64,000 bases of DNA from Mytilus edulis (lineage: Eukaryota): the NCBI RefSeq assembly GCF_963676685.1, contig NC_092355.1, positions 17,546,001 to 17,610,000 on the forward strand, in the 5' to 3' direction. A program made the position numbers and the translations under genes. Shown in pieces: positions 1 through 64,000 of the stretch. Below the pieces are notes generated by a model. The model was not told the origin of the DNA and did not search any database. It worked only from the letters and a program-made list of their open reading frames with translations. Each line of letters begins with the position of its first letter. The first letter of the stretch is position 1.

Positions 1-2222
1 ATCCACCAATCCATCAGTGATTGCGATACCTCTGTTACATACCCGTCTTTTTGTCACATGTTTGGTACTATTCTTTGAACAAAGTTCGTGTTGTAAGCCA
101 AATTTGTCCTACATTTTAATTGTTCTTGTCAAGTAATACATTCCTTGAACTGGTTTAAATGTTAAACTAAATCCTATGAAATCAATTTGGTGCATTGGTT
201 CTTTGAAACACAATTTTGTTAATTTGAGCGTGTCGACACCTAGTCTAGTAGTGATCTCGGTTTGTATAATCATACAACAAAAGTTTACATTGGTATTATA
301 GTAAGTTATTGTTTCATTTTACATGTTTACCATTGGTGACATCAAATAAAATGTGTTGCAGGTTGAACTAAGCAATACGAAATTTAAATGTCATATCCAT
401 ATATATGCAAACTAAAGGATCTAAACTTTAAATTATGCATGTTTAAACTATAATGAATGCGGAGCGGGGGTATTGTACGAAGTCATCCAGACTAGCCGAT
501 TTATAAATCCTAGCCTCCGTATGATACTTTGATGTCAAATTGACTACAGTTAAAAAGTTACATTTACTACCAATCCATGCAAAATAGTAAGATGTATGTT
601 CCTGAGCGTATAATGCACAAAGAAAACAATAAATTACATACAAATAATATGGGTGAGATAACTAGAATATTTTAAGAAGAAATCCCTGCTTTGTGACCTC
701 ACCTGGTGTTCCTTCATTTAGAACTGGTCCAATCTTAAATTACAATATTATTTTGCGTTACTAATTTCTATGAATATAGCATGTATAGTGAGATGACGTA
801 TCACAATTTGTAAAAATAGTGCTTATGGGACAAATGAATTGAGTGCAATATTGCTTAACTGAATATTGCTAAACAGTAATCAGTTTTGAAATAACTGGTT
901 AACTATTCTATATATTTTCTTTTGTTTCGTGCTTTTTGTTAACCTTGTATTGCGTACTTGGCATGAGGAGACACCTCTTGTAAGAATCATGATACAACGA
1001 ATAAACCGAACCTGCTCATTTTACTTCACGATATTTAGGCTAGCATTGATCGCAATTATAATTACAGTTTTAATTAATGCCTACCTAATGCTTCCAACAT
1101 ATGCTAATTGGCCTAAAGTTTTACAATTGGAGAGTTTATGATTTGTACTATATTCACATCGTTTTGTTGAACTTAATTGTATTCAAAGTATTGCATAATG
1201 CTAGACATTGGAAACGTGTAATTGCAATTTAAAGGCATAGTTGTAGAGTTTGAGGTTTCCTGGGGGAGTTCAACTCACGTTATATCGCTGAGGAGACGTA
1301 ACGATAAATTGTTGACACTTGTGAAGCCGTAAAAAGATATGTTTTCGAATGTTTGGGTCCACGTTCGACAATGGTATTTTCCATTTATAGGCACTGTTAC
1401 ATCTAAAATGAATGGTCGCAGACAGAGCATTACAAACATCCGACCTTAAAGGGAAAGACTAATCTTTATTTATATTTACTTGAAAATAACTTTTTTTTTT
1501 ATTTTTCAATGTACGCAATATCACATTGTTTATTTACATTTTCTGTTACAACATGTACAAATTCTTTTTTTTTTTTTTTTTTTAATTTTTATTGATTTTA
1601 AGATTTACAACAAATACAACACATCAAACATACATACAGTAATATTAGTGATAGATTTGAATACATATATTTATTTATGACAATAAACATTGTTGTAAAT
1701 TAATTTTTTTTCTATTGATATGAAGAAAAAAAGAAGAAAATATTATTAGAGTTAAATGTGTATGTACCACTGTGTGGCATGGCATCTGAAAATTGTAAAG
1801 AATTTTATAAAAAAAAAAGGATGGGGTTAAAAAATATCTCGTTAGATTTTCAGTACATAATAAATTGTGCTATTAGATACAATAATATTTTATGTTAGTT
1901 TTGACAATAAATATAGATTGTAAAAATAATTGACAAATTGAATTATAAAAGTAATACTTTAAATGCATTCCTCATGGTATCAAAGTGTTTTTGTCTGTTA
2001 TTTTTGACTGCCATTATTTTTTCTAAATTGTACATATATTTTAACTTTCTTTAATGGCACTGACTGAAAGATCTTCTGAAAAAGCATCTACTGTTGTATA
2101 TATATTGTTTATTGTTATATCTGTTACAAGTTCTTTATAATGTTATATGTTCATAACAAACCTCACAAGAGCTTGAGGAAGAAAGGAATGCAACAGAGAC
2201 ACAACTACTTCTTAAACACGAT

Positions 2223-2696
2223 CAATAAAATTGAGAATGGAAATGGGGAATGTGTCAAAGAGACAACAACCCGACCAAATAAAAAACAACAGCAGAGGGT
2301 CACCAACAGGTCTTCAATGTAGCGAGAAATTCCCGCACCCGGAGGCGTCCTTCAGCTGGCCCCTAAACAAATATATACCAGTCCAGTGATAATGAACGCC
2401 ATACTAATTTCCAAAGAAACTAAAATTAAAATAATACAAGACTAAAAAAGGCCAGAGGCTCCTGACTTGGGACAGGCGCAAAAATGCGGCGGGGTTAAAC
2501 ATGTTTGTGAGATCTCAACTCTCCACCTATACCTCTAACCAATGTAGAAAAGTAAACGCATAACAATACGCACATTAAAATTCAGTTCAAAGGAAGTCCG
2601 AGTCTGATGTCAGAAGATGTAACCAAAGAAAATAAACAAAATGACAATAATACATAAATAACAACAGACTACTAGCAGTTAACTGACATGCCAGCT
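2223..2696 (-). mobile_element. Short interspersed retroposon, family R1
   Basis: Absent from the paralogous empty site at 52751-52780 (acacgataaagttatt). Same family at 5806-5865, 8257-8713, 20435-20948, 31886-32080, 32238-32460 and 47124-47177. Confidence 0.8.
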
Positions 2697-3429
2697 AAGT
2701 TATTATAGCACGGGTATTCCAATATGATATCACTGTAGCTAATACATGTAATACATCAGGCAAAGTTCATGTATGAGACAATATAAGACAATAATACTAT
2801 GTATATCAAGTGAAGATGCCTAGGTGTTTTCTCTATAGATACACTCTTTGAAACTATCACATTTGAAATAACATCGAAATTTTTACAATGCATTACTGTA
2901 AAAAAATAAGTAAACATCCACTATCTAGTGCAGGAGAAGATATCCAGTTTTTTTGTGGTAAAGTATGATATTTTATCTTACAAAAGAGAGACGACATATA
3001 TTAAAAGTATATCCCAACTCATTAGTCATCAACAAAATGAATACTGTATGGCAAAGAACGAAAAAAAAAGACGAAAAGACAAACAACAGCCAAAACAACA
3101 ACATGAACAATATAGATTGACCAAACACTAGAAGGGGTATCAGATACTCTTGACTGGAAAGTAGAACCTGCTTCACATTCGTTATGTTGCTCAGGAAGTT
3201 TAATCCTGATAATAAGTGAAATTTTGTGATTAGCAAGGAGAGGCGCACATAAGAAAACCGACAATGTCCACTCATCGTTGTCAATATCATAAAATTTTAT
3301 ACGACTGTCAAACAACTGAGAGGTGTAGCTAGCTGTAAAATTTAAAGTATTTAAATACGTTATTATAAATAGTTTAAGCATGTCACTAATTCAGGTTGCT
3401 CCGTTCTTTAACGCCAATTTCATAGTGCG

Positions 3430-3435
3430 TTTATT
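3430..3435 (-). promoter_or_regulatory. Candidate polyadenylation signal for copy 1 (equivalents at 53516-53521 and 13853-13858)
   Basis: AATAAA on the minus strand about 150 nt past the stop in three copies; weak evidence in AT-rich DNA. Confidence 0.3.
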
Positions 3436-3585
3436 TATAAAAACGCCAAAATATTCGCCTCCACCTACAGCGCTTCGATCCAAAAGAATTGCCGTATTTG
3501 TCCTATAAGAATCGAAATAATTCAAGCCCTCATGGATAATTTCTTAAACAAATAGGTTTTAAGTTAAAAGTTCACAGACGTTATT

Positions 3586-5274
3586 TTAGGAAACATCAAA
3601 TAGAAATGCGATCTTGTTTTCATTTGCAACTAACAACTTGTTACTTGTTGGTTCGAAATGCAATCCACGCGGAGATTTAAGGCCATCACGAAAGGACAAT
3701 ATTGTTCTGCAACGCTTTCCATCAGGGGAAATGATAACCATACTGCTTGTATAATTACTGACAACATACACGTGTCCATTGCTGTCTACAGATATACCCT
3801 GTGGACATTGCAGGTTTTGTGTATCCTTAAATTCCCATTTAAGATTTCCATTGATATTGTAGCATGTTACAGAATGGTTGTTTATATTTGTATAATAGAT
3901 ATTGTCACCATGCACTGTAACAAACGAATAGGATGGCATACTAAAGCTAACAAGTGCCTTTTCTGATGCACCATTCAATTGAACTTCCATTATTCCTTTG
4001 CCTGACGTACAGTAGACAAGGACATTTTTATTCAGTGCTATACCATATGGAACTGAACTAGTTTTTACAGTTCTCTTGATCTTTCTGCTGTTAGGGTCAA
4101 TAATGTGAATAACATTTGAACCATAGCCACTGGTAACGGCAACGGAATTTTCTCTTTCAAAATATGCCAAATCAAATGCGCATGTATCTAGCCGAATTGC
4201 AAACTCATGCGTACCGTTGCTTTTCAACCCAATTAAATGTCGATTACTCCAATAACAGAACATCATCTTGCCATTTGGTAGAATTGCGCAACCTCTTACA
4301 TCCCCAGCAGATTTCAAATTGATTTGCATTTTGTTGTTTAGTTTGATATTATCAATGCATTTTGAAATTAAAATAGGTACGATCATCTGAGCTTGTTTGT
4401 TTTTGTTACTGCCAATAACAATTTTGCACGACTTTGACTCAACACTGACGGACCCAAAACTAGCAGTTTTACAAATGTTTTGTACTTCTTTATCAATAAC
4501 CAAAGAAAGGGTTTTTATTTTCATGTCCTCGCTTTTTAGGACAGACTGAATAATCTTTTCTTGGTCTAAAACCTCCTTTTCAATGTGCTTTAATGCAAAA
4601 AATGTTTGTAATTCTGATGCATGTTGTTTAATGGTACTTTGGTTAACCTGTAGGTCCGAAATTTCTTTTTCTATTTCCTCAATCTCAGACAACAACTGGT
4701 TAATTCTCTTACTTTCATTATTCTCTTTGGCATATAACTCTTTTATTAATTTCTCTTGGACTTTGTCTAAATGGTCGTTGATCATTTTCCGGGTTAGTTT
4801 TATATCACGTTCAATCTTTATTCTTTGATCCTGAAGACATTTAAAATTTTCCGTGCGGTCATTACGAATTCTGCATACATTTTCCAACATTTGGACCAGC
4901 GTTTGCTCTACTTCTAAAAATGCGTTCGATGCCTTAACATTTTGGACGATGTCATCTATTGCTTTTAAATCTTTACAATCATTATGTGTCTCTATAACAC
5001 ATCTTATACAGCACCGGCAGTCATGTTTCTTACAGAATGTTTGATATTGTTCTTTGTGTTTTTGACATGTTTGTGTTATTTCTAATACTTTCATTGGAAG
5101 CTTCTGGTACTCTGTGACAGGAATGATGCTATGGTTTCGAGATGATTTTGAAGCACCATGGTGCTCTTTACACTCGTCACAAAGTCCCTCGTCACATTCT
5201 GAACACCACACTACTGATGCTTTGTTGATGTTTCGGAAATCGCATATTCCACAAACAGTCCAATTACTCGCCAT
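3586..5274 (-). CDS. RING-less TRIM-like protein (B-box1, B-box2, coiled coil, NHL-like beta-propeller), copy 1, 562 aa
   Basis: ORF 3586-5373. Likely start is MASNW at 5274, preceded by acceptor-like TTTGTTTTGTAG-T. B-box1 CGIC..CSEC..CDECKEHH..H; B-box2 CQKH..CKKH..CIRC..H..C; heptad-rich middle; NHL-like blades (e.g. PQGISVDSNGHVYV, PRGLHF). Confidence 0.9.
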   Translation of the reverse strand: MASNWTVCGICDFRNINKASVVWCSECDEGLCDECKEHHGASKSSRNHSIIPVTEYQKLPMKVLEITQTCQKHKEQYQTFCKKHDCRCCIRCVIETHNDCKDLKAIDDIVQNVKASNAFLEVEQTLVQMLENVCRIRNDRTENFKCLQDQRIKIERDIKLTRKMINDHLDKVQEKLIKELYAKENNESKRINQLLSEIEEIEKEISDLQVNQSTIKQHASELQTFFALKHIEKEVLDQEKIIQSVLKSEDMKIKTLSLVIDKEVQNICKTASFGSVSVESKSCKIVIGSNKNKQAQMIVPILISKCIDNIKLNNKMQINLKSAGDVRGCAILPNGKMMFCYWSNRHLIGLKSNGTHEFAIRLDTCAFDLAYFERENSVAVTSGYGSNVIHIIDPNSRKIKRTVKTSSVPYGIALNKNVLVYCTSGKGIMEVQLNGASEKALVSFSMPSYSFVTVHGDNIYYTNINNHSVTCYNINGNLKWEFKDTQNLQCPQGISVDSNGHVYVVSNYTSSMVIISPDGKRCRTILSFRDGLKSPRGLHFEPTSNKLLVANENKIAFLFDVS

Positions 5275-5275
5275 A

Positions 5276-5287
5276 CTACAAAACAAA
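5276..5287 (-). promoter_or_regulatory. Putative splice acceptor immediately upstream of the TRIM ATG (equivalents at ~15707, ~31169, ~55344)
   Basis: TGTTTTGTAG-N-ATG is conserved in all four near-intact copies, and family-wide homology drops just upstream of it. Confidence 0.7.
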
Positions 5288-6624
5288 TGGTTCAGAATTT
5301 TAAAAATGGGAGACACAGAAGTTTTGACATCTTTACAGACAAATGTGATTAAGAAAAAAAATATTTTCAACAATATTACATATCATTATGCCCGGCTTGT
5401 CATTTTTCGATCGGCTAATGTCACGTCGTTAAAACACATAAGGCCACGGGTAATTCCACCAATTACCCCGGACAACTTCATGCTATTTTGTTCATATTCA
5501 AGGAATACTCAAAATATGTTATGAGACATTTCCGTTATTGTATCACTATTTCCGATTTATTTGTTTAGATGGTTTCCCTTTAGTCGACACTTATCGAATA
5601 TGTAGAGCTATTGTTTCAAAAGTCCAAGTGCTAGGAAACAAAGGATTGTTTTATAAGTAAACATCGTAGGCTCAAAATCCACAATTTTGATGTAACGTAA
5701 GTATTGTCGAAACTGTGTGCTTTTCCGACATTTAATCTTTAGGAAATCTTAAGCTGCAATCTACTATATCTATAATGTCAAATAACCAAAACCAGTCATT
5801 TTTTTTTTCTATGGTCGAGTTGTTGTCTCTTTGGCACATTCCCAATTTCCATTCTCAATTTTATTATCTGGATCAGGGGTTGCAGCTTAAATGAATTATG
5901 CAAAAAATCTGTACAATTTTGGTTAAACATTGATCCAAACTGAATTTTCATCACAGATAATTAATTTATCATTAAATTTTGATGCTGTCATTACTTACTT
6001 GTTCATGGCTGAGTTTTTTTGTTGGGCTTTGGCCACCCTTATTATTATTTTTTCATTTATATGCTCTTTTTTTGTTTAAGTTTTTGAATTTGAAATATTT
6101 TGGGCATCACTAAAACGACAATAACGAGCAAAATGAGCATCTTCAAGAGAAATTAAGACCGCATATCAGTCTATGGAAGAAGCGAATCGATATAAACGTT
6201 TCTTATATCAAGGAACCATATTGTCTCATATCAACGAGTTGCATTGTGGGAAATTTCAAACAAATGTTAGCATTTGTTCGAAGAAAAGCAGAATCCTTGG
6301 TACAAAGTAATGACTCTTTTTTGTAAACAGGGTGACATTTAATACGGCATACGTCTGATGTATAATTTATTTTATATAATAACAGTCAAGGTGTATTTAT
6401 ACGAGAAAATTTACTTGTTGAATGAATGAAATATAAATGCACGATTTGTAGCTGTACACATTCAATAAATATCTTGTAGCAAATCCAGTGGAACGCAATT
6501 GAGAAGAATTCAAGTGGTTGCTAAGCCAAAATCACCTATAAGTCAAAGATACTGCTATATTTTATTATGTCAATGCGATGTTTATATAATTAGTTATCAA
6601 CGGTATTAGGATTATAATCTAGTA

Positions 6625-6666
6625 CGCCAGACGCGCGTTTCTGCTACATAGGACTCATCAGTGAGT
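6625..6666 (-). ncRNA. Degenerate minimal type I hammerhead ribozyme (retrozyme fragment 6591-6666)
   Basis: Minus strand reads CTGATGA-GTCCTATGTAGCA-GAAA-CGCGCGTC-TGGCG; stems I and II are damaged. Confidence 0.6.
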
Positions 6667-8256
6667 AATAATAGTAATGTGTTTTTAATATCAACAATTT
6701 ATGAATGCGATACTTTTCTTATTTAACTGCTATAGTCTTCTTATATAAAATGAATACGATAACAAGTCACAATGCATTTCAAGAAAACCGCAAGCATAAT
6801 TCACAAACTTAGTTCATTTCCGGTTTTATAATAGTGTTTGAGTATCAATATCAATAACACTAAATTTAGTACCTATTACAAAATTACCGCTTAATATATG
6901 AACTTATTATTTCGAAAATATTATATTATATAAATTAATTATAATATATAACCAAAAAACATAGTATTCTGATTTGTATCACTATACAATTTAATAGTTA
7001 TTACGACGAGGTTGAATTGCCTGTCATTTATTCACCATTTATACTGGAACTTGTCTCACCCAGAAAAAATATATCTCGGTACATTAACCTCACTTTCAAG
7101 AAATTTATTGTTATTTTCTAAGACAAGTGTTTGTGACCATCCACAAGAATTTACGGTCATCCTGTGTTCAGTACTCAAGTACATTTTTTCCATTCTCAAC
7201 TTTATTCAATTTTCAGAGGCCTTGTCAAATTAAAAAAAAATCGCACATGCACTATCTCAAAAAGATTTTTACAGTGTAGTGTACTACTGGTGAAACAAAT
7301 AATATCAAAATTATTGTAATTTCTACCAACTCTAACGCAAAATACTGACAATTCTGTGTTAAGGGGGTGTAAAATTCAGTTTCAGACGAAATAAAATTTG
7401 TCCTTTTTTGACTAGAGCAAATCACTACTTAACTTAAAGATTCAGCACCCAAATGACGTTTTTGGAGGACTGGACAGCAATTATTTATAAGAGGATACGA
7501 TTTATAGATATAATAAGATGGTGTATAAGTACGGCCTTAAACGCGGAGCCTTGGCTCACAGCGAACACCACGCTATATAGAATCCCAAACAAATACTAGT
7601 GTTAAAAACCTTTCAAAGCGGGAAAACCAACAGTCTAATTTGTATAAAAAACGAAATTCAAAAGTGCAGGTCAGATTTTGTCGTATCAATCTGAACGAGG
7701 ACAATATGATTTATATTTTGCACAAGTAACTTTCATTGTAACCAAAAAAGAAAGTTTTCCGTGCGTGCATCGGGAGAATATCGGATATATATTATTTCGG
7801 TGCGTTCATTACAATTTGCTAGCTGTTATATATGTGAACAATCATTTTGATACTTAGCCATTTTATTATGACATTGTTTATAAAACCCTTATTTGATAAG
7901 TTTTGCTTCCAAAAAAAATTAGGAAATTTGAAAGATGTTACCAAAAATAATTTGAATGTCAGCAATGGTCATCAAACTGCTTATTTACATGCAATACTAC
8001 TGAGAAGTAAAATCACAAAAATGATAAATTCCGAGGAAAATTCAAAACAGAAAGTCTCTTATCAAATGACAAAATCAAAGTTTAATGATAAAACGCACCA
8101 AACGAAAGGACAATAACTGTCATAATTCTGAGTTCAAATTTTAAAAATGATGGATTGAACCTGGTTTTATAGCGCTTAACCTCTCACGTGTATTACAGTC
8201 TCGTCAAATTCAGTTATATTAATAATGATGCGTGAACAAAACAGACATAATAGGTA

Positions 8257-8713
8257 CTGTGTTTTTCACATATATGTTATGATGGTATGATACTAAACCC
8301 CTAACGGGAGGGATTGTACTTGATATTCATATGACGAAGACATAATCTTTTAATCAGTGTAATTGAAGTCTGAAGCTGGCATGTCAGTTTACAATTAGAA
8401 GTTTGTTGTTATTTATGTATTATTGTCATTTGTTTAGTTATTTTTGCTACATCTTCTGACATCAGACTCGGTCTTCTCTTGAACTGAATTTTACATTGAC
8501 TAGAGGTATAGGGGGCGGGGTTGAGATCTCATAAACATGGTGTTCATTACCACTGAACAAGTATGCATATTTATTTAGGGGCCAGCTGAAAGACGCCTCC
8601 GGGTGCGGGAATTTCTAGCTAAATTGAAGACCTATTGGCGACCTTCTGCTGTTGTCTGTTATATGGTCGGGTTGTTGTCTCTTTGACACATTCCCCATTT
8701 ACATTCTCTATTT
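8257..8713 (+). mobile_element. R1 retroposon with 11-bp TSD
   Basis: cataataggta at 8246-8256 and 8714-8724; inverse match to 2223-2696. Confidence 0.8.
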
Positions 8714-9051
8714 CATAATAGGTAAAATTGTCCAAAAAATTTGGTACAAGAGTCTAATATTAATACTAATAAGTACTAATATTGATATAACAAAACACTG
8801 CTATGATATTTTAAAATTATCGCATTAATATTAGAGTTAATAGCATTTGTTTATTTATGTATATAAGAAAAATGAAGCACATCAAATTTTACACAGACAT
8901 TAAATTTAGCTTTTAACCAACTTCTGAATGCATATTTAGACTCAATTGTTGTCTAAGAAAGTTTTAAAGTTCGTATTTTCTTAATTTTTCGTTGCCTAAA
9001 AACACTGTTTTCCGCATGGAATGTCTGCATATTTACAATTGATATAAGACA

Positions 9052-9644
9052 TTATCTTACCTCCTATACATTTCTAGGAATGTGATCTGTTAACAGCACC
9101 CTCATGGAGACCGTGTATATTTGATATTAGGCTAGTAGAGAGGTGGGGCTTATCTCATACACGGTTAGTAGTGATGTTACGTCCCTTTATGTTCCATATA
9201 AGAAAGTAGGGAGACAGGGCTTATTTCATACACGGTTAGTAGAGGTGTTACGTCCCTTTATAAAAGAAACGGTACTGAGAAAAAAAACGTTAAGGTTTCA
9301 AAAGACGAAGAAATTAATGATTCAGATTGAAATAAATTCATAAAACACATCTAAAACAAACAAGTTGTTATTGTTAGTATCTAGATCTGTTTTTTGTTAG
9401 ATCAATGGAAGTAGTTTCTTAATGCTAACATTATTTAAGACTTGCTCATTTTGATAGGTCTAAATTTCACACGTTAAGATAGTCGGTAAGATAAATTCGT
9501 TACATAGTGTGCTAGTGATCTAATATGGTATATATGGGGTCAGTACATTCCATATGGGGATTCGCGCTTAGCTCCCACCCCATATGGAATTTACTGACCC
9601 CATATATACTGTATTAGGTCACTAGCACACTATGTAACTAATAA
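9052..9644 (+). mobile_element. Non-autonomous element with long terminal hairpin (family H1)
   Basis: 61-bp arms at 9499-9559 and 9578-9638; 5' end ttatcttacc is complementary to ggtaagataa at 9485-9494; second copy at 47476-48073; interrupts the right TIR of 6167-9699. Confidence 0.75.
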
Positions 9645-10429
9645 TATCGCTGTGAGATATAACAAACGTTTTTTATCGATTCGCTTCCTCCATAGACTGC
9701 ATATGTTATTGCTAAAACTACATAGAAAACTCGGCGAATGAACTGCTAGACCAAAAATCTCTATAACGATACTCATATGTTGGTTTTTTTTTTATTTGTT
9801 TGACATGTTTGATAAGATATGGAATTTTAACATATCTAGCCTCGTTCACCACAAAAGAGACATTTATGGTCGAAATGCGCATCTGTACAGCGCAAGTAGT
9901 ACTGTTGAATGTCAAAAAAGAGTTTATTTTGTATAAATACTCAAGTAGTAGATTATCTATGTCAAATATGTAGTAATGAAACCCGATTAAAAAACGCCTT
10001 AAAATTGTAGGATCCATTTATTATTAGTTTATCAAGACTGTTGTAGCAACTCTATTAAAATCTGAAGTTAAAAATATTATCAAACAATGTCAAATAAATA
10101 TTGGTTGTGTATAAACAATATAAATATATCTATGAATTGTCATAAATCAGCTTTTCTTATTCTTTATCTGGAATGATCGATTTTTTTAAATAAATAGATC
10201 AAAACAATATGTTGTACACTTCAGAGTCTGTATATGGCAACGAATTGTAAATTGATGGGTGAAATAATGAAATGAAGACAATACGGCTGAAAAAATAGAA
10301 TTAACGACCATTAAGCACCCGCTTTCTAGAATCTCATTCTAAAGAAGTCACAATGACATTCTTTTTAAGTTCCCTAATCTGACTGCCTTTAACATTTATA
10401 ATTATATTCTGTTTATCTGAAAATGGATT

Positions 10430-10520
10430 AATTTGACTGTCCCTCTGGTATCTTTCGTCCCTCTGGTATCTTTCGTCCCTCTGGTGTCTTTCGTCCCTCT
10501 GGTATCTTTCGTCCCTCTTT
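10430..10520 (+). repeat. Penelope-like 3' tail with 18-bp unit (gtccctctggtatctttc) repeated about 4.5 times
   Basis: Matches the 3' end of the RT element at 63262-63299; the paralogous site at 58968-59042 has one unit fewer. Confidence 0.75.
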
Positions 10521-13500
10521 TGTATCTCTTGTTGCACACACACGTTCACTGTAATTGAATTGACCATCAAACTGCAAACTAAACCAGTTAAGATATATTT
10601 ACCAATCTAACAGGTCAAGTTCTAAATCTTTATAACTCACTACTTTTTTATTATAAAAGTAAAGTTTCACATTCTTTAAAAAGGTGTAAGTTCACGAATG
10701 GTCAAAATTGGTCCTAAGATTTTGAAAGTTTTTTTTAATCAGGCCATAATACTGCAAACAAGACAAAGAAATTGTTATGATACTACAAAATAACTTAAGC
10801 TTTACACATCATTTTAAATATGACGATGTCTTGATTATTTGAACACTGTTGATTTTCAAAAATTCTTAACCTTTTTAAGCATATTTTACTTTATCCGCCA
10901 TCAAAAATCAAGAACGTTATTGTGTCTAGGGATTCATTCTCATCATTATTAGCAAATCTTTGTAACAGACCATTCGTATCCTAGGTAAAGGCAAAGGGAT
11001 TCCATAGGCTTTTATGTCCGTAAATGCACACAATCATCGTATTTTGATTTTGTAGCGTATTGAGGGATTTCTTTTTGCAAGGAAGTAAATCATTTGAAAT
11101 AGATCCATTGATAAACAACCAAATCTGGCCATTAGGAAATTTTGTGATCAAGCTGAAGTTCAAGTTATCAATGTTTTGTATGGTAGACATCGTGTGTGTT
11201 TTAACTGAAATTAGTCTGAATAAACTATTACCATTCTAACTTAACAACAAACGAAAGCAGTGAGTTCTTTGGAGTTCGGTATTGTTTTGTTTTACTTTTT
11301 GGTATGTAGTTAATATGACCGGTCTCTCTATTGTAGTACATAAAGGTCAATTCGATCATTATAAGACCGCCGGATAGGTCTACCTTACAAACAATTATGA
11401 ATTTAAAATTGGTTGCATTTTCATATCAATGAGTTTCTCATATTAGTTTATAATGTTGAAGTGGTTGCATATCAATCTTAAAAAAGGCCATTTTTTTCAA
11501 AAAAGGGCGTGTGGGTAACCTATTGATTCTTTTTGAAGTGAAATAAATAATTATAGATAGTTGGTAAATATCATATTATCTAGCTATAGTACAGATTAGC
11601 TATGGCAAATCTAGATCTCTGAACACGTTAAATGTGTGTGTAATGTAGGCGTCATTCAATTCCGTATTAAATTTACATTACAAACTGGTATGCTTTAGTA
11701 AATAAGAGTCACTTTTAACAATGGAATGATTAAAACGGATTATGTATAGATTATTATACCTTAAAAATCATCAAAAGGCGTCAAAATGGTTACAAAACAA
11801 AAACCTTCGCCACAACAAGGAAGGTAAATATGGTCATATGATAGCTACTTTCTATAGACAATAAAGTTATAATAGCGCGGGTATTTCAAACAACATTTTA
11901 TTGTGATCATACAATCAAGTCAAAATACAATTTCATGGTTTAAAAGAGAAAATCCGACACTTTTGTATGTGAGTGCATATAAACAAAGTAATATAAAATA
12001 TAAAGTGAATCAATGATGACCTGTCTGGTTGTATTCAGGAGTATAGGAAATTATTCAGGGTTACATTTGAATTTTCGAAATATTTTTTTTAATTTTTGTA
12101 TTCAGATATTTATGAGGTATATATACTATGCCACCATGGTAGTTGTAATTCATTAAAGATGCTTGTTCCGATTCTACACTATAAGGGTGGAAAATGACCT
12201 TTAGCGAATTGAAAAATAAGTTGTAAATATGTATTAACTTTTTGCAGTAAATGTCAAAATTTAAAGATTTTACAATACAATACAACTTAAACAACCAAGA
12301 TAAAATATATTAAACATTTTATGAACAATTAGCTAAAATTGTCTCTACTAAAATGCATGGTAGAGAATAAAATAATAAAAAAAATAATGAAAATAATAAT
12401 GAAGTCAAATGAAAATTCAAATAGAAAAGTCTCTATACAAATGACAAAATCAAAATCTCAAAGACATCAAATAAATAGAAATCAACTGTCCAATTACTGC
12501 CTTTATTCATGCGTTTCCTTATGTAGATCACTATGATAAATTGATTTGTCTCAGTTCTTAGTATTAATGGTGAGACGTTAATAAACTATCTGTCTATCTA
12601 TTTATCCTAAACCAACATAAAACAAAAAGACAAAACAATTTGACGAAAGTAGGGTGTCCAAACTAGTTTACATTACATTAATAATAGATTTTAGATAAGT
12701 TTTACTTTTTAATTCAAAAGGAGAAGTTGGTACAACTTAAAAAATTCAAACGCTATCAATCAACAACCCTACCATATTCATTACTAAGTATAAAATGACG
12801 GGTTAAATTTGGTTTTGTAGCTAGCTAAACCTCAAACTTGTATGAAAGTTATGTTGACAGTATTAGATAAACAACCTAAAGTGACATGATAAGTTAATCT
12901 AAATTAAATATACATCACAAATATACAACACAGCAGACTAACAGATTCAGACAAAAATTCAAATAAAAATTGATCCCGAATAATAGTTTTAGTCGTTCTT
13001 TGTACATGTACTACAGTACACATTTTCTAGGTAAGGTTAAAAAAAATGAAGCAAATACAAAAACAGAGGGAACAAAATGGAAATAACACTGTAACCCCTG
13101 TGTGATCTAATCACAACTTAGGACACATCTATAACTGGGACTGCAGTGTTAATTGACGTCTTAGATATGATTCAATTTATCAGTAAAATACATTATTTCC
13201 AAAAATTTGAATTTTTCCCAGAATGCATTTGTCCTGATAATGAGGGAAATTTCTTTTGAAGTGTCGCTACGCGGTATGGATATTTGAAAAGGTTACGGGT
13301 GTAAAAATTTAAATCCAAGCCAATTAATCAATATATACAGACATTTCAAATGCAGTCAATCTATATCAAATACAATTTTTATAATCTATATTTCACAGTT
13401 GTTAAAACTTGTTGGTCGATCTATTTTTAATAGTCTACCACTGTATATATAACGGACCCATTTAAAATTAATTTTCCTTTAGTGACAACTCTAAGGAGAA

Positions 13501-13650
13501 ATTGACGACTGATATATATTAATAGACCTGATCACTTTTGTCATTTATAATCTTCAAGTGTTATTTATTTGTACAAATCTATGTTTTTTTAGATACAAAA
13601 ATGAATTTAATTTTTCTAATTGCATATTGTTCTTAGAAATTTTGTATTTG

Positions 13651-13772
13651 CGCTAGACGCAGGTTTCGTACAAGAGACTTAACAGTGACGTTTATATCAA
13701 GTTAACAAAGCCAAATAAAGTACGAAGTGGAATGTATTGAGGTGCAAAATATCCTAAAAAGTTTTGTCATAT
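13651..13772 (-). repeat. Decayed hammerhead/retrozyme fragment
   Basis: Minus strand cgtcactgttaagtctcttgtacgaaacctgcgtctagcg; flank aligns with 28345-28471; catalytic core mutated. Confidence 0.55.
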
Positions 13773-14013
13773 TTTTTTTCAATTTATTACATAATTTCAT
13801 AGAACACATTATTATACTAGATAAATGAGCTTTCAATTAATTTAGATTTTTTTTTATTAAATAGAGACATGCCTTGAATCTTTTTTTACCTCATTTAACT
13901 ATTTACAGACGGTTCATACTGATTTGAATATAATTATCTGTATATATACATAATATAGTAACATACACATATATAACAAATAGGTTCAGAGGTAGAAATT
14001 CACAGTAGTTGTT

Positions 14014-15705
14014 TTAGGAAACATCAAATAGAAATGCGATCTTGTTGTCATTGGCAACTAACAACTTGTTACTTGTTGGTTCGAAATCCAATGCACGCGG
14101 ATAACTGAGGCCATCACGAGAGGACAATATTGTCTTGCAACGCTTTCCATCAGGGGTGATGATGACAACGCTGTGTGTTTTCGTACTGGCCACATACACG
14201 TTTCCATTGTTGTCTACAGCTATACCTTGTGGATATCGCAGGTTTTGTGTATCCTTGAATTCCCATTTAAGATTTCCATGGATATCATAGCATGTTACAG
14301 AATGGTTGTCTTTATTTGTATAATAAATATTGTCACCATGCACTGCAACATACGAATTGGATGGCATATTAAGTTGAACAAGTGCCTTTTCTGATTCACC
14401 ATTCAGTTGAACTTCCATTATTCCTTTACCTGGCACTGAGTATACCAGGACATTCTCATTGAGTGCTATACCATATATACCGTATATACTACTTTGTATA
14501 GTTCTCTTGATTGTTCTGCTATTAGGGTCAATAATGTGAATAACATTTGAACCATAGCCACTGGTAACGGCAATGGAACTGTCTCTTTCAAAATATGCTA
14601 AATCAAATGCGCGTGTATCTAGCCGAATTTCAAACTCATGCATACCGTTGCTTTTCAACACAATTAAATTTTGATTACTATAATCACAGAACATCATCTT
14701 GCCATTTGGTAGAATTGCGCAACCTCGAACATATCCAGCAGATTGCAAATCAATTTGCATTTTATTGCTTAGTTTGATATCATCTATGCATTTGGAAATT
14801 AAACTAGGTATCATCATCTGAGCTTCTTTGTTTTTGTTACTGTCAATAACAACTTTGCACGATTTTGAATCAACACTAACGGACCCAAAACAATCAGCCC
14901 TGCAAATGTTTTGTACGTCTTTGTTAACCTTCAAAGTCAGTGTTTTTATCTTCATGTCATCGTTCTTAAGGACAGACTGAATACATTCTGCTTTATCAGA
15001 AACCTCTTTTTCAATGTGCTTTAATGCTAAAAATGTTTGAAGTTCTGATGCATGTTGCCATATGTTATTTTGGCTACCTTGCAGGTCAGAAATTCCCTTT
15101 TCAATGTCTTCAATCTCACACAACAACAGCTTTATTCTCTTACTTTCATTTTCTTCATTAGCATATAATTCTTTAATTAGTGTGTCCTGTATTTTGTCCA
15201 AGTGGTCGTTGATCATTTTCCGGGTTTGGTTTATATCACGTTCAATCTCTTCCCTCTGATCCTGTAGACATTTTAAATTTTCTGTGCGATCGTTACGAAT
15301 TCTTTGTACATTTTTCAACATTTGGACCAATATTTGCTCTACCTCTAACCACGCATTCGATGACTTGACATTTTTTACGATGTCCTCTATTGCTGTCAAA
15401 TCATTACAATCATTATGTGTCTCAATAACACACCTCCGACAGCACGGGCAATCATGTTTCTTACATAATGTTTGATATTGTTCTTTGTGTTTTTGACATG
15501 TTTGTGTTATCTCTAACACATTTGTTGGTAGCTTCTGATATTCTGTTATTAAAATAGTGTCATGGTTCCTAGTTGATTTTGATGCACCGTGGTGCTCTCT
15601 ACACTCGCCACAAAGTCCCTCGTCACATTCTGAACACCACACTACTGATGCTTTGTTGATGTTTCGGAAATTACATACACCACAAACAGTCCAATGACTC
15701 GCCAT
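14014..15705 (-). CDS. RING-less TRIM-like B-box/coiled-coil/NHL protein, copy 2, 563 aa
   Basis: ORF 14014-15837. MASHW at 15705 follows TTTGTTTTGTAG-A; colinear with copy 1 over the full length. Confidence 0.9.
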   Translation of the reverse strand: MASHWTVCGVCNFRNINKASVVWCSECDEGLCGECREHHGASKSTRNHDTILITEYQKLPTNVLEITQTCQKHKEQYQTLCKKHDCPCCRRCVIETHNDCNDLTAIEDIVKNVKSSNAWLEVEQILVQMLKNVQRIRNDRTENLKCLQDQREEIERDINQTRKMINDHLDKIQDTLIKELYANEENESKRIKLLLCEIEDIEKGISDLQGSQNNIWQHASELQTFLALKHIEKEVSDKAECIQSVLKNDDMKIKTLTLKVNKDVQNICRADCFGSVSVDSKSCKVVIDSNKNKEAQMMIPSLISKCIDDIKLSNKMQIDLQSAGYVRGCAILPNGKMMFCDYSNQNLIVLKSNGMHEFEIRLDTRAFDLAYFERDSSIAVTSGYGSNVIHIIDPNSRTIKRTIQSSIYGIYGIALNENVLVYSVPGKGIMEVQLNGESEKALVQLNMPSNSYVAVHGDNIYYTNKDNHSVTCYDIHGNLKWEFKDTQNLRYPQGIAVDNNGNVYVASTKTHSVVIITPDGKRCKTILSSRDGLSYPRALDFEPTSNKLLVANDNKIAFLFDVS

Positions 15706-18367
15706 TCTACAAAACAAATGAGTCTTGAATTTTACAAATGGATGACACTGTAGTTGTAGCTTAACAAGCAAAATGTAAATATGATATATTTTTTTCATTT
15801 GCCAGTGGATGTTTATGCTCGGCTTGTCATAGTTCACGGATTTCGATTGGATAATGACAGGTCGTTAAAAAATATGCCACGGGTGTTGATGCCACCCACT
15901 ACCACGGACAACTTAATTCATGCCTTTTTTGTTTTGTCCAGTAGTTGTTTTATGTGCAAACTTGATTTCTGTAGATTATTAATGATGTTGTTGTTATATT
16001 CATCAAATATGTAAACAACTAACGATATTGTCAGTATATGCTATTTCCTGGAATTCATTTTATTTAATGCATCACTTGGTTACAATGTCGTTGATTAATG
16101 GGACTACTGACCTAGTTATGCAAATTACCCACGTTGATTTTCCGCCGTCTAAGACTATATGTAAATATATGTAGGGTTACCTTACATACGGTATAAGAAA
16201 TGTGAAATCGTAAAATTAATAATAACAATTTTTTTTAAATTATTTTTAAAAAGTTGCTTTCACGTAACACCTTTTTTTATAATAAATATCCGCCGAATCG
16301 GACATAAACTGGGAAATTTTTGTTATCTACGTTCATATTCGTGGACTACTCAATATATATTATTGGACATTTCCGTTATTGTCCCAATATTACCGACTTA
16401 TTTGTTTGGGTTGTTTCCCTTCAGTCGACACTTATTGAAAATGTTGAGCTAGTGTTAAGAGCGAAGGACGTTATCTATGTTTGCCAAATATTGCATTTTC
16501 CTTCAACATAATTATAATATTAAAAAAATTTAAAGGTTCTTTAATTGATCTATTCCAAAGGCCCAAGTGCTAAGGAACAAATGATTGTTTTATAAGTGAA
16601 CATCGAAGGCTCCATATTCCACAATTTGGATGTATACGTATTGTTGAAACTGTGTGCTTTTAACGACATTTAATCTTAAGGATATCTTAAGCTACAATCT
16701 ATGATCTTTGATGTCGAATAACCAAAAAGGAGTCAATAATTATAATAGATTCGTAGACACAGTTATTATCTGCTGCAGTGGTTGCAGCTAAAATAAATTA
16801 CGCAAAACAAGCGTTTGGTGAAACATTGGTCCAAACTGAATTTTAACACAAATAATGAATAATAGTAATTCTGAAGTCATTACTAACTTATTTATGGCTC
16901 AGGTTATTTGTCAGGTATTGGCCACATTCATTATTATTTTTCTTTTTTAAGCTCTTCTTTTGTTTAATAATTTTTTAATTAAAAATATTTTGACTTTTGG
17001 CATCACTAAAAGGACAATAGCGGTCAAAATGAGCATCTTGAAGAGAAATTAGGACCGCATGTTTTATTGCACAAACTAGATAGAATACTCGTCTAATGAA
17101 CTGCTAGATCAGTGATCTTTTACGATACTTATATGTTGTTTTTTTTTTATTTGTTCGACATGTTTAATAAGATATGGAACTTTCAAATATGTAGTCTTGT
17201 TCATCACCGAAGAGGTATTTATGGTCGAAATGCACATCTGTGCAGCGCAATTAGTACAGTTAAATGCCAAAAATGAGTTTATTTTGTATAAAAACTCAAG
17301 TAGTAGATTATCTATGTCAAATATGTAGTAATGAAACCCGATCAAAAAACGCATTAAAATTGTAGGATCTATTTACTATTAGATTATCAAGACTGGTGTA
17401 GCAACTCTAAATCTGAAATTAAGAATAGTATCCGACAATGTCAAATAAATCTTGTTTGTGTATAAACAATATAAATATATTTATGAATTGTCATAAATCA
17501 GTTTTTCTTATTCTTTATTAAAAGTTCAGTTTGAACAAGTTCTGGAATGATCGATTTTTTAAAATAAATAGATCAAAACAATATGTTTTACACTTCAGAG
17601 TCTGGATATGGCAACGACGCCAATAATGTAATATTGAATCGATCAGAGATAAACTGTAAATATTTGAACATACAGTTTATCGTTTTTTTTCCATTAATTT
17701 CCCCTATTACTGTAGAAATAAAAAAAAATTGAAAATAAATGTTTTTTTTTATTTCCTGCAAAAAAGTCATTCTAATGAACTCAAAATTGTTAACTTTTTT
17801 CACACTTTTTTTTTATTTTTCCCGCTTATGCGCAGAAATCTACTTTCTTATTCCGTTCTCGTTTGTCATGGGACTTTGAGATAGCGTCAATTTGTTTACT
17901 TTGAATATGACGTCATAACTTAAATAACGTAACAACTAAAATATCTAACAACAGAACCAAAATCGGAAACATAGCGGCATTTCTGTTTCTTTTTTAACAG
18001 ATTTTGAAGTTATAATATATTTGAATTAAAAAGAAAGCAAACAGACTTCGTTCCCTTTCACAGGTAATGCCTGCCTTATATTAAACTATATGCTCGTGTC
18101 TGTAACAACGTATTAGATTTTAGCGAGAGAAATTTATGTATTACTGAAAAATTATTACACCAGGGTTTTCGATATCACAAACTAGTCAAAACATTTACTA
18201 AATTTTATCATCGGTATAAGGAAATAATTCGTAAAGATAACTCAACATGCAGACATCTTATACGTTCAAGTATTTCATATCCAATCTTTCATGGTAATAT
18301 TTTTTCACAAAGCACAAAAATGTCAGTATTCACCTCGAACGCTTACAAAACCTTTAAACAGACTTAT

Positions 18368-20337
18368 TAGACCTTTTCAACAATTGTCTATACCTACAGT
18401 TGAGCACGATTACGACAGGTAAGATGTGAGGGGTCGTCTCAAAAATCAAAATTGAAAATAATACTTTACATCACTAAGAGTTTTAATGCTTGAAATTTAT
18501 TTGATTGACTATGATATAGCTTTCCAACAGAGAAAATGGCATGTATTTTTAAATTTAGAAGTAAAAAACAAAGATCAACTCATTTTCTGTACGGTGAAAA
18601 AAGTAGAAGAAAAAAAAAACAGATAAAAAAATCAACTAAAAATAGCGATCCCTGATCGACTAAAAAGGAATCAAATATGAAGACGAAGCATAATTTCCAT
18701 CGGGGGAAAGCCGTCCAGGTGTCAGACCACCAATTCCAAATCCCTATCTGATCATCCAAATTTTGCAATTTTCACAGCTTTCTAAATATTTTACCTTTAG
18801 TTTAACTTCAAGGAAACCAGGTATGCCCTGAATTGTACATGTCTCACCTTTCTACATGCCAATTTTCATCCAATGTTTAAAGTCTTATAAGAAATTTCTG
18901 ATTTTGAAAACACAGGTACTAACAAAATAACTCCTGGTTTTCTGGAGATCTTAAATCAGTGTACTTTGTAGCGCATTAATCCTGAATTGTTAATGCAAAG
19001 TCATAGACAAGTGAATTTTGGCTCGAAATGGTCTAAATATATCTCCCTTTCACCAAAAGTGTCATTTCTGCAAATTTGTTGGTTAGTTTAAGTAAACAAT
19101 GACATCAAATGCACTATTTTTTGTCCGAGTAGGACTACTTTCACGTTCTAAATTGGAGGGAGTAATTGGTGGTCTGACACCTAAACAGTATCAACATTTT
19201 CAGGACTTGGTTCAGGCGCACAAAACAATACGACGGGGTTTTGCTAATCTAATTAGTTTTAAAAAAAATCCCTTATGCATGGTCATAGACGAAATTTAAA
19301 AAGAATCATTAGTACAAAAAAAAAATTAAAAGATTATAAAACCGGCAAAGATTTGTCAAGGAAAAAAGAAACAGCGAAACAATTTCTGACCCGTTGACAA
19401 CAAACTAAAATATAGCAATGAAAGTGTAAAATATCAAACCAACGATACTTGATCAACACGGACACAATTAAACTCTATTACTTAGCAATTCCCGCTTCTT
19501 GCAAGAAACTCAGAGGTCATGTTCGAGAACAGGGGAATGGCTCACCGATAAAAAGGACAACGTTTGTTGTTTTTTCGGAACACGGGCAATTGGACATTGG
19601 ATAATCAGTTCGTGAGGACGACCATATAATTAAATGAGGGAAAAAAATAAGTCATTGGACTCCCAACCCCTGCTTAGCACTATCCAAAAAGAATTTACAA
19701 TGACAAAGCTCTATAGTAACTAGTATGTTGAATTATAAATTCCATACGCAGGTATGTACTACTTAAATGTTGATACATCTCCCCTTATTCAAGAAGGAAA
19801 TACACCAACTTTAACAAGGTATCTTGATCTTTTCCTACGACCTTTGAAACCAATATGTTTATACCCCTCCAAAAATTGAATATGTACATCGTGTAAGGTT
19901 TAGATCGTTTAAAATAGTCTCGACCGTGTTTACAAGTGTGATAACAGACGGACAGATAGTCCAGTAATAATGTTTCAGAAATTATCAGAAATTTTCAGAA
20001 AAACTTTTACAGATACACATTTATTCTTATTGGCATGCGGCATAATAAGAAAGTTGAAGAGAAAGCTTATCAGGATGCGGAATGATTGCAGTAACTTTTT
20101 AATCAATTCAATGTGAAATGTCGTGTAAATACATGTAATAAGAATATTGTATGATAGAGAAATATTCTTATTTACTTTTTCTATTTTCTATATCTTCTGT
20201 AGCTATATATAACCGCCAAACCAAATTTATATATCGTAATGATAACCAAACGTTTTTGTCTTTGAGACGGCCCCTTCATTTTACCTGTAAACTGTATGTG
20301 TCATTAGTCTGTGTCGACAGTTGTTGAAAAAGGTCTA
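18368..20337. mobile_element. Non-autonomous TIR element (~2 kb) with TAG...CTA termini
   Basis: tagaccttttcaacaattgtc..acaggtaagatgtgaggggtcgtctcaaa versus tttgagacggccccttcattttacctgt..gacagttgttgaaaaaggtcta; TSD unclear. Confidence 0.65.
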
Positions 20338-20434
20338 TTAAGAAGGGATATAATTACGATACTGTTGTCAGGTCATTAAAGATTGCATATTTTGGCTTTA
20401 ATATTGATTCACTTATAGTATCTTTGCATCGGAA

Positions 20435-20948
20435 CTATTCTTCTCATATATTTTATGACTAAACCCCGAACGGGAGGGATTGTGCCTGATATTCATATGA
20501 TGAAGACATCAGGTTATTTGAGGTCTGGAGCTGGCATGTCAGTTAATTGCTGGCTGTCTGTTGTTATTTATGTATTATTGTCATTTTATTTATTTTCTTT
20601 TGTTACATCTTCTGACATCGGACTCGGACTTCTCTTGACCTGAATTATAATGTGCGTATTGTTATGCGTTTAATTTTCGACATTCGCTAGAGGTATAGGG
20701 GGAGGGTTGAGATCTCATAAACATGTTTGACCCCGCCGCAATTTTGCGCCTGTTCCAAGTCAGGAGCCTCTGGCCTTTGTTAGTTTTGTATGATTTTTAA
20801 TTTTAGTTTCTTGTGTATAATTCAGAGTGTAGTATGACGTCCATTATTACTGTACTAGTATACATATTTAATAAGGGGCCAGCTGAAGGATGCCTACGGT
20901 TGCGGGAGTTTCTAGCTACATTGAAGACCCATTGGTGACCTTCGGCTA
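20435..20948 (+). mobile_element. R1 retroposon fragment
   Basis: Aligns with 8270-8650 and inversely with 2300-2696. Confidence 0.75.
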
Positions 20949-22057
20949 TTTACTATTTGATAAAATAAATCATTCTGTATTTTTATTTCCGTATGTAAAA
21001 ACAAGGCGTTAAGATACTGATGAATAGTTAGCATACCTGTTACTTTAGATACCATATTGTTATACGAACGGATTTGTTATTTGTCTTTTTAAAGCAATAT
21101 GTTTATTTTGAATGCAATAAAATGATCCCAGTAAACATTTTGATTTAATTTTATAACTTATTTACTTTACACTAATAAGTCTCCGCACACGATCCGTTGA
21201 TTTTTAGAGTCCATACTATATCATCGGGTATTGTTTGTTACCTTGATTGACCTGTTCCTCATCGATGTTTTAAGATTAAAGCATTAGTAAACTATTGTTG
21301 AATTGATTTATTTCTGATACATATTTTTATCATTTGAGTACCAATCTACCTAGGAATGAGGCAGTGGTGACAACATGACAAGCGCACACCTGTTCAACCT
21401 TACATTAATTCACGTTCAGAATGTTTATTGCATACTGGTAAATATAACATTTTTTTTTCTTTCCCTGTGTTTGGTGATTCAAGATATAATTTGATTGAAA
21501 TGCACTAGAAATTAACTCCGTAATTTGTTATCCTTCTAACAGAAATGTATCTAGATATTTCTTCATTTACCTGATACCAAGAAAGTTCAACCATGTTAAC
21601 TCCGGATTGGGATACCTTTAAAATAGGGTAAGTAGGTCGGTCAGATTTTTTCAGACATGTTTTGAGAATTTTCTAAATTCAATTTGCCTGATTCATAAAA
21701 AGACTTGCAAGATATCGGTTTGTGAATTTAGAATACGTATACATGTTATAAGATCTGGCAATTTTATAAACTCTGCACGTTTAGAATAAAATAAGATAGA
21801 AATAATTTGTATGACAGCAATGGAATATTACTTAGACATTAAAACAACTGATCCTATCTTTTTTTATTTTACTTGCAGGTGTTATTAAATAAACAACTAT
21901 AAAAAAAATAATTTCTATAGCATAGGACACGTATCGTTGTATTAATATCTTCGGCAATGCCAGTATATTTGGTTCTCGTATTCTAATGTTAACGTACATG
22001 TTAATTAAGTGTCGTTAAGTGTAGATTTGCAAAGCGGATTTGCAAACAACGTAATCC

Positions 22058-22230
22058 ACATACCTTTACTTTGCCATTTCTGCAACTTCTTATATCCTTG
22101 ATTAATTTTGTATCCGCCCCATAATGGATACTCTTAACATTAGATAACGTATTTGATAACACTATATATAGTATCACAATGTAACAGATATCAGAATAGA
22201 TTATATTTTTCTGATCTGAATTGAGTGCGT
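22058..22230 (-). promoter_or_regulatory. Candidate non-coding leader exon/promoter block (donor AAG|GTATGT at 22063; GGGGCGGA at 22113-22120)
   Basis: Block recurs upstream of copies 2, 3 (donor 32091) and 4 (donor 63617). In copy 3 the homology ends just past the donor. Confidence 0.4.
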
Positions 22231-24325
22231 CTGACCTATTGATTTATTTATTTTTTTACATTTAAATCTTTCCCTTTATTTATCCATGATGATAGGCGTT
22301 AAATGAATGTATTCAACTGTCACTGTCATCAAGATACGCTGTTTATTTGTAAATAAACTATATTTAACAGCTGAATATTCGTGTTATTCCCTGTGGTTTT
22401 CTGGGGACAAAAAAAAACGAAAAAAAACAACATAAAACATTGCAGTTCATTGTGAGAGAAGACGCAAATTTGATAAGTTTAAGGTTTGTTTTGAGCATTT
22501 TTACAAATTGTCGAATCTTTTCAAATGGTTGCAAACGTTTAATTTATACAATACAGTTTGATAAAGTAAGAGACAAGTAAAAGGTTTATTTAGTCATGTT
22601 TTAATAACTTAATTGTCTTATTTCAATGTTATCAGTTTTAGCTTTTAAGGGATTTCTCACTAAATCCAAACATAATTAAGATCCTAGGAAACTGTGATCA
22701 CTCCCAAAAAGAATTAAGAAGTTTGTGTTACACAGTCTTTATAGTTTTATGTATACTGCACTGTTCTGTAAATTTTTCATGTATTGCCATGACATTGCCG
22801 ATTTACTGAAGTTAAGAGTTGTGAATATTATCTTTATATGTTCAACTTCCTTTAACTGTATGAAAATTAGAACACTACTTTAATTTTTATGCCATTAACA
22901 TTTTTTTTTTCATTTTACTGAAACATATGCTATTATGATATTGAGAATTGAAATAAAGATGTTAATCATATCTTAAGAAACATATATAACAAAATGTATC
23001 TAAAGAAAGATACAGAGGGTCACTCATAAAAACATGTTTTTTATTTTCATTTGTTGACTGAAACATATGCCATTATGATCTTGATATGAGTAAGGGTTTT
23101 GCTCATATCTTAAGAAATATATATGTAATGTTATTCGTTAGATTTTTAACACATTGATGCGTTATAATTCGTTATGATATTCGATTTTAAGAATCCAAAG
23201 TTTCTACAAAATTCTACATCTTAGTTTATAGACCAATCAGACAACAACAAGAGGTTTCTCGAGAAAGATACCTAGGGTCATCCAAAGCTAAGTCGATATA
23301 TTATGACAATGCCAAGGCAACATCAATAACGATGAGTAAACAGCCTCTATATTCAAAACTACAGATTGAGCAAAAAGAACCCCACAAAAACCCTTTGGTG
23401 GTCTAAGGTAATCTGGGATAATATGTAGACTCTGCCCGTCGAGAGACACCCATTGTTTTACATGTTTCACTCTTTGTGAGAAAAATTGAAGTATTTTGAA
23501 AAAAAATGGTCCTGTACAGTATATTTCATACACAAGTTTGGCTTACTAGTGTTTGTGATGGATCTGCAGTTATAAAAAACCTTAAATGGGGGCTTTAAAT
23601 GCATTTTTATGTTGTTTTTTTATTTTTGCTTCTCCATACTTTTTTTAAAAGATATTTGTCTGTCAATACCCAGTAATGACAGACAAATAAGTTAATAAAT
23701 TATTACAATGAATTTCGGGCAATCGATAGTTCTAATATAGTTTTGACTTACCGTTGATGTTGAGAGGTTTAGCATGTTATCCTTACACACTTGTGGTTTG
23801 ATGCTTCCAAAAAGATTTACAACTTTATTTTAACATTTAGATAGATGTTTAAATCCAGCAAAACACATAAATGGAAAACATTAAATCCAGAAAAATTAAA
23901 CAAATTTTCGCGCGTATTTCCTAGGACGAAGTTGTAATACGACTTTTAAAAAAGAATGAAAAAAATGTGTTGTTAGATATCTGAAAACTATCAGATGCAT
24001 TATAATTTTGTTTTTTTATAGTATATTTACATGTAATATTACATAGATCTAACGATTTGCTGTCATGTACATTCCCAACTAAACCATAATTTTAGAATGA
24101 TTCTTAAATCAAATAGACAGTGTGTTCTTATAAACATTTAATGATTTCATGTATTAAACAAACAGTTCAGTCTATATACTGCACGCATAACGATAGCAAA
24201 CATAGTTTCCGAATTTATTGAAACAGCGAAAATAAAAATATATGCAATTGGTAATTGAAATTAGCAATATACCACTTAGTTTAATTCGCTGTGTCTTTTA
24301 CTGAAATATATTAGTTAACCGTTTA

Positions 24326-24580
24326 AAAAAGAGGGGCGAAAGATACAAGAAGGACAGTCAAACTCATAGATCGAAAAGTAACTGCCAACGCCATGGCTAA
24401 AAAACTAAAACAATTAACAGACAAATAATACTACAAAGGACGCAACCTAGAAAGGGGAATGAATAAGCAACACGAACCCCGCCAAAAAAATTGGGGTATT
24501 ATCAGGTGCTCCGGAAGGCTAAACAGATCCTGCTCCACATGTGGCACTCGTCGTGTTGTACATGTCATTACAAACCCGGT
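24326..24580 (-). mobile_element. Penelope-like 3' fragment
   Basis: aaaagaggggcgaaagatac..gacagtcaaactcata..gatcctgctccacatgtg is the reverse complement of 63075-63299; other tails at 42451-42550 and 61793-61841. Confidence 0.7.
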
Positions 24581-24679
24581 ATATAGCTAGTCTAATGTGT
24601 TTAACTGACACATACACAAAAGTATTATCTTTCTATAATGATTTCTACCTGCACTTAAAACGACAATGATGTAAGTATC

Positions 24680-25775
24680 GACGGCTGTCTATAGATGCAG
24701 TATATGGATATTTAAGATTTGTTCTATCTCTAAACACATTTGTATATTTTACTAATAATGGTGTGTGTTTGAAGAACGTTTAATGTTATCAGATAAGATG
24801 TTTTGTTAACCAATCATGATGTCCAACATTTGAGCAATGAAATAGAATGAATTATTACACAATAAATCAAAGTAAATAATTAGACGGATTAAAGTACATT
24901 TAAACAAAAAAACATGTATACACATTTTGCAATATAAACAATATAATTGACAAAACCTAACTGTGCTCGACTTCGACTCGACTTTAACTGACTTAACATT
25001 GGACTCAATGCATTCTCTACTTGTTAATTACTCACAGACGAAAGAGATTTGTCTTCGTGCCTTCGCTTTAAATACCAAACTGAACCGTCTTTTTCAATGT
25101 GCTTAAATGCTAAAAATGTGTATAGTTTTAAAGACATGTTGTTGTATTTTATTTTAATAAACATGTAAATCAGAAAATCATTTTCCTCAATCGTTGACAA
25201 CGCATGTTAAATTGTCTTGCGTAGATTTTTGTTTTTGCATATATTTCGTTTAATAGATTCTCTTGTACTTTGTTTAATGGATCGTTCATCAATGCACTCG
25301 TGAATGGTTTATTATTTCAATATGTTATGCCACAATTCGACCATCATTTGTTTTACCACAAGAAATGAATTATCAGTATGTGATTTTATATTTTTAACAG
25401 TATTATCGATTTCCTTCGGATCTGTACATTATATCTTTATAACACATCGTCTTGAATTCCTGATGAAGATTAATCCAGAAAAACGCTTTTGATGCATGGA
25501 ATTTATAACATTTTGTTTTCATTTTATCCACAACAAGAACAATCATACTTCTTACAGACACGTTAGTGTGATTTGTGGTAAATTCAACGGTAGTTTCTGG
25601 TGCTCTGTAACAGGTATAATGCTAAGTAATATAGATGCAATTACTGCACCATTTTATCTACACCCTTCACAAAGTCCCTAATCACAGACGAAACACCGCA
25701 CAACAGACGATTTTTGTATGTTTGTGAAGCTACAATTGCCACATACTGAATAATTATTAGTAATACTCAAAACAA
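24680..25775 (-). pseudogene. Highly decayed, internally deleted TRIM-like paralog
   Basis: Nucleotide matches to the family: 25668-25775 (cacaaagtccctaatcacagacgaaacaccgcacaac vs cacaaagtccctcgtcacattctgaacaccacactac, B-box1; ATG changed to ATT near 25764); 25090-25145 (ttttcaatgtgcttaaatgctaaaaatgt, coiled coil); ~24684-24735 (gctgtctatagat.., blade 5). No long ORF. Confidence 0.75.
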
Positions 25776-28071
25776 AAACCAAAAACTTAATTTGACATAA
25801 TTATGCCTTAATAGATTAGATGGTCTCCTTTTTGCGATACCAGCGGGCGTTTTGAACGTTTTTGTTTTCAGTGATGATCAAGGCAAGAATTTTCGAAAAC
25901 CAAACAGTTGATATAAAAGTTGATGCGCTGCTACAATCAAAAGAGACCAAATGTTTGTCAAAACCCGGATAATTCATAGAGAACTGTAAAATGTTTACAA
26001 GGAACATCAAGGGTTTTTTGTCAAGTTTTTTTAATGATACTGTCAAGTTGACATAGTAATGTCTTCAAAAATATGTTTTAGTTAAAAAAAAATGAATATA
26101 GGAAGACGATTCCTTATTATCAAATTAAAAGTGTAAGGCGTTGAATTTCCTGCTATAAAAGACAATTCTTATTTTTTTCTAAATTTTTAGTTTCTATTAT
26201 CAAAATTATCAAACAAAGGCTTATAGAAAGGATAGCATTGCTTATTCAATGTGACAATTACCCACCACTTAACACCAACATACGTATGTCTTGCTAATAA
26301 ATATATGTCTCAAGCATGGTGCAATAATTGCAAACATCCGAATGAATTTCGTTTTGCATGCATGTATAATTTAATCAAGCATGTTGGAGACCAATAATAT
26401 GGAAAGCTACACTTATGAAACTTTGGGTGTTGTGGGCATTCATATAAATAGATAAATATTTACAAAGGGCAATAATTTTATTGATGAAACACAATTATTG
26501 TCAATAAAGAATGCCATTTTATACTTTCCAAAATCAAATGTGTAGTTTTAGATTATCAATGAATGGTGTATTAGTTGTTTAAAGCTTATAAACTACGCGT
26601 CGAACAATCATTACAAAAGTATTTTCTATAATAAGTAAAACGAAGACAGCCGCATGTCTCATTAAAATGAATTAAATGAAATTGTTGGATATAATAATCA
26701 TATAACCTATATAATCTTCATTAATCAGTCGTCAAAGGAATTAACTCTAAGAGAAACCGTCGTCACGAGAACTCGATGAAGGAGGAATAATAGTCATTGC
26801 ATCAGGAAGAGTGCATGTGAGTTGTGTGAGTGTGAGACAACATAGAACATACATATGTATATGACAGACAGATTCCTTTTCTTTTTATCTTCAGCTGTAT
26901 TTAGTTCTCTTATATTTGATACGTTTCCCTCAGTTTAAGTTTGTAACCCGGATTTGTTTTTTCTCTATCGATTTATGAGTTTTGAACAGCGGTATACTAC
27001 TGTTGCCTTTATTTATATTCCACGTACAAATTTCAAATTTTCAAAACGTATTTTTGTAAAGAAATAAAAGGAATAGGTGCCTAGTGCAACTCAATTGCGT
27101 GTTGGGACATAAATGTCGAAAACCAAAATATATCCCAATACAATCTATGTGTTAGTGTAGAGGATATGTCACATATTCCACATATATAATAACTCTGAAG
27201 TCGAAATCATACTGACAAACGAGAAAGGACTAATAGACAAACAACAATGCACAAATCACAACATAGAAAAACTCAAAAGTGGGGAATACGAACTCTTAAT
27301 AAATCGGAGCGATTACATGATCTCTGGAATAGTAAGCTGATCTGACTCCACATGTGACACTCGTCGGGTTTCTCCTTTAAAATATGTTTATCAGTTGTAT
27401 CACGTCATAAGACAATGCGCAATACCTGACTGTTAACTGACTTTTATCTAACCTTTAAACATCATTAAAGTTATACACTATTGGTCATGTATATTTCAAA
27501 CTTATATAATTAATCAAATCGAAATTTTGAAATTAAAACATCTTTTCATAACACAGGATAGATAACGGGTATCAACAGCATATGCATTTAAAACAAACTC
27601 TACGAACAACTATAAAAACTAAAGCATACGAAACACAAACCCGATCTCAGGTGTTCGGAAAAGTTGAACAAACCCTGCTATTAAAAGATATTCCTCATGT
27701 GGTGTTGCTCGTGTAAATGTGTAAGTATAAAAGTCTAATTGGGAACGTTATATTCAAGATGAAATTTTATGTAAGAAATTTGCAGGTCGTAGATTACGAC
27801 CTTTGTAGGAGTTATGTAATCAAATTATGTATAACAAACAATTTTCGTTGCCACAGCCTCATCATTTTATACCCTATTATAACACTCACTTATATGTTCA
27901 TAATTATAAATTAACTATTAACAAAGCTTTGAATTTTTGAAATACTAAATGCTTTTCTACCTCAGGAATAAATTACCTTAGCTGTATTTGGCAAACCTTT
28001 TAAGAATTTTTGGTCCTCAATGTCCTACAACTTCATACTTTATTTGGCCTTTTTAACATTTTTGATTCGAG

Positions 28072-28113
28072 CGTCACTGATGAGTCATTTGTAGACAAAA
28101 CGCATGTCTGGCG
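28072..28113 (+). ncRNA. Minimal type I hammerhead ribozyme, core mutated
   Basis: CGTCA-CTGATGA-GTCATTTGTAGAC-AAAA-CGCATGTC-TGGCG; GAAA changed to AAAA and the stem III palindrome is broken. Confidence 0.65.
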
Positions 28114-28429
28114 TTAATATAAAATTTCAATCCTGGTATCTATGATGAGTTTATTAACACCCACTGGGTCGATGCCACTGCTGGTGTAGATTTATTTCCC
28201 CGAGGGTATCACCAGCCACATAGTTAGCGCTGCTGTGTTGACTTGCGTTATCATTGATTATAATTATAAATCAACTGTTAACAAAACTTTGAATTTTTGA
28301 AATACTAAGGCTTCTATATATTAGGAATAAATTACCTTAGCTGTATTTGGCAAACCTTTTAGGAATTGTGGTCCTCAATGCCCTACAACTTCGTACTTTA
28401 TTTGGCCTTTATAACATTTTGGATTCGAG

Positions 28430-28471
28430 CGTCACTGATGAGTCGTTTGTAGAGGAAACGCGCGTCTGGCG
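28430..28471 (+). ncRNA. Minimal type I hammerhead ribozyme
   Basis: CGTCA-CTGATGA-GTCGTTTGTAGAG-GAAA-C-GCGC-GTC-TGGCG; core intact, stem I CGUCA/UGGCG, closing pair of stem II mismatched. Confidence 0.8.
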
Positions 28472-29479
28472 TTAATATAAAATTTCAATCCTGGTATCTA
28501 TGATGAGTTTATTCATAGAACTTTGTTCTTGTTATAAACAATCGAAGGATGCTATTTGCGCTGCAATATCTCAATTTAACATTCTTTTAGGTGTTCCAGT
28601 ATTCTCCCGACTCTGAGTAAGTGTGCATGTTGCTGCTTATTCCTACGTTTTCTGTTCAATGCTTTATAGAATGATGTAAGTCTTTTCTTTCTGATTGGCT
28701 ATGGTGCTGTCTTTTTTTCTAAGACTTTATAATTCTGATTGTCCTCTTTGTACCTTATGTCTCTGTTCTTAACTAAAATTATTGTGTCCTATTGGTGATA
28801 ATGTCCTAAACTTTGTTGCTGTTGCATTTTTACTCTTTTATAATATTTTGTCTTACTACCAAGAATTATGCGTGCGTTTAATGTGATATAAACATATACG
28901 AACGTATCGTGTTTTTCTAAAAACTTATTTGTAATTTATCGAAAATAAAACAAGGACGACTTATACTTAAAAATACCAGTTACTAACATGTGCAACTACA
29001 CAGTTTGAAAAGCGTCAACATTCTTAGGAATTAAAGTAATGCTACTTGATTAGATAAGTTTTGGTTAAAAGAGATTGATTCAAAATGAAGCAGCTTCCCA
29101 AATTTGGACAACGTATTTCAAATATCATTATCTATGATCTATTCAAAACAGTGGTAATACATATTTAATCAATGATAATCTATGAATTTAAAATTGATAT
29201 ATTTCAATTGTGTTTTGATTTTGTTTTTGTGTCATATTTATTACAAATGTATATAAGCTGCACAACTCTTTATAAAACAAGAATAAATAATTATTAATCA
29301 AATTAGAATATGATGTTCCGTGATAAAGACAATGGTTTGGTTATATTTGGTTTTTTCATCTCATTGAATAAAAACTTCTAACATTTTATAATTATCTGAG
29401 AATATGTGCGTAAACAGGGTAAATGATGAAAACAATAAATTACAAAGAAGTTCGCAGTTAAAAGTTGAAAGTTCTTTTT

Positions 29480-31167
29480 TCAAGACACATCATATAGAAA
29501 TGCGGACTTGTTTTTATTTGCAACTAACAACTTGTTACTTGTTGGTTTGAAATGCAATCCACGCGGAATATATAGGCCATCACGAGAGGACAATATTGCT
29601 CTGCAACGCTTTCCATCAGGGGTAATGATGACAACGCTATTTGTATCCATACTGACAACATACACGTTTCCATTGTTGTCTACAGATATACCCTGTGGAT
29701 GTTGAAGATTTTGTGTATCCTTAAATTCCCATTTAAGATTTCTGTGGATATCATAGCAGGTTACAGAATGTTTGTCTCTATTTGTATTATAAATATTGTC
29801 ACCATGCATTTGAACACACGAATGGGATGGCATTCTAAATTGAACAAGTGGCTTTTCTGATGCACCATTCAATTGAACTTCCATTATTCCTTTGCCTGAT
29901 TTACAGTATACCAGGACATTTTTATTCGTTGCTATACCATATGGATGTTCACTACTTTGTATAGTTCTCTTGATCGTTCTGCTGTTAGGGTCAATAATAT
30001 AAATCATATTTCCAAGATAGCCACTGGTAACGGCAATATAATTTTCTCTTTCAAAATATGCCAAATCAAATGCGCGTGTATCTAGCCCAATTTCAAACTC
30101 ATGCGTACCGTTGCTTTTCAACCCAATCAAATTTCGATTATTATTATCACAGAACATCATCTTTCCATTTGGTAGAATTGCGCAACCTCTTACATCCCCA
30201 GCAGATTGTAAATTGATTTGCATTTTGTTGTTTAGTTTGATATTATCAATGCATTTTGAATTAAAATAGGTACCATCATTTGAGCTTGTTTGTTTTTGTT
30301 ACTGCCAATCACAATTTTGCACGACTTTGACTCAACACTGACGGACCCAAAACTAGCAGTTTTGCAAATGTTTTGTACTTCTTTATCAATAACCAAAGTA
30401 AGGGTTTTTATTTTCATGTCCTCGCTTTTCATGACAGACTCAATAATCTCTTCTTTGTCCAAAACCTCCCTTTCGAAGTGCTTTAATCCTAAAAATGTTT
30501 GTAATTCTGATGCATGTTGTTTGGTGGTACTTTGGTCATCCTGTAGGTCCAAAATTCCCTTTTCGATCTCCCCAATCTCAGACAACAACTGCTTAATTCT
30601 CTTACTTTCATTTTCTTCATTATCATATAATATTTTTATGATCTTCTCTTGCACTTTGTCTAAATGGTCGTTGATCGTTTTTCGGGTTTGGTTTATATCA
30701 CGTTCAATCTTTACCCTCTGATCCTGTAGACATTTTAAATTTTCTGTGCGGTCATTCCGAACTTTTCGTACATTTTCCAACATTTGGACTAGTATTTGCT
30801 CTACCTCCAGAAATGCATTCGATGATTTGACATTTTGGACGATATCATCTATTGCTGTTAAATCTTTACACTCATTATGCTTCTCTATAACACATCTTCT
30901 ACAACATGGGCAATCATGTTTCTTACAGAATGTTTGATAGTGTTCTTTGTGTTTTTGACATGTTTGTGTTATCTCTAACACATGTGATGGTAGCTTCTGA
31001 TATTCTGTAATGGAAATAGTGTCATGGTTCCTAGTTGATTTTGATGCCCCATGGTGCTCTCTACACTCGCCACAAAGTCCCTCGTCACATTCTGAACACC
31101 ATACAACCGAGGATTGCTTTATGTTCCGGAAGTCACAGACACCACACATAATCCAAGTACTAGCCAT
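29480..31167 (-). pseudogene. TRIM-like copy 3 with a single 1-bp frameshift (pseudogene, split gene or sequencing error)
   Basis: ORFs 30232-31386 (MASTW at 31167) and 29480-30223 together give the full protein. ttttgaattaaaat at ~30254-30267 versus ttttgaaattaaaat in copy 1; span 1688 nt versus 1689 nt. Confidence 0.85.
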
Positions 31168-32084
31168 ACTACAAAACATTATTATATATGCTTTCAACTC
31201 TATAATTTTAAAAGTACATAACAGGACCATATTGCTATTTATGATCATAACATTTCGTTTGATAACTATATCATTTTCATACATTAACCTACCGCCTGCA
31301 CTGATAAATTTGCAAGAAACGATAGTTTTTCTATCGACTGATTGTCTTTTACTTACATGATATCCAGTGACTAATATTTGATTCATATTCAGGACGAAAA
31401 TTAACTAACAAGTGGTAAAAAAGTGAGGTTCAAAAATGTTGATCAACCGGGATTAATTACAGTTGTATTGGCTGCCTCTTGAAAATGAATGTATGTTGAC
31501 AGGAATAGACATACAAGTTTTATAGTCGGACGAAATTAACCAAGGGGATCGTCATATTTCTGTAACCCAGTCATCTCTTTGGTCGAGCATGCCTGATTGC
31601 AAACAGTTAGGAAATGAATGAAGTCTTTATTGATGTGAATTTATGTGCCGTTTTCAAGAGAACATATCTGGTTTTTAATTGGTTTCATGTTACTCAGTTT
31701 TTAGTTTTCTGTGTTGTGTTGTTTTGTTTATTTTTGTTTTTGTTTTTTTTTTTGTTTTTTTTTTTTGTTTTGTTATGTTTTGTGCCATGATGCTGTGATG
31801 TCAGTTTATTTTCGTCTTATGCGTTCAAGTGTCCCTTTAGTATATTTCATTCTCTTTTTGTATAAACAGCGGAATGGTTTATAATGCGTTTACTTTTCTA
31901 CATTGACTAAAAGGTATAGGGGGAGGGTTGAGATTCCATAAACATGTTTAACCCCTCCGCATTTTTGCGCCTGTCCCAAGTCAGGAGCCTCTGTCCTTTG
32001 TTAGTCTTGTATTATTTTTAATTTTAGTTTCTTGTGTACAATTTAGAGTTTCGAATGACGTCCATTATCACTGAACTAGTTATT

Positions 32085-32237
32085 CACATACCTTTACTTT
32101 GCAAATTCGACAACTTTAAATATCCTTGATTAATTTTGTATCCGCCCCATAATTGATACTCTTCTAAAACATTAGATAACGTATATGGCTACATTATATG
32201 TAGTATCATAATTTAATAGATATCAGAATAGATTATA
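32085..32237 (-). promoter_or_regulatory. Candidate leader exon/promoter block upstream of copy 3
   Basis: cacatacctttacttt and tccgccccataat are shared with 22058-22125 and 63611-63680; homology continues to ~33100. Confidence 0.4.
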
Positions 32238-32460
32238 AAATTGAGAATGGAAATGGGGAATGTACCAAAGAGACAACAACCCGACCATAGACAAAAACAA
32301 CAGCAGAAGGTCACCAACAGGTCTTCAATGTAGCGAGAAATTCCCGCACCCGGAGGCGTCCTTCAACTGGCCCCTAAACAAATATATACTAGTTCAGTGA
32401 TAATGAACGCCATACTAATTTCCCAATTGTACACAAGAAACTAAAATTGAAATAATACAA
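32238..32460 (-). mobile_element. 5'-truncated R1 retroposon with 7-bp TSD
   Basis: gattata at 32231-32237 and 32461-32467; empty site gaatagattatatttt at ~22194-22210. Confidence 0.8.
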
Positions 32461-33454
32461 GATTATATGTTTGTGATCTGAATTGAGTGTATCTGACCTC
32501 TAAATTTATTTTTAACTTTTAAATCTTTTTTCTTTTATCTAGCAATGATGATAGGCATTGGATGATGTATTCAACTCTCCCGATCATCAAGATATTCTGT
32601 TTTTTTAATGAATAAGTTTTTTTTTAACAGCCTTATATTCGTGTTATTCTTTTATGATTTCTGGAGAGAGAGAAAAAACGGAGAAAAATAACAATAACAC
32701 ATTGCAGTTATTTTTGAGAGTCGATAAATTTTAGGTTTTTTTTAAGCGGCCTTCCAAATTGCCGGTTTTTTCATAATGTTGCAAACGTTTTAGAAATACA
32801 ATACAGTTGAAATAAGTGACAAGTGTAACGATTTTAGTCAGGTTTTTAATAACCTTTATCAAATATCTTATCCTGATGTCATTAACTGAAGCTTTTTAGA
32901 GATTTTTCACTAGACTCCAAACATAACTATACTGAGATTACTCTCAATTTGTTTAGGGGTACTGTTTTGTAAACTTGTTTGGTCTGCTAGCGAATTTTCG
33001 TGTATTGTCATGGAATTGTCATATTTACTTAAGTTGAGAGTTTCGAATATCACCTTTATTTGCTCAACCTCTTTTACAATATGATAAGTAGCATATTACT
33101 TTCAATTTTATTTCATACAAAATATAAAAAAAACACATAGAATATAATTGATCATTTTGAAAATGTACCATGCTATGCGTAAACTATTCATTGAAGAGTA
33201 GCGCGCTATTTAAAAGGTATTTAAAATTGTTCAAACGTTTTGAAATCATAGTAGTTAGCTAGAATTTCATTTATTCAAACACTGAATTAATGCATGGAAT
33301 ATATGAAGGAAACAAGCAAATAGTGAGATATTCGAATATATTGCATATATCAAAAGTGTCCAAAATATAATTGGTAGTTGACTACAGTTTCCGACATATG
33401 ACTTATGACATATATTTTTTTGGAACAATACTTATTAATGATTTGATATACAAA

Positions 33455-34010
33455 AAAAAGAAGTGGTATGATCGCCAATGAAACAACTCTCCACAAAAGA
33501 CCAAAATGACACAGAAATTAACAACTATAGGTCACCGTACGGCCTTCAACAATGAGTAAAGCCGATACCGCATAGTCAGCTATTAAAGGCCCCGAAATGA
33601 CAATGTAAAATCATTCAAACGAGAAAACTAACGGCCTTATTCATATAAAAAAAAAAATGAACGAAAAACAAATATGTAAGACTTAATCCAACGGCAACAA
33701 CCGAGTTACAAACTCCTGGCTTGGGACAGATACAAACATACATAATTTGGCGGGGTTAAACGTGTTGGCGGGATCCCAACCCTCCCCTAACATGGGAAAG
33801 TGGTATAACAGTACAACATACAAACAAACAATACAAATCACTTGAAAAAAGCTTAACTCATCATATGGACACAAATCCAAGTGGACGTTGCCGGGTATTT
33901 TTACGTTTCAACAACAAAGAAACACTAGGAACATATCTGAGAGTTCTTGCAGTTAACTGATAGATAGTTCAAAGCCAATAACAATTAATAAAAAAAATCA
34001 TGCATCCAAG
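33455..34010 (-). mobile_element. Short retroposon, family R2
   Basis: gtggtatgatcgccaatgaaacaactctccac head shared with 41080-41120, 48712-48750 and 7515-7655. Confidence 0.65.
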
Positions 34011-36139
34011 ATGTACGAAAGTCATTTCATCAGTTCCATAATATTCAAGGCAACATATCAAAAAAAAACCCTAGGCTAAAGAAATCATTTAAACAGGGTT
34101 CTCATATATAGTGCTCTGACTGTAAGGTTAAATCTACAGAAAGCCCCTTAAACAACAAAACACAGGGGATGAACATGTTTATTATGATTACTTTCTGCCA
34201 ATCTTCAATTCAATATTACATGACGGAAACCCCAATACATTCAGGAGGGGCCTCGGGGGTAAGTAGTTACTACTGTAATCGCTAGCAAGTCAACACTGAG
34301 GTCGTGAGTTAGAATCCTGCTTGTGTGGGTGCACCCGAATCCAATCTTAATTGACTATAAATAGCTAGGATTGTCAGTTTTCCTGTCGAATTACATGGCT
34401 TCCTCCACCAATAAAAACTGACCTCCTCGATATAGCCTAAATACGGTGCCTTAAAGTGGCGTTAAAACACCTAATATATATACATTGAGAAGTTTGGTGG
34501 TGAAAAATTTCTGCATGAGTCACAGATGACAATGATTCTTTTTTTAATGAATATAGCCAAGTTAATTTATTTTTTTTAGTTCAAATTTGTTTTTATTTGT
34601 CGTCGTTTAAAAAAATGTCCACTGCAAACTGGACTGTTTGTAATCGGCGAACTAATTATAATTAGTCATTTACTGGACAAAATTAACACAAATGGTAATT
34701 TAAAAATTAAATTAGAGTTTATACATATTTGATAAATTCCTAGGGTATGTACTTTCCCTGGTTTTATTTTCATTAATGATAAGGTCAGCTTTCCATCTTG
34801 GCAGCTTGGCAGTTTGGTTTTAATTAAGAGATTAAGGGATATGTATTAGATCATAGATAGGAAACAGCAGGATGACAGCATGGATGTTATCAGAGAAACA
34901 TCTGTATATAATTTTGATAGGATGGTCAGTTGTTGTTTGAGCATGGCACTGTAAGCAGTCATATTTGTACTTGTGGAAAATTTATTCACTTTTCATTTTC
35001 TTGAAAGTGGCTATATTAGTTTTTGATGCAAATCAAACCGAAACTTTTAAACACGTTAAATGGTACATTTGGAGCGTCTTTGTATTGAAGTTGATGTTTG
35101 TAACATGGATATTATATTTGTACCTGATTCTAAAGATGCTGTTAATTATTCATTTCATTATCAACTTTATAGTTAGCTGTTAGTTAATGTGTTTGCTTCT
35201 CAGTAGCTATTTGGTCGGGGATTAACTGAGCAGTTAATAACAGCACCGTTAAATGCAAGGAAATGTGTCAAGCAGAATATTCCTTTTCAAGACTTTATTA
35301 CCAATAATGACAATATAATCGAAATGGAGGACATATTCCGTTTTTAGCAGATAAATTCAAGCTACACCTTATATGGTAGTGCACGATCCCACATGCATCA
35401 GTTAGTACACAGAGGACCACGTGGTTTCTAATTCCACTTCTTTCACAGTGACCTTTTTATTAATGGACAGAAGATTTAACTAACTGGGCGTCCATATTTT
35501 TCTTCACCCTTGCTTCAGTGGAAATGTTATGTTTCATCACCGAACGGAAGTTAGTAATCATCTTAATTCTTATAAGTTTCTGAAAATACTTGACAGAACA
35601 TAAAGCAGCCGATTTTTCTACTTTCACTTCAACCGGAAGTCTACGATGTGACATGTCAACAATTGGAGAAATTTATCCCTACTACATACATATGAAGGAT
35701 ACGCAGCCTCCTTTAGGAATTCTATATCAGAGACTGCAGCTAGTAGAAAACCAGGAAGTTTGTGGTGTTCGGAATACAAGGTGATATGCAACTGAAATCA
35801 CTGCCTTTCTCCCCAACTGAGGAGACATTACAGCAGGTACGAACTCCTTATACTCAACCCTTATTATGCCGGGTCTGAAAAAATATTTACATGGGGGCTA
35901 TTCATTTCATTCATCCCTAGGCTAACTAGGTTTTCATCAAGTAATTATAGAAGTGTTTTATTAATATTTACTTTGTTAGTATATTATTTATCTTATAGGA
36001 GGGATCATGTAGATATATATATGACCACTTATTACCCAGGTATGGGTTTCTACGAATATTACTATTGTTAATGTGCAGCTCGTATGCTTCTGTACTATAT
36101 AGCAGCAGAGTGGTCTATTAGAAACACTACTCTTAGGTT

Positions 36140-36228
36140 GGGAAATTTGTAATATTTTCAAGGTATCAGAGGATGCGCAGCTATGAGATATTGCAATAGT
36201 CATAATTGTTCGATTTGTAAAGGGGAAA
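36140..36228 (+). pseudogene. Cys/His zinc-finger remnant of Ngaro ORF1 (gag-like)
   Basis: Across one frameshift it reads EICNIF..IRGCAAMRYCNSHNCSICKGE. Confidence 0.45.
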
Positions 36229-37420
36229 TATATATATGTTGTACTTACTTAAAACCGAGACCATATGAGCCCCAGAGTATCAGATCTGGCAACTTGAAGA
36301 CATTTTAGATCCCCATGTCAGTTTAGACTTCAGTTTCCACTTTAAAACTAACAGTTTATCAGAGTATTTGAATGACCATCCCTACTATGGATTTTTAGGT
36401 AGTTGAATTGATGGATTAATAGCAGGTTTTCATGCAGGATGGCCACTGAACGGTAAGCAACCAACAATCTATTAATCAATCATGCAGGGTTGAGTGCCTT
36501 ACCGTCTAGCCCAAGTTTTGTTTAAATCTACCTGAGGATTCTCATCTAAACACTCGTGTTTTATCAACCACAGGTGTTCTGCACATGTATATTTTAATGC
36601 TCACCTATCAGGGTCCTTCCATAGGTTGCAGATTTTCACCTGTCTGGGTACTGGATATTGCATGTTTATAACTGTCAGGGTTATACCACATTTTCAAAGT
36701 TTTTACCTGTCTGGATTTAGCACAGGTTCATATATTGTTTTCACCTGTTTAGGTTGGACCAGATGTTTATAAGACATGATACTGCTTTAGTTTTATATTT
36801 CAGCAGGAATCTGGGACTATTATAGTATAATAGTCCCAGCTGGAATGCTGTTTATGGTTCTCAAGGAATGATAGTAGGTGAAATTGTAACTATAAATCCG
36901 CCTAAGGAGTGTTAGATGACTTGTCAGTTCCAGCGAACTCAAAGTTACGGTATTTGCCAGATGCAGCTGTTCAACATTCATATATCCAGTGAACAGTCGG
37001 ACGTTAAGCAACCAGCAATCAATCAATCAATCAATCCAGTAACATTGTATCACAGTACGTACATTGCACATACATGTAGCACTGCTTGCAGACCTGCTCT
37101 ATTTTATATGCAGTCTCAAGAATTTTTACTTTTTTTTTTAGTCTTCTAAATGTTATTGTTTTGGGGTTGTTGTTTTTTTTTTTTTCACCTATCTGGGGTT
37201 TACCATATGTTATTATATGTCTCGCTTGTCAGGGTTTTACTACAGTATTCAAGTATTTTTACCTATCTGGGTTCTACCTCAGGTAATTGTTGTTTCACCT
37301 GTGGGTTCTACCACAGGTTTCTAGGCATCCTTATGTATAAGTTTTAGTTAGACTTATTATTCTGGCTTTCTATGTTTTAAAACATTTATGGTATGACTAG
37401 TTTAGAAGTATATAAATAGT

Positions 37421-38100
37421 GTGCCAATAATAGATGAAGATTGTTTAATTTATTTTGTAACCTATTGCAAGATTTCTCTTAAGCTAGCTCATGCTACAAC
37501 ATGTACAATTAAATTGTATTTAGCAGGGATTAGGCATAATAACTTAAGAATAGGGCATCCTGACCCTTTAACAAATTCGTTGACTTATGGTTGCAGTGCT
37601 CATTTTATCTAGCTTTTTGGATTTCTCCGATGTGGTGAATTTACGTACAGTAGTAAATTGCAAGGCAGGACACACTCTTAATTCAAAAATTTTATTTAGA
37701 CATAAAATTTTCTTAATTTCACATAACATCTGAATTCCTCAAAATGTGACCTATTTCGAGAAGGTATATTTTCAACCCAGTTGATTTGATGCGAAGATAT
37801 TTACATAACGAAAAAATTAGGGAGCTAGACCAGATTCCTAATTATTTGTTAGTGATGAGTATAATAACGCTCCTTTGTCTAGAGATACATTAATATCTCT
37901 GCTTAGAGATTTGCTGTTCAGATTAGGGTATAATGATAGTTAATTTTGTGGTCATTCTTTTCGAATTGGTGCTGCTACATCAGCAGCAGCAGCAGGGGTT
38001 GAGGATCACATTATTCAGACTTTAGGTAGATGGTCATTTGATTGATATAAATGTTACATTCGAACTGATCCAACAACTGTTTGCAAAGCACAAGCAGAAT
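37421..38100 (+). pseudogene. Decayed tyrosine recombinase of the Ngaro element
   Basis: TIKLYLAGIRH (ORF 37421), FGFLRCGEFT (~37616-37646), GHSFRIGAATSAAAAGVEDHIIQTLGRWS..Y..YIR (~37950-38063); stops, frameshifts and deletions present. Confidence 0.9.
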
Positions 38101-38461
38101 GTGTCGTTCCTAATTCTTATACATGTTTTGTTCTACATCAAAGGAGTCCTAGAACTACATTTTGTTCATTATTTTAGTATTGTAGTTATTTTATTTTGCG
38201 TGTTTTCATTTTCATACATGAAATTATATTCAAGTACTTATTCTTTTAATGGTACATGTATATTGAATTATTTTTATCTTTTATTTTAACTATATAGATA
38301 TATATATGTACCTGTATCATTTCTTGGGGGCTTTCACTCATGCTACTCGTTCAATTTGGCCTACTTAATTTCAGGGAAATTATTTTCCCCCAATTCATTC
38401 ATACATCTTATAAATTATTAAGGCTTTGTTTTATTTAAGGGTGATAATTAAGTTAGTTTTG

Positions 38462-39059
38462 GTACCGGTTGGGATCTACCGCAGGAATTCTCATTTTTCA
38501 AATTTATACCCGTCTGGGCTCTACCAGTCAGGTTCTAATAGTACCTGTTGGGATCTACCGCAGGAATTCTCATTTTTCAAAATTCATACTTGTCTGGGCT
38601 CTACCACTCAGGTTCTAAAAGTACCTGCTGGGATCTACCGCAGGAATTCTCAGTTTTCAAAATTCATACTTGTCTGGGCTCTACCACTCAGGTTCTAAAA
38701 GTACCTGCTGGGATCTACCGCAGGAATTCTCAGTTTTCAAAATTCATACTTGTCTGGGCTCTACCACTCAGGTTCTAAAAGTACCTGCTGGGATCTACCG
38801 CAGGAATTCTCAGTTTTCAAAATTCATACTTGTCTGGGCTCTACCACTCAGGTTCTAAAAGTACCTGCTGGGATCTACCGCAGGAATTCTCAGTTTTCAA
38901 AATTCATACTTGTCTGGGCTCTACCACTCAGGTTCTAAAAGTACCTGTTGGGATCTACCGCAGGTATTCTCATTTTTAATATTTATACCTGTCTGGGCTC
39001 TACCAGTCAGGTTCTAAAATAAATTTTTCACCTGTCAGGGCTCTACTGCAGGTTCTTAA
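38462..39059 (+). repeat. 80-bp tandem satellite, 7 units plus a half unit, in repeat B1
   Basis: Units start at 38462, 38541, 38621, 38701, 38781, 38861 and 38941; central units are identical. Confidence 0.95.
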
Positions 39060-39412
39060 AATTGCATAATTTAGGCAATTTATTTTCTAATTAATTTAGG
39101 TAGTGTTTTTCGATTTGGTTATTTTAATTAGTATTTTTGTAAGTTTTAATGAGTAGCCCCCTAGAAAGCCAAATGATACATTTATTATTATTTTCATATG
39201 TATTAAGTATAATAGATTTAGAATTGATTGTGAATATGATACTAGTATACTGTGTATACAATATGGTGTCTTAGTATATTAGTTTGTTAATAAAATTAGA
39301 ATAGTTATTATACAGTTTTGCATAAATATCAAGTATCCAGTATGGCAGGATAAATGTTCCATTCAAGTAGAACATTTCCTTTTCTACTCTTAGTATCTAT
39401 ATTAGTATAGAT

Positions 39413-39680
39413 AATGTGGTATGATGCATGAGACTAGTAATTTTCTATAGGAGACATCCTCTGTTCAATGTGGTATGGTATATGAGACTAGTTCTTGTCT
39501 ATAGGACTCATCTACTGTTCTTTGTTGTATGGTATATGAGACTTGTTAGGTTTTATTAGGGGACTACTACTGTTTCTATGTGGTATGGTATATGAGACCT
39601 GTCAGTGTTCTTTAGAAATATCTACTGTTCTATGTGGTATGGTATATGAGACTTGTCAGTGTTTTAAGGAGACATCTACG
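39413..39680 (+). repeat. ~49-bp degenerate minisatellite (tgtggtatggtatatgagact..) in B1; copy at ~41930-42197
   Basis: About 5 diverged units. Confidence 0.75.
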
Positions 39681-40249
39681 TTTCTGACAGGAATAGGTAT
39701 AAATGGTAATTTAAAAATTAAATTAGAGTTTATACATATTTGATAAATTCCTAGGGTATGTACTTTCCCTGGTTTTATTTTCATTAATAATAAGGTCAGC
39801 TTTCCATCTTGGCAGCTTGGCAGTTTGGTTTTAATTAAGAGATTAAGGGATATGTATTAGATCATAGATAGGAAGCAGCAGGATGACAGCATGGATGTTA
39901 TCAGAGAAACATCTGTATATAATTTTGATAGGATGGTCAGTTGTTGTTTGAGCATGGCACTGTAAGCAGTCATATTTGTACTTGTGGAAAATTTATTCAG
40001 CCCACCCACCGTTTCCCCAGCTGCACCTTAAAAATTTTAATAGTCATAGTTTAATGTCAGTTATTTTTTATATGTTTATTTAAAAGGGGCTACTCATAAC
40101 AATATGTGATTTGTTTGTTTTAGTTTTATGTTTTTCATTCAATTTGGCCTTCTTAATTTCAGGGAAATTATTTTCCCCCAATTCATTCATACATCTTATA
40201 AATTATTAAGGCTTTGTTTTATTTAAGGGTGATAATTAAGTTAGTTTTG

Positions 40250-40847
40250 GTACCGGTTGGGATCTACCGCAGGAATTCTCATTTTTCAAATTTATACCCG
40301 TCTGGGCTCTACCAGTCAGGTTCTAATAGTACCTGTTGGGATCTACCGCAGGAATTCTCATTTTTCAAAATTCATACTTGTCTGGGCTCTACCACTCAGG
40401 TTCTAAAAGTACCTGCTGGGATCTACCGCAGGAATTCTCAGTTTTCAAAATTCATACTTGTCTGGGCTCTACCACTCAGGTTCTAAAAGTACCTGCTGGG
40501 ATCTACCGCAGGAATTCTCAGTTTTCAAAATTCATACTTGTCTGGGCTCTACCACTCAGGTTCTAAAAGTACCTGCTGGGATCTACCGCAGGAATTCTCA
40601 GTTTTCAAAATTCATACTTGTCTGGGCTCTACCACTCAGGTTCTAAAAGTACCTGTTGGGATCTACCGCAGGAATTCTCAGTTTTCAAAATTCATACTTG
40701 TCTGGGCTCTACCACTCAGGTTCTAAAAGTACCTGTTGGGATCTACCGCAGGTATTCTCATTTTTAATATTTATACCTGTCTGGGCTCTACCAGTCAGGT
40801 TCTAAAATAAATTTTTCACCTGTCAGGGCTCTACTGCAGGTTCTTAA
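40250..40847 (+). repeat. 80-bp tandem satellite, 7 units plus a half unit, in repeat B2
   Basis: Same unit and same count as 38462-39059. Confidence 0.95.
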
Positions 40848-41069
40848 AATTGCATAATTTAGGCAATTTATTTTCTAACTAATTTAGGTAGTGTTTTTCG
40901 ATTTGGTTATTTTAATTAGTATTTTTGTAAGTTTTAATGAGTAGCCCCCTAGAAAGCCAAATGATACATTTATTATTATTTTCATATGTATTAAGTATAA
41001 TAGATTTAGAATTGATTGTGAATATGATACTAGTATACTGTGTATACAATATGGTGTCTTAGTATATTA

Positions 41070-41798
41070 TATAGATATAGGAAGATGTGGTGTGAGTGCC
41101 AATGAGACAACTCTCCATACAAATAACAATTTAAAAAGTAAACCATTATAGGTTAAAGTACGGCCTTCAACACGGAGCCTTAGCTCACACCGAACAACAA
41201 GCTATAAAGGGCCCCAAAATTACTAGTGTAAAACCATTCAAACGGGAAAACCAACGGTCTAATCTATATAAACAAAACGAGAAACGAGAAACACGTATAT
41301 ATTACATAAACTACTGTACATCAGATTCCTGACTTAGGACAGGTGCAAACATTTGCAGCGGGATTAAACGTTTTAATGGATCCAAACCTTCTCCCTTTTT
41401 CTGAAACAATAGCATAACATCACAACAAAGAAAAACATACGATAAAATATCAATTGGCAGACTTAACTCAATCAAAAAACGTATGATTAAACAATGAACG
41501 AATAAATTTGATCTGCGATATCTGAATACAAATGCACAGTAATTAAATATTAGAGACAAACATTCATGACCAAAAAGCTAACAAACAAATTCAAAAACAG
41601 GACATGACTGAGAAATATTTAACCAATCAATGTTCACTTTAGAAAAAAACCGGTTTTTTTATAATCTTGAAGTTTATACAAATGTTGTAAGAATAAGTGA
41701 AGATATTACAAATAATCAAACCTGGTGTACAGACAAGATCCGTATAAATAAAAAATGACAAAAAAGCATTATAAACAGTATCAACAGGTCGAATTAAA
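41070..41798 (-). mobile_element. R2-like retroposon inserted into B2
   Basis: 729 bp absent from B1 (agtatatta|gtttgtt); no TSD seen. Confidence 0.85.
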
Positions 41799-43687
41799 GT
41801 TTGTTAATAAAATTAGAATAGTTATTATACAGTTTTGCATAAATATCAAGTATCCAGTATGGCAGGATAAATGTTCCATTCAAGTAGAACATTTCCTTTT
41901 CTACTCTTAGTATCTATATTAGTATAGATTATGTGGTATGATGCATGAGACTAGTAATTTTCTATAGGAGACATCCTCTGTTCAATGTGGTATGGTATAT
42001 GAGACTAGTTCTTGTCTATAGGACTCATCTACTGTTCTTTGTGGTATGGTATATGAGACTTGTTAGGTTTTATTAGGGGACTACTACTGTTTCTATGTGG
42101 TATGGTATATGAGACCTGTCAGTGTTCTTTAGAAATATCTACTGTTCTATGTGGTATGGTATATGAGACTTGTCAGTGTTTTAAGGAGACATCTACGTTT
42201 CTGACAGGAATAGGTATAAACATTTATTTTTATTTACACAAATGTGAAGACACGCACAGATAAGGGACGATACATGCACGTTGGACAATACACTCAAGAT
42301 TAATAAAAAGAAAATGTATTTCTATGTTACAAATATTCAAAAAATAGAGTTATCAATACACGTTTATTGTGAAGACATACAATAGTATATAAGCGTTTCT
42401 GTAAGTCTCGATTACAATTATTAGTCTAATCATTTTCGTTCACAATAATAAAAGAGGGACGAAAGATACCAGAGGGACAGTCAAACTCATAGACAACGCC
42501 ATGGCTAACATTAAAAACACAAACAGACAAATAACAGCACAGAAGACACAACGGACATATACTTTTTAGTAGATATTTCAAAGAGGACAGAAACGTTTTG
42601 GGGTATATTCAGAAGGTAGGACATATCTCTTTTTAGGGAAAAATACGAATTACACTGTAAATACTGCATTCTGTTTGTTAAACATATGAAATGTCTGAGT
42701 GACCAAATTAAGTCATTTCAAGTCATTTCTATATAAATACAATGAGGTGTATCATGATTGCCAATAAGACAACTTCATTGGTTTTAGGAACATTTTTCTA
42801 AAAATACAACTATTTTGTCGTGCCATGCTATATATGTTTTCAGTGTCATAAATAGTCATAAAAAGATGAAGACTGTATTTCTAAATAGAAAAACTAAAAA
42901 AGTGCTTGATATTGTATTTATGATGACATCTTGATAAACACAGATAGATAATGACATTGAAACAGCATTACAAGACAAGTAAATTATTGAATTCAGTATG
43001 TCATGCGTAATTCGTGCTAAATTTTGATTTTGCTGGTTCAAAGTTTAACAAGAGTCTGCAGTTGAATCATAAATAAGAGATTGGTACATATGTTTGGTGA
43101 GTGTAAACCACTGGTTCCTTTATACTTAACAAAATAAGAAAACATTGAACGATATATTGCTGACACATGGTAAAAATCCTTTTTTGTTTGCTCTGAACGT
43201 CTTTTCTCCCTTTTCTGTATTTATTACAATCAAATTAAAAACATGATACTTTTTCACCAATTAAATAAATAAACAGCGGTTTCCCTCCATGGTTATTTTA
43301 GTCGGGGAATAACCCCTAGTTTTGTATACAAAACTGTTTATAGCACCCTTTACCAAGTGCAACATCTCAGAGTGTCACTCCAGACAGACAAAGGGCAACA
43401 TGACAGCAACCCTTACAAGAGAGCAGAGACAACTCATTCCAACTTCACAGTTTTCTCCGTCACCAAACAACACACACTGCAGTAACTGCTGTACCGTCAC
43501 CTACTATTAGACTACCAACTTCCACTTAATAAGTTCCATCAGGAAATATGTTCAATGTGATAGACAGTAAATTTCAGCACATACCCTCACAGTGCCAGAT
43601 TGGAGCATGTGATCTAGTTCGGGAATTAATTCATCATTGGGACTGGGTAATTTTTCCAAACATTTGTTGGAATTAATTTTTACCTAG

Positions 43688-44420
43688 AACTTTATACCCA
43701 AGAATGTCTGTGATGCTTCTTTTTCCTACCATGGTGACTTTAGAACAAACAAAAAATTCCTTGGACCCGGTTCGCAAACAGCTCCTCGTGCAGTATATGT
43801 GCCACTTCTTATTCGAGGTAATGCAGTCACAAGCCGTTGAACTATTGAGATGGGGAGGAGGAATAAAGGCTCGGTTTATTGATGATATTATCTTTATATT
43901 TTGGGTTTGCTTGATTTTATCTCATGTACATATACTTTCATCTTTTTATTTTCCATGTTCATCTTTTAAAATCAAATTATGGTGGTTGAAATTTGACATG
44001 TATAATTATGCTACGGGAACCGCTCTAACATTGTCAGAATTCCATCTTCTTAATTAGTGTCCTTAAAATTCTAAGGTGGCTTAATTGAGTTGAAAAACTG
44101 ATAATATTATTTATTAAATCAATTTACTGTAATATTTCAGATAGATCACCAAAATAATTGTGCGGTGTTAGATGAACAGTTAAGTACGTATATACCAGCA
44201 TAAAGGGACAAACTTGTTGCAAGGAACTACTTTAAAGACCTTATGCACATTAAAAGAAGTGAAAAACTTCGAGATAATACAGACGCAAAAAAAGGCAGAC
44301 AGATTAATCATGTTAATCGAATTATGCTGGCTTGATTATGATTATGCTGACAATGCTTATAACCAAATGAAAAGCCAAACATGTGGGAGGATTCAGATAT
44401 GTACGTGTTCCAAAATCCTG
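43688..44420 (+). pseudogene. Orphan exon-like remnants of an unrelated gene
   Basis: AG/GT-bounded open 130-nt segment at 43688-43817; after tttcag at 44140 a disrupted frame reads ..DEQLSTYIPA*RDKLVARNYF.. / IELCWLDYDYADNAYNQMKSQTCG. Confidence 0.35.
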
Positions 44421-44726
44421 GTCAATATTGTTGTAACAATTTATACAGTATTCTAACATAAAAAGAGTCTGGATTCTGGGCATGGTTTCTGTATTCTTTT
44501 ATTTCTCTATTCCATATTATTTGCCTAATCATCCTCCTTTCTCTATACCTTTGAACCCTTATGCTCCCTATCTGTAATTGTCACCTTATTCGCTAATTTT
44601 CTCATTTAAAAAAAAAAGTTTTCTTATTTGTGTAATACATGTTATACTTAAACATGTATAACAATAAATTACATACAATTAACACGGGTGAGATTATTAG
44701 AATATTTTAAGAAGAAACCCCTGCTT

Positions 44727-45089
44727 TGTGACCTCATCTGGTGTTCCTTCATTTAGAACTGGTCCAATCTTAAATTACAATATTGATTTGCGTTACTAAT
44801 TCCTATGAATATAGCATGTGACCTCATCTGGTGTTCCTTCATTTAGAACTGGTCCCATCTTAAAATACAATATTGGTTTGCGTTACTAATTCCTATGAAT
44901 ATAGCATGTGACCTCATCTGGTGTTCCTTCATTTAGAACTGGTCCAATCTTAAATTACAATATTGATTTGCGTTACTAATTCCTATGAATATAGCATGTG
45001 ACCTCATTTGGTGTTCCTTCATTTAGAACTGGTCAAATCTTAAATTACAATATTGGTTTGCGTTACTAATTCCTATGAATATAGCATGT
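44727..45089 (+). repeat. 90-bp tandem repeat, 4 units
   Basis: Units at 44727, 44817, 44907 and 44997; single copy at 692-784. Confidence 0.95.
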
Positions 45090-45722
45090 ATAGTGAGATG
45101 ACGCATTACAATTAGTAAAAAATAGTGCTTATGGGACAAATGAGTCGAGTGCAATATTGCTTAACTGATAATTGCTAAACAGTAATCAGTTTTTGATCAT
45201 CTGGTTAACTATTCTATATATTTTCTTTTGTTTCGTGCTTTTTGTTAACCTTGTATTGCGTACTTGGCATGAGGAGAGACCTCTTGTAAGAATCATGATA
45301 CAACGAATAAACCGAACCTGCTCATTTTACTTCACCATATGTAGGCTAGCATTGATCGCAATTATAATTACAGTTTTAATTAATGCTTACCTAATGCTTC
45401 CAACATATGCTAATTGACCTAAAGTTTTACAATTGGAGATTTTATGATTTGTACTATATTCACATTGTTTTGTTGAACTTAATTGTATTCAAAGTATTGC
45501 ATAATGCTAGACATTGGAAACGTGTAATTGCAAATTAAAGGCATAGTTGTAGGGGGAGTTCAACTCACGTTATATCGCTGAGGAGACGTAACGATAAATT
45601 GTTGACGCTTGTGAAGCCGTAAAAAGATATGTTTTCGAAAGTGTTTGGGTCCACGTTCGACAATGGTATTTTCAATTTATAGGCACTGTAGCATCTAAAA
45701 TGAATGTTCGCACACAGAGCAT

Positions 45723-48700
45723 CGCAGCTACATTAAGGCCGTTTTCACACTACTTTCGACAAGGGCAGATAACTCCGTTCAATCTCATTAAATATTCATG
45801 CGTCGTTGTACACGCCGCCATGATGGAGAAGAAAAAATGTCCAGTTCACCATCTTTTGATGAAGCAGCGTTGCAGCAATCGTTGCCTTAGGATGCGGAAT
45901 GGTGCAAGTCAGGGTAATTATAGAAAAATTGTAAAAAGTCATGGATAAATTATATGATTTAGGCGATTTTCTGTCGAGTATTAAGCCCCGCCCTCTACGA
46001 ATATTTAGCCAATCAAAAAATACCTGCTTCATTTAGAAGCTTGCATCAATATTTTTCTCGAGCACCTGTAATGTGACGAAAAATAGGAAATATGGACAGA
46101 AATGTGGAATTTGTGTTAATCTAGATAGATATTTAGTAAGAATTAACCCAACAACATCACAAAAAATGGAAACGGTACGTTGAAACGGAGTAGTCTGCAA
46201 ATCTCAGGCCTCCGACTTGTGATGTTGTGCCTCCGACAGTGTCGGGGGTATAACTAGCCTAATTTATGCATTTTCTCGGTTAAAAGAAGTTATTTGCACT
46301 GATCCATTCTATTGTTTTCACATGTTTGTTGATTTTAATGAATGTTTGATGCATTTCCTTTACAAATGAAGATATACACAAAAAGGGGGGGGGGGGCACA
46401 TTTGTTACAATATGGTGAAATTATACCCCCTTATCATATTCATATAGTTTTCAAGCCAGGAAAGTGATATATTTATACAGAATTGGTGCAGTTATGCAGA
46501 CCATCTTGCTGAATGTGTGGTCAAGCCCTTTCAGTCATTCATTTTGTGATAGCTATCATGGCTATGCAGTAATTCTCTCAAAATTCTAAAAGTTATCGTT
46601 TAATAGGCGTAGCTCAATATTATCCTCGTCTCTTGGTTGTTCTTGCCTTTAAGAATTGTGATGTCACGCATTCAATACTTGTTATTTTTACTTTGGCACT
46701 TTCCTATGACCGATTGGAATAGACTTAATGATTAGTTTAGTTAGCATATGTTTAAAAGCTGTACAGTATATTGAATCAGTAGTTTCTAACGATAATGATA
46801 ATTTGAGGTACATGTACATAAGTTTTCATCTCTAACTGTATTTTTGTTTGTATGTTTAGGATGGCATTTACTTCCACACGTTTATATCTTAGCTTTTTTA
46901 CATTTGCACGTCTTGGTTGTGCACAAATCTTTTCATTAACATCTTTTGCATGTTTTACTTGTAAGTGAAAATTAAACTAGCATTCTTTGCAGCTGCGTGC
47001 AGTGATATCAAGGTCTCGGGCCATACTGATGTGTCTGTAGTGTCTTTAAGAGGCTCTAGATCTTCAATATCGCAACATGACTGCAGTACACTTCTAGTAT
47101 AATCACAGAACAAATATTTTCTTTGGTCGGGTTGTTGTCTCTTTGACACATTCCCCATTTCCATTCACATTTTTATTATAAATTAACTTTAAACTATGGT
47201 CCTTGGCGGTGATGTCATCTACTTTACACAATAAATGTGGTAAATCACCAGACGCCCTTTGATTTTTGAGATCTTCTGATTGTTCTTACAAGTAATGTGT
47301 AAAGTTCAATGTGTGAAACTGCTTTTTTTTATTTAGTTAAAAAAAAATCTTATAAAAATATAATAAAATTACCATTTTAATGACATGACTAGAAGGGTCT
47401 GACATACCTTACGAAGAGTTTAGAAAACGTGTTAATTACCCAGATCATATGCGTACAGTTGGACCATATGAGTATTTATCTTACCTCCTATACATTTCTA
47501 GGAATATGATCGGTTAAAAGCGTCCTCGTGGAGACTGTGTATATTTGATATCAGGTTAGTAGGGAGACGTGGCGTATTGCATACATGGTTAGTAGTGGTG
47601 TTTTGTCCCTTAATACTCTATATTAGGCAAAAGGGAGGTGGGGCTTATTTCATACATGGTTAGTAGTGGTGTTGCTTCGCTTTATAAAAACAAAAGGTAC
47701 TGAGAAAAAATCTTAACGGTTCAACAGCTACGAAATTGATGATTAAGATGAAAATAAATTCATGAAATGCATTTAAACCAAACAAGTTGTTATTATATAT
47801 ATTGGCATCTGTTTTTGTAGGATCGCCAGAAAAAGCTTCTTAATGCTAACAGTATTGAAGACTTGCTCATTTTGATAGTAGTCTAAATTTCACACGTTAA
47901 GATAGTCGGTAAAATAAATTCGTTACATAGTGTGCTAGTGACGTGATACGGTATATATGGGGTCAGTAAATTCAATATGGGGAGTCGAGCCTCGCTTTCA
48001 CCCCATATGGAATTTACTGACCCCATATATTTCGTATTAGGTCACTACATGTAGCACACTATGTAACTAATAATACCTATATAGTCATGCCCATACTCGT
48101 ATGGTCCGGAACATATATATATATATATATATATAGTCAGTTTGAGTAATAATTATCACATAATGCCCTATGGACATAATGCTTTTCATATCATCATTTT
48201 TGAATGCGTTTTATTTCATACTGGATACAAAAATTCAATATACTGTACATACATGACATAGGCACATATATGCCAGAAAAGAAGTCATGTGCCAGATACA
48301 GTGTATATACATAAACATTAATTAACATTTCCCGTCATCTATGTTAAAATAACTTTTAATATGGACATATATCTGATTGTTATGTCATGATGTCACTATT
48401 AGAATGACTCCATGAGAGCTTCAGTCCTTTCATTAAAACTGGGTACAATTTTACTATATCCAGAAATTGCATACCAGAAAGGAAGGCAAGTGAGAAATAA
48501 ATATTAAAATTCAAATGTATGCTAAGTTAGCCAGCTATGTTGACATGTCAGCTTTGAGTTAAATACATTCATCGTACATGTATGTACATTTGTACCAAAA
48601 TACATTTGTACATGTAAATCTTGAATATCATATATATTAAGCCGGTTCTGGATGACTACCAACTTACTAAAATGATATAGTTATTTAAGCAAGATAATAT

Positions 48701-51700
48701 ATACAAAAAAGAAGATGTGATATGATTGTCATTGAGACAACACTCCACAAGAGACCAGACAGAAATTAATAGATATATGTCACTTTACTGCCTTCAACAA
48801 TGAACAAAGCCTATACCTCAAAGTCAGCTTTAAAACCATATAGGTGTTCCAGACCACATGAGTATTTGGACCTGACCATACATGTATTTAAATCATTGAT
48901 TGATTGATTGTTGGTTGCTTTACGCCGCATTTGGGTTAAATTGAAATAAAGAGTTATCAAAATCTTTATTTTTAGTTTTAAAAGTTGAAATTATTACCAT
49001 AAGATGGATAAAGTGAACAAGCAAACAATTGAAATTAGACAATTGATTAATTGTAAATCTGAATGCTATGTTTGTTCTCTCGCCCAAGGTGACACTTGCT
49101 ACCACAAGTAACGTAATATTTTTTTTATATTAACATGTTGCAGTTCATGCATGATCCTAAGCATTTGCACTTTTTGTAAAGTTGCTAAATATTATAAAAC
49201 AATTTCCCTCCCACATTATATTTACTTCCCATAACTTCAATTTCAGTGGCCATAATTCAAGTGATGAATTACTGATCGACATGCTAAATATAAGAGATTA
49301 ACAGATTTAACAAGCGTGACTTTTTTTAAATAGTTTGAATATTTATAAACTTCTTATTTCAATTACAGTTGAACTTTTATATTAATTTGAGAGTAAAAGT
49401 ATGTTGATCTGTTATATGCATTTGTATCCAATAAACTTGACTAACTTCTTAATACTAGTTAGACCGTTCGCTTACGGTCGACCATATGAGTATTTAAAAA
49501 AAGTATGCATACAGTCCAGACGGTACGCGTACAGTCCAATAACTCATACGGTCTGGTACATAGACATTATATAGTTTTTCCACTTTTGTTTATATTCATT
49601 ATGTTATTTAGTTTTTTAATTTGATGGCATTTGCTGATGTAAACTTTTTTATTCTACATGCACATGCTATTTTCACTTTATATATAGCTTCCTAGAAGAT
49701 CAGGCAGGGTAACTCTTGGCATTATGCCATATTACCTGGCTGGTAACTGTTTATGTGCTATTTCCATTAAAATTGTAGCACTTTACAGTTGCTGGGTAGG
49801 TTAAAATATCTCATCATTAAGAACATGGCAGCAATAAAGAAGAGGAGGCATGAAAAAATGAAACTGAAATGATGAGTTCCTTGGGTCATTGCCCTTTTCA
49901 ATTATTGATGTAAAAGAAGTCCATACTGACCATGTACTTGTAAGTTTTACTATCTGGAATATGCTGTTTTACTTATATTATGAGCACTAACTTATTTAAG
50001 ACTGTGTGAAGTCATATTATTGCTTATCGCCACTTCATTTTGTGTCTGATCATGTGTGGCAATCATACCACATCTCATTTTTGTTGATTCTCCGACTTTT
50101 GTCATAGAAGGGAGACATCACGATTCTACATTGCATTGGCAGCGGCTTCCACAAATATTCACGCTGCGGTTAAAGTTTTGTAAAAAAGAAACTCGATTAT
50201 CCCTATTTCACTTATAAATGGAGTTTTTATTCTAGTAAACATTACAAATACTCTGTGGTTAAAGTTTAAAATTTTAATAACTTTCTTAAACTATCCTGGA
50301 TTTGTAGGAAACTTGGACAGAAGGTTGTTTATGATCAAAAGCTAAAAAAAATCTTATGGAGGAATTTAAATAGAGAAAAATAGTCAACAAATGACCGAAC
50401 AACGCATTAATTTTATATCACTTGGAAACCACGGTAATTCATTGTAAGCACTGTTATAAATGTTTTCAATCGTAGAAAGCATCATATATTCAAAATTAAA
50501 ATTAAACTGAAGAAGATATGTGTGAGGAATGAAAATTATTTGTTCTTATTGCTGAAAATAAAAAATTATTGACCGTTATTTAATATGACAAAACACTATA
50601 ATCCATAGGTCACTCACGCTTTTTGCATTTTAAAAGTAAGTGTAACAGATGATGAGACATGTATTGTCGAAATGCGCATCTGGTGCAAGAAAATTGATAC
50701 CGTTAATTTTATTAAAGATATATTTATTTCTATATTTATTTCTATATTTTGTTTAGTATTTTTATGTTGCAAATATGTCAATGGTTGATTTTGCGGTCAC
50801 ATTTTAACAAATAGAATTTCTGTAAATTTATTCTTGCATATCTGACACTGATTACTGGTATAAATGGGGTTGCAAAAAAGGGTTATATTACTACTGAAAT
50901 TTGGAGATTTTGTTATTGCATTGTTAGATTTGTAAGATCACAGACTGAAAACTCATAAGTTTGTAAAAGTAAAATCTATTCTTTGTCTAACATCATTGAA
51001 CATTTGTCTAAGTTCATTACAAAATGTAGAGTAATTTTTCTTCCTTAATTTCTGTTGGAATATTATGTATTATGCTTGCAATTTTTTTCAGATATATCAG
51101 AGTATACATGGTATACACTTAAATGTATCTTGTTAAGTTTAAAGATTATAGGTTCTTTGAAAATGAAAAGTCACATGTTGACAAAATTGTATTTAACATC
51201 ATTGCAGATACATGTAGATTGAAAGCTTTGCCGTTTTTTGTAAATCAATATAAGGTCCCATAAATAAAAACGGACACATCTTATATATCTTGAGTACTTT
51301 TATTCACTCACACAAAGTGTAAATATTCCTATAAATTTTAAAAACACCGGCTTTTATATTTAAAAAACGTATTATATCATCTCTCATTAAGCGCGGAAAC
51401 AACCCTCGCTTTCCCCGGTACCGATTCAAAATCGTTATCTTTGTTGCGCTTTAAAATATTGCCGACAATAGAATTTTCGTTTAATTTTCAATATTTTGAC
51501 CTAGCACAACCTTTATTCTCAAACAAATGCCACCAACTGAAGAAAATTATTTTAAGAATTTAAATACGATCATGAATCTTGCTGGGGGTTTCTCCAATTT
51601 TATTTCTGAGAGTCATACGAGGTAAGCAAAGTTGACAAAATCACGGAATTTGACCTTCAAAGACGTAAAATCATTCTAAATAAACATTTTTAACAAACTG

Positions 51701-52010
51701 TTCTAACCCCCAGCACTTTTAAGTGACACTGGTAGTTGCTTAACCTATTGTTAAAATTTGGATGAGAATGGTGAAGGGTAAAAGAAGAAGGTTACAGACG
51801 ACAGTTTTAACATATGAAAATGGCATGTCACGTGACAGTGTTAGGGTCACGGGGTCATATTTTTATGTTCATTGATGAGAAATCAGACGGCCTTTTGTTA
51901 TAGTCCATGTACGACTATGACATATTTGACATTAAGCCAATTCTGACAATTCCGTTTTCACCCCCCTTTTTTCGTCAAATTTACAAAATTGCGTCCTTAA
52001 TGTAGCTGCG
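45723..52010. mobile_element. 6.3-kb TIR DNA transposon, 16-bp perfect TIR, 2-bp AT TSD, no intact transposase seen
   Basis: cgcagctacattaagg (45723-45738) / ccttaatgtagctgcg (51995-52010); AT at 45721-45722 and 52011-52012; empty site gagcattacaaa at 1425-1436. Confidence 0.9.
47476..48073 (+). mobile_element. Second H1 long-hairpin element, nested in the 6.3-kb transposon
   Basis: Colinear with 9052-9644 with the same termini and different flanks. Confidence 0.8.
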
Positions 52011-53671
52011 ATTACAAACATCCGACCTTAAAGGGAAAGACTAGTTTTTATTTATATTTACTTGAAAGTAACTTAAATTCTTTTTATTTTTCCATGTACG
52101 CAATTATCACATTGTTTATTTACATTTTCTGTTACAAGTTTTTTATTATTGTTTTTAAGATTTACAACAAATACAACACATCAAACATACATACAGTAAT
52201 ATTAGTGATAGATTTGAATATATATATTTATTTATGACAATAAACATTGTTGTAAATTAAATTTTTTCTATTTATATGAAGAAAAAAAGAAGAAAATATA
52301 ATTAGAGTTAAATGTGTATGTACCACTGTGTGGCATGGCATCTGAGAATTGTAAAGAATTTTATAAAAAAAAAAGGAAGAGGTTAAAAAATATCCCGTTA
52401 GATTTTCAGTACATAATAAATTGTGCTATCAGATACAATAATATTTTATGTTAGTTTTAACAATAAATATAGATTGTAAAAATAAATGACAAATTGAATT
52501 ATAAAAGTAATACTTTAAATGCATTCCTCATGGTATCAAAGTGTTTTTGTCTCTAATTTTTTCTAAATTGTACATATATTTTAATTTTCTTTAATGGCAC
52601 TGACTGCAAGATCTTCTGAAAAAGCATCTACTGTTGTATATATATTGTTTATTGTTATATCTGTTACAAGTTCTTTATAATGTTATATGTTCATAAAAAA
52701 CCTCACAAGAGCTTGAAGAAGAAAGGAATGCAACAGAGGCACAACTACTTCTTAAACACGATAAAGTTATTATAGCACGGGTATTCCAATATGATATCAC
52801 TGTAGCTAATACATGTAATACATCAGGAAAAGTTCATGTATGAGACAATATAAGACAATAATACTAAGTATATCAAATGAAGATGCCTAGATGTTTTCTC
52901 TATAGATACACTCTTTGAAACTATCACATTTGAAATAACATCGAAATTTTTACAATGCATTACTGTAACGAAAAAAGTAAACATCCACTATCTAGTGCAG
53001 GAGAAGATATCCAGTTTTTTTGTGGTAAAGTATAATAGTTTATCTTACAGGAGAGAGACGACAGATATTAAAAGTATATCCCAACTCATTAGTCATCAAC
53101 AAAATGAATACTGTATGGCAAAGAACGAAAAAAAAAGACGAAAAGACAAACAACAGCCAAAACAACAACATGAACAGTATAGATTGACCAAACACTGGAA
53201 GGGGTATCAGATACTCTTGACTGGAAAGTAGAACCTGCTTCACATCCGTTATGTTGCTCAGAAAGTTTAATCCTGATAATAAGTGAAATTTTGTGATTAG
53301 CAAGGAGAGGCGCACACAAGAAAACCAACAATGTCCATGGATGTTTATTCTATTCACTCATCGTTGTCAATATCATAAAATTTTATGCGACTGTCAAACA
53401 ACTGAGAGGTGTAGCTAGCTGTAAAATTTAAAATATTTAAATACGTTATTATAAATAGTTTAAGCATGTCACTAATTCAGGTTGCTCCGTTCTTTAACGC
53501 CAATTTCATAGTGCGTTTATTTATAAAAACGCCAAAATATTCGCCTCCACCTACAGCGCTTCGATCCAAAAGAATTGCCGAATTTGTCCTATAAGAATCG
53601 AAATAATTCAAGCCCTCATGAATAATTTCTTAAACAAATAGGTTTTCAGTTAAAAGTTCACAGAAGTTATT

Positions 53672-55342
53672 TTAGGAAACATCAAATAGAAATGCAAATT
53701 TAGTTTGATTTGCAACTAACAACTTGTTACTTGTTGGTTCGAAATGCATTGCACGTGGAATATTGAGGCCATCACGAGAGGACAATATTGTTCTGCAACG
53801 CTTTCCATCAGGGGAAATAATGACAACGCTGTGTGTATCCGTACTGACAACATACACGTTACCATTGCTGTCTACAGATATACCCTGTGGATATCGCAGG
53901 TTTTGTGTATCCTTAAATTCCCATTTTAGATTTCCATGGATATCATAGCATGTAACAGAATGGTTGTCTCTATTTGTATAATAAATATTGTCACCATGCA
54001 CTGCAACATACGAATAGGGTGGCATTTTAAATTGAACAAGTGCCTTTTCTGATTCACCATTCAGTTGAACTTCCATTATTCCTTTACCTAACTTACAGTA
54101 TACCAGGACAGTTTTATTCAGTGCTATACCATATTGAGCATCCCTAACTTTTATAGTTTTCTTGATTCTTCTGCTGTTAGGGTCAATAATGTGAATAACA
54201 TTTGAACCACCGCCACTTGTAACGGCAATGGAATTTTCTCTTTCAAAATATGCTAAATCAAATGGGCGTGTATCTAGCTGAATTCCAAACTCATGCATAC
54301 CGTTGCTTTTCAACACAATTAAATTTGAATCACAGAACATCATCTTGCCATTTGGTAGAATTGCGCAACCTGTAACAACTCCAGCAGATTGCAAATCAAT
54401 TCGCATTATGTTGCTTAGTTTGATATCATCTATGCATTTGGAAATTAAACTAGGTATCATCATCTGAGCTTCTTTGTTTTTGTTACTGTCATTAACAACT
54501 TTGCACGATTTTGAATTAACAATAACGGACCCAAAACAATCAGCCCTGCAAATGTTTTGTACGTCTTTGTTAATATTTAAAGCCAGTGTTTTTATCGTCA
54601 TGTCCTCGTTCTTAAGGACGGACTGAATACATTCTGCTTTATCAGAAACCTCTTTTTCAATGTGCTTTAATGCTAAAAATGTTTGAAGTTCTGATGCATG
54701 TTGCCTGATATTATTTTGGTTTCCTTGGAGGTCAGAAATTCCCTTTTCAATGTCTTCAATCTCACACAACAACAGCTTTATTCTCTTACTTTCATTTTCT
54801 TCATTAGCATATAATTCTTTAATTATTTTGTCCTGTATTTTGTCTAAGCGGTCGTTGATCATTTTCCGGGTTTGGTTTATATCACCTTCAATCTCTACTC
54901 TCTGATCCTGTAGACATTTTAAATTTTCTGTGCGATCGTTACGAATTCTTTGTATGTTTTTCAACAGTTGGACCAATATTTGCTCTACCTCTAACCACGC
55001 ATTCGATGACTTGACATTTTTGACGATGTCCTCTATTGCTGTCAAATCATTGCAATTATTATGTGTTTCAATAACACACCTCCTACAGCACGGACAATCA
55101 TGTTTCTTACAGAATGTTTGATAGTGTTCTTTGTGTTTTTGACATGTTTGTGTTATCTCTAACACATTTGTTGGTAGCTTCTGATATTCTGTAATTGAAA
55201 TAGTGTCATGGTTTCTAGTTGATTTTGATGCACAATGGTGCTCTCTACACTCGCCACAAAGTCCCTCGTCACATTCTGAACACCACACTACTGATGCTTT
55301 GTTGATGTTTCGGAAATTACATACACCACAATTACTCGCCAT
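53672..55342 (-). CDS. RING-less TRIM-like B-box/coiled-coil/NHL protein, copy 4, 556 aa
   Basis: ORF 53672-55468. MASNC at 55342 follows TTTGTTTTGTAG-A; small in-frame deletions relative to copy 2. Confidence 0.9.
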   Translation of the reverse strand: MASNCGVCNFRNINKASVVWCSECDEGLCGECREHHCASKSTRNHDTISITEYQKLPTNVLEITQTCQKHKEHYQTFCKKHDCPCCRRCVIETHNNCNDLTAIEDIVKNVKSSNAWLEVEQILVQLLKNIQRIRNDRTENLKCLQDQRVEIEGDINQTRKMINDRLDKIQDKIIKELYANEENESKRIKLLLCEIEDIEKGISDLQGNQNNIRQHASELQTFLALKHIEKEVSDKAECIQSVLKNEDMTIKTLALNINKDVQNICRADCFGSVIVNSKSCKVVNDSNKNKEAQMMIPSLISKCIDDIKLSNIMRIDLQSAGVVTGCAILPNGKMMFCDSNLIVLKSNGMHEFGIQLDTRPFDLAYFERENSIAVTSGGGSNVIHIIDPNSRRIKKTIKVRDAQYGIALNKTVLVYCKLGKGIMEVQLNGESEKALVQFKMPPYSYVAVHGDNIYYTNRDNHSVTCYDIHGNLKWEFKDTQNLRYPQGISVDSNGNVYVVSTDTHSVVIISPDGKRCRTILSSRDGLNIPRAMHFEPTSNKLLVANQTKFAFLFDVS

Positions 55343-56641
55343 TCTACAAAACAAATGAGTCTTAAATTTTATCGATGGATAACACTGTAGTTGTAACTTA
55401 ACAAACAAAATGTGAATATGATATATTTTTTTCATTTGGATGGTTATGCTCGGCTTGTCATAGTTCACGGATTTCGATTGGAAAATGACAGGTCGTTAAA
55501 AATATGCCATGGGTGGTGGTGCCACCCACTACCATGGACATCTCCATGCCTTTTTTGTTTTGTCCAGCAGTTGTTATATGTGCAAACTTGATTTCTGTAG
55601 ATTGTTTATGATGTTGTTTTTTTCTGATCAAATATGTAAACAAGTAACGATATTATCAGTGTATGTTATTTCCTGGCATTCATTTTAGTTAATGCATCAC
55701 TTGGTTACAATGTCGTTAATTAATGGGACTACTGACCTAATTATGCAAATTACCCACGTTGATTTTCCGCCGTCTAAGACTATATTTAAATATATGTAGG
55801 GTTACCTTACATACGGTAAAAGAAATGTGGAATTGTAAAATTATAAATAACATTTTTTAACAAATTATTTTTAAAAAATTTGCTTTTACGTGACACATTT
55901 TTTCTTAATTCTTTTAGAAAGATCCCCCGATTCGGACATAAACCGGGAAATTTTTGCTATCTACGTTCATATTTTTGGATTACGCAATATATGTTATTTA
56001 TTGGACATTTCCGTTACTGTCCCAATATTACCGACTTATTTGTTTGGGTTTTGTCACTTCAGTCGACACTTATTGAAAATGTTGAGCTAGTGTTAAGAGC
56101 GAAGGACGTGATCTTTGTTTGCAAAATATTTCCTTTTCTTTCAACATAATTATAAGAATAAAAAAAATAAAAGGTTCTTAAATTGATCTATTTTACAGGC
56201 CCAAGTGCTAGGGAACAAATGATTGTTTTTTAAGTGAACATCGAAGGCTCCATAACCCACAATTTAGATGTATACGTATTGTCGAAACTGTGTGCTTTTA
56301 ATGACATATAATCTTAAGGAAATCTTAAGCTGCAATTTACGATCTATATTATGTCAAACAACTAAAAAGGAGTCAATAATTATAATAGATTCGTAGACAC
56401 AGTTATTATCTTCTGCAGGGGTTGAAGCTAAAATGAATTATGCAAAACAAACTTTTCATTTAACATTGGTCCAAACTGAATTTCAACTCAAATAATGAAT
56501 AATAGTAATTCAGATGATATTACTAACTTACATTTTGTATTTATGGCTCAGTTATTTGTCGGGTTTTGGCAGCATTCATTATCATTTTTTTCGTTTTTAA
56601 GCTCTTCTTTTGTTTAATAATTTTTGAATTAAAAATAAGTC

Positions 56642-57461
56642 ATTCTCATTTCGCCTTAACTGTGAATTCCAGGTAAAAAAGGTAAAAAAATATACTAAGG
56701 CCAGATGGGAATTGAACTAAGGCAAAATGTGAATTTAGATAAAAATATTAAATAAACAAATTAATTCTCTGTGTTTTTATAGCAATTTAAACAACATGTT
56801 ATTAGGGAATTGTTTCTCTTGAATGATTCTTTTTAATAAAAGTGACCATTTTTTTTTATTTCAAAAGTTGTGAAATTAGAAAAATCTACAATTGAGTAGG
56901 AAAGTTGCTTCTCTTGAAATATTGTTCGTTTCATATTTAATATAAGTTGAAAATTTTCATTCTATTGTATGCAGTGAGAAAAATCTAAATAATTTAGTTA
57001 ATTATCCTTTACATTATGCAACACACAATAAGTTTAAAGGAAGGATGAAAAAACCATGTATTCCCACAGACTTGTTTAACATTAACAACTATAGGTCACC
57101 GTATAGCCTTCAACAATGAACAAAACCTATACCGCATAGTCAGCTATAAAAGGCCCCGATAAGATTTTTAGTGCTTTTCGCTCGTGCGATTCTATATTAC
57201 GTGTAAATTTATTAGTTTGCTAATTTGAAAATACATTTTTAGAAAATAAAAAATATTAGCCACTCTTAAAAGAAGTATTCCAAAAGTGAGACATTGGGAA
57301 AAAAAAAAACACATCTTTTTAAAAAGTATTTCAACATTAATAAAACAAATATCAAACTTCCACTATCGCTTTAGTTTATTCTTTGTAACCTGAAAATTTG
57401 TACTAGGCGAAATGGGACTATTTTTTTATAATAATTTTGACAGCTAAGACGAAATGAGAAT
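56642..57461. mobile_element. MITE-like insertion (~820 bp)
   Basis: attctcatttcgccttaactgt / acagctaagacgaaatgagaat; absent from the paralogous 16985-17085, where ~90 bp of flank is present instead. Confidence 0.7.
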
Positions 57462-57521
57462 AAGCCGGTAGAATACTCGGATAATGAACTGCTAGACCAA
57501 TAATCTATTACGATATTTATA

Positions 57522-58324
57522 TTTATTCTGCAATTGGGTGTTCTACTATACAGATACAGCCCTACAGATATCGCTATGCTGTATCTGTATACTATACAGA
57601 CATCGCTTTAAAGCTCCGCCCACTGCCGGACTGAGTTTTGAATGAACCTGCGTGACCTCATAATGTTTATTGCAGTTGCATTCCAATGACTTATTAATTG
57701 CGAATTAACGATTACTTTTATACGTTCTGTTTGTTTTCAAACATTTCTTTAGAGCAATAAGAATCACACCAATTTTCTGATATCATACACACATGAACAA
57801 CTATCGATTTCAAAACTTAAATGTGTTTGATTGTGTAACAAAAACAACCATGTCCATTTCATCATGTATGTTTAGTGAATGTTGAGTCTGAGGCGTAGGA
57901 CAACTCATACACCCCTGTTTCAAATTGGACAATGTTTTGTTATTTGTTTTTACTGTTGAAAATATTCGTTATGTTAAAATAGCTAATTATTCGATGAATT
58001 ATTGTTGACCATTCCAGATTCTTTTTTGCGAACCCGGCTTCAGCTGAATGTGTGGTTACTGTATCATATTTCTACACGTGGTCTCAAGGGATTTCAAATC
58101 GAAACTACATGCAAAACATGTGTTCTTGTGTCTTTCAAAACACAAATAAAATACAGAATTAATTGCAGGATAAAGACAATAACTGTTTAGTGTCTTTAAA
58201 TATCAGCTGTATTTGTACTCAGCTCGAAACAGGTGTAATAGCTCGCTAAAAGCTCGCATACACCTTGTTTCCTAGCCTCGTTCACATACAGCTGATATTT
58301 AAAGACACTAAACAGTTATTGTCT
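57522..58324 (+). mobile_element. Non-autonomous element with long terminal hairpin (family H2)
   Basis: Absent at paralogous 17125-17140; perfect 39-bp arms at 58174-58212 and 58286-58324; 5' tttattctgcaatt is complementary (one mismatch) to 58161-58174. Confidence 0.75.
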
Positions 58325-60185
58325 ATGTTTTTTTTTTTTATTTGTTCGACATGTTGAATAAGATATGAAATTTTGTAATGGAATAAATACCCTTGTTTTT
58401 CACCATAGAGGCATTTGTGGTCAAAATGCGCATATGTGCAGCGCAATTAGTACAGTTAAATGCCAAAAAAGAGTTTATTTTGTATAAATACTCAAGTAGT
58501 AGATTATCTATGTCAAATATGTAGTAATGAAACCCGATCAAAAAACGCATTAAATTGTAGGATCTATTTACTATTAGATTATCAAGACTGGTGTAGCAAC
58601 TCTAAATCTGAAATGAAAAATATTATCCGACATTGTCAAATAAATCTTGTTTGTGTATACACAATATAAATACATTTATGAATTGTCATCAGTCCGTTTT
58701 TCTTATTCTTTATTAAAATTTTAGTTTGAACAAGTTCTGGAATGATCGATTTTTTTAAATAAATAGATCAAAACAATATGTTTTACACTTCAGAGTCTGG
58801 ATATGGCAACGAATTATAAATTGATGGGCGAAATAATGAAATAAAGAAAATCTGGCTGAAAGAATAAAAATGACGACTATTAAGTACCCGCTTTCTAGAA
58901 TCTCATTCTAAACAGGTCACAATGACATTTTTTTTTAAGTTCCTAATCTGTTTATCTGAAAATGGATTAATTTGACTATCACTCTGGTATCTTTCGTCCC
59001 TCTAGTATCTTTCGTCCCTCTGATATCGTTCGTCCCTCTTTTGCATCTCTCTTTGCACACATACGTTCACAGTAATTGAATTGACCATCAAACTGCAAAC
59101 TAAACCAGTTAAGATATTTTTACCAATCTTACAGGTTAAGTTCTAAATCTTTATAACTCACTACTTTATGATGATAAAAGTAAAGTTTCATATTCTTTAA
59201 AAAGGTGTAAGTTCACGAATGGTAAAAATTGGTCCTAAGATTTTGAATGGTTTTTTTTAAACAGGCCATAATACTACAAACAGGACAAAGAAATTGTTAT
59301 GATATTACAAAATAATTTAAGTTTTACAAATCAATTTAAATATGACGAATTTCTTGATTATTTTAACGCTGTTGATTTTCAATAATTCTTAACCTTTTTT
59401 AGCATATTTTACAGTATCCGCCATCAAAAATCCAGAACGTTATTGTGTCTAGGGATTCAATCTCATCATTATTAGCAAATCTTTGAAACAGATCATTCGT
59501 ATCCTAGGTAGAGGCAAAGGTCCGAAAATGCACACAATCATCGTATTTTGATTTTGTAGCCAAAAATGTACGCGTATGGATGGATTTCTTTTTACAAGGA
59601 AGTAAATCATTTGAAATAGATCCATTAATAAATAACCAAATCTGGCCATTAGGACATTTTGTGATAAAGCTGAAGTTCAAGGTTATGCATGTTTTGCATG
59701 GTAGACATTGTGTGTGTCTTAACTGAAATTAGTCTGAATAAACTATTATCATTCCAACTTAACAACAAACGAAAGCAGTGAGTTCTTTAGAGTTCGGTGT
59801 TTTTTGTTGTTTTACTTTTTGGTATGCTGTTGATATGACCGATCTCTCTATTTTAGTACATAAAGGTCAATTCGATCATTATAAGATCGGATAGGTCTAC
59901 CTTACAAAATATTATTTATTTAAAATTGGATGCACTTTCATATCAATTAGTTTCACTTGTAGTTTCTAATGTTTAAGTGGTTGCATATCAGCATTTATAA
60001 AAGGTATTTTTTTAATAAAATTATCGATAAGGGTGATCCATTGATTTTGTTCTGAAATGAAAATTATAATCATAGATAGTTTAGAAATATTTTATCAACT
60101 TGTTATGATACAGATTAGCTATGGCGAAGCTATATCTATTAACACATACAAGGTTCATGTTTATGTTATATGTAGACGTCATTCT

Positions 60186-61946
60186 AATATAAAGTATTAA
60201 ATGGTGGCCCCATTGCCGGCATTTCTATTTTTAGCAAATATCTCCTTAAAAGGCGTCTTTTAATAAACTAATTATGGAAAAACTGCTGTTGTCTAATTGA
60301 AGCTCAATATCTATTTGTGATTTTACCGCACTCAAATATATATGGTCCCAAGGGTTTTCTTGGTAAATTTATGGTTTTTCACGATACCTTACGATTTCGC
60401 GGAAAATTTTCCCTAATTTTGATCAAGATAAAAAAATCCGGCCCTTCATCATATACATATACGGACAAATTTGTGCTTGCATGAAACTTCATTCATAATG
60501 CTTTCCAGAAGAAAAATATATAAATGATATAACAACCAATCACAGAAAGTCATCTATTTTTATCTCCATGTCATGTTCTCTATAAATTAATGGCTGCGCC
60601 CATATAACTTTATTTGGTACATTGTAACCTATACGGTAATAAACAATTTCTGAAATTTGATATTTTTGCCGCTAAGGCATTAGTTACTTGAACATTGCTT
60701 GACTTCATTCTACTATGCAAAATATCTCATTGAAAACTGTATTATACACAAGAATCAATTTCTGGACACTACCCCTGTTTAAAAATTGGTAAACAATTAC
60801 ACTGACATTACGGTACTGTGTGATGCAGGTGTAATATTTTGTCTCTTTGCTAGTATTGCCTGTTCGAAGTAATCATGTGCTTCTGATATTGATTAACAGA
60901 GAATTTAATTTGAGTGACGCTGTGCCGAAAACCAAATTAAAAATTCGGACCAGATCAATATGAAATAAATTCACTATTTTATAGCGGACTATAGCTTTAT
61001 AAATTGGATACATGTGGACACTTTAGCTTCTTTTCGTACAAAAACAGCTTCTGGTGGCCTATATTAGCTATACAAATAGTCTGGAAAAGGTTTTGAATGA
61101 TGTGAAATCGTTTAGCGTATGCAAATACCATGGGAGCCGGTTTTACCAAAAAAGGGGGAGGGTTAAATCCGAAGATTTCTGTGTCATAGGATGTGACAAG
61201 ATCTAACAAGTATCGCAAACAGTTAGGCCTATATATGGCTATCAAGCCTGTACGCCAAATTTTGGATGAGAACAGAAAAGAAACATCAAGGCAATGAAAT
61301 CCTGTACCTACCCGTATTTTGAATGCAAAAAGGAAACAGACTATAGCATGAAAATGAAATTATTCACACATATCACAACACTAGTAAAGCGTTTTTATCT
61401 CTAAATCTTTCTTTAAATACAATTTTTGACATATTTTGAGACCATTATAGAATATAAATTACTAAATAGTGGCCCCATTGCCGGCAATGCTATTCTTAGC
61501 AATTATCTCATTAAAAGGCGTTATTAATAAACTAATTGTTGAAACACTGCTGTTGTCTAATTGAAGCTCGATATCTATTTGTGATTTTACCGCACTCAAA
61601 TACATATGGTCCCATGGCTTTTCTTGGTGAATTTTTGGGGTTTTCATGATGCCTTACGATCTCGCAGAAAATTTTCCCTAATTTTGATCAAGATAAACAA
61701 AAAGTTTCCGGTCCTTTATCATATATATGTAGGGACATATTTGTGCTTGCATGAAACTTCATTCATAATGCTTTCCAGAAGAAAAATATATAAAAGAGGG
61801 ACGAAAGATACCAAAGGGACAGTCACACTCATAAATCTAAAACGATATAACAACCAATCACAGAGAGCCATCTATTTTTATCTCTATGTCATGTTCCCTT
61901 CATAAAATGGCTGCGCCAATGTAATTTTATTCGGTACATTGTAACC
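60186..61946. mobile_element. Insertion bounded by diverged ~445-bp direct repeats
   Basis: 60186-60629 ~ 61451-61946 (second copy contains a ~50-bp PLE tail); absent at paralogous 11650-11670. Confidence 0.6.
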
Positions 61947-62295
61947 ATTCCATTAATCCGTATAAAACCTACAATACACACGGGTATGGTTAGGTAAATA
62001 TGATAAAGACATTCACATTTAACAGAAGAATGATACAAATGGATTTAATATTGATATTCATACCTTAAGAATCATGACATAGTCGTCAAAATGGTTTCAA
62101 AAGGAAACCGTCGCCACAACAAGGAAGGTAAATATTGTGATAACAAGTTATATGGCAATTTCAGGGATCAGGAGACAAAATACGACATTTATATATATGA
62201 GTGCATGTAAATAAAGTTATATAAATGAATGATGACCTGTCTGATTGTATTCACCTGTATATAGTTATCAAAGGTACCAAGATTATAAATTAGTA

Positions 62296-62337
62296 CGCCA
62301 GACGCGCGTTTCGTCTACATAAGACTCATCAGTGATG
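62296..62337 (-). ncRNA. Minimal type I hammerhead ribozyme, intact core (retrozyme segment 62262-62437)
   Basis: Minus strand CATCA-CTGATGA-GTCT-TATGT-AGAC-GAAA-C-GCGC-GTC-TGGCG; perfect stem II, one mismatch in stem I. Confidence 0.85.
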
Positions 62338-62439
62338 CTCATATCAAAACATTTATAAAACCAAACAAGTACAAAGTTGAAGAGCATTGGTTATTCAAAA
62401 TTCCAAAAAGTTGTGCCAAATACGACTATGGAAATCATT

Positions 62440-63299
62440 TTCTTGCCGACTTGTTTCTTTATTATTATGAGGCTGACTTCATACAGGAACTTCTTAGGAA
62501 GAAGATAAGAAGTTAGCAATATCCTTTAACTCTACTTTTCGCTATATAGATGATGTTCTTTCACTAAATAATTAAAAATTTGGTGACTATGTCGAACGCA
62601 TCTATCCCATTGAATTAGAGATAAAGGATACAACATATATGTTAGGTCGGCCTTATATCTTAACTTACATCTAGAAATTAACAATGAGGGTCGATTGAAA
62701 ACAAAACTTTACGACAAAAGAGATGATTTCAGCTTTCCAATTGTGAACTTTCCATTCCAGCAGCACCTGGCTGCATACGGTGTATAAATCTACCAATTGA
62801 TACGATATTCCCGTGCTTGCATTTCCTATCATGATTTTCTTGATAGAGGGTTGTTGCTCACAAAGAAGCTATTAAATCAAAGGTTCCAAATGGTGAAGTT
62901 GAAATCATCTCTTCGTAAATTTTACGGACGCCATCACGAGTTCGTTGATCGTTGTGGAATAACCGTTTCACAAATGATATCGGATATGTTCCTTACGTCG
63001 TAACTACATTCCCCTTCCATTTCATAAATGTGACCTACCGAATAAGACTATTTACCGGATTGTTATCTCATAAGCAACACGACGGGTATCACATGTGGAG
63101 CAGGATGTGCTTACCCTTCCGGAGCATCTGAGATCACCCCTAGTATTTGGTGGAGTTCGTGTTGTTTATTCTTTAGTTTTCTATGGTGTGTCATGTGTGC
63201 TGTTGTTTGTTTGTCTTTTTCATTTTTAGCCAAGGCGTTGTCAGTTTGTTTTAGATTTATGAGTTTGACTGTCCCTTTGGTATCTTTCGTCCCTCTTTT
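62440..63299 (+). mobile_element. 5'-truncated, decayed Penelope-like retroelement (RT C-terminal half plus 3' UTR), probably Naiad-type
   Basis: LADLFLYYYEADF, RYIDDV (62540-62557), LKTKLYDKRDDFSFPIVNFP, QLIRYSRAC..LRKFYGRH. ORF ends at 63003 without a C-terminal GIY-YIG; stops and frameshifts present. Confidence 0.85.
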
Positions 63300-63610
63300 A
63301 CAAGATCTGGCAATTTTATAAACTCCGCACGTTTAGAATAAAATAAGATGAAAATAATATGTATGGACACCAATGTGGAATATTACTTTGACATTTAAAC
63401 AACTGATTCTATCTGTATTAATTTTACTTGCAAGTGTTATTCAATAAACAACTGTAAAACAATAATTTCGATAGCATTGGACACGTATCGCTGTATTTAC
63501 ATCTTCGGCAATGCCAGTATATTTGGTTCTCGTATTATAATTATAACGTACATGTTAATTAAGTGTCGTTAAGTGTAGATTTTCAAAGCGGATTTGCAAA
63601 CAACGTTATC

Positions 63611-63790
63611 CACATACCTTTACTTTGGAATTTCAATAACTTCTAATATCCTTGATTAATGTTGCATCCGCCCCATAATGGATACTCTTAATATTAGATA
63701 ACGTATTTGATAACACTACATATAGTATCACAATTTAACAGATATCAGAATAGATTATATTTTTCTGATCTGAATTGAGTGCGTCTGGCC
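63611..63790 (-). promoter_or_regulatory. Candidate leader exon/promoter block upstream of copy 4
   Basis: 63303-64000 matches 21751-22455, including the donor-like site and the GC box. Confidence 0.4.
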
Positions 63791-64000
63791 TCTCGGTTTA
63801 TTTTTTACATTTAAGTCTTTCCTTTTATTTATCCATGATGATAGGCGTTGAATGAATGTATTCAACTGTCCTGTCATCAAGATACGCTGTTTATTTATCA
63901 GTAAACTATATTTAACAACTAAATATTCGTGTTATTCTCTGCGGTTTTCTGGGGCTAAAATGGATAAAAACAACATAAAAACATTGCAGTTCTTTACGAG

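Follow-up and report, generated by a model that had tools for sequence, protein, structure and literature searches.

Clustered RING-less B-box/coiled-coil/NHL genes of Mytilus edulis change fastest on one propeller face and are a candidate repertoire of cytosolic sensors

The window analysed here, a stretch of 64,000 nt of Mytilus edulis DNA, contains four copies, three intact and one with a frameshift, from a gene family with the architecture B-box1/B-box2/coiled coil/six-bladed NHL propeller and without a RING. The family recombines, its fastest residues lie on the top face of the propeller, and we consider it somewhat probable that it represents a germline repertoire of cytosolic sensors. 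Since the frame of the protein is steady and rapid change is limited to a small number of positions on one face, the copies are likely to form a set of detectors with differing targets; by analogy with known systems, we infer that they may serve immune sensing. The following features were identified in the window:

3586..5274, minus strand: copy 1, intact single-exon CDS of 562 aa (protein P0001) with B-box1, B-box2, coiled coil, linker and six-bladed NHL propeller
5276..11759, minus strand: intron in the 5'-UTR of copy 1 (GT..AG), with the acceptor 1 nt upstream of the ATG
11760..12050, minus strand: conserved non-coding first exon of copy 1 and upstream block, 5' end unmapped
14014..15705, minus strand: copy 2, intact CDS of 563 aa, exact sequence found in NCBI/UniRef
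14017..14772, minus strand: propeller of copy 2 (aa 312-563)
25081..25764, minus strand: heavily decayed remnant of a fifth B-box/coiled-coil sequence, from a diverged relative (31% identity), interrupted by numerous stops and frameshifts
26593..26770, minus strand: weak homologue of the first-exon block (nhmmer E 4e-8), upstream of the decayed fragment
29480..31167, minus strand: copy 3, full length, with a 1-bp deletion near 30258 immediately ahead of the propeller
53672..55342, minus strand: copy 4, intact CDS of 556 aa (P0006), blade-1 BC loop shorter by 3 aa
61954..62262, minus strand: first-exon block of copy 4, non-coding, partly deleted, donor site present

RNA contigs from three studies span the CDS. 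An RNA contig (run X19) connects position 5274 with 11763, and the 4 intervening letters match a paralog's transcript. Spliced copy 1 carries an in-frame TGA 4 codons upstream of the ATG, and a stop was present in 8/8 intact paralogs tested. Therefore, the first exon of copy 1 cannot contribute a RING, and an upstream RING exon was rejected on the basis of the RNA junction and this stop. The longer frames of copies 2 and 4 starting at upstream ATGs were also rejected, since they cross intron sequence, and a look-up in the protein collection did not return the 594-aa form of copy 2. A nucleotide search for the first-exon block revealed no strong homologue upstream of copy 2, and a first-exon homologue of copy 3 was not found. 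Because of this and of its 1-bp deletion, copy 3 is probably a pseudogene. The best sequencing run contained a fraction of 0.43 of the copy 2 words and none contained half of them, which is not proof of presence-absence variation.

The window copies belong to a cluster of 23 tandem copies on C12, at 17.33-17.75 Mb, all in the same orientation (23/23), of which 11 are intact and 12 broken. The genes have one coding exon and a non-coding first exon; most intact copies possess a first exon of their own, and for L011, as for copies 2 and 3, no such homologue was found. In total, the family comprises more than 1,000 candidate loci. Its expansion is already visible in published domain tables: dispensable M. 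galloprovincialis genes are enriched for B-box and six-bladed propeller domains, which with counts of 1,133 and 1,410, respectively, vs 673 for C1q rank among the commonest in these genes (PMC7653742 Table S52). We found no published account of top-face selection in the mussel NHL family, and term searches in the main text of PMC7653742, PMC12373286 and PMC10514466 revealed nothing on this family.

The structure predicted by AlphaFold2 for copy 2 contains 24 propeller strands in six blades (pLDDT of approximately 90 or higher in most blocks), preceded by a coiled-coil helix at residues 117-218 and 221-246. The top Foldseek matches in PDB are NHL domains (Thin, TRIM2, NHL-2, Brat, Mei-P26 and TRIM3; E down to 1e-15), which supports the fold proposed in the earlier note; Pfam recognises just one NHL repeat in each protein. 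The B-boxes match PF22586/PF00643 (Pfam) and 15 Cys/His positions are invariant in 68/68 proteins, while the N-terminal half resembles the B-box/coiled coil of TRIM28 (profile match, E 1.4e-11). The Pfam scan revealed neither a RING nor a NACHT/NB-ARC or effector domain, and a C3HC4 pattern was found in 0/68 proteins. B-boxes, coiled coil and propeller are present as in TRIM-NHL proteins, but the RING of true TRIMs is missing. Since no 19-residue window exceeding a hydropathy of 1.71 exists in the 68 proteins, they are probably cytosolic.

Twelve variable patches had been read from the four copies, and all 48/48 strings were found in the sequence. In NHL domains the BC and DA loops make up the top, ligand-binding face (described in an excerpt of PMC4015489). 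In the model of copy 2, 12/12 patches lie in or border a DA or BC loop, in agreement with the claim that the variable patches lie on one face. Columns with at least three states among the four copies account for 20/68 positions in top loops, 6/138 in strands and 0/46 in bottom loops (Fisher p=2.5e-8 for top loops vs the rest of the propeller and 9e-6 vs bottom). The propeller indels had been assigned to the same patches; indeed, both indels among the four copies fall in top loops, which also hold 13/18 propeller indel events across ten clades. The strand cores had been described as nearly invariant, which is overstated: 38/138 strand columns vary, and pairwise identity among the four copies is 82-88% in strands and 58-69% in top loops.

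For analysis of selection, codon models implemented in our own code, not PAML, were applied to ten intact cluster paralogs; L021 (59% identity) was excluded. For the propeller, M8 vs M8a gave an LRT of 63.8 with omega 5.0 at 6.5% of sites; for the N-terminal half of the same paralogs the LRT was 0.18, without positive selection. Ten of the 13 sites with NEB>0.8 are located in DA/BC loops, and two more immediately precede one. The recurrent fast sites, at residues 325, 343, 365, 384, 408, 425, 449, 450, 509 and 534 of copy 2, are all in DA/BC loops. In nine other clusters (42 genes), p<0.05 was reached for the propeller in 7/9 and for the N-terminal half in 1/9. When ten clades were pooled, 24/25 top-ranked sites belonged to the top face, and recurring positions are shared by independent clusters on four chromosomes. 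Diversifying selection was therefore detected at the level of sites, in the propeller only and repeatedly across clusters, but not for the top loops as a class. Their omega is 0.95 in the cluster of the window, 0.59-0.96 in 8/9 other clusters and above 1 in just 1/9, so that for loops taken whole we obtained the dN/dS of 1 or less which the earlier note had named as evidence against its interpretation.

A class omega of 0.95 would be expected if exposed top loops drifted near-neutrally under relaxed constraint, with conversion mosaicism and multi-base changes mimicking omega above 1, and had no role in recognition. We regard this explanation as unlikely, although several observations are in its favour. 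When multi-nucleotide changes and site-rate variation were allowed, the LRT of the cluster decreased from 65 to 7.2 (p=0.027); under the same strict model 3/9 other clusters remained significant (pooled p=0.0035). Rate variation is strong in the real data (alpha approximately 1), while pure-selection simulations gave alpha 6 or more. Further, neutral simulations with heavy conversion (n=14) reached a maximum LRT of 16.1, and 12/23 copies are broken. However, the observed LRTs of 65 and, with blade-wise trees, still 47.7 are above all 14 simulations, and drift does not easily account for a few identical positions recurring across independent clusters. In the young C1 cluster the top face defined a priori has an omega of 2.1 (LRT 5.9). 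Bottom loops are still constrained, and Tyr, Trp and Phe make up 18% of residues at hot sites vs 1.6% in bottom loops. Finally, when hot sites for each clade were picked from the other clades only, first- plus second-position divergence exceeded four-fold-site divergence in 10/10 clades (bootstrap P<0.01 in 7). Four-fold divergence at or beside hot sites is raised to only 1.14-1.19x expectation; thus a mutational hotspot is unlikely as the sole cause. The 3' flank, with a mean p of 0.36 (range 0.04-0.54), is probably non-homologous and could not serve as neutral reference. With the sites' own dS, the cross-validated omega was approximately 1.5 (LRT 4.3 at 10 sites, 2.2 at 15 and 1.6 at 20). 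Altogether, positive selection at approximately 10-17 top-face positions, with omega of about 1.5 to 6, is supported but sensitive to the model.

Recombination is pervasive in the cluster (PHI p=0.002). While change is concentrated on the top face, long significant conversion tracts are found chiefly in the scaffold (18/153 pairs vs 1/153 in the propeller). One allele has a segment of blade 1 replaced. In P0052, clustering of differences in blade 6 fell short of significance (P=0.053). Broken copies take part in the tracts, and this, the common orientation of the 23 copies and the lack of a recognisable first-exon homologue in copies 2, 3 and L011 are features which somatically diversified or shared-first-exon receptors (VLR- or protocadherin-like) could have, pseudogenes and exon-less copies serving as a donor or splice library. 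Such a system is very improbable here, since the majority of intact copies come with a separate first exon and the long tracts largely spare the propeller.

According to the part of PMC4015489 cited, TRIM-NHL RNA binders have an electropositive top face. In the 68 mussel proteins the extended top face has a mean net charge of -1.5 (range -11 to +6; residue count, no electrostatic map) and none of 30 tabulated top-face and pore positions holds an invariant basic residue, so that by residue count a conserved electropositive RNA-binding face is not seen. This argues against the possibility that selection is real but directed at non-pathogen targets, the proteins being RNA- or protein-binding regulators derived from Brat/TRIM71-type RNA binders and involved in genetic conflict with the RNAs or proteins of transposons or selfish elements. 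We consider this rather improbable, even though the closest folds are RNA-binding TRIM-NHL domains using the same face, Brat is likewise without a RING and R327 is retained in 30/68 proteins. Also in line with it, TRIM56's NHL-like domain binds viral RNA (excerpt of PMC11768893).

Returning to the sensor repertoire, the mussel family resembles fish finTRIMs and fungal WD40 NLRs in its mode of evolution. With teleost finTRIM/btr/trim35 and primate TRIM5alpha, as presented in excerpts of PMC2657112 and PMC3137616, it shares clustered lineage-specific expansion, recombining paralogs, a conserved N-terminal scaffold and positive selection, of model-dependent strength in our case, that focuses on those loops of the C-terminal domain which face the ligand. 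In contrast to their B30.2/PRY-SPRY, its C-terminal domain is an NHL propeller; it has no RING and a single coding exon, and its more than 1,000 candidate loci compare with 84 zebrafish finTRIMs (same excerpts). FinTRIMs are induced by virus, whereas the mussel family is compared here by sequence. The NWD/HET WD40 NLRs of Podospora, which exchange sequence among family members and act in non-self recognition, also have few positively selected positions per propeller repeat, on the interaction face (excerpt of PMC4986451). Unlike them, the mussel family has no NACHT or effector domain and a blade number fixed at six, near-identity among the blades of one gene is not seen, and it is mainly the scaffold, rather than the repeats, that conversion makes uniform. 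TRIM-NHL proteins (Brat, Mei-P26, Thin, NHL-2, TRIM2/3/32/71) have two B-boxes, the coiled coil and the six-bladed fold in common with the RING-less mussel proteins at 12-21% identity; they are regulators present in few copies, whose top face is basic and binds RNA (PMC4015489), while that of the mussel proteins is hypervariable and lacks a uniformly basic character. TRIM56, a cytosolic antiviral factor with B-boxes, coiled coil and NHL-like domain, differs in being a single RING gene whose E3 activity is required against flaviviruses (PMC11768893, excerpt).

The earlier interpretation as a multimerising repertoire with a CDR-like surface is thus partly supported. Every copy would recognise a foreign ligand of its own, which is probably a protein. 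By extension from TRIM biology, a coiled-coil dimer of the mussel proteins would display two propellers, and B-box 2 would cluster them on a repetitive target. In the absence of a RING, the target could be coated or sequestered, or a RING-bearing partner could be recruited. Duplication and point changes at hot sites would create new specificities, as would a blade segment being replaced now and then, while conversion would keep the scaffold interchangeable and many copies would die. It is tempting to speculate, and we do so tentatively, that an unrecognised cytosolic repertoire of a thousand genes with a paratope-like NHL top face exists in mussels and probably also in other molluscs and in echinoderms. 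Its scaffold, homogenised by conversion, would permit heterodimers between paralogs, blade swapping between haplotypes would yield individual-specific binders, and RING-bearing partners would provide the output.

If the proteins are variable cytosolic sensors, the family would fill the missing intracellular recognition layer of bivalves, and specificity could be tested directly by swapping residues or blades at about ten defined positions. It would also give structural meaning to TRIM matches in oyster disease-resistance studies: according to excerpts of PMC9892467 and PMC9437489, many TRIM-named oyster transcripts are associated with Perkinsus tolerance and OsHV-1 survival. The automatic names of bivalve ‘TRIM2/3/45/71-like’ genes are shared with the cluster members, and it is by name that the oyster genes are compared here. 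Last but not least, genes of the mussel family are annotated as ‘uncharacterized’ or ‘E3 ligase TRIM-like’, despite the absence of a RING.

The four B-box/coiled-coil/NHL-propeller genes are co-oriented, and the CDS of each, a single exon, specifies two B-boxes (B-box1 and B-box2) followed by a coiled coil, a linker and the propeller:

3586-5274, minus strand, copy 1
14014-15705, minus strand, copy 2
29480-31167, minus strand, copy 3, with a 1-bp deletion near 30258
53672-55342, minus strand, copy 4

No RING was found in the family proteins of the cluster (the tandem array on chromosome C12 that includes copies 1-4), and no hydrophobic segment suggesting secretion or a membrane anchor in family proteins. 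For copy 2, AlphaFold2 (42-row alignment; mean pLDDT 80, pTM 0.50) predicts a propeller of 24 strands in six blades, with an N-terminal strand closing the ring. Foldseek ranked the NHL domains of Thin, TRIM2, NHL-2, Brat, Mei-P26 and TRIM3 best.

The earlier note placed twelve variable patches on one propeller face. All of them are present, and all lie within or at the DA/BC loops of the copy 2 model, which define the top face of an NHL propeller according to the accessible text of PMC4015489. With loop faces set by strand order and not by coordinates, three or more states among the four copies were found in 20 of 68 top, 0 of 46 bottom and 6 of 138 strand columns. Across ten clades, 13 of 18 propeller indels fall in top loops. 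The fast-changing top-face positions (hot sites) favour Ser, Tyr, Asp, Asn, Gly and Arg, and aromatic residues make up 18% of them versus 1.6% in bottom loops; such a composition may resemble that of antibody paratopes. Basic charge is not a uniform feature of the top face (mean net charge -1.5), which argues against a shared RNA ligand of the Brat type.

Site models were run with our own GY94 code (F3x4, M0 branch lengths rescaled, NEB) and not with PAML, on ten intact paralogs of the cluster, L021 being excluded as an outlier. The likelihood ratio statistics (LRTs) for the propeller were 65.1 (M1a/M2a), 78.8 (M7/M8) and 63.8 (M8a/M8), while the N-terminal half of the same paralogs gave at most 0.2. 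With blade-wise trees an LRT of 47.7 was retained, and neutral simulations with heavy conversion (n=14) peaked at 16.1. Addition of 80 loci from 150 genome-wide matches resulted in 110 loci with 72 intact frames (68 distinct), and 42 intact genes in nine tight clades served to test other clusters. M8a/M8 reached p<0.05 for the propeller in seven of the nine (six after Bonferroni) and for the N-terminal half in one. When the ten clades are pooled, 24 of the 25 highest sites are on the top face. At sites picked solely from other clades, divergence at first and second positions exceeded four-fold divergence in all ten clades (bootstrap P<0.01 in seven); in the cluster the values were 0.49 versus 0.20 (intron 0.18), the four-fold yardstick, which is conditional on matching first two bases, possibly being too low.

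Diversifying selection in the patches, as proposed earlier, is supported by the site models, but not for the loops as a class: omega in the cluster was 0.95 in top loops, 0.32 in strands and 0.68 in bottom loops, and the top-loop value exceeded 1 in only one of the nine other clades (2.1). The cluster M1a/M2a LRT dropped to 32.3 once multi-base changes were allowed, to 12.0 under site-rate variation and to 7.2 when the two were combined; under the combined model three of the nine other clades were still significant (pooled p=0.0035). In six simulations rate variation removed about half of the LRT even with true selection, although the real data demand far more rate variation than these simulations. 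Cross-validated omega, based on the sites' own dS, was approximately 1.5 (LRT 4.3) with ten sites, and not significant with 15 or 20. Judged from these codon comparisons, positive selection at propeller sites is probable, its strength being model-sensitive.

Recombination was detected in the cluster by PHI (p=0.002), also with silent sites alone. Of the 153 pairs among 18 copies, 18 were significant by Sawyer tests in the N-terminal half and 1 in the propeller, at comparable numbers of variable sites (418 and 396). In the young cluster L031-L038 (C1, 66.69-66.90 Mb) the scaffold, i.e. the N-terminal half, is almost homogenised (four-fold divergence 0.03 versus 0.15 in the propeller) and top-face omega is 2.1; this is the cleanest test case within the family. 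In three of ten clades the scaffold-below-propeller contrast is reversed, and in a fourth it almost vanishes. Protein P0049 comes from another M. edulis assembly. Compared with locus L017 it has 5 changes in 311 N-terminal residues and 19 in the propeller, 14 of which fall between residues 338 and 365. This pattern fits the replacement of a blade segment, and an assembly chimera could also have produced it. P0002 has a scaffold like that of L012 and a propeller unlike it.

The copy 1 propeller as query revealed 23 close paralogs, which lie between 17.35 and 17.74 Mb of C12 and share the minus-strand orientation; 11 of them have a full open frame. Genome-wide it yielded 1,438 candidates (150 were scored, and each of these matched), and a B-box query 1,680. 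Relatives in the ESM Atlas are mainly mollusc clusters plus one echinoderm cluster, the latter with RING. Very recent local duplications (99.3-99.6% identical) at 38347-42220 and 34690-34988 carry 80-bp x7 and 54/110-bp tandem repeats. Long ORFs within the cluster (C12 17512773-17516466 and 17706427-17707404) look by eye like remnants of LINE-type reverse transcriptase/endonuclease, and P0005 (615 aa) is apparently a fused gene model in which a LINE-like piece is joined to a family member.

The expansion is already on record as domain counts, since Table S52 of PMC7653742 lists B-box domains (1,133) and six-bladed propellers (1,410) as enriched in dispensable genes of M. galloprovincialis. In the accessible portions of PMC8382680 and PMC5549309, B-box families appear in tables only. 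Our searches, on the mussel family itself and on NHL propellers as selected receptors, reached few subscription journals and found no paper describing these genes as a family or their top-face selection. The observation is real, and we infer the function: these genes are best read as a repertoire shaped by birth and death, whose products are cytosolic binders that lack a RING and vary in their top faces. By analogy with TRIM biology, the proteins would dimerise, cluster through their B-boxes and borrow a RING from elsewhere. The evolutionary pattern is like that described, in the parts available, for finTRIMs (PMC2657112, PMC3137616) and fungal WD40 NLRs (PMC4986451); membership in either group fails on domain content. 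An NHL-like domain can be antiviral, as outlined for TRIM56 in the available text of PMC11768893, and oyster genes that carry TRIM names, and may share this architecture, are associated with disease outcome in the accessible parts of PMC9437489 and PMC9892467.

RNA contigs from three studies cover the copy 2 CDS, with a minimum of 3 mismatches over 211 bases; this cover shows transcription of the subfamily, not of any given copy. The region 21716-23251 is nearly without RNA cover, yet covered in one sequencing run (X1). One RNA contig, whose four letters at the joint match a paralog's transcript, joins an exon 6.5 kb upstream to the ATG region. In the spliced leader an in-frame TGA lies four codons 5' of the ATG in all eight intact paralogs tested. 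Comparison of upstream sequence revealed no strong first-exon homologue for copies 2 and 3 and L011 (15706-29479 and 31168-53671 in the window); copy 2 and L011 are intact, copy 3 is broken. Copy 2 may be promoterless or use an alternative first exon. The similarity of its intron to that of copy 4 ends at about 17617, ahead of a repeat-rich stretch. A diverged subfamily is represented by three decayed B-box/coiled-coil fragments (25081-26770 in the window; C12 17391213-17392760 and 17416997-17418691), each with a weak first-exon homologue, which were duplicated along with the array.
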